This document shows positions 1-64,000 of a DNA stretch of 64,000 nt, one piece after another (positions within the stretch are counted from its first letter, which is position 1; each line of letters starts with the position of its first letter). The DNA is from Bdellovibrionota bacterium. GTDB lineage: Bacteria; Bdellovibrionota_C; UBA2361; JAAYZI01. Under the pieces are notes generated by a model. It saw only the letters and a program-made list of their open reading frames with translations, was not told where the DNA came from and did not search any database. Location of the stretch: the NCBI GenBank assembly GCA_050950765.1, contig JBMNIF010000001.1, forward strand, positions 416,001-480,000. Direction: 5' to 3'. Made by a program: the position numbers and the translations under genes.

Positions 1-1643
1 TAAGTTGAACCGTTTCTGCTTGATAATTCACAAGCTTGTTGAAAGACTTTAAACTGCTCTGGGTCTTTAAAAGTCTCTTCACTGATGTGGAAGTCGCATT
101 TCGGGAACTCAAAAACACGTCCGTGACGGTCGCCTTCTGCAAAAACTTCAAGTAAGGCTGAAGCAAAAAGTCTAGCTTCTTCTTCATATTCACCGTAAGT
201 AACGATAGCTTCGCCACGTTGTTTAAGGTCTTCCTCAACCGCTTTGTCGTAAATAAAGCCGTGCGTTTTATCGAAGCACTCTCTTAAAACAACACGTGAA
301 GAGCCGTCTTTATCGACGTAAGTTAGCTGCATCAGCTTATTACCGGAGGTATCTGTCTCATCTAATAACTCTTCTGTGACGGGAACTTTGGTACCATCCG
401 AGAGTTTTAACATATAAGAACCACCAGGACCAATAGCAGGGACTTTTTTAAGATAATCTGGAATTCCAGTATGAATGTTAAAATCCAAGAAGAGTGTTTG
501 TCCGCCACGAGAAAACGCATTTTGAGAGCCGTTAAAAATCAACTCCTGCGCAACCTGTTTTTTCTCTTTTGCGGTTAGACCTTCTAAGAGTGGCGCATAA
601 AAGATGTTGATGTACGCAATGCCGAGAGCACCTGCATAGTTAGCTTGCATAGAAGCTAAGAAGGTATTGAGGTGACCTGTTAAAACGGAGGCACTGCGCG
701 CCGGATTTGACTCGGTATTTAAGTTTAACAAACCACGCAATCCGTATTTTTTCACGTACTCGATAGAGTGCGAAGAGCAATAAACACGATGCGGATAGCC
801 TAAGTCGTGCAAGTGGATACTGCCTGTGTCATGAGCACGCTTAACTTCCGGAGAAAAGATCGTATCAAGTGCCCACTGCTTCAAAATTAGCTCAGCCAAT
901 CCTAAATTAACAGCCTCTGGATTGTTATTAACGATGTTACTATTCTCTGTGGACTTAGTGAACATCAATTGTTCAATAAAATTTTTGGGCACTGCATAAA
1001 GGGAGAGGTCGCGTAGTTGATCGTGACAACCGCGACCAGAAAGCTCGTTGTTGACCAATTCGCGAATTAAGGTAGTGCTTACAGTTGTAAAATTACCTGC
1101 AATAACGTGATTTTCAACAGCTTTGGCGACCGAGTTTGCAACTTCAAGTGAAAGAGAGGTCTCGTCCATTAGTTGTGCAACAATACGTTGTCGATCCCAA
1201 GGTCGTGTAATGTCTTTTGTGGCAGATTCTACTAAAAGGAGGCTGGCATCTGTAACGTCGACATTTCCTCCTGCTGTATCTGTGACACGAATTCTATTTC
1301 TGGCTAATTCACGTTGCTTGCGATAGCGCTTATAGGCGGCTACCTCTTGTGGGTGCCCAGATTCGGCTAAAACGACTTCAACTAGATCTTGAACATCTTC
1401 AATTTTTGGTATCCGTTTGCCTGTTTTGTCTTTAACGACGTAATAGTCGCATTCAGGATTGTTTAATTCTGATACGACAGTTTTTGCGATCTGAGACGCC
1501 AGTCCTGTTTGGACCTCTGTATTATTTTTATGAGAGACGCTATCTAAAACCTTACTTACCGCACGTTCAATCTTTTGCGATTGAAAAGGCACGATAGAAC
1601 CGTTCCGTTTTTGAAATCCATGAAAACCGTGATTTGCATCCAT
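1..1643 (-). CDS. nrdD: Anaerobic (class III) ribonucleoside-triphosphate reductase, 5' part, with two ATP-cone domains; runs off the window start
   Basis: Manual translation from ATG at 1643 gives MDANHGFHGFQKRNGSIVPFQSQKIERAV (ATP cone), a second cone (RPWDRQRIVAQLMDET...TTLIRELVNNEL) and the NrdD motif AHDTGSIHLHDLGYPHRVYC. Absent from the ORF track because the stop lies outside the window. Confidence 0.92.
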   Translation of the reverse strand, partial: MDANHGFHGFQKRNGSIVPFQSQKIERAVSKVLDSVSHKNNTEVQTGLASQIAKTVVSELNNPECDYYVVKDKTGKRIPKIEDVQDLVEVVLAESGHPQEVAAYKRYRKQRELARNRIRVTDTAGGNVDVTDASLLLVESATKDITRPWDRQRIVAQLMDETSLSLEVANSVAKAVENHVIAGNFTTVSTTLIRELVNNELSGRGCHDQLRDLSLYAVPKNFIEQLMFTKSTENSNIVNNNPEAVNLGLAELILKQWALDTIFSPEVKRAHDTGSIHLHDLGYPHRVYCSSHSIEYVKKYGLRGLLNLNTESNPARSASVLTGHLNTFLASMQANYAGALGIAYINIFYAPLLEGLTAKEKKQVAQELIFNGSQNAFSRGGQTLFLDFNIHTGIPDYLKKVPAIGPGGSYMLKLSDGTKVPVTEELLDETDTSGNKLMQLTYVDKDGSSRVVLRECFDKTHGFIYDKAVEEDLKQRGEAIVTYGEYEEEARLFASALLEVFAEGDRHGRVFEFPKCDFHISEETFKDPEQFKVFQQACELSSRNGST

Positions 1644-1815
1644 TAAATCCCCCCACTAATTATTTATTAGAGTATTTTGATAATTATCTGAAAATTGGTG
1701 TTACAAACCTTAATCATGCAGATACAGACAGGATATTTGCAAAAAAACGAACCAGCAAAACGCGTCTGTAACATAGTGATAGTCAATTTCAGATGACTTT
1801 CCTGTTTAACGAGAT

Positions 1816-1863
1816 ACACAATATGTAGTGGTGTGGCGTTCTGTCAACCACTAGATTTAGTGG
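1816..1863. promoter_or_regulatory. Tandem NrdR boxes upstream of nrdD
   Basis: ACACAATATGTAGTGG (1816-1831) and CCACTAGATTTAGTGG (1848-1863) match the acaCwAtATaTwGtg consensus; starts are 32 bp apart, typical of NrdR operators. Confidence 0.85.
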
Positions 1864-2028
1864 TTTTGAGATTTTTTAGGTGGATGGGTCTAGGGACAGA
1901 ACCGGAAATATAACAGTCTCAAATGGTTAGCGAAAGAAGAACATTGTAGGAACTAAAAAAAAAGTGGATTTCTATTTAAGACAGCGGTTGATTGTGAAAC
2001 AAATCAGGTTTTAGCCTCATTCTAAAAA

Positions 2029-2161
2029 GGACACCCAAACTAATCTTGAATCTTAATGGGACACCCAATAATTGCAAAGAGAGGAGCCAATTCAAAAGTG
2101 GGTGTCCTAATTATTTTAAGCAAAGATTGGGTGTCCTAGTTGTTTTTAAGATTGGGTGTCC
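2029..2161. repeat. Cluster of five REP-like GGGTGTCC motifs (2 reverse, 3 forward) upstream of the RAYT gene
   Basis: GGACACCC at 2029 and 2059; GGGTGTCC at 2100, 2129 and 2154. Confidence 0.85.
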
Positions 2162-2238
2162 TAGTTGTTTTTTAGGAAACTTTTAAATTTTTTAAGCGAC
2201 ATGACCTTCTGAAACTTTTAAATACAAGGAGGTTATTA

Positions 2239-3291
2239 ATGACCACAGCAAGAAAAGATATTATTATAGATGGTGTTGATGCAATTTATCATTGTACAAG
2301 TCGTTGTGTACGAAGAGCTTATCTGTGTGGTAAGGATTTTTTGACCAATGTCAGTTATGAACATAGAAAAGACTGGGTACGTGATAGGTTGATCTTTTTA
2401 TCCTCAATCTTCAGCATAGATATCCTTAATTATTCCATTATGGATAATCACCTGCATGTTCTCATTAAGACTAATTTCAGTAAGTTAAAAACGTTATCAG
2501 ATAGAGAGTTGGCTTACAGATGGAGAAAGCTTTATCCGAAAACTTTTAAGGGAAAGGATAAGCCTGCTACTCCGAGTGAAGAGGAGGTGACGTTGCTGGT
2601 TAATGATACTGTTATGATGCCCAAGATACGAGAACGTCTAGGGAGTGTTAGTTGGTTGATGAAGTCTTTAAGTGAGGATATTGCTAGAAAAGCAAATAAA
2701 GAAGATGAATGTACAGGACGTTTCTGGGAAGGTAGGTTTGGTTGTAAAAGGGTTTTAGATATCGGAGCTGTGTTAAAATGCGCTGTCTATGTAGATCTAA
2801 ATCCTATTCGTGCTGGGAAAGCGAAGACGCCTGAAGATAGCGAATTTACCAGTGTTCATGACAGAATAGAAAGTTCACTTGCTACAGAAAAATTAAAAAC
2901 AATAGGAATTAAGAGTAGGTTAACTAAAAGAGAGTTTAAAGTTCTAGAAGAAAAGGCAAATAAGAGTAGTTGGCTTGCCCCTATATTTAGTACTCCAGAT
3001 AAAAAAGGTTTATTACCTGTGGATTTTGATGACTATTTACAGATTTTGGAATGGACTGGAAAGCAGTTAGTTGAAGGGAAAAGGGGCTTTATTCCGTTAG
3101 ATTTAGTGCCCGTTTTAGAGAGATTAAAGTTAAATTTAGAGAATTGGACTGAAAGTGTAACAACTTTTGGGAAGGATTTTCACTTGGTAATAGGAAGTGA
3201 AAGCTCAATTAGAGCAATATCAGCAGAAAAGAATAAGAAGAAGTGTTTCCACGGCATAGCAGCGGCAAGAAAAACATTCTTTAATGGTTAA
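2239..3291 (+). CDS. REP-associated tyrosine transposase (RAYT)-like HUH/Y1 transposase, IS200/IS605 superfamily
   Basis: YHCTSRCVRR N-terminal motif, HUH motif MDNHLH, FWEGRF and catalytic-Tyr motif YVDLNPIRAG; AGGAGG RBS; no tnpB adjacent. Confidence 0.88.
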   Translation: MTTARKDIIIDGVDAIYHCTSRCVRRAYLCGKDFLTNVSYEHRKDWVRDRLIFLSSIFSIDILNYSIMDNHLHVLIKTNFSKLKTLSDRELAYRWRKLYPKTFKGKDKPATPSEEEVTLLVNDTVMMPKIRERLGSVSWLMKSLSEDIARKANKEDECTGRFWEGRFGCKRVLDIGAVLKCAVYVDLNPIRAGKAKTPEDSEFTSVHDRIESSLATEKLKTIGIKSRLTKREFKVLEEKANKSSWLAPIFSTPDKKGLLPVDFDDYLQILEWTGKQLVEGKRGFIPLDLVPVLERLKLNLENWTESVTTFGKDFHLVIGSESSIRAISAEKNKKKCFHGIAAARKTFFNG

Positions 3292-3453
3292 AATAAGGGA
3301 CATTAAGTAAAAAACACGCTCAAGCTTTCCTGCTAGACAGGAAAGATCTATCAAAAAGGTGATTTTTAGCGGCAAAAATCATTAATAAGAGAAAATTCTA
3401 GAAAAAATCGAGCAAAATTAATTGCTATAAAGCTAGATTTTAGCCTCTTCGCA

Positions 3454-3530
3454 GTAAGTTGGACACCCACCTTTAAGAGGGGCTGATAGGACGCTAAAAG
3501 TGGGTGTCCAACTTACGAAGGTGGGTGTCC
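3454..3530. repeat. REPIN-like inverted doublet of the GGGTGTCC motif plus one single copy
   Basis: GTAAGTTGGACACCCAC ... GTGGGTGTCCAACTTAC is a perfect 17-bp inverted repeat (3454-3516); extra GTGGGTGTCC at 3521. Confidence 0.85.
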
Positions 3531-3840
3531 TATTTGCTATTCTGGAGCAAAAAGCTAGAATTCGCTGAATCGAGGAGGGGGACTCTCTCCTTTGATCTTT
3601 TATAATTTATAGTGGGTATCAGTTAATTTAAGGATTTAACTAGGGTTAATATCTATACCAAAACGCTACCTATTTTATGAGTTGTCTTCTGTTTGTATGC
3701 AAAGTTCTATTACAAAAAGTACAGAGGCAACTGTTGATTAGCTAGTTTTTTTAACTAATCAATAGTTGTCTCCGTGGCTAAGAAATGGTCTTTGCTACTG
3801 ATAGAGATGACATTCATATTTCCTATAGAAGGAGAAAATC

Positions 3841-5157
3841 ATGAAAAAAATCTGTTGGGCGACTGTGGTCGTCCTTTTTGCAACCATCTGCATCCTTTTC
3901 GGGCAATCCTTTTCCGAAAAGAACCAACCTCTCCCCAAAAATCTTGAGGGAGAAACGGCGTCGGTTTCTAACGACGATGGTGACGTGGTTAAAAATGATC
4001 CTACTGCTATCCCTTACGAGGAATCTTCCTCCGAAAGGGGGCAACCTTCCTTCGAAAAAGTGTTGGTCTCGACTAGCGCCGCTTCCAGTGACGAGATCTG
4101 TGGTCCTCCTAGTGATGAAATCATTAGGGGGAGTTGGCAAGCTTTTGCAGCCAAGCTCAAAAGCAATAGTCAAGGGAACTGTGCACTCGATCTGCCGTCA
4201 TTTTGGCGGATGTTCGGATTTTTAGCACAGACAGCAGAAGGTGAGACCCGAGAAAGTTTTACTAACTTTTTGGGATTCGAGTGGACTCCAGCACACTCTG
4301 CTATTGTTCGTGAAATGGGCGGAAAGTCGAATGCACTGGTCGTCTCAAAATACGCCTTGTTGCCTCTTGCTAAAGAAGCTTGTAAAGGTCTTGGAATCGA
4401 GACGGAAGAAGGGAGACCCTTAACCTTTTCTGATATTTCGGCGTTAAATGCCGAACTCGAAGAGGAGACTGGGTTCCCTAGCGTTTTACAGTTGAAAGGA
4501 GACGAAACCGTCACAGGTTTTGCTACCAGCATAGTAGACGCCCCGTGGACAGAAAAGTTTAAGGCGGATCTCGACCGAGAATTTGAGACATCTTCGGGGA
4601 AAACGGCAAAACTTCCGTTCATCTTCGGATCTGTTGCGGCTAAGGAGACGATCTTTCCTGTTCATGGTTGGTTAGTTTTAATGAAGGAGGATTATTCTCT
4701 CTTCTTGTTTGAAACTACCAATCCTGCCGATGACGTCCTTTCTCTCAAAGATACTTTCCAATTTAAAGGGGAGTGGAAAAATGTCTGGCTTCATGTGCCG
4801 GAGATTTTGTTTGAGGACGAGACGGATTTTTTAAGTTTCGTCGATCTTTCGAAAGCTGCGGAGTTTGGTATGACATTGGAAGATGTCACGATGGGAGAGC
4901 TCGGGCAGAAGATAAAGGTGGTCCTTAACAGGACTGGATTCTATTCGGTAGCCGTGACTACGTTAAGGGCTATTTCGATAATTACTAGTCTTCTGCCAGA
5001 GGCCGAAGAGGATGTCTTTATTGACTCCTCCTTCATCGCTATTCTCTTCCATAAGAATCAACCCGTTGTTATCATCTTCGTTGATGATCCGACGTTGACA
5101 CAAAGCGGGGTGAAAAGTGGAGCACAAGATGTTCCAGTTCGAACCTCTGCGATTTAA
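3841..5157 (+). CDS. Secreted divergent serpin-like protein
   Basis: Signal peptide/TM; serpin-like blocks AQTAEGETRESF, PWTEKF, FETSSGKTAKLPFI, QKIKVVLNRTG and FIDSSFIAIL occur in serpin order. Confidence 0.6.
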   Translation: MKKICWATVVVLFATICILFGQSFSEKNQPLPKNLEGETASVSNDDGDVVKNDPTAIPYEESSSERGQPSFEKVLVSTSAASSDEICGPPSDEIIRGSWQAFAAKLKSNSQGNCALDLPSFWRMFGFLAQTAEGETRESFTNFLGFEWTPAHSAIVREMGGKSNALVVSKYALLPLAKEACKGLGIETEEGRPLTFSDISALNAELEEETGFPSVLQLKGDETVTGFATSIVDAPWTEKFKADLDREFETSSGKTAKLPFIFGSVAAKETIFPVHGWLVLMKEDYSLFLFETTNPADDVLSLKDTFQFKGEWKNVWLHVPEILFEDETDFLSFVDLSKAAEFGMTLEDVTMGELGQKIKVVLNRTGFYSVAVTTLRAISIITSLLPEAEEDVFIDSSFIAILFHKNQPVVIIFVDDPTLTQSGVKSGAQDVPVRTSAI

Positions 5158-5193
5158 GTTGATACGTCGACGAAATGAGATGAAATAGGCAAA

Positions 5194-5267
5194 ACTAGCT
5201 GCATCTCTAATCGTTTAAGCGGTTGAGGTGTGGCTCTAACCGTTTAAGTGGTTGAGGTGTAGCTAGT
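5194..5267. terminator. Hairpin between convergent genes, with an internal ~28-bp duplication
   Basis: ACTAGCTGCATCTC pairs with GAGGTGTAGCTAGT; CTCTAAYCGTTTAAGYGGTTGAGGTGT occurs twice. Confidence 0.5.
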
Positions 5268-5387
5268 GGGGTAGATATCTTTGTTTCTTAGGTTTTTTCG
5301 ATTGTCAAGAACTGATACCTACCTCCATTTTTCTTATTTTACGATAGTTTTCTTGCAAATCTGTTTATTTTTAAAAAGAAAATTACT

Positions 5388-5756
5388 TTAAAAAGTACAT
5401 TTTTCAGTCGAGATATGTTTACTAAATGTTTTTGCTTTGACAGTTCCTATGCCATGAACGATCTTTAAGGCTTCATATTTTTTAGCTTGTGGTAGGGTCT
5501 TCTCGTATTGAGCAATCTCTTGTTTCTTTTCCAATAAACGTTCTGCTAATTCATATGAGATGCCTGTAATAAGTTGCAATTCATATAAATCCGTTGAACA
5601 AAGATCTAACTTTTCTCCTTTAGCAAGGAGGGCTTCTCCGTTTTGTGGCGGATCTTTTTGAGCCACCTCCTTTTTTATAAAATAGTGGAACGGAATCTCT
5701 TTAACTAGCAAAAAAAATAGAATGAATACAGCAAAGCAGAGGTAACGGTGTGACAT
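5388..5756 (-). CDS. ComEA-like membrane-anchored helix-hairpin-helix DNA-binding protein
   Basis: N-terminal TM; LDLCSTDLYELQLITGISYELAERLL and IVHGIGTVKA HhH motifs. Confidence 0.75.
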   Translation of the reverse strand: MSHRYLCFAVFILFFLLVKEIPFHYFIKKEVAQKDPPQNGEALLAKGEKLDLCSTDLYELQLITGISYELAERLLEKKQEIAQYEKTLPQAKKYEALKIVHGIGTVKAKTFSKHISTEKCTF

Positions 5757-5876
5757 CTGACAAAATCCTTAATAACTAAAATATCCATACGAAGAATTGC
5801 TATCTATATTATATATCGGATTTTACCGTTAAGTCGTTGCGTGAAGAAAATGATTTTAATCAAAGGAAGTTGAAGG

Positions 5877-6045
5877 AAGTTGGACACCCACCTTTTGGGG
5901 AGGTGTGAATAGAACGCTAAAGGTGGGTGTCCGAATTGCAGCTAGGTATCTGAATTATTGTTAAAAGTGGGTGTCCAAATTACGGTTCTGGCAAGAGTGG
6001 GCGTCATAATGGGAGGATAAATTGTGGTTAAAGTGGGTGTCCTAG
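5877..6045. repeat. Second REPIN-like doublet plus single GGGTGTCC copies
   Basis: TTGGACACCCACC...GGTGGGTGTCCGAA (5880-5935) with a spacer homologous to the 3454 doublet; singles near 5968 and 6033, degenerate copy near 5997. Confidence 0.8.
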
Positions 6046-6053
6046 TTAGTGCT

Positions 6054-6353
6054 TTAAGCCACTACGTTAAGTGTTTTTGTGTTGCCGCCCTCTTTATTCT
6101 CAGCCTCACTGTCAGGTACCTCTTTTTGCGAAGCAAAAGAGCCTTCAGATCTAGCCTGTTCCCTTTTAATAGTGCGTTTTTCATCAGAAACAGAGACTTT
6201 CGATGAACGTTCTGCTGCGACCGTGCTAATTTGTGCTAATACGTGTCCTGAAACCTCTCCTTGAGAAAGACCATTTGCGGCGTGAGGTTGTTGCACCTGC
6301 TGATTTACCTGAGAGGCTGCAATGGAGATAGATGCTGAAATAGGAGAAGTCAT
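6054..6353 (-). CDS. Small low-complexity hypothetical protein ending LNVVA, probably in the flagellar sigma28 regulon
   Basis: GGAGG RBS; upstream sigma28-like promoter; Q/S/A-rich. Confidence 0.65.
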   Translation of the reverse strand: MTSPISASISIAASQVNQQVQQPHAANGLSQGEVSGHVLAQISTVAAERSSKVSVSDEKRTIKREQARSEGSFASQKEVPDSEAENKEGGNTKTLNVVA

Positions 6354-6447
6354 TTTGTATACACCTCCATGTTTTTTAGTTGTCTATAAGTGCTATAGAA
6401 CGGTAAATATCTCGAAATATCTCAACTTTTTTACTTATTAATTGATC

Positions 6448-6474
6448 GTATCGGTAATATGCGTGAAAACTTTA
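6448..6474 (-). promoter_or_regulatory. Sigma28 (FliA)-type promoter
   Basis: Minus strand reads TAAAGTTT-N11-ACCGATAC versus consensus TAAAGTTT-N11-GCCGATAA. Confidence 0.7.
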
Positions 6475-6825
6475 GCTTTTTCTTGCTATAAAATTATGAA
6501 ACCGTTTGCGCTTACAAAAAAGTAACATATTGTAAATATTGAGAGTATCTATTTATAGACTATAAGCAAACGTATTACGAGCAGAGTATAAACGTACTCA
6601 AAGAAGAAAATAGGCTGCTAAAGGAGGAGAGGTGGTAGTTAAGATTCGATCTGATTTCTGAATTTTTTACCTTGAAATCGGCTATCAATGAACTTAACGT
6701 TTTGAAATGTAAGGGAAAGTTTTAAAAAGATCATTAGAAAAAGTAGCTACGGCATAAATTGGAATTAAACTTTATCAACATTCTTATATAGTTATAGTAA
6801 ATGAGGAGCTTATCTCTGATGCCGT

Positions 6826-6982
6826 CGAAGTTTAAAATTTGACTAAAAGTGGGTGTCCTTTTTGAGATCGTGTTGAGAGTTTTGCAATTAAGGAGTTTGA
6901 ACCTTCACAAATACAATAATTTAATAATATCAAAGCATTGGCAGAAGTACAAAATTTAGCTAAAAGTGGGTGTCCTAAATAG
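6826..6982 (+). repeat. Motif-A-terminated repeat elements; left copy of a ~95-bp direct repeat
   Basis: GAAGTTTAAAATTTGACTAAAAGTGGGTGTCC (6827-6858) and AATTTAATAATATCAAAGCATTGGCAGAAGTACAAAATTTAGCTAAAAGTGGGTGTCC (~6918-6975). Confidence 0.75.
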
Positions 6983-7024
6983 GTATTTTAAAAATATTGT
7001 TTATTTATATGGAGAAAAAACAGA

Positions 7025-7339
7025 ATGATCATAACTAATATTGAAAAGCTTTCGAATATGGAGATCATTGAACACTACGGAATAGTCTCAGGAAGCACAG
7101 TTCGTTCTAAAAATTTTCTTAAAGATTTCTTCGCAGGTATTAAAAATTTGTTTGGAGGAGAACTTAAGACATATACACACCTCCTTAACGAAAGCAGGAG
7201 GGAAGCTACTCTCAGAATGATAAAGCAGGCTGAGCAGTTGGGCGCAAATGCCGTTATAAATGTGAGGTTTGCAACTTCCTCGATCACTTCCGGAGCTTCT
7301 GAAATCTATGTTTATGGTACAGCTGTTAAGGTTCGATAA
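7025..7339 (+). CDS. YbjQ/UPF0145 family protein
   Basis: G-V-G...KDFFAGIKNLFGGELKTYTHLLNESRREA...A..LGANAVINVRF...YGTAV signature. Confidence 0.9.
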   Translation: MIITNIEKLSNMEIIEHYGIVSGSTVRSKNFLKDFFAGIKNLFGGELKTYTHLLNESRREATLRMIKQAEQLGANAVINVRFATSSITSGASEIYVYGTAVKVR

Positions 7340-7365
7340 AAATAAAATAATTAAAAGGAGTTTAA

Positions 7366-7818
7366 ATGGATTTTTACCTTCTTCTCTGTATCTGTCTGTT
7401 CATAGCGCTTGTTGTTGGAACCTTAATTGAAAAGTGGGATTATAGAAAAATTAGGAAAAGAGAAAAAGCGTTATTACCTCTTCCTGCTGTCACTTTCGAA
7501 GAAGATGTGCTGGAGGTGAGACCTATAAAAGATGCCAAACTTGTTACGGGCATCTCTGTTGTGGCAAGTGATTTTTTTAAAGTTTTTGTAGGTTTTCTCC
7601 TTTCAATATTAGGTGGAAGGCTCTCTACCTATGAGTCAATACTTGATCGAGCCAGAAGGAAGGCTTTGATAAAGATGAAAGAGCAGGCTGGCGATGCTGA
7701 TATTATCATTAACACTAGGCTTGAATCTGTGATGTTGTTTAATACTAAAGGTCGCAAAAGACCCATACCAAAAGTATCTGTCTTGGCTTATGGCACAGCC
7801 ATTACTTATGAAAAATAA
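7366..7818 (+). CDS. Membrane-anchored YbjQ family protein
   Basis: N-terminal TM; ILGGRLSTYESILDRARRKAL...AYGTAI. Confidence 0.85.
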   Translation: MDFYLLLCICLFIALVVGTLIEKWDYRKIRKREKALLPLPAVTFEEDVLEVRPIKDAKLVTGISVVASDFFKVFVGFLLSILGGRLSTYESILDRARRKALIKMKEQAGDADIIINTRLESVMLFNTKGRKRPIPKVSVLAYGTAITYEK

Positions 7819-7960
7819 AAAGGTTTTCCCCCTGACTTTTTAGTTTTTTTGTCTAAATTTGCCTATCAACAAAGTTAATATGTTAAAATATAAGGTCGAA
7901 TGGATTGAGATCCCCCTTCAGCTGCGGGCTTGAAAATTGGTGTCACTCATCTTTTAAGCG

Positions 7961-8064
7961 CTTTACGATCAAGGGACTTAAACTTTAAAACTGAAACAAT
8001 TTAATAATATCAAGGCATTAGCAGAAGTTTAAAATTTGACTAAAAGTGGGTGTCCTAATTGAGG
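7961..8064 (+). repeat. Right copy of the ~95-bp motif-A-terminated direct repeat
   Basis: AATTTAATAATATCAAGGCATTAGCAGAAGTTTAAAATTTGACTAAAAGTGGGTGTCC closely matches ~6918-6975. Confidence 0.75.
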
Positions 8065-8316
8065 TCGCAGCGGAAGTAGGTGAACTGGTGCTAAAATGAA
8101 GAAAGAAAAAGTATTTGGGTTTCTGTCTGTGGCTTGCGAAAAAGGGGTAATTATGACCTAATCTTCGTTAGTTTTTATCCTTATGGTCGTTTTTCAGAAT
8201 TATATTATTGCAATGGATGAAAGTTGGCGATCATTTTTCTCTATTTTGATGCGATAAAATAAGCTTTTTATTAAAATTCAACAGAAACTACTTATAGAAA
8301 ATAAAGGGGCTCTTTT

Positions 8317-9132
8317 GTGAAGTATGCTAATTTAGATAAACAGCAGCAGCTGCTGGAGAGTAATATAAATGTAAGTAAAGACGGAGACCTTAAGGTTTTT
8401 TTAAGGGCATGCTTAAAGATAACGTTTGGCATAGTCTGTTTCGTCCTTATTGCAGATCTCGCAGCACAATACTTTATTTTAAACATGTCAGTATCTACAC
8501 AACAAAAAATTGAGGATGCCATTGCGAGCTTAATGCCCATTCCCTCAAAAAGTGAAGAGGACTTCCCTCTACTTGAAACAGCTAATAAAATAAAAGAACG
8601 TATTGTCTCTGATTTTGATAAAGATCTCCCGTCTGATCGTTTTAACTTCCGTGTTGTTAATTCTAAAGAAGCTGGAGCTAATGCCTTTGTCGCTCCTGAT
8701 GGGAGGATCTATTTTACCAAAGAGCTACTGGATCTAATAGGATCTGATGAAGAGATCTTGGCGTTTGTTGTGGCGCATGAGGTAGGGCATTATAAAAATC
8801 GTGATCACTTAAGAAAGGTAGGGCGCGGATTTATTATTCTCGGTGGTTCCTTGCTTCTTTCTGATGCAGGTTCTGCCACCTACTTTAGCGACTTTTTGTT
8901 TGACCTTTTGACTATGGGGTATTCAAGAGACGCAGAAAAAAAAGCAGATCGCTATGCTTCTGACTTTATGATGAAGGTTTATAATTCCAATCGAGGTGCG
9001 ATTGATTTTTTTACTAAAAGCGGGGATCCCGATTCTCAGTCAAAGGTCAATGATTATTTTTCATCTCATCCGTCAGATAAAACGAGAGTAAAGTACCTCC
9101 TAAAATGGGGGAAGGAGAACAAAGAAAAATAG
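8317..9132 (+). CDS. M48 family zinc metallopeptidase
   Basis: NAFVAPDGRI, AHEVGH (HExxH), YSRDAEKKAD, SSHPSDKTR. Confidence 0.9.
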   Translation: MKYANLDKQQQLLESNINVSKDGDLKVFLRACLKITFGIVCFVLIADLAAQYFILNMSVSTQQKIEDAIASLMPIPSKSEEDFPLLETANKIKERIVSDFDKDLPSDRFNFRVVNSKEAGANAFVAPDGRIYFTKELLDLIGSDEEILAFVVAHEVGHYKNRDHLRKVGRGFIILGGSLLLSDAGSATYFSDFLFDLLTMGYSRDAEKKADRYASDFMMKVYNSNRGAIDFFTKSGDPDSQSKVNDYFSSHPSDKTRVKYLLKWGKENKEK

Positions 9133-9194
9133 CTTTCCCCTTAAACTTAAGTTGTAAAGTGCCTAATACCTTTTCTAATTTCTGACAGCGCCCC

Positions 9195-10002
9195 TATTGG
9201 TGCCACCCATCAGGGACAACAGAACGGGGTGCAACTGAAAAGCGGGATCGGCTAGGTCTGTACGAAGGTTAAAAAAATTGGTGCCACCCACCAGTAAAAA
9301 GTGGGTGTCCCAATTAGCATCTAATATTGTAAATAGGACATCCAAAATCTAAAATTATAACATCTAGTAATATCAAGACATTAGCAAAGCTTAGAATTTG
9401 GCAGTTCTGGTGCCACCCTTCAGCGTCGCAGACGTTCTGCACTGCAAATAGGACATCCAAAATCTAAAATCACAACATCTAATATTATCAATATGTTAGC
9501 AAAAATTAGTGTTCGGCAGTTTTGGTCCCACCCTTTAGGGACGGTTGAACCCACTAGGGACAGCCGAACGGGGTGCAACTAAAAAACAAATTGGCTAGGT
9601 CTCTACGGAGGTAAAAAGTGGGTGTCCTAATTGGCTTGGACGGCTAGATGCTGGTGCCACCCACCAGTGGCGGTACCCTTCGGTGACAATTGGACGGGCT
9701 GAAACTAAAAAGCAAGTCAGCTAGATTTCCACGGGGGTTAAAAATTTGGTGCCACCCTTCAGGGACGACAGAACGGGCTCAAACAGAAGAGTGGATCGGC
9801 TAGGTCTGTACGGAGGTTAAAAATTGGTGCCACCCACCAGTGGCGGTACCCTTCGGTGACAATTGGACGGGCTGATACCAAAAAATGAGTCAGCTAGATT
9901 TCTACGGGGGTAAAAGGTGGGTGTCCTATTTACGAGATGACGATTGAGCGGGTTGCAACTGCAGAGCAAGTCAGCTTGCGGGGGTAAAAAGTGGGTGTCC
10001 TT
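9195..10002. repeat. Mosaic REP-like array 1 (GGGTGGCACC on minus strand, GGGTGTCC mostly on plus strand)
   Basis: About 6-7 GGTGCCACCC and about 4 GTGGGTGTCC plus 2 GGACATCC, joined by recurring 60-90 bp modules shared with arrays 2 and 3. Confidence 0.85.
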
Positions 10003-10166
10003 TTTATATTCTCCTAGTAAGGTATAAAAATCAAAGTGTTATAGTGGCGGCAGGGGTATTTCAAAACTCAAATGGGTTGCATGGAGCAGCTATTACGGTT
10101 ATAAACACGGCTGCTAGGCGGGGTCTTAAAATTTGTTTTTTATCTGTTTTTTTAGGAGGTAGATTC

Positions 10167-11102
10167 TTGATTACTGCTAAAGGTCTTACCAGAAAGTACG
10201 GTGAGTTTACTGCTGTTAATGATGTCTCTTTTACTATTCCGAACGGTCAAGTTGTTGGTTTGTTAGGGCATAATGGTGCTGGAAAAACCACTATTATGAA
10301 GATGTTGACAGGTTTTATTGAGCCGACTTCAGGAACTGCTACGATTGATGGATTGGATGTTGTAGTGGATCGTTTGGCTGTGCAGGAAAAAGTTGGCTAT
10401 CTTCCAGAAGTCTCTCCGTTATATCCAGAGCTGACTGTCGCTGAGTATTTGGAGTATGTGGCAGCCTTGCGTGGGATCCCTTCTCAGGAAGTTGTAGGGT
10501 TGATAAAAGAGGCTGTCGAACGAACCTCTCTCGCAACGAAACTTACTGCGCAGATTTCAACTCTTTCAAAAGGGTATAAGCAACGTTTGGGCGTAGCACA
10601 AGCTATTATGCATAATCCGGATATTCTGGTGCTTGATGAACCGACCAGCGGACTAGATCCTTCGCAAATAAATGAAATGCGTTCTTTGTTACGTTCCCTA
10701 AGTAGTACCAGTACTGTCATTATCTCTACGCATATTTTGCAAGAAGTAGAGGCGATGTGCGACCGCGTAATCATCATTTATAACGGCGAAGTGGCGGCAG
10801 ATGCTAATCTTGAAGAGCTAAGATCAATGAATTGCGTTATCGCAGAAATTGACAAAAATAATGATGAGGTTCAACGAGTTTATCGTAGTGTGGAAGGGGT
10901 ACTTGATGTGCGCTTCCTTGATTGGACAGATGGGCGGCATCGTTATGAGATAAAGACTCGTGATAATCCCCTCTCTATTATTCCACGCTTGTCGTATACA
11001 GCAATTTCTAGCGGCTGGCAGCTTTTTCAGATCGGACAGGAACGTAGAACATTGGAAGCTGTTTTCCGTGAAATAAATATCTCTGCTGAAGAAACACGAT
11101 AG
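10167..11102 (+). CDS. ABC transporter ATP-binding protein, GldA-like
   Basis: Walker [18 protein letters not shown] signature, LDEPT; start moved to TTG at 10167 behind AGGAGG. Confidence 0.9.
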
Positions 11103-11166
11103 TGCGTTCATTGAAGATACTTAAGAGTTTATTGAAGTAACAAACCAATATCAATTTGAGGTTTTT

Positions 11167-14076
11167 ATGTGTGATAAAATTAACGCAGTAGCAAAAAAAG
11201 AGTTGGGGATTTATTTTACATCCCCCGTTGCTCTGATCTTTTTAGGGGTCTTTCTACTTATCTCCATGTTTACCTTCTTCTGGGTCGAAGGATTTTTTGC
11301 CAGAAACGTTGTCGACATTCGACCTCTCTTTGATTGGATGCCGCTACTATTAATCTTTCTAGTCTCGGCTTTAACTATGCGTAGCTGGAGCGAAGAACGT
11401 CGTTCGGGAACGATAGAGCTACTTTTAACAACACCCGTTAAACCGCTACACCTTGTTTTGGGGAAGTTTGTGGCATGCCTTACATTGGTTTGTATTGCAT
11501 TGGCTTTAACGGTTGTTATCCCTATCGCCGTTTCGAATATGGGTAATCTTGATTGGGGCCCCGTTATCGGAGGGTATATTGCGGCAGTGCTACTTGCTTC
11601 CGCTTATATTTCAATCGGTCTTTTCGTCAGCTCTAGGACTGATAACCAAGTTGTTAGTTTAATTATTTCGATAGCGATCTGTTATGGTCTATATCTTTTC
11701 GGATCAGCTACGATTGCACCCCTTTTAGGGAATCGTCTCTCTGAGGTCTTTAGATTAATTGGTAGCGGTTCTCGTTTTGATTCAGTCGGACGTGGAGTGA
11801 TCGATTTTAGAGATCTCTATTATTATCTTAGTCTGGTTGCTGTGTTTTTGACTTTAAATGTTCTCTCACTCGAGACAGGAAGATGGACGAAAAATGCTAA
11901 AACTTCTCGTCATTTTGAGGTTAAACTTTTTGCCTGTTTGTTAATTTTAAATTTCATAACGGCGAACTTTTGGCTAAACAGTGTGACGTGGGCACGCATA
12001 GATCTGACTGATGGTAATATTTATACGATATCACCTGCAACGGAGTCAGTTTTGAAACAGGTTCGAGAACCTCTCCTTATTCGTGGATATTTTAGTGAAA
12101 AAACACACCCCTTACTCGCTCCATTAGTTCCGCAGATTCGAGATATGTTGAAAGAATATCAGATTGCGGGTAAAGGCAAGGTACGATCTGAGTTTATAGA
12201 TCCGCGCGATAATCCAGATTTAGAAGGGGAAGCCTCTGAAAAATACGCCATCAAGCCTGTTCCATTTCGCATTGATGGCAAAAATGAGACCTCGTTGGTT
12301 AATACATATTTTCACGTCCTTATAAAATATGGAGATAAAAATGAAGTTCTTTCATTTGGAGACCTGATAGAGGTTAAGCCTGGTTCTCGTGGTGAAGATC
12401 TCGATGTTAAACTAAAAAATCTTGAATACGATCTCACGCGCAGTATTAAAAAGGTGCTTTATGGTTTTCAAGGAACAGACGCTTTGTTTGCAGCGATGAA
12501 TCACCCTGTTGAGTTCGTCGGTTATATTTCAAACAAGAATATTTTACCCGAAAAATTAGCAAAGTTCAGTGATGAGATCCGTACGATAGCCGACGAATTT
12601 AAAAATCAATCAGATGGAAAATTCAATGTTTCATTTGTTGAGCCTGAAGCAGATAACGGAAAAGTTGCTAGAGAGATTAATGAGATCTATCAGTTTAAGC
12701 CGATGATATCGAGCCTCTTTGATCCGCAACCGTATTACTTTTATATGGTTGTACGTGATGCCGATAAGGCGGTGCAAGTGCCGCTTCCTGGTGACTTATC
12801 GCCTGAGATGGCTAAAAAAACGATTGAAGCAGCTTTAAAACGTTTCGGTAAGGGGTTTTTAAAGACAATAGGCATTTATACACCGCCGCTACCTGCACCG
12901 CAGCAAAATCCGTATCTGCACCGTTTTATGCAGTCTCAAGGCAGACATTTTTCAGCGCTTTCTGCAAAGCTTTCTCAGAACTACTCCTTGGAAAGCTTAG
13001 ATCTGAAGAAAGGGATAGTTCCGGAAAATGTGGATATTATGTTGTTAGTTGCACCGGAACAATTCAATGAAAAAGAGCTTTTTGCGCTTGATCAATTTTT
13101 GATGCGTGGCGGAACTGTTATATTGGCTACTTCGCCGTATGTGGTTGATGCGCCATCAGAGATGAATCCGAGCAGTGGCTTCACCGTTAAAGATAAGGTC
13201 AGTGGTCTCGAAGCGTGGTTGGAAAATTATGGCATCTCCATTCCTAAAAAATTTGTTTTAGATCCGCAGTGTGATCGTTTTATCGTTGCGGTGCAAAATC
13301 AAAATCAGAGGATTAGGGGTGTAAATTATGAATTAAAAGAGTATCCGTATTTCGTTTCCGTGCGTGGTGCAGGACTGAATGAAGATAGCCAGATACTTGG
13401 TGGCTTGTCACAAATTTCAATGGGGTGGTCTTCTCCTATTGTTGTGGATAGCGTTAAGAATGCAGATAGAAAGACAACAAATATCTTAATGTCGAGTCCA
13501 GAATCTTGGCTCTCTTCTTCTAAAAATATTATGCCTGATTATGATATTTCGCCCCGTTTCGGAGTTGTTCCCGAAGGACTTAGAGGAAAATATGTTTTAG
13601 GAGTTGCTGTTAAGGGTGTCTTTGATTCTTATTTTAAGGATAAAGAATCTCCACTTGTTGTTAAAGAGCAAAAGAGTGATGCAGAAGGTGAAGAGTCGAA
13701 AGAAGTTGATGATCAGGTTTTTAGTGGTCAGATCGATCGTTCGGCAGAGTCAGCGCAGATTGTGGTGTACTCTTCTGCTGAATTCTTAACGGATGAGACG
13801 TTACAGATCTTTGCTTCTATCAATAGCAATGCCTACATCAATGCACTGCAGTTAGTTGAGAACACTGTGGACTGGGCTCTGGAAGATCCAGTTTTATTGA
13901 GCATTCGTGCACGTGAAAGGTTTGCTCGTACACTTTTGCCGATGTCTAATACAACCAAGATGTTTTGGGAGTTTGTTTTCTGTTACGGCGGTTCTTTAGT
14001 AGGTCTTTTAATTGTGTTCTTGTTGTACAAATGGCGTCGATCTTTACGTGCTTCAAAATGGGCGCGCTATGCTTGA
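11167..14076 (+). CDS. GldF-GldG fusion (ABC-2 permease plus Gldg auxiliary domain)
   Basis: TM region with TMRSWSEERRSGTIELLLT; RIDLT..NIYTIS; LEYDLTRSI; LDQFLMRGG; C-terminal TM. Confidence 0.88.
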   Translation: MCDKINAVAKKELGIYFTSPVALIFLGVFLLISMFTFFWVEGFFARNVVDIRPLFDWMPLLLIFLVSALTMRSWSEERRSGTIELLLTTPVKPLHLVLGKFVACLTLVCIALALTVVIPIAVSNMGNLDWGPVIGGYIAAVLLASAYISIGLFVSSRTDNQVVSLIISIAICYGLYLFGSATIAPLLGNRLSEVFRLIGSGSRFDSVGRGVIDFRDLYYYLSLVAVFLTLNVLSLETGRWTKNAKTSRHFEVKLFACLLILNFITANFWLNSVTWARIDLTDGNIYTISPATESVLKQVREPLLIRGYFSEKTHPLLAPLVPQIRDMLKEYQIAGKGKVRSEFIDPRDNPDLEGEASEKYAIKPVPFRIDGKNETSLVNTYFHVLIKYGDKNEVLSFGDLIEVKPGSRGEDLDVKLKNLEYDLTRSIKKVLYGFQGTDALFAAMNHPVEFVGYISNKNILPEKLAKFSDEIRTIADEFKNQSDGKFNVSFVEPEADNGKVAREINEIYQFKPMISSLFDPQPYYFYMVVRDADKAVQVPLPGDLSPEMAKKTIEAALKRFGKGFLKTIGIYTPPLPAPQQNPYLHRFMQSQGRHFSALSAKLSQNYSLESLDLKKGIVPENVDIMLLVAPEQFNEKELFALDQFLMRGGTVILATSPYVVDAPSEMNPSSGFTVKDKVSGLEAWLENYGISIPKKFVLDPQCDRFIVAVQNQNQRIRGVNYELKEYPYFVSVRGAGLNEDSQILGGLSQISMGWSSPIVVDSVKNADRKTTNILMSSPESWLSSSKNIMPDYDISPRFGVVPEGLRGKYVLGVAVKGVFDSYFKDKESPLVVKEQKSDAEGEESKEVDDQVFSGQIDRSAESAQIVVYSSAEFLTDETLQIFASINSNAYINALQLVENTVDWALEDPVLLSIRARERFARTLLPMSNTTKMFWEFVFCYGGSLVGLLIVFLLYKWRRSLRASKWARYA

Positions 14077-14141
14077 GAAAGGTGACACACAAAAAAGCAT
14101 GGTGAATGTCAATTAAAGATATTTATAGCAGGAGATAAGTT

Positions 14142-15209
14142 ATGTCACGGAATGTAGTTTTGGCGATTCTTTTAGTTGCTCAATTAGCTTTAGTTACCCT
14201 TATTTGTTGTCGTTCCGGAGATAAGATGTCCGCTTTTGTTTCGGATGAAAAGCTGATGAATTTTGAAGTATCTGCGATTGATGAAATAGATATCAAGGTA
14301 CCTGATCAGGAGTTGCTTACGTTTAAAAAAACAGCCGGAGCTTGGGAGATCGCTACAGGTGATGGGTTCCCTGTTGCTCAAAAAAAAGTTGAACACCTTT
14401 TAAAACAACTTTCAGACTTAACGAAAGGTTGGCCTGTTGGTGTTACTGAAGTAGCGGCGAAAGAGTTTAAAACAGATGCCGTTGGTTTTGCTAAAAAATT
14501 AACATTAAAATCAGACGGTGCAATTAAGTCGGAATTGTATTTAGGAACCTCTCCAGCGCTACGGGCAGTTCATGCACGAGTTGATGGAGACGATAACACA
14601 TATTCTATACCACTTAATGCTTATGAGCTTTCAGAAAAAAATGAAGATTGGCAAGATCGTGAGGTACTGCGTGTTGAAAAAGAGAAGATAAAAACGATCT
14701 CACTAAATGGCTTTTCACTTAAAAAAGATGAAAAAGCTGAAGGAGGTTTTGTTTTAAGCGATCTGACAACTCTTGAAAAAATGAAAAAAAGTGCAGTGGT
14801 GTCGCTTCTTGATAAGATAACAGGGCTCCGTTTTTTTAAGGTTCTTGGAAAAGAAAATAAAGCTGAATACAAACAGGACACACCGATCTTTACTTTTTCT
14901 GTCACTACACTTGATGATAAAAAGATAGATTATATCGTTTCTCCTTCTATTGATGACAAGTTGTATATCATAAAAAGTTCTGCGGTGCCTTTTTATTTTG
15001 CTTCAGCAGTACCACCATTGGATGCTCTTAAAAATTTAAAACGTGCTGATTTACTGGATGTAAAAAAACCTGAAGAAGCTCTTCCAACACCTACGTCGAC
15101 GATCGCTCCAGTGCCGACAGAGGTTGTGACATCGCAGGAAGTTGAGGTGGCTGATACTTCGACGGAGAGTCCGTCAGCATCGGCAACAGCAGAAGAGGTG
15201 GCGAGATAA
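14142..15209 (+). CDS. DUF4340-type periplasmic partner of the Gld-like ABC system
   Basis: N-terminal TM, duplicated beta-rich domain with WQDREVL, usual position after gldG. Confidence 0.75.
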   Translation: MSRNVVLAILLVAQLALVTLICCRSGDKMSAFVSDEKLMNFEVSAIDEIDIKVPDQELLTFKKTAGAWEIATGDGFPVAQKKVEHLLKQLSDLTKGWPVGVTEVAAKEFKTDAVGFAKKLTLKSDGAIKSELYLGTSPALRAVHARVDGDDNTYSIPLNAYELSEKNEDWQDREVLRVEKEKIKTISLNGFSLKKDEKAEGGFVLSDLTTLEKMKKSAVVSLLDKITGLRFFKVLGKENKAEYKQDTPIFTFSVTTLDDKKIDYIVSPSIDDKLYIIKSSAVPFYFASAVPPLDALKNLKRADLLDVKKPEEALPTPTSTIAPVPTEVVTSQEVEVADTSTESPSASATAEEVAR

Positions 15210-15432
15210 AGTTTAATGCAGATCTAGAATTTTTATCGCTTAAGATCTGTGTGACTTTTTTATAAAAAGAAAGTTTTTGTCACCTCTAAATTTGTTCAAT
15301 GGAACGGTAGAGGTTTACCCATTATTTTAGATAAGACAAAGCAGCTTGAGCAAATTGCATTGTATCTTTCGTGTTAAGAAGTAGCCGTGATATAAAATCT
15401 GGTGCTGGCTTTCTTTATTGTGAGATAGAGGT

Positions 15433-16572
15433 ATGAAATATTGCAAAAGATGCTTACAGCCTGATACGCGACCCAAAGTGCTTTTTGATGAAAATCAGAT
15501 CTGTTACGCCTGTAAATTTGAAGATGAAAAAAAGAAAATTGATTGGAAGGCACGTGAAGAATCTTTAAGATCTATTGCGGTAGAAGCGCAGGAAAAAGCA
15601 AAAAAAGAAGGTGCCCCGTATGACTGCGTGATCGGAGTTTCGGGGGGGAAAGATTCAACTTTTCAGGCGTTGTATGCTAAAGAAAAATTAGCTTTAAGAC
15701 CGCTATTGGTAAATTTTGTGCCAAATAGAAGGACAGAACTCGGTAGAAAAAACTTACAAAATCTTTGTGCTAAAGGCTTTGATATGATTTCGCTTGTAGC
15801 AGATCCTATTATTGCACAGAAGCTTGCTAGAAGATCTTTCTATGAAAAGGGTAACGCCGCAAATGCTTCTGAATATGCGTTATGGGCGAGTGCTTGGATT
15901 ATTGCGGATAAATTTAACATTCCGTTGATTATACAAGGTGAAAATGCTGCCTTAACATTAGGAGTTGCTCAAGGAAGTGTCTGCGATGGTGATGCTTTTG
16001 GAGTGGTGACGTTAGATACTTTACAAGGGTGTTCTGCTAAAGATCTAGTGAACGCTGAGATTACTTTAAGAGATCTATATTTTTATGATTTCCCTGATTT
16101 AAAAAAAATGATTGAAAAGGGGATTAAAGCTATTTGGTTGCAATATTATGTAAAGGAGTGGTCTCAGGTTTTTAACGCTGACTTTGCTGTGGCTAGAGGG
16201 TTGCAAGGGCGGCAGGATGATCTGCATGATATCGGACGCTATCGACGTTACACAGCATTAGATTCTGATCGTGTGATCGTTAATCAGATGTTGAAATATC
16301 TTAAATTCGGGTTTGGCTTTGCTACTGATGAAGCGTGTTATGATATTAGAGAAGGTCGCTTAAGTAGGGAGGATGCTATCCTGCTGGTTAAAGAGTATGA
16401 TGGTAAGTGTTCTCAAAAGTATATTGATATCTTTTGTGATTCACTAGGGATCACTGAATCGGAGTTTTGGAGAGTTGTCGACACCTTTGTTAATAAAAAG
16501 CTATTTAAAAAAGATAAGAACGGTAAGTGGCAGCCAAAATTTGAAGTTGGCGTTGACTTTGTGGAAGATTAA
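15433..16572 (+). CDS. N-acetyl sugar amidotransferase (WbuX/PseA-like)
   Basis: YCKRCLQPDTRP...CYAC Zn motif, PP-loop YDCVIGVSGGKDS, YLKFGFG, DIREGRLSREDA. Confidence 0.88.
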   Translation: MKYCKRCLQPDTRPKVLFDENQICYACKFEDEKKKIDWKAREESLRSIAVEAQEKAKKEGAPYDCVIGVSGGKDSTFQALYAKEKLALRPLLVNFVPNRRTELGRKNLQNLCAKGFDMISLVADPIIAQKLARRSFYEKGNAANASEYALWASAWIIADKFNIPLIIQGENAALTLGVAQGSVCDGDAFGVVTLDTLQGCSAKDLVNAEITLRDLYFYDFPDLKKMIEKGIKAIWLQYYVKEWSQVFNADFAVARGLQGRQDDLHDIGRYRRYTALDSDRVIVNQMLKYLKFGFGFATDEACYDIREGRLSREDAILLVKEYDGKCSQKYIDIFCDSLGITESEFWRVVDTFVNKKLFKKDKNGKWQPKFEVGVDFVED

Positions 16573-16801
16573 CCATTCATTGATTGGGCATTTGTAAATC
16601 AACTTTTTGCGTGAATTAAGGGTGTCGAAACGTTTTATTGGATGAAAATAAAACGGAAAATAAATATTATCATTCTCCAGCGTTCACTCGGTTTCTCTTT
16701 AAATTGGACATCATATCGGTTTTATTGGTAATATTAGGGGATCATTGGGGTAAGATTTTTTTAAAAAAGTATAAAAAAACACAAAAAGTTAGAAATACCA
16801 C

Positions 16802-16829
16802 TGGACATTTAAGTCTAGATGTATATTAT
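16802..16829 (+). promoter_or_regulatory. Putative rrn promoter
   Basis: TGGACA-N16-TATTAT preceded by A-tracts (UP element-like), ~340 bp before 16S. Confidence 0.6.
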
Positions 16830-17162
16830 ACACCAACCTTAATTGAGACGAGCTTAAGGAGCTTATTAGAGGGAGTTTAGGAACCTGAGGGCGTAAGCCT
16901 TGAGGGTTTTTGCGCTCTGCGACTGGTTTTTTGAGTAGTTTTGAGTTAGGGTTTTAAGACAATACGGATATGGGTAGAAGCTGTAATGATTACTGTTTAG
17001 GAAAAACGGTAGTGTACAATGAGTAGATCAAAGAGATTTCTTTGAGTAGCGCTTTGTGGGTAAAGCTAGTTGGTATGAAAGTACTAACTGATAAGAGCGA
17101 CGAATTGAATTTAGGGTTAAGAGTTTACGAATTGGTGTACGACCAAGAGTAGCAGATTTTTA

Positions 17163-18685
<1,523 letters not shown>

Positions 18686-19373
18686 TAAGGAGAGATGCGA
18701 AGATGTATTGACGAGAGTCGATGTATTTTTGCACGCCCTAAGATATGCAAGAGGTTCAATTTGTGAATGACGATGGAGTCAATTTACTCTGAAGTGTGAA
18801 TGAAGAGATCTCTTTGATCACCTGCTACGCGAGTTGGCACGAGAGTTTTTGTTTAGATGGTGAGAGTTACAGTTTCTATCGATATCCGTTAGGGGGTATA
18901 ACAATTAGGTAAGAGTAGAAGTGGTGATACTGCGTGTTGACCTTGTGGGAGTCGATGAGTCGGCTTTAGCGAGAGTTAACAACGAGGGCGAAAACACTAT
19001 CAAGGTATTTTTTCGACCTGATTCGGAATTTTTTCGAATAGTGCTTTAAGAAAAAAGTGCTTTAGGAAAAGTACATGATTTGGAGCTGTAAAAAGTTTTT
19101 CCAAGTCGGTATTTTTTCGACGGGTGCATAAGGAAAAAAGTACATAAGGAAAAAAATATCTGATAGAGTTTTTAAGAAATGTAAAAAAGTTAAATGTAAA
19201 CTAAATAATTGAAAGCCTGTTTATATGTTTTTTTAGAACGTATGAACGGAGAAAGATTTCATTGAACCAATAGTAGAGTTTTTGCCGTTAATTATTTAGC
19301 GGTGAAGATTATGAATTTTCTCGAGCGCGACGAGTTCAGAGTAATCTGGAATCGGAGCTCATAAGATATCTTA

Positions 19374-22492
<3,119 letters not shown>

Positions 22493-22956
22493 TTTTTCTT
22501 TTCTTTTTTTAATTTAATTTAAAGAGGGAAGAATGAGTAAGATAATATAATGAGCGAAGATTGGTATTATGACTGATGATACCGTGCTGTGTTAATGTTT
22601 CACCTTTTAGAGGTTGGAACGAGAGTAGCAAACGCAGTCACGTTATCAGCAGACATGTACTGCTAATCGCGTTCGAGAAAGTTTATAATGTAATGATGCT
22701 ATTGGTAATGTTATTACGAGATAGTTTATGAAAGATAGTTTATGAAATATTTTATAGGATAATTTATTTATAAGATAATTATAAGGTACGTTTCTTAAGA
22801 GAGAGTTTTTGTTTTTGTTAGCAGTATCACAACTTTTACCTTGTTGTTTATTATTAGGTTATTTAAGGGGCTAGTTAGTTAGAGGCTAATTAAGCTAGGT
22901 AGAAAGTCACTGCGAAAGTAAGTGCACAAACTAGATACATAGAGGTGTATTTACTT

Positions 22957-22992
22957 TCTTGGTGACTATAGTGGAGAGGCGTTCCCATCCCG
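22957..22992 (+). pseudogene. Truncated 5S rRNA 5' fragment within a duplicated leader
   Basis: TCTTGGTGACTATAGTGGAGAGG-CGTTCCCATCCCG equals the 5S 5' end with TTCCACC deleted; upstream AGAAAGTCACTGCGAAAGTAAGTGCACA is also duplicated. Confidence 0.8.
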
Positions 22993-23140
22993 CAGGTTGT
23001 CTGCTATGTCAACTTGGCAGAGCCAAGATTGACATGACGCGTAGGTGTTCGGGATGAGGTTTTGGTAGTTGGCAGGTTAGTTAAGAAAGTCACTGCGAAA
23101 GTAAGTGCACAGGATTTAATATGTAGGTGTGTGTTTACTT

Positions 23141-23251
23141 TCTTGGTGACTATAGTGGAGAGGTTCCACCCGTTCCCATCCCGAACACGGTCGTTAAGCT
23201 CTCCTACGCCGATGATACTGGAACTACCGGGAAAGTAGGAAATTGCCAAGA
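23141..23251 (+). rRNA. rrf: 5S rRNA
   Basis: CCCATCCCGAACAC, GTTAAGCT, GCCGATGATACT; terminal helix TCTTGGTGA/TTGCCAAGA. Confidence 0.95.
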
Positions 23252-23256
23252 TTTAT

Positions 23257-23293
23257 GGGTTTCTAAGCAGAGATGTTTAGAAACCCTTTTTTT
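23257..23293 (+). terminator. Rho-independent terminator of the rrn operon
   Basis: GGGTTTCTAAGCA-GAGA-TGTTTAGAAACCC followed by a T tract. Confidence 0.9.
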
Positions 23294-23401
23294 ATCTCCG
23301 TTCTTCAGGAGCCTTATCATTAGGAGGCTGTGCTTTAAAAATATAAAAATATTGGTGTATTATATATTACGTATTGCGTAATACGTTAGGAGATATATAT
23401 C

Positions 23402-24838
23402 ATGACATATCCAGATTGGGTTTTGAAAGAAAAAAAGAAAGGCACTGAAGTAGTTCACAGGAACGGCAAATATTATTTGTATAAAATAAGTTCTGTGTGG
23501 AATAAGGAAAAGGGGCGTGCTCAGAAGGTTACCTTAGAATACCTTGGCAGGATAACTGAAGATAAGGGTCTTATTCCCCCTAAACGTAGGGGTTCTTACA
23601 AAGATGGAGAAGTTTCTGCAAAGGAGTATGGAGCTAGCAAAACACTTTGTGAGTTAGGAAAAGACATATTAAATCGCTTAGAAGATAGGTTTCCGAATGA
23701 TTATCAAAAGATTTTTTCTATTGCTGCTTTAAGAGTAATTGAGCGTTGTCCGTTTAAGGGGATTGATTTTTTGTATGAGAAATCTTTTTTATCTGAACGC
23801 TTCGGAAAGCTTGCTCTATCTTCCTCTAGCATATCAAGGTTTTTAAGGGAGCTAGGTAGCCAGAGACCAAAGTTAGTTGGTTTTATGAAAGAGTATGTTT
23901 GCGATGTTGATTATCTTTTTTTTGATTTAACAAATATAATAAGCAAATCGGAAAATGTTGAAATAAATAGAGTTGGCTATAACAGTCATCATGATTTTGA
24001 TCCTCAAATTGGCTTAATGTATGCTTTTTCAGCGGATGACAGTTCTCCCACTTATTACAGGGTTATCCCTGGGAATATAAGAGATGTGAGGGCATTTAAG
24101 GGGAGTATAGAAGAGGCTGGTATAAAGGATGCTGTAATAGTTGCAGATAAAGGGTTTGGCTCACAAGAGAATTTTAAGTTATTAAAAGAAGCTAATTTAA
24201 AATATATTGTTCCATTAAGGCGCAATAATTCAAACATAAACAGAGAGATTTTAAGATGTGGAGACAAGTCTAAGTTTGAAAATTTTTTCTTTCATAATGC
24301 TCGTCCTATATGGCCTTACTCATATAAAATAAACGAAGATCGTCTTATTGTTTGTCTTGATGAATCGCTTAAGGCTAGAGAAGAGGCTGATTATCTGCGT
24401 AGAGTTCAAGAGAATATAGAAGGCTACACAAAAGAAGGTTTTATCGATAAACAATACCAATTCGGAACGATTACTTTTCAAACAAATCTCGATTTACCAT
24501 GCGACAAGGTATTTTGTTTATATAAGGCAAGAAATGAAATAGAGATGACATTCGATTTTTTAAAAAACCTATTAGAGCAAGATCGTGTATACTTGCAAGA
24601 TAAATATGCGATTGAAGCTTGGGCGTTCATAAACCATATTTCACTTATGCTTGTTTATTTGATATATCATAAACTTAAAGAAAGTGAACTTATTTCTAAA
24701 TATTCCATTCAAGAATTTATTACACATCTTAAATATATAAGTTATTTAAAAATCGGAGACTCGTGGGTAGTAAGTGAGATTTCAGGTAAAACACAAAAAA
24801 TTTTAGAAAAATTAAAAATTCATATTACGCAAACGTGA
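23402..24838 (+). mobile_element. IS1634/IS4-like DDE transposase; element ends not resolved
   Basis: FFDLT, VGYNSHHDFDPQI, PGNIRDV, IVADKGF, YKARNEIEMTFDFLK (YREK-like) motifs; AT-richer than neighbours. Confidence 0.85.
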
Positions 24839-25022
24839 AGAGTTAGGGATTGAGGATGCTGGTGCCACCCATCTTGTGGTGGTAGGGGGAATCTGGCAAA
24901 AGGGTGAATCTTGAGTGTTCTATAAAAGTTCGGAAGTTGGACGATCTTTTTATTTGCTAAAAGTAACTGCTACGCCTATCCTTTCCTTTCTCTCACCTGT
25001 AACGCTTACTTGAGTTTTGTTT

Positions 25023-25706
25023 ATGTCGAGGAAGGTTGATTATAATAAATTGATGGAGGAAGAGCTTGCCGTTGTTGATGATGCTACTTCACGCGCACCC
25101 ATTCACTCAAAACCGAATCTTCTTCTACATGTTTGTTGTGCACCGTGCTCTAGTGCGTGTCTTGAACGTCTTGTAAATCACTTTGAAGTGACGGTTTTCT
25201 TCTATAATCCGAACATTCAGCCGGAAGTAGAGTATCAAAAACGGCTTGAAGAGGTACAAAGATTTATTCAGTTGTACTCTGAAAATTTAAAGACAGAGAT
25301 AAAACTTATTGTTGGAACTTACGATAGAGGAGATTTTTTCACTGCTACAAAAGTTAAAGAAGATTTAGAAATGCAGCTTGCTCCTGAGCGCGGAGAAAGG
25401 TGTAGACGGTGTTATCAATTTAGAATGGAAAAAACCTTTGCTTACGCTAGGGATAACCGTTACGACTATGTAGCAACCACTTTAACACTTAGCCCCTATA
25501 AAGATGCGGAAAAGGTAAATCAGATAGGAGAGAAGATAGCTAAAGATAGTTTTTCAATATACTCTCTTTTCCCTACAAAGTACCTTTTTTCAGATTTTAA
25601 AAAGAAAAATGGCTTTTTACGCTCTAAACAACTCTCAAAAGAATACAATATATACCAACAAAATTACTGTGGTTGTGAGTATGGAGGCATATTAAGCGCC
25701 AAGTAG
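25023..25706 (+). CDS. queH: Epoxyqueuosine reductase QueH (DUF208)
   Basis: LLLHVCCAPCS, FYNPNIQP, ERGERCRRCY, TTLTLSPYK, YQQNYCGC. Confidence 0.92.
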   Translation: MSRKVDYNKLMEEELAVVDDATSRAPIHSKPNLLLHVCCAPCSSACLERLVNHFEVTVFFYNPNIQPEVEYQKRLEEVQRFIQLYSENLKTEIKLIVGTYDRGDFFTATKVKEDLEMQLAPERGERCRRCYQFRMEKTFAYARDNRYDYVATTLTLSPYKDAEKVNQIGEKIAKDSFSIYSLFPTKYLFSDFKKKNGFLRSKQLSKEYNIYQQNYCGCEYGGILSAK

Positions 25707-25769
25707 ATCCCCAGTTCCGCTCTCTTTTTTCTTTACTTCCTAGCCTAGCCATTTTTTAAAAGCTTTTAG

Positions 25770-27632
25770 CTGAAGGGTGATAGTAGAATCTAGCAATAGT
25801 TTGGGTGTCCTTTTTGGAGGGCAGGGGTATTTGCAAATTTTTAACCTCCGTTCAGAGAGCTAGCCGATTCACTCTTCTGTTTGAGCCCGTTCAAGCGTCC
25901 CTGAAGGGTGAAGTGATGGAAAAATGAAGGGTGGCACCAAATTTTTAACCCTCTAACCAACGTAAACTTTTGCTAATGTCTTGATATTATTAGCTAGTGC
26001 GGTTTTTAAAGTTTGGGTGTCCTTTTTGGGGTGATGGAAAAATGAAGGGTGGCACCAGTAAAAGTGGCGTTATTGAAGGGTGCACCAGTTTTTTGACCCT
26101 CGCTGCTTCTTACTGAAGGGCTGCTTCTTACTGGTGGGTGGCACCAATTTCTAACCACCCGTCCAAGCGTCATAGAAGGGTGGCACCAAATTCGTCAAAT
26201 TCTAGGCTTTGACTAACATCTTGATATTATTAGCTACTGCGGTTTTTAGAGTTTGGGTGTCCTTTTCTTTTTGGGTTGAAAGTGGCGTCCCTGAAGGGTG
26301 GCACCAAATTAGTCAAATTCTAGGTTTTGACTAACATCTTGATATTATTAGCTAGTGCGGTTTTTTAAGTTTGGGTGTCCTAGTTGTAGCCGTCTTGGGT
26401 GGCACCAGTAAAAGAGGGTGCCCTAATTGCAAACCGTTGAAGGGTGGCACCAAATTTTTAGCGATAGTTTAGGTGCCCTAATTGAGGTTTGCCTCTGAAG
26501 TGATGGAAAAATGAAGGGTGGCACCAAATTTTTAACCCTCTAACCAACGTAAACTTTTGCTAATGTCTTGATATTATTAGCTAGTGCGGTTTTTAGAGTT
26601 TGGGTGTCCTATTTGCAAAGCCTTTTATAACTAGTGGGTGGCACCAGTAAAAGTGGGTGTCCTAATTGAGGTTTATCCTTCGAAGTGATGGAAAAATGAA
26701 GGGTGGCACCAAATTTTTAACCCCCGTCCAGATCCAGCTGATCCCGTTTTTTAGTTGCAGCCAGTCTTTCAACCGGTGGGCAACCGTCCCTGAAGGGAAC
26801 CGTCCTTGAAGGGTGGCACCAAATTCTAACCCTCAACCGGTGGGCAACCGTCCCAATACCTCGCAGCTCTCGTGATTGGGAGCTCCAAATTCTAACCCTC
26901 AACCGGTGGGCAACCGTCCCTGAAGGGAACCGTCCTTGAAGGGTGGCACCAAATTCTAACCCTATTTGCAAATTTTTAATTTCCGTTCAGACCTAGCCGA
27001 TTCACTCTTATGTTTGAGCCCATCCAAGCGTCCCTGAAGGGTGGCACCAAATTAGTCAAATTCTAGGTTTTGACTAACATCTTGATATTATTAGCTAGTG
27101 CGGTTTTTTAAGTTTGGGTGTCCTAGTTGTAGCCGTCTTGGGTGGCACCAAATTTTTAACCTCCGTCCAAGTGTCCCTGAAGGGTGAAGTGATGGGAAAG
27201 TGAAGGGTGGCACCAAATTAGTCAAATTCTAGGTTTTGACTAACATCTTGATATTATTAGCTAGTGCGGTTTTTTAAGTTTGGGTGTCCTAGTTGTAGCC
27301 GTCTTGGGTGGCACCAGATTTTTAACCCCCGTCCAAGCGTCCCCGAAGGGTGAAGTGATGGGAAAGTGAAGGGTGGCACCAAATTCGTCAAATTCTAGGC
27401 TTTGACTAACATCTTGATATTATTAGCTACTGCGGTTTTTAAAGTTTGGGTGTCCTATTTGCAAAGCCTTTAAGGGTGGCACCAGATTTTTAACCCCAGT
27501 GAAAACTGTCCTGCTGAAGGGTGGCACCAGTAAAGGTGGGTGTCCTTTTTGGGGTGCCAGTAAAGGTGGGTGTCCTTTTTGGGGTGATGGAAAAATGAAG
27601 GGTGGCACCAGTAAAAGTGGGTGTCCTAATTG
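25770..27632 (+). repeat. Mosaic REP-like array 2; both motifs on plus strand
   Basis: About 20 GGGTGGCACC and about 12 GGGTGTCC; recurring module CTAACATCTTGATATTATTAGCTASTGCGGTTTTT..AGTTTGGGTGTCC; one ~110-bp unit is identical at ~26293, ~27036 and ~27202. Confidence 0.9.
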
Positions 27633-27637
27633 GGGTT

Positions 27638-27653
27638 TGGCATGAGCATTGCT
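27638..27653 (+). promoter_or_regulatory. Sigma54 (-24/-12) promoter of flgK
   Basis: TGGCAT-GAGCA-TTGCT matches TGGCAC-N5-TTGCW, ~70 bp upstream of flgK. Confidence 0.75.
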
Positions 27654-27725
27654 TGTATCTTAAGTGAGGGAAAAGGATCGGCAATTTTTGCCGAGTTCTG
27701 TTTTTCCCCCTTGTTTTGAGGAGAT

Positions 27726-29360
27726 ATGAGCGGATACGTATCACGAATTTTAGGAACGGCAGTTAGTGGACTTAATGCACAACAGGCTAAGATCGCTGCG
27801 GCTGCCAATAATATCTCTAACGTTAATACGGAAGGTTATGTCCGACGTGATGTAGAACTCACCGTTAGAGAAGGTTTTAGCATCGCCGGAGGTGTTAATG
27901 TCGGTTGCGGAGTAGATGTCTCTTCTCTAATAAGACAAACAAATGAATATCTTGAAAAGTTATTAAGAGAGGCTAATGGTGATTTCCAATCTTCAAATAT
28001 TCAAGATGAATATCTTGATAGAGTCGAAAGCCTTTTTGCCTTAACAGATAAAAGCACACTCACTATCGGTTCAGCCTTAACAGATTTTTTCTCCGCCGCA
28101 GGAGATCTGGCTGTTAACCCAATGAATACGGAGTTGCGTGCTAACTTTATCGCTAAAACAGAGAACCTCTGTTTTGCTTTGCAAAATACCTACAATACTC
28201 TAGCTTCATTACAAACCGAAGCTGATGAACGAATTGTTACTGAAATAGAGACAGTTAATTCAATAAATGCTCAGATTGCAGATTTAAACGCCAAAATTGT
28301 GGGTATTGAAGCTGCGGGAGGTGTGGCAGCAGATGCTAGAGATCAACGTTCCGCACTCTTAGAAAAACTTTCCGAAAAAATGAGCTTCAATGTTGTTGAA
28401 AGAGGGGATGGCTCAATCAATATCACGTTAAGTAACGGATTCTCTATCGTCGCCGGTGATGACTTCTATAAACTAACAACAGTAACAGATGTTGGTCCTG
28501 GTCAAGAGCCGAGATCGTTGAACGGCGGTTCTTTAAATTACATAGTTTATGATTACAGTAACGGCGCAGGAACAGAAGTTGTTAATCTGACTGATATCAT
28601 ATCAAGAGGCACTGGCTCTTTGGGCGGATTGCTACGGGTTAGAGGTAGTTATGCTATTGAAGATAATAGTGTTGATTCTGCTTTTAACGGCAAAGGTTTA
28701 TTAGTCGATTACGCCTCACGAGTAGAGGCAATTACCCGTAGTTTGTTAATAGATATAAATAATAAGTATAGAGCTCTAAATGGTGTCGGTGTTTCAACGG
28801 CGGGAGATTTAGATGGTAATTCACCTGATGTGTTCGGACTCTTTACCTTTAAAAACGCTTTTGATGACGGTAATGGCGTTGTAACTGAAGGTGATTTAGA
28901 AGATTCAATGACCGCCGCTAACTATACTAATCTATCATCAATCATTAGCATCGCTTTTTCTGATCCATCTCGGGTAGCAGCTGCTCTTGCAGATGATCCT
29001 AACGCAGCTGTTATGACATTTTCGAAAGGAAATGGTGCAAATATGGAATCTTTGGTGAAAGAACAACTAACAGTTAGAAACTTTACACTGGGGAATTTTG
29101 TTTTAAGTAATGCAACTTATGGCGCTTCATATGATGAGCTAGTGAGTAAGGTTGGGAATGCTAAGAGCACTTCGTTGATTAATACTTCAGTAGCAAGAGG
29201 CAATTTAACAGCAGCACAATCACAACGTGATCAACAATCGGCTGTAAGTCTAGATGAAGAGTTTGTAAGTCTTATTAAATATCAACGTGCTTATCAGGCT
29301 TCTGCACGATTATTAACTATTTCTGATGAGCTATTACAGGAGGTCTTAAGGACGATATGA
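27726..29360 (+). CDS. flgK: Flagellar hook-associated protein FlgK
   Basis: SGLNAQQ...NNISNVNTEGYVR N-terminus; VSLDEEFVSLIKYQRAYQASAR C-terminus. Confidence 0.95.
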   Translation: MSGYVSRILGTAVSGLNAQQAKIAAAANNISNVNTEGYVRRDVELTVREGFSIAGGVNVGCGVDVSSLIRQTNEYLEKLLREANGDFQSSNIQDEYLDRVESLFALTDKSTLTIGSALTDFFSAAGDLAVNPMNTELRANFIAKTENLCFALQNTYNTLASLQTEADERIVTEIETVNSINAQIADLNAKIVGIEAAGGVAADARDQRSALLEKLSEKMSFNVVERGDGSINITLSNGFSIVAGDDFYKLTTVTDVGPGQEPRSLNGGSLNYIVYDYSNGAGTEVVNLTDIISRGTGSLGGLLRVRGSYAIEDNSVDSAFNGKGLLVDYASRVEAITRSLLIDINNKYRALNGVGVSTAGDLDGNSPDVFGLFTFKNAFDDGNGVVTEGDLEDSMTAANYTNLSSIISIAFSDPSRVAAALADDPNAAVMTFSKGNGANMESLVKEQLTVRNFTLGNFVLSNATYGASYDELVSKVGNAKSTSLINTSVARGNLTAAQSQRDQQSAVSLDEEFVSLIKYQRAYQASARLLTISDELLQEVLRTI

Positions 29361-30352
29361 CACGTATAACTGAAAGCCAACTCGTTGGTGGAATGATCAA
29401 CTCAATACAAAACAATCGCGCTGATGTAGCAAAATACGGCGGACAGGCTTCCAGCGGTTTAAAAGTTGCGGAAGCTGGTGACTCAACCTTTTCTGGAACT
29501 ATCTCTGAACTGCGCACTATTACAGAACGCTTAGACACCTACACTAATAGAATAAATCAGATTGAAGGATATTTTCATACTCAGGAGAGTCTGCTCAGCA
29601 CTAGTATGGATTTAATGATACGTGCTAAAGAGATCGCCACCCAAGCTGCAAATGAAACCAATAGTGAGACAGAAAGGTTTGCGCTTGCTGAAGAGATGAT
29701 TCAATTAAGAGATGAACTTGTCAGCTTGGCAAATACTAAGTATCAAGGACAATATATATATTCAGGAACCGCTAGTGACGAACCAGCTTATGCGGAGTCG
29801 ACCGTTGATTATACAGAGGGCGGAAAGGGAACCACTAAGCATTATATCTATAAGGGGAATGCGCAAGAACGTTCGGCTCAAATCACCGATACTCTTTCAA
29901 TCACTATGAATAGTAGTGGAGAAGAGGTCTTTGACAATGCTATTAAGGCATTAGAAAAATTGTCCCGAGCCTTACAAGGGTATCAGACAAATATTGATGC
30001 CGTTACAGGAGAAATTACACCCGATGATCCTGCTAATATAGGGTATACGTTTCCTGATGATTATGAAACTCAAACGCAAGATATCTTAGATTGTATAGAT
30101 TTAATTGATAATGCTAGAGAGAGAGATTTAAGCCCTGAACGGGTCAATGTGGCAGGACGCTTAAATCGCATTAGCACCGCAAACTCTTTAATCAAATTAG
30201 ATAAAATTAGCACAGATGAGGCTCTATCAAAGTTGCAAGATGCTGACTTGGTAGAAGTTGCCAGTAAGTACTCGTTAGCAGAACAGGCTTTGTCGGCTTC
30301 GATGACGGTTACAATGAGAATGTTGAAAATCTCTATTTTGGATTATATTTAA
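29357..30352 (+). CDS. flgL: Flagellar hook-associated protein FlgL
   Basis: Follows flgK; ANTKYQGQYIYSG; LSKLQDADLVE...SILDYI. Confidence 0.92.
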   Translation: MTRITESQLVGGMINSIQNNRADVAKYGGQASSGLKVAEAGDSTFSGTISELRTITERLDTYTNRINQIEGYFHTQESLLSTSMDLMIRAKEIATQAANETNSETERFALAEEMIQLRDELVSLANTKYQGQYIYSGTASDEPAYAESTVDYTEGGKGTTKHYIYKGNAQERSAQITDTLSITMNSSGEEVFDNAIKALEKLSRALQGYQTNIDAVTGEITPDDPANIGYTFPDDYETQTQDILDCIDLIDNARERDLSPERVNVAGRLNRISTANSLIKLDKISTDEALSKLQDADLVEVASKYSLAEQALSASMTVTMRMLKISILDYI

Positions 30353-30583
30353 CTCTGATATCCTACAAATATCACCTGTTTTTGTGTTTTAAAAAGCAGG
30401 TACTTTTCTTGAATCTATTATATATCTTGCCAGCATCGTACATTTAAGGCAATTTATGTAGGCAGGGTTCCTCTTTGGTTTTTTTAGATTATGAAAAAAT
30501 CATTAGGAAGGATTCTGTATAAGATAAGTTGTTTTCTTATCGTAAAAGTATAGGTTTTTTGTTGCCAAGGAAGGCTTAGATTA

Positions 30584-30955
30584 ATGTTGATTTTAACTAG
30601 AAAGCCGGGTGAAAGTCTGTATATCGGGGATGATATTAAGATAACTATCGTCGAGATAAAAGGACATCAAATTCGGATAGGAATAGAGGCACCAAAAGAC
30701 TGCCGAATATATCGAGAAGAGATATATTTAGCTATTTTGGAGGAGAACAGGAGCGCAGCAGCCTGCAATCCAATAGAGGTAACTTCACAAAAGGTTGCTA
30801 CGGTGGATGTGCATCCGGTTTCTTTGAGGCCGAGATCTCGTAAGGTTGAAGCGTCAAAGAATAATTCAGAAGATACCAAGGAAGTGTCTACTCCTGTGGT
30901 TAAAGATTCTGATCTTGTTGTAAGACGAAAACGGTCTAGGAAAACTGATGAGTAA
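30584..30955 (+). CDS. csrA: Carbon storage regulator CsrA with long C-terminal tail
   Basis: [18 protein letters not shown]...IGIEAPK...YREEIY. Confidence 0.95.
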
Positions 30956-31448
30956 CGAGGCAGTAGTAGATTCAAAAAATATAACGTTCCAAAGCTCTCG
31001 TTTTGGTGAGGTCGTTGTGCCGGAAGATAGTGTCTTGGAGTTCCCAGTTGGAATTATAGGATTTCCAAATCAACATCAATACGTAATGTTAGAACATAAG
31101 CCACCCTTTGCATGGCTTCATGCTGTGGATGAACCAAACTTAGCCTTCGTTGTTATTGATGCTTTAGAGCTGGGCGAGGGGTATAGTGTACAACCTCCGA
31201 TAGGTGATAAGGATATCGACCTGAAGGAAGATGATGAGTATGCTGTTCTGATCATTGTAACTATCAGACCTGATCCAAGTATGACAACGGCTAATTTGAA
31301 AGCTCCGCTCTTTGTTAATCTTCGAAACAGAAAAGGGGTACAGGTGATTTTTGATGATGCCAGATTGTCAACTAGGCACCTCTTGTGGAAAGTTAATGAT
31401 AAGGGTGAGCAGATAGTAGCTGAACCTGATATAAAACAGGATAAATAG
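30948..31448 (+). CDS. fliW: Flagellar assembly factor FliW
   Basis: [22 protein letters not shown]; follows csrA. Confidence 0.93.
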
Positions 31449-31464
31449 CCGGAAAAATCAGGAC

Positions 31465-32721
31465 GTGGAACAGGATAAAAAACAGATAAAAGATGAGTTC
31501 GATCCTGCTCAAAACGTTTCATTGGAGGTCTTTGCAAAAGATCTAAAAAACCTCTTCCAGATGAATGTTTTGAAAGAGAAGGTGCGTATCACTCCGCAAG
31601 GTCTTTTTGTTGAACTCTCTCTAAAACGTTCCCTTCTTGATAAGTATCAGGAGTGGCTACAGGAAAAAACACAAGGCGTTGCTGGTAAAAGTGAAAGAAA
31701 GTGCTTTAAACGTTTATTTAGTACTGAAAACCCTCCTCAATATTATCTTGTCGAAGGAAAAGTTAGCTTTTTAGGTTGCCTTGTGCCATTCCCTGTGCAG
31801 GCACCTCAAAACTTCGGCATCCCGTATTATTTAGGATCGTTAATTCCTGCTGACAATTATTTACATCCAAAGGATGAACGTTTAGATAATTTACCTAACG
31901 TTGAAGTTGTTCCCACTGCTGAGGGTGTTGAAGCACACCTCCGTGTTAAGAAATGGCGCTATAAAGTCTCACAAGCCTCCTTGCTAAGTTTTCGTGCTGT
32001 TATTGAAAGGTCTACCAGACTTTCTAAAAAATTCCCCTTAGCAACTAAATCTATGTTAGATGTTGTTAAGGCGTTGGGAAGTGTTTTGTATGATGCCAAG
32101 CCTGTCGATAGACGCTCTTCAATATTAGTTCCTCAGGGTCTCCCTAAAAAAAGAATTATTTTGAGATCAGGAGATCTTATTTTTATTATTGATGATCAGG
32201 AGAGACTCGTTTTTTGCTATGAAGTCAAAGGGGCTAATCTATTTTGCTTTTTAAGAGATGAGCTGAATGAGGCAACAAAGCGTAAAATTTTTAATATCGG
32301 CTCACTGGAGATCTCCTCACAAAATCGAAAATATTGTGCTTCCTTGAAGATAAAAGGAAGACGCTACTTTATGTCATTAAATACTGTGCGGGATTTTGCA
32401 GAGTATTGTACCATCTCTCAGGTGCCATATATTAAGGTTGAACCTGCTTATACGATTATTGATTGTTTTAGAGCCCTTTCTGTAATTTGTGAACATTCAG
32501 AAGATATCGAAAAGAAGTTGATTGAACGGCATGTTTCGATGCTTAGAGCCACCATGTCTCGTTTTATGACTTTTGAGAAGTGGATAATTGCGATAACTGC
32601 AGATAATTGTATTGCCCATTGTATAGAAAAAGGTGCTATAACAGCAACAGGTGGCAGGTGGAGATCCTCACAGTTCGGTCGTAATGCAGGGAGAAGGCAT
32701 TCTCATAATAGACATCGATAG
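31465..32721 (+). CDS. Hypothetical protein with a possible internal tandem domain duplication
   Basis: 418-aa ORF co-oriented and tightly spaced between fliW and ppk1. Confidence 0.75.
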   Translation: MEQDKKQIKDEFDPAQNVSLEVFAKDLKNLFQMNVLKEKVRITPQGLFVELSLKRSLLDKYQEWLQEKTQGVAGKSERKCFKRLFSTENPPQYYLVEGKVSFLGCLVPFPVQAPQNFGIPYYLGSLIPADNYLHPKDERLDNLPNVEVVPTAEGVEAHLRVKKWRYKVSQASLLSFRAVIERSTRLSKKFPLATKSMLDVVKALGSVLYDAKPVDRRSSILVPQGLPKKRIILRSGDLIFIIDDQERLVFCYEVKGANLFCFLRDELNEATKRKIFNIGSLEISSQNRKYCASLKIKGRRYFMSLNTVRDFAEYCTISQVPYIKVEPAYTIIDCFRALSVICEHSEDIEKKLIERHVSMLRATMSRFMTFEKWIIAITADNCIAHCIEKGAITATGGRWRSSQFGRNAGRRHSHNRHR

Positions 32722-32759
32722 CTGTTCTATCTGCTTCTGTTTGAAATAAATAAATTCAG

Positions 32760-34850
32760 GTGGAAATGAACTCCTCCATTTTTAAAATCGATTCGTCGAA
32801 AATATCTACAAGGGAGTTGCTTAATCGGGAAACTGCTTGGGTGCAATTTAATGCCAGAGTTTTAGAACAAGCTGCTGACTATCGCCTTCCACTTCTTGAA
32901 AGGGTCAGGTTCCTCAGTATCTTTACTACTAATCTTGATGAGTTCGTCATGAAAAGATTGGGAGGTTTGAAAAGAAAGGAATCAGATTATAAAAATAATA
33001 CTGTTGCCGATGAATGTACAGTATCTGATCAGATTGCGGCTATTAGAGAAACGTTGTTGCCACTTTTAAAAAGACAATCTGAAATTTATCAAGAACAGAT
33101 TTTACCTGAGCTTAGAGAGAATAAGATAGATCTGTTCTCTTATGCCGATCTTTCAAATGAAGAACAACAGTGGGCTGACAACTATTTTTTTGAAACGATC
33201 TATCCCCTCCTAAAACCTTTTATTGTTGATGAAGCACATCAATTTCCTTTTATTACAAACCTTTCCCTCTCTCTCGGTGTAACTCTACTTGCAGAGAACG
33301 GTGAAAAGCAATTTGCAAGAATAAAGTTGAATGGGAAGATACCATACCTGATACAGGTGCCGATAAAGCTAGCTTGCGGCAGATATAGGTTTATCACAAT
33401 CGCTGAGATCGTTCGTCAGCATCTTGATTTTATTTTTGCAGGTAAAAAAATTATTGATGTAATGCTTTTTAGAATAACTCGCAATGCCGGATCGGAGTTG
33501 CAAGCAGAGGAAGAGTCTGAAGACTTACTTGAGTTTATTGAGAGGGAGTTGAAGCGCCGTCGTTTCGCGTACGCCGTTAGGTTGGAATATAATCAAAGTT
33601 CAGATGTGTGGATTCGTGATTTCATAATCAAAGCTTTAGATTTAAAAGATATAGATGTTTATGAAGTAAAAGCAGAACTTGATTATTCTGTTTTGGATCA
33701 GATCGTGAACCTACCCCTTCCAGCTCTGAAGTTCCCTCCATTTTCAGCAAAAATCCCGAAAAATATAACGCTTAGTGATAATATTTTTACAGTTATTCGC
33801 AATAACGATCTTTTAGTGCATCATCCCTATCAAAGTTTTTCTGAAACTGTGGAGCGTTTCGTTAAGGAAGCCGCTGATGATAAAGCGGTGCGATCAATAA
33901 AAATGACGGTTTATAGGGTGGGGGATGAAACTCCCTTGTTGCCATTATTGATTCGGGCAGCAGCGAATGGGAAACATGTTGTGTGCTTAGTTGAATTAAT
34001 GGCGCGCTTTGATGAAGAGAGAAATTTACAATTTGCACAAACATTGGGTGATTATGGAGTTAATATAGTTTATGGCGTTCCTGGTTTAAAGATCCATGCA
34101 AAAACCCTCTTAGTTGAGAGAGATGAGTGGGATTGTTTAAGGTGTTATGCCCATATTGGAACTGGTAATTATAACAATAAAACAGCAACACTTTATACGG
34201 ATTTAGGTTTGTTTACAGCAAATCCTACCTACACTCAGGATGCTATGGATCTCTTTAATTTTTTGACAGGACGCATTAAGAAAACGAACTATCACAAATT
34301 ACTCGTTGCACCGTTTAACATAGAATCTCGTCTTATTGAATTGATTGATACAGAGATAAAAAATGCTAAGGCAGGTTGTGTGGCGCGGATTATCTTAAAG
34401 ATGAATGCGCTTGATGATATTCATATAATTGAAAAGTTATATGAAGCTTCCTGTGCTGGAGTTGAAATAGACTTGATTGTGCGAGGAGTGTGTTGCCTAC
34501 GACCTGCTGTAAAAGGGTTGAGTGAAAACATTAGAGTTAGATCTATCATCGGACGTTTTTTAGAGCATTCTCGAATCTATTACTTTGCACACGGTTCGAC
34601 AAACCCTACGGATGGAGTGATTTTTATCAGCTCTGCTGATTGCATGAATCGTAATTTTCATCGGCGTATAGAGATCGCCGTTCCGATAGAAAGTGCAGAG
34701 GCAAAAAAAATATGTTGGCATATTTTAGAGGTGATGCTCTCAGATGATGTCTTGTCTTGGCAGATGCTTAATGATGGTACTTACCGACGTTGTGCTGATA
34801 TCGGAGTGGGTACTATTAACACCCATGAAATGTTACTTTCAGGAGCGTAA
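32760..34850 (+). CDS. ppk1: Polyphosphate kinase 1
   Basis: NRETAWVQFNARVL, NLDEF, HHPYQSF, ELMARFDEE, LKIHAK, GRFLEHSR. Confidence 0.96.
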   Translation: MEMNSSIFKIDSSKISTRELLNRETAWVQFNARVLEQAADYRLPLLERVRFLSIFTTNLDEFVMKRLGGLKRKESDYKNNTVADECTVSDQIAAIRETLLPLLKRQSEIYQEQILPELRENKIDLFSYADLSNEEQQWADNYFFETIYPLLKPFIVDEAHQFPFITNLSLSLGVTLLAENGEKQFARIKLNGKIPYLIQVPIKLACGRYRFITIAEIVRQHLDFIFAGKKIIDVMLFRITRNAGSELQAEEESEDLLEFIERELKRRRFAYAVRLEYNQSSDVWIRDFIIKALDLKDIDVYEVKAELDYSVLDQIVNLPLPALKFPPFSAKIPKNITLSDNIFTVIRNNDLLVHHPYQSFSETVERFVKEAADDKAVRSIKMTVYRVGDETPLLPLLIRAAANGKHVVCLVELMARFDEERNLQFAQTLGDYGVNIVYGVPGLKIHAKTLLVERDEWDCLRCYAHIGTGNYNNKTATLYTDLGLFTANPTYTQDAMDLFNFLTGRIKKTNYHKLLVAPFNIESRLIELIDTEIKNAKAGCVARIILKMNALDDIHIIEKLYEASCAGVEIDLIVRGVCCLRPAVKGLSENIRVRSIIGRFLEHSRIYYFAHGSTNPTDGVIFISSADCMNRNFHRRIEIAVPIESAEAKKICWHILEVMLSDDVLSWQMLNDGTYRRCADIGVGTINTHEMLLSGA

Positions 34851-35246
34851 TTTCGGAGTCTGTTTCAACGGATTGTAACTTTCCGTTATACGAAGATAAA
34901 AACCGAAGGGGTCAACAATGCGGAAGTCTCTTTTGCCCCACGGCTTTAATTGTAACGTTGAAACTATCTCAATCTTATTTTGGATTGCTTGATAAAGCGT
35001 TTCGATATGTTTCGTAAAGATAACAACTTCAACACCGTAGCCGCGAGGGGTGTCTTTGGGGAATTGCTTAAAGTGGGAGTGTTGAAAAATCTTTTCTGAA
35101 TTGCCGTAAAAAGCGAGAATATTATCTTCAAATTGCAGTACTAAATAGTCAGCTTCGCTCCAGACTTTTTTGAATCCTAAGAGTGAATAAAATTTCAGGG
35201 CTTTATCAAAGTCCGGTATATGCAATTCAATCAAGGTCTTGTTCAT
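34839..35246 (-). CDS. VOC/glyoxalase family protein
   Basis: LHIPDFDKALKFY..LGF; KPWGKRDFRIVDPFG. Confidence 0.88.
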   Translation of the reverse strand: MNKTLIELHIPDFDKALKFYSLLGFKKVWSEADYLVLQFEDNILAFYGNSEKIFQHSHFKQFPKDTPRGYGVEVVIFTKHIETLYQAIQNKIEIVSTLQLKPWGKRDFRIVDPFGFYLRITESYNPLKQTPKLRS

Positions 35247-35620
35247 TAGCGATGAATAGTTGTTTGTGCTGCTGTAAAAGCAACATCTGGAATAATAAAT
35301 TTCTTAACTTTTACAGTAACTGCTTGCGCTTGTTTTGAAAAAAGTTGCAGCGTTTCTCTACCGACTGCAGAAGCTACGTGTTCAATCAATTCCCAAGCTT
35401 TTGCTTTTAGTAAAGTTTGAACGGTATCACAAACGATCTGATAGTTAACGGTATCTTGTAGTTGAATCGTTTCTCCTGTTTGGTTTTCTGGAAGATCTGA
35501 AAGATAAAAAATAAGTGAAATTGATAGGTGTTGAGGGTGTTGTCTCTCTTCCTCCGTACAACCGATGGCGGCTGATACTTTTAGATCTTCAATAATTATC
35601 TGGCGATTACTTTCACGCAT
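35246..35620 (-). CDS. folB: Dihydroneopterin aldolase
   Basis: IGCTEEERQHPQ, DTVNY, LIEHVA, VKVKK. Confidence 0.88.
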   Translation of the reverse strand: MRESNRQIIIEDLKVSAAIGCTEEERQHPQHLSISLIFYLSDLPENQTGETIQLQDTVNYQIVCDTVQTLLKAKAWELIEHVASAVGRETLQLFSKQAQAVTVKVKKFIIPDVAFTAAQTTIHR

Positions 35621-35666
35621 CTTTAGAAGTAGTGCTTTAAAATATCTATTTTTTATGAATGATATG

Positions 35667-35706
35667 GGGAGAGTGGTGCAAAAAATATTTTACACCACCC
35701 TCTTTT
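35667..35706 (-). terminator. Hairpin after ahcY
   Basis: GTGGTGCAAAA/TTTTACACCAC imperfect inverted repeat directly after the ahcY stop. Confidence 0.5.
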
Positions 35707-35716
35707 TAAATGGGTC

Positions 35717-37009
35717 TTAGTACCTGTAATGTTCAGGTTTGTAAGGACCGTCTTTCGGCACACCGATATATTCGCACTGCTCAGGTGTTAACTCAGTTAG
35801 ATGGACGTTTAGTTTCTTTAAGTGTAAACGCGCAACTTTTTCATCTAAAGTTTTAGGTAACATATAAACGCCGATCTTATATTTCTCCGGATTTGTGAAG
35901 AGTTCAATCTGCGCCATAACCTGATTGCAGAATGAGTTGGACATGACAAAACTCGGATGCCCTGTGGCACAACCGAGATTAACCAATCTGCCACGTGCTA
36001 AGACGATCAATTCTTTTCCATTAGGGAAGATAAATTTATCAACTTGTGGCTTGATATTAACTTCCTTGATCTCTTTATTGTCTGTTAACCAAGCCATATC
36101 AATTTCGTGATCAAAGTGTCCGATGTTGCAGAGAATAGCTTGGTCTTTCATAGCTTGCATATGCTTGCCTGTTACGACCTTCATATTGCCTGTTGCTGTT
36201 ACGATAATATCAGCAATAGGTGCTGCCTCATCCATCGTTACAACTTGATACCCCTCCATAGCAGCTTGTAAGGCACAGATGGGGTCAATTTCGGTGACAA
36301 GCACCCTTGCCCCAAAGTTGCGTAGTGATTGTGCAGAGCCTTTTCCGACTTCGCCGAATCCGCAAACGACAGCCACCTTACCAGCGATCATAACGTCCGT
36401 AGCACGTTTTATCCCATCTGTTAAAGATTCTCTGCATCCATAAAGGTTATCAAACTTTGATTTTGTAACGGAGTCGTTAACATTGATGGCAGGGATCTTT
36501 AATTCACCTTTTTCATACATCTGGTATAAACGGTGCACCCCTGTTGTTGTTTCTTCTGAAACGCCTTGTATCTCTGCCAATAACTCAGGATGCCTTTGGT
36601 GAACTATAAGGGTAAGGTCTCCGCCATCATCAAGGAGCATATTGGGGCCTTTATCTCCGAACTTTAAAGTTTGTTCGATACACCAGTCATACTCTTCCTC
36701 TGTCTCTCCTTTCCATGCAAAAACAGGGATACCACGTGCTGCAATAGCTGCTGCCGCATAATCTTGTGTGGAAAATATATTACAACTGGACCAACGGACT
36801 TCAGCTCCGAGCTCTACTAAGGTTTCAATTAAAACTGCTGTTTCAACTGTCATATGAATACAACCGGCGATACGTGCACCTTTAAGAGGTTTTGATTTTG
36901 AGAATTCTTCACGTACAGCCATTAAGCCTGGCATCTCTTTTTCTGCCAACTGGATAGTTTTTCTACCGAGATCGGCAAGGTTTAAATCTGCTACTTTATA
37001 GTCACTCAT
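35717..37009 (-). CDS. ahcY: S-adenosylhomocysteine hydrolase
   Basis: [43 protein letters not shown]. Confidence 0.98.
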
Positions 37010-37206
37010 CGTTAAATATCCTTAATATTTAAAAGCCCACCACTTTTGTCGACTTTTTACAAAACCGCCACTTAGTGAAAACGGTGGTATGGGCACAAAA
37101 ACAGGTAATTACTCATGGTGTTTTATGAGTATATAAAACTACCAAAAACGGCGTCTTGATTATCATATTGGTGCTTTTATGTCTATCAAATGAGAAGCTA
37201 AGTAGG

Positions 37207-37980
37207 TTAAGCGTTCTCCGCTGAAGTTGGAAAATATGCCGCAAAAGTGGCTTTAGTAGCGGATAAAACACTGTCTAAAAGTGGCAAGGCACCTTCAGGA
37301 TTATCAAACTTAACACGGTGCGTGTTCTCTATGAAGCGGGATAAGACCTTAACTTTTTCAAGGTGTGAGATAAGGCTTAACTCGTATTTCAGTTCCGACC
37401 CGACATCTTCGGAGCTTTTTGCTTCAAAGCGGATCTCGCCGTAAGGGGTGATAAAATAGAGTGCTACAAAGCTGGTGGTGTTGTATTTTTTTAAAAACGT
37501 ACTCGGATCTTCCCAAAAGCCATCTTCAAGATCTGAAAAGGGGATCATTAAGTCTGTTTCTTGAGAGCTTTGGACTATTTTTAGACCAGTTGTTTCGCAC
37601 GGTGTTAATTCTTCTGAGGCTTCGCTCTCCTTTGAGAGATCAATAGCTTTAAGTGTTAAGATCAGCTCATGGATCTCCTCTACGATTTCAGCAAAAGATA
37701 GATCTGTCTGCCAAGATACCCTATAATGATCGCTGAAGATCTTGCCTGAAAAAACTTGATATTCATAAGTTTCGGCAGTTGCTGAAAAGCAAACGCAATT
37801 TAGCCCTGAAAGCTCGTCTGTGGCAGGGTATTTATCAATAAAGAAATCGCGTACATAGATTACTCCGTGTGAACTCTGCCCGATGTCATTTATCTCTAAA
37901 ACTATGGGAGCGGCACTCTCTAGTGCCATGATAGGGTTTCCGTCTTCATCCATTTGAGGGGGGTACTCCAAAACTCTCAC
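37207..37980 (-). CDS. Acidic hypothetical protein
   Basis: 257-aa ORF with AAGGA RBS before GTG; no motif recognised. Confidence 0.65.
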   Translation of the reverse strand: MRVLEYPPQMDEDGNPIMALESAAPIVLEINDIGQSSHGVIYVRDFFIDKYPATDELSGLNCVCFSATAETYEYQVFSGKIFSDHYRVSWQTDLSFAEIVEEIHELILTLKAIDLSKESEASEELTPCETTGLKIVQSSQETDLMIPFSDLEDGFWEDPSTFLKKYNTTSFVALYFITPYGEIRFEAKSSEDVGSELKYELSLISHLEKVKVLSRFIENTHRVKFDNPEGALPLLDSVLSATKATFAAYFPTSAENA

Positions 37981-38233
37981 TTTCCTTGATCTTAACAGGG
38001 TGTGCTTACGGTGTAAACCGTATTTTTAGATCGTTTGCGTTAGGGGTTTTTTCTAATAGTTTTTCGTACTTATAACACTTTTATGATGTAAAAATTCTTA
38101 TTTCTTGATGGATCAAAGTTTTGTTATATGAAGATTTACTATAAAACTAAGGAGTGAGACGATTTTTATTGGCGTAGTTTAATTTAATAAAAGAATACCC
38201 ACTAGAGAGAAATTACAAAGGGAACGAGGAAAA

Positions 38234-38721
38234 GATTTATAAAGAAAGTTTAAGGGTGGGTTTAGGTTGTTTTAATTTTGTTATTTGTAGAACGGTAGAA
38301 ACAGGGTGTTTGGATTTATAAAGAAAGTTTAGAGGTGGGTTTAGGTTGTTTTAATTTTGTTGTGTGTGGAACGGCAGGAACAGGGTGTTTGGATTTATAA
38401 AGAAAGTTTAGAGGTGGGTTTAGGTTGTTTTAATTTTGTTGTGTGTGGAACGGCAGGAACAGGGTGTTTGGATTTATAAAGAAAGTTTAAGGGTGGATTT
38501 AGGTTGTTTTAATTTTGTTGTGTGTGGAACGGCAGGAACAGGGTGTTTGGATTTATAAAGAAAGTTTAAGGGTGGATTTAGGTTGTTTTAATTTTGTTAT
38601 TTGTAGAACGGTAGAAACAGGGCGTTTGGATTTATAAAGAAAGTTTAAGGGTGGATTTAGGTTGTTTTAATTTTGTTATTTGTAGAACGGTAGAAAAAAG
38701 ATGTTTGGATTTATAAAGAAA
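38234..38721 (+). repeat. 79-bp tandem repeat, 6 units plus a partial one overlapping the start of the downstream CDS
   Basis: GATTTATAAAGAAA recurs at 38234, 38313, 38392, 38471, 38550, 38629 and 38708. Confidence 0.95.
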
Positions 38722-39378
38722 ATTTTTGGTCTGAACCGTTCTGAGACGGAGGTAAGCTTTGAGGACAGTAGGTTCTTAGAGAATAAGAAGTTGTGGAAAA
38801 AGTTGGTGGATAGTGATTTCAAGGAGGAGTATCTGCATGAATTTGCCATGCAGGTGCGAGCGCAAGATCTGCCACCTGAGGTTTTTTCGATCGTTATTTC
38901 TGCTGGTAGTAAAGATGTTGTGAGCTATTTTTTTGAAGTGGATCCCGCTAGGGGAGATGTTTTAAGTGAGCAAAATGTAGGTGATATATTAGATATCGGT
39001 GGGCTAAAGTTTGTTAAAGGTGAAGGCTTCGCAGAGATTAAAAGTAGAGAGATGAGAGCGTTGAGAGTTTTAACGGGGTACGCCGCACTTCAACCCGCAG
39101 CTTTAGCACGTCTGATGGTCTCAAATCATTGTGTGTTAGTAGCGTTAGCTCTATGGCGGAATCTCATTATGAAAAATGAGAAGTTACTGCAGATAGTGGC
39201 TTCAATTGGTGGCTATCAGAGTAGAGATTTAAAGGGGTATTGTAGAAGCCCTAAGCAGTATGTAATTGATGAAATGACCACCTTAAGGGAAGCGGATATT
39301 ATCCTCATAGAAACGATTCGAAAATATCCAGATAAAGTTTTTGATATCCTTTTTACGCAAGATCAAGAAGTCGCCTAG
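38701..39378 (+). CDS. Hypothetical protein with an N-terminal amphipathic helix (MFGFIKKIFG)
   Basis: 225-aa ORF; no family recognised. Confidence 0.7.
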   Translation: MFGFIKKIFGLNRSETEVSFEDSRFLENKKLWKKLVDSDFKEEYLHEFAMQVRAQDLPPEVFSIVISAGSKDVVSYFFEVDPARGDVLSEQNVGDILDIGGLKFVKGEGFAEIKSREMRALRVLTGYAALQPAALARLMVSNHCVLVALALWRNLIMKNEKLLQIVASIGGYQSRDLKGYCRSPKQYVIDEMTTLREADIILIETIRKYPDKVFDILFTQDQEVA

Positions 39379-39533
39379 CGCTAAAAATTAGGGCGGAATC
39401 TCTTTTTTTTAATTTATCTTTTGCTATGCTTTGTAATATTTCCCCTGTATTTTTTGGCTTTATAATTAAGGCGCTTTATTCTATCCTGCGGGGGTGATTA
39501 AGATCTGTTCTTATTGATGAGGCTTTTCCCCTT

Positions 39534-40178
39534 ATGGTTGAAAATAGTGCTGATGCTAAAAACGGTACGCCGTCTAAAAAAAGTTATAATCTCCGCAATC
39601 TCTTCTGGTATCTTATCCCATTTTTGATAGTAGGGGTGATCGGGGGTGGGATCTATCTTTTTAAGGGAGAAGACGGCGAGAGTTATGATTTTATTAAGCG
39701 GAGTGAGCCCGTTCTTGTAGGGAAGAATTATTATGTAACTGTTACCTTGATAGAGGTTACTCAAAAAATGGGGGAAGATGGTAAGGACTGGGATCCTATG
39801 GGAGGGCTTCCGGATCTATACTTTCAGATCTTATGGCGAGGGGATGAGGTTTATGAGAGCGCAGTCAAAAAAAACACCTATATCGCCAAGTGGTCTAATG
39901 CTGAGATCGATCTGAGACATTTGGCTCTGACGGGCCGTAAAGTTTCCCTTGATGATGTGGTGCAGGCTGCTAGGATCAATATTGCAGAAGATGAAGAGAT
40001 CACGATCCGTGTTTATGATAGAGATTTTATGAGGTCTGATGATTTAGCAGGAGAGTTTGTTTTGAAAACAACACAGTTAAGGATTGGAGATACTGAGTAT
40101 CTGATTGAAAAGGATAGTTTGAAGAAAATTGTTGTGCGGGTGGCTGATATAGAAAAAGGGCTTGATATCTTAAAGTAG
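39534..40178 (+). CDS. Membrane-anchored C2-domain-like protein
   Basis: Single TM, then DWDPMGGLPDLYFQI...SAVKKNT..AKW...IRVYDRDFMRSDDLAG, matching C2 Ca-binding loops. Confidence 0.7.
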   Translation: MVENSADAKNGTPSKKSYNLRNLFWYLIPFLIVGVIGGGIYLFKGEDGESYDFIKRSEPVLVGKNYYVTVTLIEVTQKMGEDGKDWDPMGGLPDLYFQILWRGDEVYESAVKKNTYIAKWSNAEIDLRHLALTGRKVSLDDVVQAARINIAEDEEITIRVYDRDFMRSDDLAGEFVLKTTQLRIGDTEYLIEKDSLKKIVVRVADIEKGLDILK

Positions 40179-40239
40179 CGTTTATACAAAGATAGTAATT
40201 TTTTTTACGTTCTCTTTTTAAGCTATAAGTATTTTCGTT

Positions 40240-40761
40240 ATGCATATACAAAACAGAAAAAACTATGGCACTTTGGCTATTGTGGTAGTAGTGCTTAGCA
40301 ATATTTTACTTGGGATAGGATTATTTGCACCGGCGATGGTGATAAAACCGGCTTATGGTCAACTTTCCGGTGTTGTTGAAGCTATTCAACCTACATATCT
40401 CGCACCCTCTTCTTATTCGATAGTCTCTGCACTTTATGAACTTTTTATGAGTGGAAGTTGGTTTATCGCTTCTGTTGTTTTAATTTTTTCTGTTTTATTT
40501 CCGCTTTGGAAGTTAGGAGTGTTGTGGAGTTGTTTAGGAAGTTTGAAAGATAGAAGAGAGATTAAGCGGCAGCTACGTTTAATAGAGTCGTTAGGGAAGT
40601 TTTCAATGTTGGATATCTTTGTAATGGCGTTGATTGTACTTTCAATAAAGGGGCTCCCTGGAGGAACTGAAGTGCAACTTAAATGGGGAGTTCCAACCTT
40701 TGCGATCTCAGTTGTATTGGCTATGCTTGCGCCTCAAATTTTAATCCGCAGCAGAGAATAG
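40240..40761 (+). CDS. Paraquat-inducible protein A (PqiA)-like membrane protein
   Basis: YSIVSAL..LF...IFSVLFPLWKL...LGKFSMLDIFVMAL. Confidence 0.85.
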   Translation: MHIQNRKNYGTLAIVVVVLSNILLGIGLFAPAMVIKPAYGQLSGVVEAIQPTYLAPSSYSIVSALYELFMSGSWFIASVVLIFSVLFPLWKLGVLWSCLGSLKDRREIKRQLRLIESLGKFSMLDIFVMALIVLSIKGLPGGTEVQLKWGVPTFAISVVLAMLAPQILIRSRE

Positions 40762-40777
40762 AGCTTTATAAAAAATA

Positions 40778-41050
40778 TTATTCATCATCCTGCAAAAGGG
40801 CTAAGATCCTACTTTCATCGAGATCTCCTTGTGCTGAAAGAAGTGTCGCAGGTGAGTCTTGTAATTTTGAGACGATATCGGCAGTTAATGAGAGGGCTTC
40901 TTCTGGTGTTGTAAGTTCAGGTTTAACGTCAGTAATGACGGAATCTTGATTCGGAGTTTTCTTTGCAGTGATGTTCAGATCTTCTTTCTTTGGGGTGTAT
41001 TGAGTAAGTTCTTTTAATCGTTGATTTGAATATGGTGTTATCTTTGACAT
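40778..41050 (-). CDS. Small protein ending in a flagellin-C-terminus-like helix
   Basis: AGAGG RBS; C-terminus ATLLSAQGDLDESRILALLQD. Confidence 0.6.
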   Translation of the reverse strand: MSKITPYSNQRLKELTQYTPKKEDLNITAKKTPNQDSVITDVKPELTTPEEALSLTADIVSKLQDSPATLLSAQGDLDESRILALLQDDE

Positions 41051-41199
41051 ACAACCTCTATTATATAAACCTCCCTCACCTTATCTTATTAAAGTTTTGA
41101 TAAACGTTCAGGATGACTTAGTAGGTTAGATGCAAAAAAGATCTAGCTAGATTCAATGTGCAGTTATGCTTGAAATATCGAACCGTTATAGAGGTAATT

Positions 41200-41600
41200 A
41201 TTGAGGGGTGCAGCCGACGGGGGTAGGGGGGTAAGACATTAGCTAGAAGTTAATTTTTTTATCTACTGGGCGCTAGGTAAATTGAGAGGAGCAGCAGAGT
41301 TAAGGGGGGTAGGGGGGTAAGATATTAGCTAGAAGTTAATTTTTTTATCTACTGGGCGCTAGGTAAATTGAGAGGGGCGGTGCAGCTAAGGGGGGTAGGG
41401 GGGTAAGAGACTAGCTAGAAGCCAAGTTTTTTTATTTACTGGGCGCTAGGTAAATTGAGAGGAGCAGCAGAGTTAAGGGGGGTAGGGGGGTAAGATATTA
41501 GCTAGAAGTTAAGTTTTTTATTTACTGGGCGCTAGGTAAATTGAGAGGAGCGGTGCAGCCGACGGGGGTTAAAACATCAGCTGGAAGCCAAGCTTTTATT
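41200..41600. repeat. 86-87-bp tandem repeat (~4.5 units) derived from the 3' end of the SH3 gene
   Basis: TACTGGGCGCTAGGTAAATTGAGAGG at 41264, 41350, 41437 and 41523; the last copy includes the stop codon of 41522..42295. Confidence 0.92.
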
Positions 41601-42295
41601 CCGCGTGATTCTACCATATACCAGTTTCCGCGTTGAAGTTTTACGGGGAGTACAGTTCCGATTGATAGAGCAAAGATGCGTCCACTTTCTCTAGATGGTG
41701 CGCTTCGTAAGACAGCCGGACTTTTTACAACCGATACTACGGCTGGAGTTTTAGCAGAAGGGTTTTTTAAAACAGTTCTGATGGTATGGAGAGTGTCGCT
41801 TATTGAAGGATCTTCTGTTGTGTAAGAATTAAAATTATAATCTCTATTTTTTTCTCTTAAAGCGCGAAGCTCTGCGTGCAGCGCTTTTATCTCTGCTGTA
41901 AGCTCTGCATTTTTATTGTACATGTAAACATTATCAGGGTGTGTTGAAACTTTTGTTATACGGGGAGTGACCTTTGAATGTGAAGGGGTAGGGGAAGTTT
42001 TTAGAGATGGTTTTGGAGGGAGTTCTTTTTTATTTTTGGAACTTTTATCTAAGCTCTTATCAGAATTTCTGTTTAAGTTTTCAGCGGGCTTTTCGTCAGC
42101 AGGTCCTCTATTTAATGAGCCTAAAATTTCATCTTCAAGTTGGATCAATTTATTATTCTGCTCTTCTAAGCTAAGAGAACCATCATCTTCTAAGCCGAGC
42201 ATCTCTAAGAGGTCATCAGCAATAACGGTGTTTGGGATAGAGAAAACCCCTATTTCGAGAAAAATTAAGGCAAAAATGAATTTTATTAGTGACAT
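41522..42295 (-). CDS. Secreted coiled-coil plus bacterial SH3 domain protein
   Basis: Signal peptide; C-terminal AVLRSAPS...LSIGTVL.V....GNWYMV....IKAWLP (SH3b). Confidence 0.8.
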   Translation of the reverse strand: MSLIKFIFALIFLEIGVFSIPNTVIADDLLEMLGLEDDGSLSLEEQNNKLIQLEDEILGSLNRGPADEKPAENLNRNSDKSLDKSSKNKKELPPKPSLKTSPTPSHSKVTPRITKVSTHPDNVYMYNKNAELTAEIKALHAELRALREKNRDYNFNSYTTEDPSISDTLHTIRTVLKNPSAKTPAVVSVVKSPAVLRSAPSRESGRIFALSIGTVLPVKLQRGNWYMVESRGIKAWLPADVLTPVGCTAPLNLPSAQ

Positions 42296-42635
42296 AGCTA
42301 TCGAATCCTATTTTATAACTGCTAGATTTTACTAGCTATAAAGCCATTAATTTGGAGTATCAGGGGTAAAGTTTAGCACGTTGTTAGATTTTAGTAAAAA
42401 CAGGGGAGTGATTTTTTAATAATTAGAGGGTGCTTTAATGGTAGATCTTCTGCTAATAGAGCTTACTAGCTGTTTTTAGTTGTTTCTATGCTAATATAGT
42501 TATAACTATATATTATCAATAAAAGTTTTGTAAAAAATTGGGTAAATAATAAAAAAGTGTTAACCTCTCGGCTAAAGTTGAAGCAGCTTGCTCTTGTGAC
42601 GAGTTAGTTTTATGAGTTGTTTTGTTGTTTAGAAA

Positions 42636-43049
42636 ATGAGTAACCCTGCAAAAGATAGCGCGCTAAAGTTAGATCCAGTAGCCGATCTAAATAATTTAAG
42701 AAGTAGTTTTTTTGTAGCTTTGGAATCTCTTCAAGATCCGCACTTGGAAGATGCACATTTTTCAGTGACACCGCAGGCGCGATCGCAAGACTTAAATCTT
42801 TCAGTAAGACCTGCTGCGCACTTGGAAGGTTTAAGGTTTCCTGAACCCACATTGATTTATGATAAAGAATTTTATCAATTGGGAGAAGTTGCTAAGGAGG
42901 TTTCAATAAGTGTAGCTGGGGAGACCTGTGTTGCTTTTGAAAAACCTATGAGAGGTGGGGCGGGACGTTTTACAGTTTACGCTTTAAATGGTCATGATTC
43001 TGGATTAAATCCTAAAGTAAAAAATTCCTCCCGAGCGCTTTCGGCTTAA
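42636..43049 (+). CDS. Hypothetical protein
   Basis: 137-aa ORF; no motif recognised. Confidence 0.5.
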   Translation: MSNPAKDSALKLDPVADLNNLRSSFFVALESLQDPHLEDAHFSVTPQARSQDLNLSVRPAAHLEGLRFPEPTLIYDKEFYQLGEVAKEVSISVAGETCVAFEKPMRGGAGRFTVYALNGHDSGLNPKVKNSSRALSA

Positions 43050-43110
43050 ACTTTAAATAGGTATTCTGGATCGGTTTTAATCAGTAGGTTGTGCGTTAAT
43101 AATTATAAAA

Positions 43111-43461
43111 ATGTTGGAGATAATTATGAGTGCACCGCAATTGATTGAAGAGATGTTTTTCGATGATGAGATTTCAACTTTCACAATCAGTCACGACGGT
43201 TCTCTGATCGCTATTGCTATCTTGGGATTGGTTGGCGTTTATCAACTTGAGAAAAATAATGGATCAAAACGGCTTATCCATCTAACGTCTTATGTTCTTC
43301 CTGAAAATCTTTTGGCTAAAACTGCATTTTTTTCTTCTGACGGCGAAGTTTTAACGATTATTACTAATGATAAAGTACGTCGTGATCTTGCAGTTTTTGA
43401 TAGAGAAAACGGTTTAATGAAAGAGCTCTTTATGAGTAATGTCTCATTAACTGCAGCTTGA
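43111..43461 (+). CDS. Hypothetical protein with WD40-like blades
   Basis: TFTISHDGSLIAIA and AFFSSDGEVLTI motifs. Confidence 0.6.
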   Translation: MLEIIMSAPQLIEEMFFDDEISTFTISHDGSLIAIAILGLVGVYQLEKNNGSKRLIHLTSYVLPENLLAKTAFFSSDGEVLTIITNDKVRRDLAVFDRENGLMKELFMSNVSLTAA

Positions 43462-43607
43462 ACAATTCGCTAAAAAATATATTTTTTAGTATGTTCCGAA
43501 TAGAGTACTTCCTTATATGATATTACGGTTAGGTGTCGGCTTTTTTCTTAAAAGCGATTTCGGCTTGCTTATACTGTAATAATTAAATCCATATATAAAT
43601 TGTAAAA

Positions 43608-46370
43608 GTGGCACAAGAAAAACAAACAATAGGGAATGTATATTTAAGCGGAGATGAGCTGCAGCTTTCGTTTCGTTTCTGTAAACGTAGGTTTGCTGCT
43701 ATCAAAAGTATGAAGGGTGCTACATATAACAAAGATCTTAAGAGGTGGTGCTTACCCGTTACCGCCTTAGATAACCTCCTCTCTTCAAAATTATTTTCTG
43801 AAAATTTTATGCGCTACGCCTTCGATCAAGATCTTGCTAGGCAAAATGCCGCCGCTGTTACGAGTGTGATGCAGGAAGCAAATATTGCGATCGATCAAAA
43901 TCCGTTTGAGGTAGAGGAGGATTGCATCGCTAAAGCAGATCTAGATTGCGTAATTAGATCTGCCACAGGTGGCGGCTTAAGGGTTTTTATAAAGAAGAGA
44001 AGTAAAGCAAAAAAAATAATTGAAGAGGTAAGAGGTGCTCACTATATAAAAGCGGAAGGTGCCTATTTTTTACCGACTTTAGCGATAAAAAAGTTTTTAT
44101 GTACATTAAGAGATCAGAAGCTACGTTTCGCCGTAGCTAAAGAAACTGCTCTTAAGTTAAAAGTAGGGGCGGAAATTCGTAATACAATTTCCTCTAGCGC
44201 ACGTGTTCTTACTGCAAGAGAACTGAAGGACGGTATGTTATATCCGTACTTTGCCGCAGATTTTTCAGCGCAACGTTTTGTCCTGCATGGATCTACACAG
44301 GAACAGTTGGCTGCAATATTTCCACACCTACGTGGTGCTTTAAGTAGAGAACGCGCAGCAGCAGCGCTGACCTTAGATAAGGTAGCTTTTCTAGTTACTA
44401 ATCTGGAAAAGATGCAGGTTAAGATCTGGTTTTCTAGTGAAGTTCTAGAGTGTTTGAATGAGAGTCTAGCCTATTTCAGTGAAGAGCTGCAATTTTTGCC
44501 ACAATTACTGGCTTTGCTTGGAGATAAAAGAGAGGCTGTTTGGATCTGTGATTATCAAGGTGCAGGGCTACTTTTCCAAGATGATGAAATTCTACTTAAT
44601 ACAGATGCCTTTTCATATAGCAAACATGTGCAGTTTCCGAACTACAAATATATCAGACCAGCAGAGGAAAGGCTGCCTCAATTTTTTAAAGAGGTGCAGG
44701 ATAAAAACGGTTCTTTAAAAAAGAGCCCTGCTTTTGAGATATACTATCAAGACTTACTTGAAAGGTTGAGATTAAGAGAACGGTGTAGAAAATTTAACAC
44801 GATGCGTGAGAGTGAGATAACGTTGAGTGATACCGAATTGCAAAAAAGCCTTTTCCCGCATCAACGGGTGGCAGTGGAGTGGTTGCTTGAAACTGAACAA
44901 GCTTTTCTCGGAGATGATATGGGTCTTGGGAAGACGCTCTCTATTTTAGCTGCTTTTCAAGAGTTGCACCATTCTGCAGATGTTTCGTTTCTATTAGTTG
45001 TGGCGCCGAACTCCCTTGTTTTAAATTGGTATCGTGAAGCTAAACGGTGGACTCCGAAGTTAAGGTTTGCAGTATTGCCAGATTCCCCTCAAAAGAAAAA
45101 ACTCTTTTTAAGAGATTTGAAAAAATGGAACTATTATCACGGACTGATCGTAAATTATGAGAAGATACGGCTGGATTACGTTTATCCAGCGATAGCTGAC
45201 GCTTGTAAAAGTATGGATGTTATGTTGTGTTTGGATGAATCGCAGCGTGTAAAAAATCCTACTTCAATGATCTGTAAGGCATTAAAAAATATTGCACCGC
45301 TATGTAAAAGGCGAGTCTTATTAAGTGGTACTCCGACCCCACGAGATTTAGCCGACATCTGGTCGCAGATGTTGCTGCTGGATGGTGGAAAACGTTTTGG
45401 TGTAAATTATTATACTTGGTTAACTTCAGTAGCAGAGGTTGGGAATCAATGGAGTGATTACGCTGTAAAACGGTTTATTCCGGAGAAGGTGAATGCAACT
45501 ATTGCGCGAGTACAGGAGCTACTTTTAAGACGGAAAAAAAGTGATGTGATAGATCTGCCGGAAAAATTATTTAGCGTTAGAGACCTAGAGATGTCGGGAG
45601 ATCAGGAGCGTCGGTACGAAGAGGTACGTAAAGATCTCTTATTACAGGTAAGTGCTATGGATGGCACTACTTCTGTTAAGCAGATTGAATCAATTTTAGA
45701 GGAGTATCTACGTGCTGTGCAGATCGCATCGAATCCGAGAATTGTCGATGAAAATTGGAGTGGGGATCCTGTAAAGTTTGTGGAGCTTGATGAGATCGTA
45801 GCTGAAGTTGTGGAAGGGCAGGGTGGGAAGATCGTGATCTGGACGAACTTTAAAGTTAATGTGCATGAACTGGTTAAACGTTATGCAAAATATTCCGCCA
45901 AACCTTTTATGGGTGAAGTTTCCGTTAAAGAGAGGGATAAAACGGTTAAAGAGTTTCAAGACCCTACTAGTAAGGTGAAAATTTTAGTAGCTATCCCAGC
46001 TGCTGGAGGTGTTGGCATCACCTTAACGGCGGCACAAACGGCAGTATACCTTGAAAAAACGTGGAATGCAGAACATTGGCAGCAATCGATAGATAGAATT
46101 CACCGTATTGGACAATGCGGAACCGTAACAATTATCTCACTGCAGGCTTGTCCTGTTGATGGATTGATCGCCGCTAACTTAGCAAAAAAAATGCGTGCTC
46201 AAGCAAGGCTCTTGGGTGATACTAAAAACAGATCTCAACTTCTAGATAATGATTCACTTTTACCAAGTAGGGCAGAGCTGTTAGCAGCTGTGACTAAGGT
46301 CAGAAAAAAAGTGGATCTAGTCGGAGGGGCTGAAGACGAAGAGATTACCACTAGCGCTACTGTAAACTAA
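43608..46370 (+). CDS. SNF2-family helicase/ATPase with N-terminal HARP-like repeats
   Basis: LFPHQ, GDDMGLGKT, LDESQRVKN, LLSGTP, GGVGITLTAA, QSIDRIHRIGQ. Confidence 0.92.
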   Translation: MAQEKQTIGNVYLSGDELQLSFRFCKRRFAAIKSMKGATYNKDLKRWCLPVTALDNLLSSKLFSENFMRYAFDQDLARQNAAAVTSVMQEANIAIDQNPFEVEEDCIAKADLDCVIRSATGGGLRVFIKKRSKAKKIIEEVRGAHYIKAEGAYFLPTLAIKKFLCTLRDQKLRFAVAKETALKLKVGAEIRNTISSSARVLTARELKDGMLYPYFAADFSAQRFVLHGSTQEQLAAIFPHLRGALSRERAAAALTLDKVAFLVTNLEKMQVKIWFSSEVLECLNESLAYFSEELQFLPQLLALLGDKREAVWICDYQGAGLLFQDDEILLNTDAFSYSKHVQFPNYKYIRPAEERLPQFFKEVQDKNGSLKKSPAFEIYYQDLLERLRLRERCRKFNTMRESEITLSDTELQKSLFPHQRVAVEWLLETEQAFLGDDMGLGKTLSILAAFQELHHSADVSFLLVVAPNSLVLNWYREAKRWTPKLRFAVLPDSPQKKKLFLRDLKKWNYYHGLIVNYEKIRLDYVYPAIADACKSMDVMLCLDESQRVKNPTSMICKALKNIAPLCKRRVLLSGTPTPRDLADIWSQMLLLDGGKRFGVNYYTWLTSVAEVGNQWSDYAVKRFIPEKVNATIARVQELLLRRKKSDVIDLPEKLFSVRDLEMSGDQERRYEEVRKDLLLQVSAMDGTTSVKQIESILEEYLRAVQIASNPRIVDENWSGDPVKFVELDEIVAEVVEGQGGKIVIWTNFKVNVHELVKRYAKYSAKPFMGEVSVKERDKTVKEFQDPTSKVKILVAIPAAGGVGITLTAAQTAVYLEKTWNAEHWQQSIDRIHRIGQCGTVTIISLQACPVDGLIAANLAKKMRAQARLLGDTKNRSQLLDNDSLLPSRAELLAAVTKVRKKVDLVGGAEDEEITTSATVN

Positions 46371-47009
46371 CTTTTCTTTTCTAGAAGTTCCTTTTTTGCA
46401 ATAACCATCCAGATAAATTTTACCCTTTAAGAAACCTTTATTGATAAGACGTTCCAATAGATAAGCTGCCAAAAGAACTTGATGCCTGTCAGTCCCAACG
46501 CGGTGCTCTATATACACATCAAGCGCTATTTTTTTATCACCGCCTACCTCTTGCTCTATCGCTTCAGCGATATGCTCTTCAGAGATATAACGGAGCTGCT
46601 CTTTGACAAGATTGATCATCTCTTCAACGATAATATCTTCTGATAGATCTTTAACATTTCCATCAGAGAGGTTGGTATAACGTATCATCAGATCTGTGTA
46701 GACCGAATCTAAAAAAACGTAACGATCGTCGACGACTAAAGCTTCTTGCGGCGTTGCTCCCAGATAGACACCTCCATTAATCTTGGAATGTTCACCGATA
46801 ATGTGACGTTTGCGAAATGTGCCGTAAGGTTCGTCGGGGTTTTTTGATGGCTTGTAGTGCTTGTTGTTTTTTATGCGCTCTGACATTATAAAAAAACGGT
46901 TAGCCTCTTCCTGATTAAGAGACGGTTCCTCGAGATCTTTTAATTGGGATCTTTTAATTGAAGTGTCGTCATCTTTTGGAGGTTCTGTTAAACTTCGTTT
47001 TTTAGCCAT
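46317..47009 (-). CDS. Hypothetical protein resembling a transglutaminase/EDR1-like domain with the Cys replaced
   Basis: IALDVYIEHRVGTDRHQVLLAAYLLE resembles the G-V-C-R-H-x-A-L-L motif. Confidence 0.55.
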   Translation of the reverse strand: MAKKRSLTEPPKDDDTSIKRSQLKDLEEPSLNQEEANRFFIMSERIKNNKHYKPSKNPDEPYGTFRKRHIIGEHSKINGGVYLGATPQEALVVDDRYVFLDSVYTDLMIRYTNLSDGNVKDLSEDIIVEEMINLVKEQLRYISEEHIAEAIEQEVGGDKKIALDVYIEHRVGTDRHQVLLAAYLLERLINKGFLKGKIYLDGYCKKGTSRKEKLVYSSASGNLFVFSPSD

Positions 47010-47051
47010 CTTCTTATCCGCATGCTGATTAATAATCTTCCCCTGTATAGG

Positions 47052-47079
47052 TTATCGGCAAGAAGAGGAGAAAACGTTC
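47052..47079 (-). promoter_or_regulatory. Possible sigma28 promoter for 46317..47009
   Basis: Perfect -10 GCCGATAA on the minus strand; -35 only partial (GAACGTTT). Confidence 0.4.
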
Positions 47080-47244
47080 ACCCTTTATTTAATTAGTATT
47101 AAAATGTAGGAGTTTTATTAGAATCAATTAGTAAATCTTTGAACTTATTGATTTTATTTATTGTTTTAGTAAATTAAACTTTAGGGTCTGCCTGAAGAGG
47201 TCAAGCCCTTATAAATTAACGAGATATATTATTGAGAAGATATT

Positions 47245-48054
47245 ATGAAAGAGCAGCTTTTTAAAGCTTTCTGTCTTGGAATCCTTGAAGGGCTTACAGA
47301 GTTTATCCCTGTTTCAAGTACGGGGCATATGGTGCTGTTAGGCAATGCTTTAGAGTTTACAGGAGATAAAGCTAAGGTTTTTGAAATCTTTATTCAGTTA
47401 GGTGCTATTTTAGCAGTGCTTCTTCTGTATTGGAGGTATTTTATTGTTCTGATCTGCCCTAAGTTTAAGACACCAGAGACGCTCGCTTTCGTAGGGTGGA
47501 AAGGGATCTTAAAATTAATCTTAGTGACTACACCGGCTGCTATTTTAGGGCTACTGTTTCATGGACAGATTAAGATGTTGTTAGAGCCCCTTCCCGTTGC
47601 TATCGCTTTAATAGTTGGTGGATTGCTACTGATCGGTGTTGAAAAACGGAATAAGGCGGTACGAGTTAACGCCGTGCAAGATATCACTTACTTGGATTCT
47701 CTACTGGTCGGATGTTTTCAATGCCTTGCTTTATGGCCAGGGATGTCCCGTTCCGGCAGCACTATTATAGGTTCAAGGCTACTCGGTTTTAGGAGAGATG
47801 TAGCAGCTCAATTCTCTTTTATTATTGCTGTACCGATTATGTTTGCCGCTGTTGGGTATGATCTCTGGAAAAACCGCAATATCCTTGAAGTTTCGGACCT
47901 TCCTGTTTTCGCAGTAGGTTTTGTTGTCTCTTTTATTACCGCTATTTTTGCTATTAAGTTTTTTTTGAAGATATTACAACGTTATACCTTGTGTAGCTTC
48001 GGTTGGTATCGAATCGTATTAGGAATTTTTGTAATAGGGCTCCACTTATTGTAA
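47245..48054 (+). CDS. uppP: Undecaprenyl-diphosphatase
   Basis: EGLTEFIPVSSTGH, IQLGAILAV, PGMSRSGSTI. Confidence 0.97.
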   Translation: MKEQLFKAFCLGILEGLTEFIPVSSTGHMVLLGNALEFTGDKAKVFEIFIQLGAILAVLLLYWRYFIVLICPKFKTPETLAFVGWKGILKLILVTTPAAILGLLFHGQIKMLLEPLPVAIALIVGGLLLIGVEKRNKAVRVNAVQDITYLDSLLVGCFQCLALWPGMSRSGSTIIGSRLLGFRRDVAAQFSFIIAVPIMFAAVGYDLWKNRNILEVSDLPVFAVGFVVSFITAIFAIKFFLKILQRYTLCSFGWYRIVLGIFVIGLHLL

Positions 48055-48066
48055 TGACCTGTCTTT

Positions 48067-48492
48067 TTAGGGTTGTATATTTAAATCGTTAAAGAACGTT
48101 CCAATTAGGGATCGGAGGGCAAAGGCGCTTACGGCAACGACTAATAGCCCTAAGGCGGCTTTATAGTTACCGACTGCGGCGCTTAAGATCGCCATAATAC
48201 CGGCAGCGACCATAACCATAGCACCGAAGGAGCCTTCGATATAGGTTAAAATAGCATTTGTTGCATCAGCTAAACGTTCGTCATTATAGTTAATTGATAC
48301 AGTACCACCCATATAGCCATCAGCAACGACATTGAGAGAGAGTCCTACTATTAATAAGGTCACACCGCAGGCTAATAATATAAATTGTATCTGCAACTTT
48401 GTCGGTGCAACACAAGCAGAGGTGATTTTTTGGCAGATGTGAAGATATTTTTCTGCAATCTGTTTCTTAATAGTCATAATCAAACTCATCAA
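48067..48492 (-). CDS. VirB2/TrbC-like pilin
   Basis: Long leader, then two hydrophobic Gly/Ala-rich helices separated by GNYKA; lies at the end of the T4SS-like cluster. Confidence 0.6.
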   Translation of the reverse strand: MMSLIMTIKKQIAEKYLHICQKITSACVAPTKLQIQFILLACGVTLLIVGLSLNVVADGYMGGTVSINYNDERLADATNAILTYIEGSFGAMVMVAAGIMAILSAAVGNYKAALGLLVVAVSAFALRSLIGTFFNDLNIQP

Positions 48493-48650
48493 AAAGTGCT
48501 TCTTAAAGATCTTTTAAGGAGCGACTGATATTATAAGTTATAGCATAAAGGCATTATTTTCAATACCAATAGAGTGATACCAAGTGAGAGGTGCTAATAG
48601 GAATAGAAAACAACGCAATAAATTACAGATTATTTGGAATAAATTCTAAA

Positions 48651-49163
48651 TTATCCTTGAGCTTTTGATGTCAGTCCAGGGATGAGTTTGAGCGGATCTA
48701 GAGGCTTGCCGTTACGGCGAATTTCAAAGTGGAGGTGTGGTCCTGTGGATTGACCACTATTTCCTAATGTAGCTATGATCTGACCAGCAGCAACCTCTTC
48801 TCCGATTGATATCTTTATCTTATCAAGGTGTCCGTAGTGGCTAGTCATGCCTGAATTGTGGAGGATTACAACTAAATTTCCGTAACCTGCATAGGGATCA
48901 GCGAATACAACCTTACCCCTTCCTATCGCTCTAACGGGAGCTCCTAGTGGTGCTGCTAAATCGATACCGCTATGGTTACGTGTAACTTTAAAGATAGGGT
49001 GTCTTCTTGAGCCGAACTTACTGGAAAGGCGCGGACGTACTACGGGATAAACGAATGAAGGATCTGTTGTGGCTAAGATCTGAGGAGTGGGGAAGGCGTG
49101 ACTGTATTGTGGGATAAGTAGTATGACGAACAATGTAAGTATTGTTGTGAAGTACCCCCTCAT
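48651..49163 (-). CDS. Secreted M23 peptidoglycan endopeptidase
   Basis: HSGID, YGHL, STGPHLHFEIR; signal peptide. Confidence 0.95.
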   Translation of the reverse strand: MRGYFTTILTLFVILLIPQYSHAFPTPQILATTDPSFVYPVVRPRLSSKFGSRRHPIFKVTRNHSGIDLAAPLGAPVRAIGRGKVVFADPYAGYGNLVVILHNSGMTSHYGHLDKIKISIGEEVAAGQIIATLGNSGQSTGPHLHFEIRRNGKPLDPLKLIPGLTSKAQG

Positions 49164-49179
49164 CTTATCACCACAATAG

Positions 49180-50136
49180 TTAACGTTGTCTGATTAAGTC
49201 CATAGCAGCTTCTTCTACGGTACTACCAGCACTTCTTACTTGAACGGTACGTGATGGAACTGAACGGGGATCCCTACCAAAAGCTACGATATCTTTTGAA
49301 ATCCACGCTCTCTCTCCTGTGGGAGCAACAACTCTAAACCAGTCTCCAGACCTCGTCTCTATCGCTAAACGTGTGCCCTTCGCAATGGACATCATCGGAG
49401 AGTGATTCATGCCTGGACCTGCTCTAAGGTTGGCTTTATCAACAACCACCGTTGCGATAGGCATCTCTTCTGTTGTTTTGCGTGATTGTACGGGAGTTAA
49501 TAAAGATTCTCTTTCTTGATTAACTTGATTAACTCGGTTTCTGTTAGAACTTCTGTTGTATACCTGTTTAAGGGGTGGATTGATGCTCTTCCCAGAGCCC
49601 TGAATAATATCGCTCAACCTTTCGACCTCAGTTTCCGCAACCATTAATTTATTGCGTAACTCTATCACCTTATTTGATAGTAACTTTACTTGACGTTCGC
49701 TTTCTGCCAGCTGTTTTTCTAGTCGAGAATTTTTATTTTGGATCTCCGCCGATGATTTTTTTTGGAGATTGACCTCATCTTTTAAAGTGGAATTTTCACC
49801 ACGTAATTTTTTTATTTTATTATTAATCTGATTTAAAATTTCGTTAGAAGGTAGTCCGTCTTTCTCAAGGGCATTTTCTTTTTTAAGCTCTGTTTCCTGC
49901 GGCAATGCTTTTTGAACCAGATCGGATTTTGTATTACTTTTTAAGGATATTGTTGCTTTAGCTAAAGCTTGAGGAGCTTCCCAATTTGTTTCACTCAATA
50001 ATTTTTCTTCTTCGGCGAGAAGGGCAGCTTCTGCTTGATAAGGATCTAGGTTATCTACTTCAGCATATGCGGAGTTGCTGAAAAGTATAATTCCGAGAAA
50101 AAAACCTCTGCTAATGTATTTATTTAAATTAATCAC
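49180..50136 (-). CDS. Secreted coiled-coil plus SH3b protein
   Basis: Signal peptide, long coiled coil, ANLRAGPG...GTRL.IE...GDWFRV....GERAWI. Confidence 0.85.
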   Translation of the reverse strand: MINLNKYISRGFFLGIILFSNSAYAEVDNLDPYQAEAALLAEEEKLLSETNWEAPQALAKATISLKSNTKSDLVQKALPQETELKKENALEKDGLPSNEILNQINNKIKKLRGENSTLKDEVNLQKKSSAEIQNKNSRLEKQLAESERQVKLLSNKVIELRNKLMVAETEVERLSDIIQGSGKSINPPLKQVYNRSSNRNRVNQVNQERESLLTPVQSRKTTEEMPIATVVVDKANLRAGPGMNHSPMMSIAKGTRLAIETRSGDWFRVVAPTGERAWISKDIVAFGRDPRSVPSRTVQVRSAGSTVEEAAMDLIRQR

Positions 50137-50181
50137 GTTAACTACCCCTCGTTATGTATATACGGTGTGTCGAAACGTTCT

Positions 50182-50736
50182 CTATTGTTCATCCGAACTT
50201 TCTTGTTCCTGTTCGTCTAAAACTTTTTGTACCGTTTCTAAGGCAGCTTTATGACGCGCATCACGCTCTCTCTGGAGCATATCCTGCACTTCCTTAGGAG
50301 CGGCTATCCCCTTCATGACAATCTCTATGCCTGAAGTTCCGGAAGTTCCGACTAATACAGTTCCAACGTTCAGAGCTCTCTCTATAAGGGACTGCTCAGT
50401 CTCTACACTCCTAATATCTTCATATCTGATGCGAGTGATCCTCTGTTGAAGTGAAATTCTTCCAATTAAAGACTCTATTCCTTTAGGATCTACCACATAA
50501 CGAACATCGTAAATCCTCCAAGCTAGAACAACGAGGGTTATAAACGGAAAGAGCCATAAAAGGGGGAGTTTTAAGGTAACTGTATACGAAGTAGTGCTGA
50601 ATAACTCTCCGATTATGATTGAATTTGGAAGCTTTTTTGATAGCCAAACAGTACAGATAGCGGATAGGAAAAACAATATTATTCCCCATAATTCAGAACG
50701 CCAAGCCTTTGGTATTACAAGAGTACCTTTAATCAT
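50182..50736 (-). CDS. Membrane protein with bacterial PH (bPH_2) domain
   Basis: Two TMs; IRYEDIRSVETEQSLIERALNVGTVLVGT. Confidence 0.85.
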   Translation of the reverse strand: MIKGTLVIPKAWRSELWGIILFFLSAICTVWLSKKLPNSIIIGELFSTTSYTVTLKLPLLWLFPFITLVVLAWRIYDVRYVVDPKGIESLIGRISLQQRITRIRYEDIRSVETEQSLIERALNVGTVLVGTSGTSGIEIVMKGIAAPKEVQDMLQRERDARHKAALETVQKVLDEQEQESSDEQ

Positions 50737-50758
50737 TTCAAATAGTTCCGGAGTACGA

Positions 50759-51130
50759 TTAAAGAGAATTTAAGATATCTTCAAGTGAAGAAGGATCTGT
50801 TGAACCTTCTTGCGGACGTGCCTGTTTAGGTTGAACTTCTCTCTTTTTGGCACCGTCACTCTCCCCAAAAGGTAACAGTTTAAAAGGTTTTGAAGTATCT
50901 ATATCTCCAGCTGGTTGAAGGTTTCTTTCTTGTTGAGCTTGTTGTTGAACCGCAACTCTGTGTGTAACACCCTCATTTTGCTTAGGAATTACATTAGTAT
51001 TTGAGCTAACCTCAACTTTTCCGCCGCTTAACCTAAAAACGGAAAAGAGCACTGCCACCAATATGATAATTACTAAATGAAACTTATTGGTTAGTGGTGC
51101 AAGTAAATTTTTAGTACTTATAAATGCCAT
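50759..51130 (-). CDS. Bitopic hypothetical protein in the T4SS-like operon
   Basis: Single TM, disordered tail, co-oriented and tightly spaced. Confidence 0.7.
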   Translation of the reverse strand: MAFISTKNLLAPLTNKFHLVIIILVAVLFSVFRLSGGKVEVSSNTNVIPKQNEGVTHRVAVQQQAQQERNLQPAGDIDTSKPFKLLPFGESDGAKKREVQPKQARPQEGSTDPSSLEDILNSL

Positions 51131-51226
51131 CGATCACGATCTCCAATCCCTCTCCATACCTCCCACTCAATACCACAACTCAGACATTTATAGCAGATTG
51201 TGATACGGCTCTACCATAGAGATTAT

Positions 51227-51514
51227 TTATTTGTTGTTTGGATCTTTGTAATACCTCCAACGCCCCTGTCGTACCTCAACCACAGCTTGGTGCGCCGGTC
51301 TGTAATAAGTACCCTCAGGGTCGTAACCTGGCGGAATGTCAATAACATCAACCATTGGCGGTTCATATACAAACTCGACAGCCCCTGGATCAGGAACTAC
51401 GGTAACCTGTTCTTTAACGATCGGCCCACTTACTATTTCCTGCCTAGAAGAGCAGCCTATTACAGAAAATAGTGCTAGTATGGCGATAATATTGAGTATT
51501 TTTATCTTCTTCAC
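51227..51514 (-). CDS. Small proline-rich lipoprotein
   Basis: Lipobox VIGC; overlaps the stop of the traC-like gene. Confidence 0.75.
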   Translation of the reverse strand: MKKIKILNIIAILALFSVIGCSSRQEIVSGPIVKEQVTVVPDPGAVEFVYEPPMVDVIDIPPGYDPEGTYYRPAHQAVVEVRQGRWRYYKDPNNK

Positions 51515-54246
51515 AGTACATCCTCCATTATATCTGAAACAGCCTCTGCACTACTTGGTGCTTGCATGGTATCGTCAACAAATCTTTGCGGAACACTTTG
51601 GAATACTCGCATAGCTTTGGCACCATTAGGAGCTAATCTAATAGCCTCAGTAAATGCAGATAAAAATTCATTATCATACTTCTCTAACAGTTCGGCAAAG
51701 AGTTGGTTATCGTCTCCGTTATTCGTACTTGCCCAATAAAAAGCCGGTTCTATCGGAAGAACCAAAGCTCCTTCTCCGATATCGGACAAAAAGTAGAACT
51801 GACTTTCTAACCCGATTACAGTTCTCAAACGGAGGATAACGTTAGCTTGTTGCTCTGTAAGGTTAAAGGCTTCCGCTGTGTAGTGGAATTTACTGGGATC
51901 TTGCCGGAGGAAGATCTTATGTGCGCTGTTTTGAACGATAGCTTGTCCACCTGCGCCAACGTAAAAATCTTCGCCGGATTGTGATGCCGCAATAACGATA
52001 CCTTTCCTTTTACGATACAACCTAAAAGCAGTTTCAATCGTATTACCCGCTGTTTTTCCGATTAAATCATGAGCTTCATCAAATACCAATACTTTACGGG
52101 TATCAATTTCATTAACATCGTTCATGACGCTATCAGCCCAAAGCATAGCGATCTTTAGGAAAACACGTTGCAGATCGGGGTTGCGACTAAGGGCTTTTAA
52201 GTCAAAAACTATAAAGCGCTCCTTTAGGCTTAAAGATCCCGGCCTATCGAAGAATCGAGCATAAGTGCCTTCTCCGTAATAGTCTCCGACCAGAACTGCG
52301 ATTTTCTGTCTGCGTAAAGCATCGGGTTCATTTTCATTAACCTTTTTAGGAGCACGTAAAACGGCAACGATATCACTTAAGATAAACTCTCGACGCATCG
52401 GACCACTTCGGTAAATTCTATGAGCTTCAACCACAGAATCCATTACGGCAGCTCTATCAAGTCGATCTAACGCTGTATGCGCATCTGCCGCCATATCCAT
52501 AATAACATCTGCTGACATATCGATTAGATCTTTATAATCTTCGTTAGTAGTATCAGGTGGTGTTTCTCCCAAGCGTGCTAAAAAGTTCATAGCAGGAGCA
52601 CGTGACGGTGTTGCTTCATAAACTCGACCGCCGAACAATTTAGCAACTTTGTCAAATCCGCAAGGATGTCCTGGCATACCTTTATCAAAGACGAAGGTAA
52701 TCGGTGGTCTCTCTAAGATCCTGCCATCAGATCGGGTAGCGTAATGTCCACGCATCATAGTGATGATTAAGAAACAGAGTAGGTACGATTTTCCAGAACC
52801 GGAAACTCCACTAATTAAAAGGTTGGGAGCAAGGTTAGAGTCGTAAAGGTCGAAGCCGACAAGTTCTCTGTTCCACAAACTTGGTAGTACGATTAAAGGT
52901 GAAGGGCTCCCTTGCCAGTTACCCCAGACTGGGAAAAGTCTGACTGCTCGTGAAGAACGCATCGTTGTAGTCCAGCCTGAACCATCTGTGGTCGGATCAT
53001 AACAACCTGGAAGGCTGTTAATGATGACGGCTAGATCGGAGATTTTGTGTTCCATACCGCGCGCACCGTGCAGTTGCGGAAACGTTGCGATCGCTTCGGA
53101 GGCAGCACGAATAGCTTCCTCTCTAGTTTGGCAGATGAAAGTTTGATGTACCCCGACACGCACTATCTGCGAGGTGTTGTTGTAAAGTTCGTTACGAGCC
53201 GCTCTGATAGCACCGATCTGATGTTGAACTTTCTGATCGGATCTTCCGAAAAAGTTCATTTCACGTAGACCCAAAAGGGAATCAAGCCCATCAAGTCTCT
53301 GAATCTGCTTCTCTTGCGTATCTTTGGAATAAGTTACACTAAGAATATTCTCGTAGGCAGAAGATTGTAACGGCGTGATCATTAATGGCAAGCACTGTTT
53401 CGGAGGTTTTACCATTGAAACAGATCGAAAGTATCTACCATCTTTTTTAATGATGCCGTTTTCTGGATGCTCAGCGTGTGTCTCCGAAAGTTGGTTTGAA
53501 AGGTATTCATCTGGATCAAAAACAGGCACGGGGATGCTGGAAGTTCTACCACGTTTAAACTTTCCTGATTTCGTACTTCTACGATTTAATAACGGATAAA
53601 GAAGGTTGATTAGCCCTTGCCCATCAACGCGTGTCGGTGAAAATCCGATATCCCTTAATTTGATAGCGCTACCTTCAACTATTCCTCTGAACTTGTTAGC
53701 GTATTCAAGGTATTCAGAACGTCTTTCTGCAGCGGAGATACCGACCTTACCAGTGAAAAAAATCTTTAGAGTTTGAGTCATAGATGACAAGAAGCCAACA
53801 TCTTTCCAAGGTGGATCGTATCTAAAGCAGACTATTAAACGCATGGAGCGGGGGCGGCGTGCAAAGTTAGCACTGGTTGAGGTGCGGCGAATTGATCGGA
53901 TCCAACGTCTCGCCATCCAACCAGCGGCTCCACTTGTTGGAAAACGGTTCATGGAGTCACGCAAAACATTTCCGACATCAAAGGTGGTGACCCAAACCCA
54001 CTGTGCGCTGATGGTGTGATCTAAAGAATCCATCATCTCTTGAATGTTTTCACAGATCTGAAACGCTTCAACGTCAGAGATGGTACAGATCCATTTCGGC
54101 TGAAGTTCCCAAATAGACCAGATTGACGCATCCGCATGGACAAAAAGCTGCTGTTCTACATCCCATTTAGCAAAAGGTAGTAGAGAGTTGAAGAGCTTTT
54201 CATCCTTAAATAACCTCTCTCTTTGTAAGCGATTTATACCGCCCAT
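51511..54246 (-). CDS. traC: VirB4/TraC-like T4SS ATPase
   Basis: 911 aa; Walker A ISGVSGSGKS, FVFDKG, YARFFD, VFDLKAL, Walker B VFDEAH, RLYRK...ASQS. Confidence 0.88.
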   Translation of the reverse strand: MGGINRLQRERLFKDEKLFNSLLPFAKWDVEQQLFVHADASIWSIWELQPKWICTISDVEAFQICENIQEMMDSLDHTISAQWVWVTTFDVGNVLRDSMNRFPTSGAAGWMARRWIRSIRRTSTSANFARRPRSMRLIVCFRYDPPWKDVGFLSSMTQTLKIFFTGKVGISAAERRSEYLEYANKFRGIVEGSAIKLRDIGFSPTRVDGQGLINLLYPLLNRRSTKSGKFKRGRTSSIPVPVFDPDEYLSNQLSETHAEHPENGIIKKDGRYFRSVSMVKPPKQCLPLMITPLQSSAYENILSVTYSKDTQEKQIQRLDGLDSLLGLREMNFFGRSDQKVQHQIGAIRAARNELYNNTSQIVRVGVHQTFICQTREEAIRAASEAIATFPQLHGARGMEHKISDLAVIINSLPGCYDPTTDGSGWTTTMRSSRAVRLFPVWGNWQGSPSPLIVLPSLWNRELVGFDLYDSNLAPNLLISGVSGSGKSYLLCFLIITMMRGHYATRSDGRILERPPITFVFDKGMPGHPCGFDKVAKLFGGRVYEATPSRAPAMNFLARLGETPPDTTNEDYKDLIDMSADVIMDMAADAHTALDRLDRAAVMDSVVEAHRIYRSGPMRREFILSDIVAVLRAPKKVNENEPDALRRQKIAVLVGDYYGEGTYARFFDRPGSLSLKERFIVFDLKALSRNPDLQRVFLKIAMLWADSVMNDVNEIDTRKVLVFDEAHDLIGKTAGNTIETAFRLYRKRKGIVIAASQSGEDFYVGAGGQAIVQNSAHKIFLRQDPSKFHYTAEAFNLTEQQANVILRLRTVIGLESQFYFLSDIGEGALVLPIEPAFYWASTNNGDDNQLFAELLEKYDNEFLSAFTEAIRLAPNGAKAMRVFQSVPQRFVDDTMQAPSSAEAVSDIMEDVL

Positions 54247-54294
54247 GTTTTAATCTCCTCTGCAACCTGCAATAACCATAAGTTTCCTTTGCGG

Positions 54295-54798
54295 TTATTG
54301 CTTTATAACCTCATTAAGACTCGGCTCGACATCCCGTTTTGGTAAAAACCTTATCTCTTTATTTTGATGATCTAGCGCCACCTTTATATCGGCACTTTTT
54401 TCAATAGCAGTTGCTATCTCTGTAATAGTTCCGATAGTGGTCAGTGTAAGCTTTTTATCTGCTACAATACTTGAGCAGTAGGTGCGATACCGTGCCGTAG
54501 CTCCTAAAACCAATATAGCTTCACTTAAAGGAGCGTCCTTTACACTAAAATCTAAGATCGGCACAACCAGATCTGCCTTTGATGATTCAATACGACGATC
54601 TGGAGTCATTTCAGGTGGACGAACCCAACGTGTTGCACCGTAAACAGGTTGTGGCGGAAGTTGTCGTGTCGCCATTTTATAGGTGCGAGGCTTCTTTTTT
54701 GTATCCCACTGTGGACCTTCACGACTAGAGCAACCTGAAAATATCAGTGGCACAAGAAGTAAAGAGCTGAAGATGTATGAGTTCCGTATTAGTTTCAT
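54295..54798 (-). CDS. Lipoprotein with secretin-N0/DotD-like fold (tentative)
   Basis: Lipobox FSGC; FSVKDAPLSEAILVLG...Y...LTL...GTITEIA..I resembles STN/N0 domains. Confidence 0.55.
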   Translation of the reverse strand: MKLIRNSYIFSSLLLVPLIFSGCSSREGPQWDTKKKPRTYKMATRQLPPQPVYGATRWVRPPEMTPDRRIESSKADLVVPILDFSVKDAPLSEAILVLGATARYRTYCSSIVADKKLTLTTIGTITEIATAIEKSADIKVALDHQNKEIRFLPKRDVEPSLNEVIKQ

Positions 54799-54805
54799 TT
54801 ATATC

Positions 54806-55261
54806 CTATTTCTTAATATCCCCATCAAAAACGTAAGGAATATTACTTCCTCCTCCACCTCTCTTTAGTTGATTCTCAAGTTCAAAAGCATCCGTTACTG
54901 CCCATCTATCTTTTAAAACTTTTAAGTAATAATAGTGTGACGGGACTAAGTCACCGTGCTTATTTAGATGATCCGGAATCCACATTAAACGTACCACCGC
55001 TGGTTGGATGACGGGCTTGTCAGGACTGGGGGAGTTGGCACGTTGATAACTTGACATCTGCTCTAAGGCTTGTCTGGCGCTATCTTCCTTCATCCCACTA
55101 CCATTTAAGGCGTGATCATTAGCTTCGCCTTGTAGTGCAATTTTTGATGGTTCTTCATAAAACGGGTTTACTACCTTCCCCATGAATCCGCATCCACTAA
55201 GCGCTAACATTGCAAAAACTATTATACTTAAATTAATCTTGTTCATTGTTGTCAGCTCCAT
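54806..55261 (-). CDS. traV: TraV-like T4SS outer-membrane lipoprotein
   Basis: Lipobox LSGC; PAVVRLMWIPDHLNKHGDLVPSHYYYLKV....W matches the TraV motif. True start may be 55246. Confidence 0.8.
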   Translation of the reverse strand: MELTTMNKINLSIIVFAMLALSGCGFMGKVVNPFYEEPSKIALQGEANDHALNGSGMKEDSARQALEQMSSYQRANSPSPDKPVIQPAVVRLMWIPDHLNKHGDLVPSHYYYLKVLKDRWAVTDAFELENQLKRGGGGSNIPYVFDGDIKK

Positions 55262-55293
55262 ATAAAAACTATCAAATTGCTAAGCGACCTTAA

Positions 55294-56451
55294 TTAATCA
55301 AGGGAAACAAATACAGCCTCCTCTTCTCCTTCAGTTAAAGCATCATACAGTCCGTCTATGGTCTTGCTTGAAGAAAAAACTGCTGTTGCTGTACGACCGG
55401 AAAGCACTCTTACGTGCGGTACCATCATATCAGCGCGCTCTTCAATAAAATCAGCCCATTTTTCACCTGCTTTTTCAACACCTTTACCTGCACCGTATTC
55501 CCACAACTCACCCTCAACAATTCTGCTAACTCCGTAAGCGCTGGAATAGGTATTAACCTGCGACTCTGATAACCCTTCGCCAACACCCTCGACCGTGCCA
55601 GCCAAGAGAGAGCCAGCCATAGCTCGTCCGATAGGATCAATTAAGATCCCCTCCATTCCGGATAAACCATCTTCGCCAACAACCCAACCATCAACAGGAA
55701 CTATTTTGCGCGCACCGTTAGGTAGGCTTATATTAAGGGTGTGTAAACGGAAAAGTGCTCTTTGATCGGTGAGAGAACCTTGAGCGGCGGCTAGTAGACG
55801 TGCATTCCCAAGGGGAAGTGTTGTTCCATCAGGTCCAATCACATCATCAATCAACTCCATAACGACGGGGTAGGGGGTGCCATCAACAGGGGCATGCACA
55901 CCAGCTAGTAACTTGACTTTAACAGAATCTCCTGTGCCGATGACTGCTAAGCGTTGCTCTTTCGGGGGAGCGGGGATCTCAACTTCTGAGTTTTCAAGCT
56001 CTCCAAAAGATTCTAACCCCTCTGGAACTTGTTCAATAATCTCTTCACCTTCAATATCAACAGGTTGCTCCTGTTTTATGCTGGCGTTAGTAACGGTGTT
56101 TTCAAGATCTGCCATTTTTTCAAGCATCCGCTTCATAATCGCAGCAGTTTGCTCTTCATTTCTCGCTATCTTTTCACTCATCTCTTGGAGATTTTGAGCG
56201 TTCTTTTGCGCTTCGCTCTGTGCCTTATCTATCTTCTGACCGTAAGCGATCATAAAGTCGTTACGAGTTTCTTCATTGGCAGTAGCACCTGTGTCAACTA
56301 TGATATCAGGCTCTACGTGAATCCTCTGTTTTTTTGCATCACCAAAGATGCCCCAAACTAAGAAAATTACGATTACACACGCTATAACTTGTGTTTTTCG
56401 ATCTTCTCTTAGTTTTAAAATTAGATCATCGATACTTTGTCTAAGAGCCAT
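55294..56451 (-). CDS. traB: TraB/VirB10-like T4SS core protein
   Basis: TM plus coiled coil plus LLAGVHAP...PVVMEL...GSLTDQRALFRLHTL...VDGWVVGEDGLSGMEG. Confidence 0.85.
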   Translation of the reverse strand: MALRQSIDDLILKLREDRKTQVIACVIVIFLVWGIFGDAKKQRIHVEPDIIVDTGATANEETRNDFMIAYGQKIDKAQSEAQKNAQNLQEMSEKIARNEEQTAAIMKRMLEKMADLENTVTNASIKQEQPVDIEGEEIIEQVPEGLESFGELENSEVEIPAPPKEQRLAVIGTGDSVKVKLLAGVHAPVDGTPYPVVMELIDDVIGPDGTTLPLGNARLLAAAQGSLTDQRALFRLHTLNISLPNGARKIVPVDGWVVGEDGLSGMEGILIDPIGRAMAGSLLAGTVEGVGEGLSESQVNTYSSAYGVSRIVEGELWEYGAGKGVEKAGEKWADFIEERADMMVPHVRVLSGRTATAVFSSSKTIDGLYDALTEGEEEAVFVSLD

Positions 56452-56471
56452 TTTACAACCTCCTACCTTGA

Positions 56472-57269
56472 TTACCTGTAACTTTTTGCTTTTGTGACCA
56501 CATAAACTTTAGTCTTATCTTTTCTGGCGACCTCTTGTTCTATCGTTAGTGGTCGTGGGGCTAGTTCCCACTTCTCAGCAGAGATGGCACGAGTTCCATC
56601 AAGTCTGAAAGTAGCGGGATTAAGTTTCTGACTCTGATCCAATAAATTTTCAGCATCGATAACGTAACCCCATAAATTAGGCCCAATAAAGATCTTGTCG
56701 ACAGTCGCTCTTATGGCACCATCGTGTAGAACCGATTCTCCTTTAAATCTGTTGCTGACTCTGTAACCAGGGATCCCCTTTTTCCCAAACTCAGCAACGA
56801 GGATCATCTCTCTAACAAAACCGCTCACTGTTGAAGAAGGAGCGTATTCAAATTTCCCCTCTTCGTAGTCTTTTAACTCTTCCTCTTCATTGATGGTATT
56901 ATCACGACGATCTTCAATCTTTATTACATCATCACGGGGGTTTTCTTGGTTTGCTAAACGTACCCTAATAGAATAAGAACGCCCATCGTCGAGTCTAACG
57001 ATGATGGCCTCTCCTTTTACGTTAAGACCTTCTGTGGCAAAAACTATTAAATCTGTATCTTTTCTATCGAGGTGCAGATTTGAAAGCTGCTTCTTATAGC
57101 CACCTTTGATAATGCCAGGGAATTGAATCTGCGTCGGCTCTCCAGGGGTAACGTTAATCGTTACCTCAGAATCACTATATTCTACGTCACGTGCTGAAGC
57201 TGTATTGACCAGCAAAAAGGCTCCAACTATACCGATTAAAAAGCCACTGGTTATTGTTGAATATTTCAT
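56472..57269 (-). CDS. traK: TraK/VirB9-like T4SS core protein
   Basis: Signal peptide; EPTQIQFP; C-terminal ENLL.QSQKLNPATF....AIS....ELAP...TKVYVV. Start placed at the ATG after GGAG (ORF track gives 57314). Confidence 0.78.
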   Translation of the reverse strand: MKYSTITSGFLIGIVGAFLLVNTASARDVEYSDSEVTINVTPGEPTQIQFPGIIKGGYKKQLSNLHLDRKDTDLIVFATEGLNVKGEAIIVRLDDGRSYSIRVRLANQENPRDDVIKIEDRRDNTINEEEELKDYEEGKFEYAPSSTVSGFVREMILVAEFGKKGIPGYRVSNRFKGESVLHDGAIRATVDKIFIGPNLWGYVIDAENLLDQSQKLNPATFRLDGTRAISAEKWELAPRPLTIEQEVARKDKTKVYVVTKAKSYR

Positions 57270-57291
57270 TGTCATCTCCACACTTTTATAA

Positions 57292-57964
57292 TTATTCAGG
57301 TGACCCTGTTTCAATGTTTACAATCATAATTCCATAATCGTTATACTTAACGTTTCTAGGGAATGTTTTCATTGTGATGTAATATTGCATAGTATCTGGG
57401 GGTAGTGGTTCTCCACCTATCGTTTTATGACGTTCCCCAACCGTCCTCATCTTTACAAGACCACTTTTTTCTTCTCTAGTAATGGTAGTTTTAGTCGGGT
57501 CTATATAATAAACTTGAGTTCTGCTAGTCTGTTTAATGGCTTCAAGATCTTTTCCTAAAACTTCCTCTTCAAACATACTTAATACAGGGGGCTCAAGCAT
57601 TTCAGCTGCGGCTAAAAACTGTTTTTCAGCTACGTAAGGTTGATAAGTGGCTACTAAATTGATGAATTGCTCTCCAACTGTTAAAAACTCACTATCTTGT
57701 ATTTCATCAGCAGAATAATGCCCAGGAAGTGGTCTAGCCGGTACATTTAAGTTTATTACTCTATTTGACCACATCGTGATGGCGAAGATTAGAGCGATAA
57801 CTGTGGCAGGGATCTGAAGGAGTGCCATAGCACGCCAAAGTAAAGCTTGCTCCCTATAATTTTCCCACAACCTAAGGGTGTCGTTATCTTTTTTTGATTC
57901 GCGAAATCGCGAATCATTGATCAACCTTTTTTGCCGCTTCTGTTATAGGTTTTTTGTCATTCAT
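57292..57964 (-). CDS. traE: TraE-like bitopic T4SS protein; 5' end apparently frameshifted in an A6 tract
   Basis: TM, then SEFL..GEQFINLVATYQPYVAEKQF; lies between the traL- and traK-like genes. RBS-bearing ATG at 57964 is out of frame with ORF 57292..57924. Confidence 0.65.
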
Positions 57965-58023
57965 CTAAAATCCTTATCTAAATCCTAATTATTACAAAAC
58001 ATCTTCCTGTTCCGTTACGCTCC

Positions 58024-58449
58024 TCAAAAGTAATACTTCTCCGCTTCACTGAACCTTGATTCATTGACAAAAACTTTATCCAATTGCAGTTGTAAATATT
58101 TGCAATCTTTTTTCACATCTTCCAGCTCTTGATAAGGAGCGCCGCTCCAAACCGGTTGCAACTTAGCTGGTGGTGGTATATCAACTGGTGTAAAGCCAAG
58201 AATCGACATCACATGATTTCTAAGACCACGTTCTTGGTCGGGATATATCTGGCGCAGTCTGGCTAATGTAATGGGAAATCCAACCAGAACTATAATGATA
58301 AGAGGCATATAACGTCCCCAATTATTTTTCGGAAGGAATAATTCAACAAATAACATTGCAAATATTAATCCTGAAGCCCACTCCATCGGTTTTGCACCGA
58401 AGAAGGTCCAATCTTCATTTAGTCTTGGAATAACCTGTCCATCATCCAT
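58024..58449 (-). CDS. traL: TraL/VirB3-like membrane protein
   Basis: IPRLNEDWTFFG...EW, two TMs, first position in the L-E-K-B-V-C order. Confidence 0.6.
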   Translation of the reverse strand: MDDGQVIPRLNEDWTFFGAKPMEWASGLIFAMLFVELFLPKNNWGRYMPLIIIVLVGFPITLARLRQIYPDQERGLRNHVMSILGFTPVDIPPPAKLQPVWSGAPYQELEDVKKDCKYLQLQLDKVFVNESRFSEAEKYYF

Positions 58450-58499
58450 ATCTAAGCTACGCCTAAAAAATAATTACCCTAAACAGTTATCTACAAACG

Positions 58500-59171
58500 T
58501 TATCTGATTGCTCCATTCAAAAGACGGGAATCAGGAGTATAGGTGGTTCCTGTTTCACTTTCTCTCGGTTTAGGAGCTAGAATTCTATTTAAGTCTTCTG
58601 CACGGTCTAAAATGCTGTTGCGCCAAGCACTTATATCCACAAGGATTTGAGGGTTGGCGAGACGAACACCTAAATCAAACTCTCTAACTGCTGTAAGTAG
58701 TAGATTCCTCGCCTGTGCATAATGTTTTATCCCGACCTTTAAGGTTTTCCCTTTTACCTCAGTGATGGGAGCGCCGATCTTTGTTAACTCTTTCGGCTTT
58801 AGGTATTCTTCATTGATAAAGCGTGGTGCTGCCACAAAATCAACTCCTTGTTGATTGGCTTGTGGTTGTGGATCTAAGATCCTTTCCAGATCTTCTGCAC
58901 GATCTAGTAAAGTGTTGCGCCATTGCTGAATATCTAAAAGTAGTTGTGGATCTACGAATTTCACGCCGAGATCAAACTCTTGGACGGCCTTTATAATAAA
59001 ATGTCTGGTACGTGCATAATGTCCGGAAGCAGCTGCCAATGACCTGACATCCGCACCTTCTTCCGAAACTTCTATAGGCTGGTTTTCTTCTTGAGCATTA
59101 ACAGGAAGAGAAAAAAAAGGTACGAATAAAAATGTAACGGCAACAACAACGCTCGATTTTAAAAAAACCAT
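58500..59171 (-). CDS. Secreted protein with a duplicated ~60-aa domain; first gene of the T4SS-like operon
   Basis: HYARTRHFIIKAVQEFDLG...WRNTLLDRAEDLERILDP versus HYAQARNLLLTAVREFDLG...WRNSILDRAEDLNRILAP. Confidence 0.8.
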   Translation of the reverse strand: MVFLKSSVVVAVTFLFVPFFSLPVNAQEENQPIEVSEEGADVRSLAAASGHYARTRHFIIKAVQEFDLGVKFVDPQLLLDIQQWRNTLLDRAEDLERILDPQPQANQQGVDFVAAPRFINEEYLKPKELTKIGAPITEVKGKTLKVGIKHYAQARNLLLTAVREFDLGVRLANPQILVDISAWRNSILDRAEDLNRILAPKPRESETGTTYTPDSRLLNGAIR

Positions 59172-59439
59172 TTTTATACCCTTAAACGAATTTAAAATTG
59201 TTACAACTAGCGGCTATTATTTATAATAACTGAGCGAATAAATTAACTTTTTACGGAAATAAAAAGAAATACCCCCAGTTTCACCATAATATCCGAGCCA
59301 TCTCTTATCTTGATCCACTTTTAAGGATCTATAATGCTAAATAAAACTATCTGCATAGACAGCTATCGACAGATTTAAGGTGAGAACTTTATGCTTTCTA
59401 TCGATAATTTGTTAGTTTTTGAAAAAGTAGAGGTTTTTC

Positions 59440-61163
59440 CTAGCCTTCCAATTAGGACACCCACTTTTAACCTCCGTGCAGATCTAACTAGTCCTGTCTT
59501 CAGTTGCAGCCCGTTCTGCTGTCCCTAGTGGGTGGTGGTAAATTCCCCCCGTCTAGATCTAGCTGACTCGTTTTGTAGCATCAGCCCGTTCGATCGTCCT
59601 TAGAGGGTGCTGCCTTTTACCTCCGTAAAAACCTAGCCAGTTCGTTTTGCAGTATAGCCTCCAATTAGGACACCCACTTTTACTGGTGGGTGGCACCAAA
59701 TTCCAAACCTTAAGATTTTTGCTAACATCCTGATATCATTGGTAGCCCTGAAGGGTGGCACCAAATTTTTAACCTTCGTCCAGATCTAACCTCCAATTAG
59801 GACACCCACCTTTTACCTCCGTCCAGATCTAGCCTTCCAATTAGGACACCCACCCTTAGCTGAAGGGTGGCACCAGATTTTTCCGTGCAGATCTAACTAG
59901 TCCTGTCTTCAGTTGCAGCCCGTTCTGCTGTCCCTAGTGGGTGGTGGTAAATTCCCCCCGTCTAGATCTAGCTGACTCGTTTTGTAGCATCAGCCCGTTC
60001 GATCGTCCTTAGAGGGTGCTGCCTTTTACCTCCGTAAAAACCTAGCCAGTTCGTTTTGCAGTATAGCCTCCAATTAGGACACCCACTTTTACTGGTGGGT
60101 GGCACCAAATTCCAAACCTTAAGATTTTTGCTAACATCCTGATATCATTGGTAGCCCTGAAGGGTGGCACCAAATTTTTAACGCCTTAAGATTTTTGCTA
60201 ACATCCTGATATCATTGGTAGCCCTGAAGGGTGGCACCAGATTTTTAACCTACGTCCAGATCTAGCCTTCCAATTAGGACACCCACCCTTAGCTGGTGGG
60301 TGGCACCAAAACTGCCAATCCAAATGCTAGCCAAACGAGCTGCAAATCTGAAGGGTGGCACCAAAACTGCCAATTCTGGGCTTTTGCTAACATCTTGATA
60401 TTGTTAGCTATTGTAGTTTTAGAGTTTGGGTGTCCTATTTGTGAAGCGTCCTTGCCTGCTGTCCGTTACTGAAGGGTGGCACCAGTGACAGCCCCAAACA
60501 AAGAAGGGTGGCACCAGATTTTTAACCGTGCAGATCTAACTAGTCCTGTCTTCAGTTGCAGCCCGTTCTGCTGTCCCTAGTGGGTGGTGGTAAATTCCCC
60601 CCGTCTAGATCTAGCTGACTCGTTTTGTAGCATCAGCCCGTTCGATCGTCCTTAGAGGGTGCTGCCTTTTACCTCCGTAAAAACCTAGCCAGTTCGTTTT
60701 GCAGTATAGCCTCCAATTAGGACACCCACTTTTACTGGTGGGTGGCACCAAATTCCAAACCTTAAGATTTTTGCTAACATCCTGATATCATTGGTAGCCC
60801 TGAAGGGTGGCACCAAATTTTTAACCTTCGTCCAGATCTAACCTCCAATTAGGACACCCACCCTTAGCTGAAGGGTGGCACCAGATTTTTAACCTCCTGC
60901 TGTCCGTTACTGGTGGGTGGCACCAAAACTGCCAATTCTGGGTTTTTGCTAACATCTTGATATTGTTAGCTATTGTAGTTTTAGAGTTTGGGTGTCCTAT
61001 TTGTGAAGCGTCCTTGCCTGCTGTCCGTTACTGAAGGGTGGCACCAGTGACAGCCCCAAACAAAGAAGGGTGGCACCAAATTTTTAACCTCCGTAGAAAC
61101 CTAACCGATCCGCTCTGCAGTTGCAGCCCGTTCTGCCGTCCCTGAAGGGTGGCACCAGATTTT
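59440..61163. repeat. Mosaic REP-like array 3 with three apparently identical ~300-bp blocks
   Basis: About 17 GGGTGGCACC (plus strand) and GGACACCC/GGGTGTCC copies; a block starting CCGTGCAGATCTAACTAG occurs at 59474, 59883 and 60526. Confidence 0.9.
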
Positions 61164-61295
61164 GGGGAATCGCAAGGGTTTTTATAGAACGATGTTTTCT
61201 TTGTGGTGTTGTAGGTAGAGTTGCAGCCAAAGAGGCATCCTGCAAGAAAAGACCTTGCAAGACCTCCTTCTATGATATTTTTATATAAAAAACAG

Positions 61296-61703
61296 TTACT
61301 TAAGAAGTCGAATAGCTTCGCGGCACAGTTGTTCAAAGCGGATCGGCTTGTTAATAAAGGCATCGGCCTTTATCCAGCGCCGCTCTTCGATAGTTGAGGC
61401 ATCAAAGTGAAGAGCTGTTTTGTTATTAACATCGGAAACTATAATGATAGGGAGATCTGGTGCCTGTTTTTTAATAGTATAGCAGAGTGTAAACCCTTTA
61501 TCCTCAGTCTCTAACATCACCTCCGTTACAACTAAATCCGGTTTAGCACCATTAAAGGCTTTTTCTGCCTCCGCAGCACTAGAAGCGGTTATGACGTGAG
61601 CTCCAACTTTTTCAAAAGCTTCTTTTCCAGAGGCTACAAATTGAGTGTCTTTATCAACAAGTAAGATGTTTTTCCCTGATAATTTAGAACATGCGCAGCT
61701 CAT
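61296..61703 (-). CDS. Single-domain response regulator receiver with Glu at the phosphoacceptor position
   Basis: ILLVDKD, PDLVVTEVML, PIIIVS, FINKP. Confidence 0.85.
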   Translation of the reverse strand: MSCACSKLSGKNILLVDKDTQFVASGKEAFEKVGAHVITASSAAEAEKAFNGAKPDLVVTEVMLETEDKGFTLCYTIKKQAPDLPIIIVSDVNNKTALHFDASTIEERRWIKADAFINKPIRFEQLCREAIRLLK

Positions 61704-61747
61704 AATATCTCCTAAAACTAAAAAACGTATCCGAAAAGCTAAATTAA

Positions 61748-61923
61748 AAAGTTAAAAAGCCCTTTTTTCCCCTCAATAATTTAAAATCAATCAACTTCGT
61801 TAACACACCACCATAAGTTTCAATTCCGAGAAAGTTAAAAAGCCCTTTTTCCCCTCAATAATTTAAAATCAATTAACTTCGTTAACACACCCATAAGTTT
61901 CAATACCGAGAAAGTTTAAAAGC
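61748..61923. repeat. ~83-bp tandem duplication (2 units plus a fragment)
   Basis: AAAGTTAAAAAGCCCTTTTTTCCCCTCAATAATTTAAAATCAAT...CCATAAGTTTCAAT.CCGAG occurs twice. Confidence 0.9.
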
Positions 61924-61947
61924 TTTAATCAATCCTCTTAATTCAAA

Positions 61948-61980
61948 GTAGGGGAGGTGACTTTATCTCATCTCCCCTAC
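61948..61980 (-). terminator. Terminator-like hairpin after hydA
   Basis: GTAGGGGAGGTGA/TCATCTCCCCTAC inverted repeat, followed by TTT on the minus strand. Confidence 0.75.
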
Positions 61981-61993
61981 AAAGGGGCTTTTA

Positions 61994-63709
61994 TTAACGA
62001 GCTTTATAATGGGTGTGTAGTAAGTGATGACTTTTTTCACCCAAAGGCTCTCCTAAGAACTCAGCATAAAGTTTCTTAATCGATTCATTGCTATGACTGG
62101 TTCGAACACTCCCCTCACTATCTAACTTATACAACCCCTGCATACGACTTTTGATCTTTACTAGGTCTGTTCCTAACGGTTGTCCGCCACCGCCGACGCA
62201 ACCTCCAGGGCAGGTCATGACCTCAATAAAGTGTAGGTCAGGACGCTTGCCGTCTTTTACATCAGCTATGACCTGTTTAACATTACCGATACCACTAACA
62301 ACAGCAACTCCGACCTTTAGTCCGTTAATGTCGAGATGTGCTTCCTTTACGCCATCAAGTCCACGAACCGCTTCAATCTTAAGGTCTGCAAGCTCACTTC
62401 CTGTAATCAAGTGATAAGCAGTACGGACAGCAGCTTCCATTACACCACCCGTTGCTCCGAACAATTTACCAGCAGTGGTACGCTCACCGAATGGGAGGTC
62501 AGCTTCACTCGGCTCTAAGTTCTTTAAGTCTATTCCAAACTTGTGAATTAAACGTGCCAATTCTCTTGTTGTTAGAACTGCATCCACATCGGGCGTGACA
62601 GAGTCGCCTAACATTTCAGGTCTGGCACATTCGAACTTCTTGGCTGTACACGGCATTATACTGACAGAGAATATTTTAGACGGATCGAGCCCTTCCTTCT
62701 CTGCAAAGTAACTCTTTATAACAGCACCCAACATCTGTTGCGGGCTTTTACAGGTCGAAAGATTAGGAAGCATCTCCGGATAGAACTGCTCCATGTACTT
62801 AATCCAACCAGGTGAACAACTGGTGAACATCGGAAGCACGCCACCTGTTGTGATACGTTTGACGAGCTCACTCGCTTCCTCCATGATCGTTAAGTCTGCT
62901 GAGAAGCTGGTGTCAAAGACCTTGTTAAAACCGATCTGACGCAAAGCTGCCACCATCTTACCAGCAACATCAGCACCCCCTTCAACACCGAAATCCTCAC
63001 CAATCGTAACGGAGACAGCAGGTGCATGTTGTACAACAACCGTTAGATCTGGATTGTTGATAGCATCCATAACCTGTTTGACATAACTTCTTTCACGTAG
63101 AGCACCTGTGGGACAGACAGTTATACACTGACCACAATTGATGCAGGTACTTTTATTTAAGCCTTCGTTGAAAGCCGTTCCAACGATGGTCTTACTACCT
63201 CGTCCGATATAATCGATAGCTGAAACACCGATCACCTCTTCACATACCCTGACACACCGTCCGCACAAAATGCACTTATCAGGGTCTCTAACAAGTGATG
63301 GGCTGGAGAGATCTATTTCATGATGAGACCTTTCACCTTCGAACCTCTTTTCACGAACTCCTAATTCACCAGCTAGAGATTGTAATTTACAATTGCCGTT
63401 ACGTGTGCAGTACAAACAATCATCAGGATGATTCGCCAATAATAGCTCAATAATCGTCTTTCTAGCCTGCAGAACTCGGGGTGAGTGGGTTTTTATCTTC
63501 ATCCCTGGATGAACAGGATAAGCGCAACTAGGGATAAGCGCTGGTCGTCCCTCCATTTCAACTACGCACATACGACAAGCTCCGCTCGGGAAGAAATTTT
63601 CCATATGACAGAGCGTCGGAATAGAAATTCCAGCGCGTTTTAAAACATCAAGGAGGATCTCTCCCTGCTCAGCTTCTATCGTGCGGTTATTTACTTCGAT
63701 TGTAATCAT
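61994..63709 (-). CDS. hydA: [FeFe]-hydrogenase group A catalytic subunit (HydA/HndD-type)
   Basis: H-cluster motifs FTSCSPGW, IMPCTAKKFE, EVMTCPGGCVGGGGQP; N-terminal 2Fe2S and 4Fe4S domains; start set at the ATG of MITIEVN. Confidence 0.95.
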   Translation of the reverse strand: MITIEVNNRTIEAEQGEILLDVLKRAGISIPTLCHMENFFPSGACRMCVVEMEGRPALIPSCAYPVHPGMKIKTHSPRVLQARKTIIELLLANHPDDCLYCTRNGNCKLQSLAGELGVREKRFEGERSHHEIDLSSPSLVRDPDKCILCGRCVRVCEEVIGVSAIDYIGRGSKTIVGTAFNEGLNKSTCINCGQCITVCPTGALRERSYVKQVMDAINNPDLTVVVQHAPAVSVTIGEDFGVEGGADVAGKMVAALRQIGFNKVFDTSFSADLTIMEEASELVKRITTGGVLPMFTSCSPGWIKYMEQFYPEMLPNLSTCKSPQQMLGAVIKSYFAEKEGLDPSKIFSVSIMPCTAKKFECARPEMLGDSVTPDVDAVLTTRELARLIHKFGIDLKNLEPSEADLPFGERTTAGKLFGATGGVMEAAVRTAYHLITGSELADLKIEAVRGLDGVKEAHLDINGLKVGVAVVSGIGNVKQVIADVKDGKRPDLHFIEVMTCPGGCVGGGGQPLGTDLVKIKSRMQGLYKLDSEGSVRTSHSNESIKKLYAEFLGEPLGEKSHHLLHTHYKAR

Positions 63710-63734
63710 AACGTTTAACCCTAATGACAGACCT

Positions 63735-64000
63735 TTATTTATTACATACAATGGCGTTAAATTTGCATTTTTCTATGCAGGCGCCACATGCGATACACTT
63801 GTCTTGATCGATTGTGTGAGGTTGCTTAACGGTTCCCGTAATTGCAACGACAGGACAACTCCTTGCACACGCCGTACACCCCGTACATTTATCTGCAAGT
63901 ATTTCAAACTTACGCAAACTCTTACACTCACCGGCAGGACAGCGACGCTCAAAGACGTGAGCTTCATATTCATCACGGAAGAACTTAAGGGTACTAAGAA
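63735..64000 (-). CDS. C-terminus of a NuoF-like NADH-binding hydrogenase subunit (HydB/HndC); runs off the window end
   Basis: [27 protein letters not shown] followed by a 2x[4Fe-4S] domain (CTGCTAC...CP; CIACGAC...C). Confidence 0.88.

Follow-up and report, generated by a model that had tools for sequence, protein, structure and literature searches.

Two HUH/Y1 transposase-type genes with separate short end motifs, and kilobase arrays of one motif in a Bdellovibrionota genome

The genome of an uncultured Bdellovibrionota bacterium carries two Y1 (HUH, single-tyrosine) transposase-type genes, RAYT-A, which is paired with the short end motif A (GGGTGTCC), and RAYT-B, which is paired with B (GGGTGGCACC). 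We assign a probability of about 0.6 to the reading in which RAYT-A/A and RAYT-B/B are two enzyme-motif pairs, the motifs have multiplied between genes, and RAYT-B exchanges B-to-B units as cassettes. With both enzyme-matched motifs multiplied intergenically, and with B linking interchangeable modules of 30–110 bases into kilobase arrays, the genome offers a natural setting in which to test a little-studied group of DNA-cutting enzymes. The initial annotation had described a RAYT-linked two-motif repeat system with mosaic arrays; its observation is confirmed and its interpretation is partly supported.

Motif counts and placement

The window, the whole stretch of DNA analysed, comprises 64,000 nt of contig JBMNIF010000001.1 (GCA_050950765.1, positions 416,001–480,000). 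It contains 41 exact copies of A (mean of shuffles 0.82, maximum 3) and 44 of B (mean of shuffles 0.02), so the reported recurrence does exceed background. The features are as follows.

2029..2161, 2029 (-), 2059 (-), 2100 (+), 2129 (+) and 2154 (+): A cluster upstream of RAYT-A, exact motif
2239..3291, + strand: RAYT-A gene, 350-aa HUH/Y1 tyrosine transposase-like protein; single copy, long, subclass-2.3-like/TIRYT-like
3461..3530, 3461 (-), 3502 (+) and 3523 (+): A cluster downstream of RAYT-A, exact motif
5882..6042, 5882 (-), 5925 (+), 5969 (+) and 6035 (+): A cluster, exact motif
6851..6975, + strand: co-oriented A pair (6851 and 6968), exact motif, upstream of the YbjQ gene pair
8048..8055, + strand: solitary A copy, exact motif, conserved segment upstream
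9199..10000, - strand: array 1, 6 B (all -) and 4 A (+), between M48 peptidase and ABC ATPase genes
24861..24870, - strand: solitary B copy between an IS1634-family transposase gene and queH
25803..27626, + strand: array 2, 20 B (all +) and 12 A (all +), between queH and flgK
59455..61156, + strand: array 3, 17 B (all +), 8 A (-) and 2 A (+), exact motifs

Genome-wide we counted 221 copies of A, versus ~30 expected by chance from base-composition arithmetic, and 967 of B; all counts of A and B given here are of the exact motif and miss degenerate copies. Nearly all copies are intergenic: ORFs of at least 200 aa make up 74% of the genome, yet contain just 17 of the 967 B and 28 of the 221 A copies. 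In the window, every copy is outside the ORFs of at least 100 aa, bar three B at the end of array 3. Those three lie in a 111-aa ORF (61028–61363) without a Pfam match that overlaps the adjacent response-regulator ORF; we take this ORF to be spurious.

Both motifs are, as had been noted, far shorter than REPs, and neither is a REP hairpin. B is a 9-bp odd palindrome (GGTG-G-CACC), and no conserved hairpin was found in B or in the 79-nt module described below. Inverted doublets number 16 for B and 8 for A across the genome, against 682 co-oriented B–B neighbour pairs; this is neither a REPIN nor a BIME system.

RAYT-A and its end motif

The ORF at 2239–3291 encodes an intact HUH/Y1 enzyme tied to motif A. 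Its HUH motif (N70-H71-x-H73) and tyrosine motif (Y184-x-x-L-N-P-x-R) are invariant in 30 homologues, and its AF2 model (pLDDT 89.3) has TnpAREP as best PDB fold match (4ER8, E 8e-4), followed by the ISDra2, IS608 and IS200 transposases. Profile scores fall below the cut-offs of NCBIfam REP_Tyr_transpos (31.9 bits; cut-off 80) and Pfam Y1_Tnp (18.8 bits; cut-off 23). The Y1 proteins of ~350 aa to which RAYT-A belongs form a very large family that crosses phylum boundaries.

In this family the gene stands between inverted copies of one motif, aGGACACCCA ... TGGGTGTCC. The motif is A, and its upstream copy lies a median of 89 nt ahead of the start codon. Among 80 homologous loci from Planctomycetota, Verrucomicrobiota, Gammaproteobacteria and Bdellovibrionota, the upstream motif was found with at most one mismatch at 60 (control patterns at 5, 5 and 1), and the downstream GGGTGTCC, also with at most one mismatch, at 56 of 70 (control patterns at 10, 7 and 4). 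In one Pirellulaceae genome two copies are homologous exactly from CAGGGACACCCA to TGGGTGTCCCT. Elsewhere in the order, 7 of 9 orthologue loci, from different genera and families, carry exact A, which reads GGACACCC upstream and GGGTGTCC downstream. The end motif has thus stayed with this gene family across phyla. Within 25 kb of RAYT-A (1.9% of the genome) lie 14 of the 120 A clusters and 57 of the 221 A motifs; B shows a roughly twofold excess in the same interval (6 of 143 clusters, 4.2%).

RAYT-B and motif B

From the presence of A alone around RAYT-A, a second RAYT for B had been predicted elsewhere in the genome. RAYT-B bears this prediction out: it is a different Y1 gene (322 aa) with six near-identical copies, all outside the window, and inverted B motifs (CTGGTGCCACCC ... 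GGGTGGCACCAG) enclose every copy. The six copies have in common a ~1.4-kb unit that runs from an inverted B doublet to GGGTGGCACCAG. RAYT-B scores above the Pfam Y1_Tnp cut-off (29.8–32.5 bits versus 23) and matches TnpAREP 4ER8 (E 5e-5). Within 25 kb of its copies (10.1% of the genome) lie 50 of the 143 B clusters, with no excess of A (14 of 120 clusters). A close orthologue was not found (at most 34% identity among relatives, 23–25% in another search), so the pairing of B with RAYT-B comes from one genome.

Architecture of the arrays

The intergenic spread of B takes the form of arrays of co-oriented B copies separated by modules of 20–110 nt; there are 115 such clusters, on all 5 contigs, and the arrays amount to 2.6% of the genome. 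In clusters of at least three copies, 895 of 915 B (98%) share the majority orientation. The three window arrays lie where they had been described, and B is indeed co-oriented within each. Both module examples quoted at the time are real families, one of 79 nt (178 units in 69 arrays) and one of ~101–111 nt with the form B...A (28 units). The library had been called small; we found 234 module groups, the 12 largest holding 423 of 728 units. A fixed unit, in which B follows an inverted A 10–14 nt on, accounts for 68 copies. The arrays are essentially B arrays and A is mostly a passenger within B-to-B modules, which leaves the suggested cooperation of two motif classes unsupported.

Much of the array growth is local duplication. 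Of 561 units, 294 find their best match within the same array (~121 expected), and mean identity is 92.8% for same-array pairs versus 80.7% for different-array pairs. Since modules in different arrays are just ~81% identical, most module dispersal is old.

Exchange at B and its possible explanations

Modules at least 97% identical occur in different arrays in 92 pairs, and in 47 of these both neighbours are unrelated. On the upstream side, identity ends exactly at the unit's own B (0 nt) in 40 of 82 cases and no more than 5 nt away in 71 of them; on the downstream side, 55 of 88 cases end no more than 3 nt beyond the next B. The junctions thus sit at B, in line with the initial annotation. Flank classes to the left and right of B (308, 204, 138 and 79) combine as under independence (chi-square ~0.75, hand arithmetic). 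Near-identical single modules amid unrelated neighbours, identity that ends at B and independent flanks all fit cut-and-join at B combined with local duplication.

In such a reaction RAYT-B would cut a single strand at a constant position within B and join the cut end to another cut B. Any B-to-B unit could then behave like a cassette that is excised, copied or moved into another B, always in the same orientation; units may be further duplicated within an array by local re-insertion or slippage. Motif–gene pairing, breakpoints at B, co-orientation and local duplication are direct observations; we infer the cut site, the nature of the substrate (single-stranded or not) and, from the association of genes with motifs, catalysis by the enzymes. 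To our knowledge, the biochemically studied Y1 enzymes all recognise hairpins, so a hairpin-less B and 79-nt module count against the two-enzyme reading, as does the lack of replication-strand bias of the arrays (50 versus 40 arrays, p = 0.34), which differs from IS608/ISDra2-type single-strand transposition. Contigs of four public runs contained no interpretable excision joint.

The host alone could instead have built the arrays, through slippage in replication, unequal crossing-over and gene conversion between short repeats. The Y1 elements would then just have favoured B or A as insertion sites, or carried them as ends, and have seeded the repeats without moving modules. The strong local duplication, a ~166-nt higher-order repeat in array 2 (27039, 27205, 27371), the ~19% divergence between arrays and the same array junctions in four samples agree with this account. 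So does a relative, G019, with 51 B copies (control 3) in small co-oriented arrays: its 92% complete genome yielded no Y1 gene in searches with RAYT-A, RAYT-B or PF01797, so B arrays can exist or persist without a detectable enzyme. Yet lone near-identical modules occur in distant arrays where their neighbours are unrelated, and at either end the identity stops inside a 10-nt motif. Such a pattern disfavours host recombination, since RecA-type recombination is unlikely to achieve a double crossover through two identities of 10 bp each. The independent combination of left and right B flanks, and the tighter clustering of each motif around its own gene than around the other, also weigh against host processes alone, which we consider unlikely to account for the arrays.

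Less probable still is that B, and perhaps A, is a host-protein binding site or a functional RNA/DNA signal (nucleoid-structuring, termination, insulation) kept exact by selection, with functional arrays and the Y1 genes just their historical source. BIMEs bind IHF and gyrase, and the odd palindrome is what dimeric double-strand DNA binding would lead one to expect. B stays exact although its modules have diverged, with 710 distinct sequences in 808 units; this exactness is partly circular, because exact copies alone were counted. Among 87 classified array sites there is a preference for gene 3' ends (38 convergent, 39 co-directional, 10 divergent), whereas array orientation to genes is variable (22 opposite, 9 same), and no Rfam match or conserved structure was found for the arrays. 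G019, which yielded no Y1 gene, is enriched for the 10-mer B as well, set among different flanks; enrichment of the motif in just 2 of 21 genomes of the order, however, argues against a conserved host factor.

That the arrays are assembly artefacts has a negligible probability. The genome is a metagenome assembly of an uncultured organism, and short-read contigs of the public runs break inside arrays, but array-2 junction pieces of 117–147 nt (e.g. 25922–26043, 26379–26525, 26934–27057 and 27412–27545) recur with 0 differences in contigs of those four runs, from four studies. The clusters are also spread over every contig, and in other assemblies, too, related clusters of motifs lie beside orthologous genes.

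Comparison with known systems

Given the absence of a REP hairpin, the rarity of inverted doublets and the co-orientation of B, the closest known kind is not classical REP/BIME but TIRYT/TIRtron (Di Nocera 2013) together with subclass 2.3 of long Y1 proteins (Quentin 2018). The TIRYT/TIRtron paper (PMC3733652) describes Y1 genes flanked by short terminal inverted repeats (TIRs) rather than REP hairpins, the TIRs lying at near-constant distance from the gene, occurring in genomes as singles, dimers or clusters, sharing the motif GGGGWSAS and forming just moderately abundant families. Short inverted ends, a fairly constant gene distance and genome-wide repetition of the motif are likewise found here, and the A end matches GGGGWSAS at 7 of 8 positions in Pirellulaceae (CAGGGACACCCA) and at 6 of 8 in this genome (aGGACACCCA). 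The differences from that description are that B (GGGTGGCACC) does not fit GGGGWSAS, and that here B has reached 967 copies, with co-oriented kilobase arrays of interchangeable modules.

By motif comparison, without the published HMMs, RAYT-A resembles TnpAY1 subclass 2.3 as portrayed in PMC6006769. Its length is 350 aa versus a median of 325, it has the W-E motif and YVDLNP as its Y motif, some 50 aa are inserted between the HUH strand and the helix that follows, and the C-terminal tail is long; some genomes hold several copies, and the homologues include many Alteromonadales members. It differs from that account in its conserved inverted 9–10-nt end motif and in an HUH motif that is mostly NHLH rather than NHYH.

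The REP/RAYT (REPtron), REPIN and BIME systems known from Enterobacteria and Pseudomonas (Nunvar 2010, PMC2817692; Bertels and Rainey 2011, PMC3116915; Ton-Hoang 2012, PMC3333891) share an HUH/Y1 gene between its own inverted intergenic repeats, hundreds of intergenic copies, several enzyme-repeat pairs per genome, a gene 3'-end preference and mosaic clusters. The A and B systems differ from them in having no palindromic hairpin and no GTAG/CGTC tag, in array motifs that are co-oriented rather than alternating, with few inverted doublets, and in a multi-copy RAYT-B. Messing 2012 (PMC3479197) also belongs to the REP/RAYT literature.

The IS200/IS605 single-strand 'peel and paste' transposons (IS608, ISDra2) have the same catalytic fold and served as the model for the proposed reaction (a fixed short cut site, a circle-like unit, one-orientation re-insertion at the same site), whereas the present system has inverted end motifs, no subterminal hairpins, no tnpB and no lagging-strand bias. 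Integron cassette arrays are a functional analogy only: one short site bounds units that stand in a single orientation and are shuffled between arrays, but integrons use the tyrosine recombinase IntI rather than HUH/Y1, and the units here are non-coding, 20–110 nt long and distributed over more than 100 arrays per genome.

The A copies at 6968 and 8048 bracket the two YbjQ genes, and each is preceded by a common ~50-nt AT-rich segment.

Distribution of motifs A and B

In the window, exact copies number 41 for motif A (GGGTGTCC) and 44 for motif B (GGGTGGCACC); shuffled sequences give a mean of 0.82 and a maximum of 3 for A, and a mean of 0.02 for B. The enrichment of both motifs claimed in the initial annotation is thus borne out, and its motif positions and three arrays (kilobase strings of B with interchangeable modules) fit the clusters that we observed:

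Both sides of the ORF at 2239-3291 (plus strand): A clusters flanking RAYT-A, the Y1 gene of motif A
5882-6042, 6851, 6968 and 8048: more A copies
9199-10000: array 1, with six B, all on the minus strand, and four A
25803-27626: array 2, with 20 B, all on the plus strand, and 12 A
59455-61156: array 3, with 17 B, all on the plus strand, and ten A

ORFs of at least 100 aa in the window are free of A and B, except for one 111-aa ORF that holds three B copies, has no family match and is, we take it, spurious. The genome (2.64 Mb in five contigs, 40% G+C; the window is C1:416001-480000) contains 221 A copies (chance expectation ~30 by our own arithmetic) and 967 B copies. These form 176 motif clusters, of which 115 have at least two motifs and together occupy 69 kb, or 2.6% of the genome. 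ORFs of at least 200 aa, which make up 74% of the genome, contain 17/967 B and 28/221 A. The longer conserved context is AAAAGTGGGTGTCCTAATTGG around A and CTGAAGGGTGGCACCAAATTTTT around B, and neither consensus carries a GTAG or CGTC tag. B arrays lie between convergent (38), co-directional (39) and divergent (10) genes (87 classified), and of 31 co-directional settings, 22 have B oriented against the genes.

Architecture of the B arrays

The arrays are built of units, each running from one B to the next. We extracted 808 units of up to 400 nt, of which 710 have distinct sequences; unit lengths range from 20 to more than 300 nt, with peaks near 32, 43, 53, 65, 79 and 88 nt. By similarity, the 728 units of at least 40 nt sort into 234 groups, of which 167 are singletons and the 12 largest account for 423 units. 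One 79-nt module family comprises 178 units in 69 arrays. Orientation is nearly uniform: 895 of the 915 B copies in clusters of three or more follow the majority of their cluster, and neighbouring motifs include 682 co-oriented B-B pairs against 16 inverted doublets of B and eight of A.

Two processes of array growth are visible in these units. One is local duplication. Mean identity of unit pairs is 92.8% within an array and 80.7% between arrays, the best match of a unit lies in its own array in 294 of 561 cases (~121 expected), and array 2 holds a higher-order repeat of ~166 nt. In the other, arrays exchange single units and the breakpoints lie at B. Among 92 unit pairs from different arrays with at least 97% identity, both neighbours are unrelated in 47. 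Where the neighbours differ, identity on the upstream side ends 0 nt from the unit's own B in 40/82 cases and within 5 nt in 71/82; on the downstream side it goes no more than 3 nt beyond the next B in 55/88. The initial annotation had described modules joined at the motifs, and the junctions do fall at B. Combinations of the two flank classes left of B (GAA, GGT) with the two right of it (AA, AG) were observed 308, 204, 138 and 79 times, as expected if left and right flanks combine independently (chi-square ~0.75, our own arithmetic).

Array ends usually consist of one further module followed by a partial or degenerate B. We considered GGGTG as a bare target of the IS608 kind, with modules starting GCACC or TCC, and rejected it; the ends often show a degenerate full B plus AAATT and do not fall cleanly after GGGTG.

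The locus occurs in public sequencing runs of anaerobic-digester and bioreactor metagenomes, with no RNA run among those listed; four of the runs were used, as contigs. Across these four, which come from four studies, the unique junction pieces within array 2 reappear with 0 differences; array 2 is therefore real, and it is stable at these junctions. None of their contigs spans array 2, and the joints listed are short-sided (20-26 nt), derive from look-alike modules elsewhere and are not taken as evidence on excision or rearrangement. The nearest genome to this one among those compared belongs to another genus.

A second Y1 gene bounded by motif B

The initial annotation had predicted a second Y1 enzyme for motif B elsewhere in the genome. 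A PF01797 search of the genome revealed such a gene family, which scores above the cut-off at six places. This gene, RAYT-B, encodes 322 aa and is present in six copies (five identical, one at 99%) plus one fragment. It scores 29.8-32.5 bits against the Pfam Y1_Tnp profile (cut-off 23), its translation carries the HUH motif as NHFH, and its YIYINP aligns to the tyrosine helix of TnpAREP (PDB 4ER8; E 5e-5). Judged by its sequence, RAYT-B belongs to the HUH/Y1 superfamily, with the HUH motif, the single-tyrosine helix and a profile score above the cut-off all present.

Alignment of the six RAYT-B loci defined a common conserved unit of ~1.4 kb. Its left end is an inverted B doublet (CTGGTGCCACCC, ~35 nt, GGGTGGCACC) and its right end is GTACTGGTGGGTGGCACCAG; the terminal inverted repeats of the unit are CTGGTGCCACCC ... 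GGGTGGCACCAG. To the left of the unit, the number and order of B modules differ among the copies. Motif A was not found within the RAYT-B units.

Each motif clusters around its own gene, and the cross pairs show much less proximity. Of the 143 B clusters, 50 are no more than 25 kb away from a RAYT-B copy, a zone that covers 10.1% of the genome; within 25 kb of RAYT-A, a zone of 1.9%, lie 14/120 A clusters and 57/221 A motifs. No enrichment of A was found around RAYT-B, and that of B around RAYT-A is about twofold (6/143 clusters, or 4.2%, vs 1.9% of the genome). The local excess of A around RAYT-A includes three mostly-A clusters in both orientations (8, 8 and 12 motifs) at C1:404298-413617, 5-14 kb upstream of the gene.

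RAYT-B homologues at no more than 34% identity occur in 36/40 relatives, mostly in several copies each. No close orthologue was found in the 40 relatives, and a metagenome scan gave two matches at 23-25% identity; the pairing of B with this enzyme is therefore drawn from this one genome. Distant homologues that we inspected have other short flank repeats, such as CCCACGAACTGGTGCC, present ~11 times at L035 (G015:C30), and AGGCCCCCTCCAG, present ~5 times at L034 (G030:C232), which suggests that this order holds many enzyme-motif pairs.

Within the order, B is strongly expanded in this genome (967 copies; 2 for a control motif), reaches 51 copies in G019, a 92% complete genome from another family (control 3), and numbers no more than 18 in each of the other 19. 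The B copies of G019 form co-oriented mini-arrays with different flanks (loci L124 and L125; e.g. AAAACAGGGTGGCACC), and three queries found no Y1 gene in it. G019 may have lost the gene or have it in a part of the genome missing from the assembly, or else B arrays can persist or form without the enzyme; we count G019 against a dependence of the arrays on the enzyme. From the breakpoints at B, the B-bounded gene and the clustering around it, we propose that RAYT-B cuts and joins at B while local duplication adds units. We give this reading a probability of about 0.6; its catalytic step is one that we infer.

In two unrelated cases the 3' part of a Y1 gene and the right end motif are tandemly duplicated (C2:8664-9320 in this genome and L051:2438-3200). 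At the former, a RAYT-B fragment (residues 246-322, 84% identity) sits between two copies of the right end; at the latter, a Pirellulaceae element of the RAYT-A family has three right ends, each with a copy of the gene's 3' part. Such duplication might reflect copying at the right end that is one-ended or re-initiated.

RAYT-A and its end motif across phyla

RAYT-A (350 aa) is present in one copy in the genome. It scores below the cut-offs of both Pfam PF01797 Y1_Tnp (18.8 bits; cut-off 23) and NCBIfam REP_Tyr_transpos (31.9; cut-off 80), and sequence searches of the PDB (phmmer and a 30-sequence profile) gave no Y1 match. Its homologues at E 1e-5 or better number more than 6,400, many of them named RayT by one source and some with PF01797. 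An alignment of 30 homologues shows no variation in the HUH motif (N70-H71-x-H73) or in the tyrosine helix (Y184-x-x-L-N-P-x-R). An AlphaFold (AF2) model (pLDDT 89.3, pTM 0.90) searched against the PDB with Foldseek matched E. coli TnpAREP best (4ER8; E 8e-4, TM on target 0.61), followed by the ISDra2, IS608 and IS200 transposases. With an HUH motif, a single-tyrosine Y-x-x-x-N-P helix and a predicted Y1 fold, RAYT-A is assigned by sequence and model to the HUH/Y1 superfamily.

A RAYT-A homologue occurs in 14/40 relatives, in several copies in some. Of nine orthologue loci in the same order but in other genera and families (40-51% identity), seven have exact A near the gene, with GGACACCC upstream and GGGTGTCC downstream relative to the gene. 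At the nearest relative's locus, L030 (G001:C145), A flanks the orthologue seven times upstream and three times downstream, as part of a longer repeat, GAAATGCCGGACACCCAAA, with words that recur 13-14 times there.

Among named genomes, 80 RAYT-A-family loci at 34-44% identity were retrieved from Planctomycetota, Verrucomicrobiota, many Gammaproteobacteria and Bdellovibrionota. Exact A is present in 33/80, with 90 copies vs 4 for the reversed control. Allowing up to one mismatch, GGACACCC occurs between -160 and -20 in 60/80 loci (5, 5 and 1 for three control patterns) and GGGTGTCC in the downstream window in 56/70 (10, 7 and 4 for controls). The family consensus of the upstream end motif is aGGACACCCA, at a median of 89 nt ahead of the start codon. 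Between two copies in one Pirellulaceae genome, homology runs exactly from CAGGGACACCCA to TGGGTGTCCCT, delimiting a ~1.35-kb element with inverted ends of 12-13 bp. By this pattern of conservation, motif A is assigned to the RAYT-A enzyme family across phyla, and the Y1-type gene flanked by A that was initially recognized at 2239-3291 has counterparts with A at their own flanks. In the Pirellulaceae element, a tandem run of ~10 CCTTTATTGAC-like units (L051:3180-3300) follows directly on the right end motif.

Motif A inside the B arrays

Directly before an oppositely oriented B there are 115 copies of A, 68 of them with a 10-14-nt spacer. In these 68 the arrangement is constant, with GGACACCC followed by ACTTTT(T)ACTGGT, or a variant of it, and by GGGTGGCACC; this fixed unit can pair through the common CACCC/GGGTG cores (-7.8 kcal/mol). 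In another module family A is co-oriented with B; this is the first module example of the initial annotation and a real family, with exact A in 15 of its 28 units. The accompanying proposal that two motif classes cooperate fared less well: we saw no evidence that cooperation is required, and A in the arrays is mostly a passenger.

Relation to known repeat systems

In REP/RAYT systems (REPtrons), inverted copies of the repeat lie on either side of its gene, which is true of both RAYT-A and RAYT-B. The repeat itself differs. A REP is an imperfect-palindrome hairpin of 20-40 nt with a GTAG/CGTC tag, whereas A and B are not of this form. B, an odd palindrome (GGTG-G-CACC), cannot fold alone; its commonest context reaches -0.7 kcal/mol, and flanks that would give it a 6-7-bp hairpin accompany 79/967 copies. 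Within the 79-nt module, alifold with DNA parameters found no conserved internal pairing in 153 distinct copies on either strand, only pairing of the flanking B copies. The enzyme gene of REP systems is single-copy and vertically kept; RAYT-A has one copy here and several in some relatives, and RAYT-B has six copies at 99-100% identity plus one fragment. The inverted doublet that constitutes a REPIN is rare among the co-oriented B-B pairs, and a BIME has alternating orientation, regular spacing and linker motifs, whereas B is co-oriented. Lacking hairpins, with few inverted doublets and with co-oriented motifs, the system does not show the defining features of REPs, REPINs or BIMEs. The initial interpretation, a RAYT-driven cut-and-join system, is partly supported, and its prediction of a second enzyme was borne out.

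IS200/IS605 elements have subterminal hairpins and a lagging-strand-template bias, neither of which is seen here; the arrays showed no replication-strand bias against GC skew (50 vs 40 arrays, p = 0.34). A CRISPR array was rejected on unit lengths of 20 to more than 300 nt and 'spacers' that belong to recurrent families. A structured-RNA reading was also rejected; the Rfam matches in the window are to rRNAs only.

The closest likeness is to Y1 genes flanked by terminal inverted repeats (TIRs) rather than REPs, named TIRYTs and TIRtrons (Di Nocera, 2013; PMC3733652). Non-hairpin terminal inverted repeats bound both the RAYT-B unit and the RAYT-A family. According to that paper, many TIRs share GGGGWSAS, and some families are moderately abundant and occur as dimers or clusters; in our comparison with the quoted consensus, the A end matches at 6-7 of 8 positions and B does not match. 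Subclass 2.3, as described by Quentin (2018; PMC6006769), has a median length of 325 aa, W-E, YVDLNP, a 55-aa insertion after the HUH strand and a long two-part tail, with several copies per genome and hosts in Alteromonadales and Chromatiales. Compared by alignment with Table 1 there, RAYT-A fits this description except at the hydrophobic middle residue of the HUH motif (L vs Y). The same paper states that subclass 2.3 lacks REP-like flanks, whereas the RAYT-A family does carry a conserved inverted end motif. We accordingly file the system as one that works like RAYT/REP and belongs to the TIR-associated Y1 type, and not as a REP, REPIN or BIME member.

In the literature searched we did not find this scale of expansion, co-oriented cassette-like arrays, breakpoint evidence or a cross-phylum end motif. 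Among the matches listed, the A and B motif strings appeared in unrelated uses such as primers, none joined RAYT or REPIN with Bdellovibrio, and the term TIRYT appeared only in PMC3733652 and PMC6006769.

A possible cassette system

A wider joint reading would combine B-to-B cassettes run by an HUH enzyme, a cross-phylum class of TIR-bounded Y1 elements and possible cross-talk of the A and B enzymes; we hold it tentatively, with the odds somewhat against it. A Y1/HUH enzyme would cut and rejoin at the 10-nt non-hairpin B, and short non-coding modules would be excised, copied and inserted at any B. The resulting cassette arrays would resemble those of integrons, but be run by an HUH transposase, and the six near-identical enzyme copies would imply that the system is still active in the lineage. 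The ends aGGACACCCA ... TGGGTGTCC would define the cross-phylum elements, which encode long 'subclass 2.3' proteins, and the fixed inverted-A-then-B unit could reflect cross-talk of the two enzymes.

To our knowledge, nothing is known experimentally about the action of the long TIR-associated Y1 proteins (TIRYTs, subclasses 2.1 and 2.3), and all the mechanistic knowledge of Y1 enzymes that we are aware of comes from those that recognize hairpins, such as IS608, ISDra2 and E. coli TnpAREP. The genome studied here supplies two pairs of enzyme and site, in which the sites are very short and well defined, and ~1,000 natural substrates; it also yields a clear prediction, namely that cleavage and strand transfer take place inside GGGTGGCACC. 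Conservation of the A end motif across phyla provides a directly testable recognition sequence for the large RAYT-A family. If the cassette model is true, it would represent a new way for bacteria to build and shuffle kilobases of intergenic DNA and would point to a compact sequence-specific DNA cut-and-join enzyme.

Other features of the window

Two neighbouring YbjQ-family genes (104 and 150 aa; 7025-7818) are bracketed by the co-oriented A copies at 6968 and 8048, both of which are preceded by the same AT-rich segment of ~50 nt. A solitary B at 24861 lies just past an IS1634-family DDE transposase gene (23402-24838; NCBIfam 195 bits) located between the 5S rRNA gene and queH. The rRNA operon (17165-23251) contains no A or B motif and has a spacer without a tRNA gene; there is no tRNA in the whole window. 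Its 23S match spans 3,124 nt against a model of 2,925 positions, and the ~200 extra bases are possibly an intervening sequence.

Follow-up and report, generated by a model that had tools for sequence, protein, structure and literature searches.

A vertically inherited F-type type IV secretion system across a Bdellovibrio-related phylum, with an HD-fold protein in the position of the relaxase

Introduction

The described systems closest to the one reported here are the conjugative type IV secretion systems (T4SS) of SXT/R391, IncA/C and IncH, which combine an F-type (MPF_F) channel with a MOBH relaxase, and that of the gonococcal genetic island (MPF_F, MOBH), which serves DNA release. Rickettsiales possess a vir T4SS of the VirB/P-type, and the T4SS of Patescibacteria is monoderm-type machinery that, to our knowledge, has no F-type pilus genes. 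A membrane-associating N-terminal helix is described for the gonococcal island relaxase (PMC6736028), and four tandem virB6 paralogues for Anaplasma (PMC7648143). In what a 2012 survey says on protein delivery, this function is given as shown for MPF_T and MPF_I only (PMC3548315). Literature searches yielded no published description of the system of the uncultured, Bdellovibrio-related phylum studied here, and paper supplements may list such systems.

The core operon

The window (the whole stretch of 64,000 nucleotides that was analysed) carries 14 ORFs at 48067–59171, all co-oriented on the minus strand and with intergenic gaps of −23 to 158 bp, in agreement with the number, order and orientation given by an earlier, sequence-only reading. 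The flanks and similar composition described there were likewise confirmed, with uppP on one side, [FeFe]-hydrogenase genes on the other beyond a 1.8-kb repeat array, and a GC content of 0.419 for the operon vs 0.40–0.415 for the contigs. The mosaic repeat array itself (59450–61200, no strand) lies outside the machine and occupies the place where relatives have their coupling-protein operon.

TraC, TraB, bPH_2, SH3 and M23 were matched over the Pfam cut-offs, and TraE, TraK and TraV below them. The gene that always comes first in the operon encodes an exported protein of unknown function (58500–59171). The duplication of its domain, seen earlier from the sequence, was confirmed at 46% over 78 aa. 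It is confined to this genome and was rejected as a family trait, all 41 of 41 homologues having a single copy. Next comes a TraL/VirB3-like membrane protein (58024–58449), a label taken only from position, size and one hydrophobic stretch, the profile comparison (E 0.1) not being the best among 11 references. It is followed by TraE/VirB8-like (57292–57924; Pfam TraE E 0.028, hhalign E 0.002) and TraK/VirB9-like (56472–57314; Pfam TraK_C E 1.3e-4, hhalign E 4e-6) proteins, by TraB/VirB10 (55294–56451; Pfam TrbI over cut-off, hhalign E 5e-31), and by a TraV/VirB7-like lipoprotein with a lipobox (54806–55261; Pfam TraV E 0.0025, hhalign weak at E 0.043). The lipoprotein at 54295–54798, previously called N0-like, does have a lipobox, but it is only possibly DotD/N0-like, DotD being matched in Pfam (E 3e-4) in one of 20 homologues and a PDB sequence search with it returning no match.

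The TraC/VirB4 ATPase (51511–54246) has intact Walker A and B motifs and exceeds the cut-off of Pfam TraC_F_IV; its best NCBIfam family is TIGR02746 (E 1.6e-53; 182 bits vs 95 for VirB4_CagE), yet under the cut-off. Downstream lie a small lipoprotein (51227–51514), present in two copies in other orders, a single-pass membrane protein of unknown function (50759–51130), and a Pfam-matched bPH_2 membrane protein (50182–50736) that is absent from the locus in some relatives. Pfam also identifies a coiled-coil protein with an SH3b domain (49180–50136), a probable cell-wall binder, and an M23 peptidase (48651–49163), a probable VirB1 substitute. The last gene (48067–48492) encodes a TraA/VirB2-like pilin (profile-profile E 0.022; TrbC/VirB2 matched weakly in two of six homologues), with a further copy on another contig (C3) of the same genome.

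Machine parts at other sites

None of the 48 window proteins compared with NCBIfam (20 proteins, and 28 of 33 further ORFs at E 1e-20) belonged to a relaxase, coupling protein, integrase or partition family, as had been stated for these 64 kb. One IS1634 transposase was recognised in the scan. The claim of a stand-alone, reduced core without DNA-transfer genes had to be given up: four further sites in this genome hold the gene of a TraD/DotL-like coupling ATPase next to that of a partner, a second ATPase gene of VirD4-like type, and two operons resembling traF-traH-traG and traW-traU-trbC. The T4SS genes are thus split over five chromosomal sites with housekeeping genes around them and with intact frames. 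In relatives, the coupling-protein, F/H/G-like and W/U/TrbC-like genes adjoin the core operon, and in one genus the entire set is one contiguous cluster.

TraF (hhalign E 1.2e-5) and TraU (E 5.7e-5; missed by Pfam TraU) were each the best of 13 references, and TraG gave a weak TraG_N match and hhalign E 5.6e-4. The candidates for TrbC (E 0.014), TraW (E 0.19) and TraH (E 0.2) have fitting gene sizes at the expected positions and were negative in family searches; the E-values for W, U and TrbC follow more than one try, support coming only in a deeper round after first rounds with 5–8 sequences had been unsupportive. Pfam and TIGR searches for TraH, TraN, TraU and TraW were negative, their sensitivity being too low for this lineage, and no informative Pfam family was found for the W/U/TrbC/H-like genes or for the ORFs that follow traG. 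For TraN, PF06986 was unmatched in this genome and no candidate stood at the expected position, in a search type (Pfam) that also missed TraU. A TraU-like profile matched 40 of 78 genomes and none of 20 in other orders, where the gene may have been lost or have diverged. Taken at the level of profile matches, and of position for TraL, this gene content places the system among the F-type (MPF_F) T4SS, with a TraC-type VirB4, a TraB/K/V core, a TraE/L/G scaffold, and predicted TraF and TraU.

The TraD/DotL-like ATPase was matched in 38 of 41 genomes (one being a weak cross-match), with DotL as its sole PDB sequence match (E 1e-11). The second, VirD4-like ATPase may belong to the same machine: it co-occurs in 37 of 41 genomes, but adjoins traG in only one of 20 regions. 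Another reading, a retractile pilus that serves chiefly for adhesion to surfaces, prey or a host and to which the coupling ATPases are accessory, would be in keeping with the retained W/U/TrbC/F/H-like pilus-dynamics genes, with the frequent multiplication of pilin genes (two in this genome, three in G002), and with one genus (2/2 genomes) that has no match to the TraD/DotL-like ATPase or its partner. We regard it as improbable: both coupling ATPases are conserved at 60–70% identity with intact Walker motifs, and the genus that lacks a match to the first still has the other.

Distribution and vertical descent

TraC is a single-copy gene, detected in 121 of the phylum's 124 genomes and in all 73 high-quality ones; for comparison, an RpoB fragment was found in 108 of 124 at E 1e-100. 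Two small genomes have TraC without the surrounding operon. Of 38 splits, 16 are common to the TraC tree and the RpoB tree (random mean 0.2), with a patristic rho of 0.88; the two trees conflict in six split pairs at support 0.95 and in none at 0.99. Because TraC is this widespread and its tree follows that of RpoB, we consider the F-type T4SS to be vertically inherited and not an ICE. The distribution is neither patchy nor that of a horizontally spread, single bounded element, and the same-ICE arrangement with att sites that would have spoken against the earlier proposal was not found. That proposal, a domesticated chromosomal T4SS variant, is hence upheld, the SH3 and M23 accessory genes being conserved as well; the functions suggested with it would be attachment, protein delivery or contact with prey.

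An ICE or an integrated plasmid, either active or decayed only recently, might be suspected from the contiguous set of the one genus and from the traF-H-G operon, which in this genome begins beside a tRNA-Met gene. This reading is largely refuted by the phylum-wide, tree-congruent TraC and by the five sites amid housekeeping genes, where frames are intact and neither relaxase nor integrase was found.

The gene in the relaxase position

The partner gene, present in 114 of 124 genomes, directly precedes the TraD/DotL-like ATPase gene and encodes an HD-fold protein with an N-terminal membrane anchor. In plasmid loci, mobH likewise lies immediately before traD (9 of 11). A fold search with the partner core returned the HD superfamily in nearly all of the best 50 rows, including YhaM (Z 8.2, rmsd 4.2, 161 aligned) and 3kq5 (Z 6.3, rmsd 4.3, 155 aligned), and these same two are the only matches under E 0.01 of a MOBH profile against the PDB. 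HD folds are common in general. Direct comparison of the partner with the MOBH (TraI_2) profile was not significant (hhalign E 0.63 and 0.34, with shallow references).

The 3H and HD metal-binding motifs are absent: A-x-E-A-G-K aligns to L-x-H-D-x-G-K, no histidine is invariant and none is kept beyond 24 of 33 sequences. The relaxase searches covered MOBH (0/78 genomes), MOBF, MOBP and MOBQ (0/5 genomes each) and, without a positive control, MOBC. From fold, position and missing motifs, the gene in the relaxase position probably encodes a dead MOBH relaxase. DotM is a less likely identity: there was no PDB sequence match, DotM was absent from the best 50 rows of four fold searches (the C-terminal domain not being queried alone), an Atlas search was blank, and the HD fold fits better.

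Whirly gene and surface-side parts

A gene with a Whirly/PUR fold (TM 0.67 to a Whirly cluster) directly follows the TraD/DotL-like ATPase in 14 of 20 loci, and many arginines of the partner are invariant (R378, R400, R408, R429 and R574). Both point to nucleic acid and count against protein delivery. The main rival is accordingly nucleic-acid transport by the host, which would either release or transfer ssDNA of its chromosome, as for the gonococcal island, or take up DNA or RNA from a contacted cell. In this reading the strand would be held at the membrane by the HD-fold partner and coated by the Whirly protein. Also in its favour, DNA secretion by Neisseria gonorrhoeae in vivo is described as not abolished by 3H or HD motif mutation, and there is a MOBH3 clade without the motifs (PMC6736028). 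Against it, the MOBH, MOBF, MOBP and MOBQ searches recognised no nicking enzyme, a membrane-anchored relaxase would presumably be unable to pilot DNA through the channel, and the Whirly gene is left behind when the ATPase operon relocates, as in this genome. We hold this rival to be rather unlikely, if well ahead of the adhesive pilus.

The traG arrays and the rapid change at the surface side fit interaction with a target cell, a further point against nucleic-acid transport. Five tandem traG/virB6 paralogues occur in all eight genomes inspected from other orders, and divergence is much quicker at the surface side than in the ATPases, with identities of 15–18% for TraH-like and 19–32% for TraG-like proteins vs medians of 62–65% for the ATPases. 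In eight relatives, traG is followed by twelve large ORFs that are unrelated to one another and for the most part have no predicted signal or membrane segment. They are candidate substrates only and have no homologue in this genome, which also weighs against protein delivery.

A putative delivery machine

Contact-dependent protein delivery is, on this gene content, the best reading, with a probability of about 0.5; the machine now probably passes cargo to contacted cells rather than spreading a mobile element. Further points against it are the survey statement on MPF_T and MPF_I, the six conflicting split pairs, the genomes that lack a match to the TraD/DotL-like ATPase or the operon around TraC, and, for the relaxase ancestry, the non-significant MOBH comparison and the commonness of HD folds. 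The phylum's ancestor would have captured a complete or nearly complete MPF_F conjugation machine and retained it as an organelle of its own for contact-dependent delivery. Pili of TraA, built by TraL/E/K/B/V/C with TraW/U/TrbC/F/H, and the fast-evolving TraG would touch the cell of a prey or host, its wall would be opened by the M23/SH3 pair, and the TraD/DotL-like ATPase would load proteins as substrates into the channel. Having lost its metal ligands and gained a membrane anchor, the former MOBH relaxase would now be a fixed partner of this ATPase, as DotM is for DotL.

If true, an F-type conjugation machine has been exapted over a whole phylum, a use outside MPF_T and MPF_I, the only systems for which the 2012 survey cited above lists protein delivery. 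It would suggest a route from conjugation to secretion in which the relaxase is kept as a dead scaffold and not deleted, and would give a first concrete handle on the cell–cell interaction of this phylum, naming proteins that can be tested without culture. More tentatively still, we propose a T4SS class that would define the phylum and descend from a conjugative element of the F-type/MOBH kind. Its relaxase would have been domesticated and now be a membrane-anchored subunit of the coupling complex without catalytic activity; further parts would be two coupling ATPases, a Whirly-fold protein that binds single strands, and traG/virB6 arrays like those of Rickettsiales. Such a machine might inject proteins into prey or hosts or exchange nucleic acid with them.

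Comparison with known systems

With the SXT/R391, IncA/C and IncH systems the phylum shares the traL-E-K-B-V-C order, blocks that resemble W-U-trbC and F-H-G, and, immediately before an SXT-TraD-like ATPase, a gene with an HD fold. It differs in being a chromosomal core trait, in the absent HD/3H motifs and the N-terminal membrane anchor, in having no recognised TraN, TrbI or peptidase, and in its extra lipoproteins, bPH_2, SH3 and M23 proteins; its TraC, at ~25% identity to plasmid TraC, forms a long branch of its own. The gonococcal system, too, is F-type, chromosomal and in the service of its host, but it resides on an island with active relaxase and oriT, whereas the system described here is phylum-wide and has lost the motifs.

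Dot/Icm resembles it in the DotL match of the ATPase, the only one in the PDB, in an adjacent gene for a membrane-anchored partner and in a possible DotD-like lipoprotein; in contrast, the partner here matches HD folds and the channel is F-type, not I-type. Like the Rickettsiales vir T4SS, it is host-owned and scattered over several loci, with five traG-like copies to compare with the tandem virB6 paralogues; since that system is VirB/P-type and this one F-type, the likeness would be convergent. As with the Patescibacteria, finally, a T4SS has been retained as a lineage trait, there in host-dependent bacteria (PMC12102498; PMC12857230).

Core operon and its surroundings

The window (G000:C1:416001-480000) belongs to a 2.64-Mb genome (94% complete). 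ORF calling recovered the 14 co-oriented genes that the sequence-only reading had placed at 48067..59171; all fourteen ORFs are on the minus strand, the first starting at 59171 and the last ending at 48067, and the gaps between them are short. Family searches identified TraC, TraB, bPH_2, SH3 and M23 proteins and gave weak matches to TraK, TraE and TraV, while profile-profile comparison against plasmid references supported TraB, TraK and TraE, with weak support for TraV and the pilin; traL was assigned from its position. Elsewhere the window has typical chromosomal content, including flagellar genes, ppk1, ahcY, an ABC transporter and one IS1634.

The coiled-coil SH3 gene has a paralogue outside the operon (41522-42295), and a Group A [FeFe]-hydrogenase operon with a response regulator (61296-64000) suggests an anaerobic lifestyle. 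Mosaic arrays of repeats that share a 10-base core occupy 59450-61200, ~9200-9830 and ~25900-27600; genome-wide the core is present as 967 copies in 131 clusters. The region at ~17000-23000, with GC up to 0.46-0.51 and devoid of long real ORFs, is probably an rRNA operon. A kinase-like/HEAT protein gene adjoins the operon's pilin end in many relatives and is found in this genome near a second pilin gene (G000:C3:120474-122822; L117:5475-7823).

Distribution and descent

Full-length TraC was matched in 39 of 41 relatives (62-82% identity), and its residues 1-549 in 121 of the 124 genomes of the class, including all 73 of high quality; the phylum-level search covered the same 124 genomes. An RpoB fragment was matched in 108/124 at E 1e-100. 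Gene order was conserved across the inspected relatives' loci (three partly overlapping sets). In 41 genomes chosen to span families, with TraC and RpoB both intact, the two trees had 16 of 38 splits in common (random mean 0.2), 12 of them at support 0.95, with a patristic rho of 0.88; six conflicting pairs reached 0.95 (four involving one long-branch genome) and none 0.99. Twelve lineage TraC sequences separated from eight plasmid ones on a branch of 1.5 substitutions per site (UFBoot 100; unrooted, small sample), the closest plasmid matches showing ~25% identity. The F-type T4SS is lineage-wide and vertically inherited, and the proposed test of the TraC tree against the species tree, run with RpoB, bears out the idea of a domesticated chromosomal system. 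One genus in which neither the TraD/DotL-like coupling ATPase nor its partner was matched and two small TraC-only genomes (1.2 and 1.8 Mb; L094 and L095) count against universality; in the latter a divergent TraC is kept, with other core operon genes not detected around it. In a further single-contig genome (L058; 82% complete), the W/U/TrbC and F/H/G blocks are present and TraC and both ATPases unmatched.

Components encoded elsewhere

The operon had been described as stand-alone and lacking DNA-transfer genes; this did not survive the genome-wide search, which located coupling ATPases on contig C3 and traF/H/G- and traW/U/trbC-like operons on C2. The traF-, traH- and traG-like genes (G000:C2:942683-948875) were assigned by family and profile comparison, TraG-like proteins being matched in 62 of 66 genomes. 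The traW-, traU- and trbC-like genes (G000:C2:328412-331775; hhalign E 0.19, 5.7e-5 and 0.014) each scored highest with the expected family among 13 references. Both blocks lie side by side in 7 of 20 fetched regions and, in two relatives (G002 and G033), between coupling and core operons. The family search of the window's genome did not find TraN. The genus of G002 apparently carries two traU/traG-like sets, one in the main cluster (L054) and one elsewhere (G002:C73).

All 18 other-order genomes covered by the TraG-like search gave 4-10 matches; in the eight inspected, five tandem traG paralogues (21-41% identical) follow a traH-like gene, with traF also seen in seven. PMC7648143 reports expression of four virB6 paralogues in Anaplasma and poorer growth of a virB6-4 mutant. 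Twelve large same-strand ORFs downstream of traG in eight same-order relatives, which in sequence comparison matched neither each other nor the window's genome, are candidate cargo.

Coupling ATPases and the partner protein

A 677-aa partner precedes a 756-aa coupling ATPase at G000:C3:380118-384432. The ATPase scored best with SXT TraD and TrbC, had DotL as its sole PDB match and carries a Walker A motif identical in all 35 aligned sequences. In regions chosen by hit coordinates, 14 of 18 genomes from the same order have the pair directly before the core operon and divergent from it, and 15 of 20 from other orders have the partner there; in the window's genome that position is taken up by a repeat array together with hydrogenase genes. 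A second, VirD4-like ATPase from family searches (G000:C3:505498-507858; L051:2499-4859), matched in 37 of 41 relatives, may be a component of the same machine. Its C-terminal domain (residues 660-786) has no Pfam family. In proteins of other phyla it stands alongside ClpX, RNA polymerase alpha C-terminal, TPR or methyltransferase domains; judged from sequence, it is a mobile, unnamed module.

Relaxase searches matched MOBH in 0 of 78 genomes and MOBF, MOBP and MOBQ in 0 of 5 each, as did MOBC (0/5) in a search lacking a positive control. In 9 of 11 plasmid loci mobH comes immediately before traD, the position that the partner gene holds here. The partner's model (pLDDT 85) predicts hydrophobic N-terminal helices. 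For its core, spanning residues 178-475 (pLDDT 88, pTM 0.88), nearly all of the best 50 structural matches are HD-superfamily proteins, with modest Z for YhaM (8.2) and 3kq5 (6.3); Foldseek gave no match below E 0.001. The MOBH profile retrieved exactly YhaM and 3kq5 from the PDB below E 0.01. PMC6736028 places 3KQ5, a TraI_2 domain, in MOBH3, a clade without the motifs, and shows that cleavage in vitro depends on the 3H and HD motifs whereas DNA secretion in vivo does not. The partner alignment has several invariant arginines and no invariant histidine, and its A-x-E-A-G-K pairs with the relaxase H-D-x-G-K in a direct, non-significant profile comparison. The partner family, with 287 clusters at 50% identity, is a narrow one. 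Its descent from a MOBH relaxase is somewhat more likely than not.

Function

The favoured reading, with about an even chance (roughly 50%) of being right, is that the machine assembles F-type pili, which would bring it into contact with a target cell, and that the ATPase and its anchored partner would select protein substrates for passage into that cell. Predation is an assumption taken from the phylum name. Nucleic-acid transport is a serious if less likely rival because of the arginine-rich partner and a 163-aa Whirly/PUR-fold gene just beyond the window (C1:484124-484615; Atlas fold match, TM 0.67), which at 14 of 20 loci is the next gene after the ATPase. Adhesion alone fits worse than protein delivery or nucleic-acid transport and is improbable, and an ICE, fitting worse than the same two, is very improbable.

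Comparison with known systems

We found no published description of this F-type system in searches that covered mainly non-subscription papers; 'conjug' is absent from the examined texts of Bdellovibrionota papers, as is 'Bdellovibrio' from the available text of PMC12857230. The lineage system is a real F-type T4SS. The MPF_F component set used here is that of PMC4027160, coupling partners are taken as in PMC12857230, and PMC3548315 is the source for T4SSs lacking a relaxase and for exaptation.
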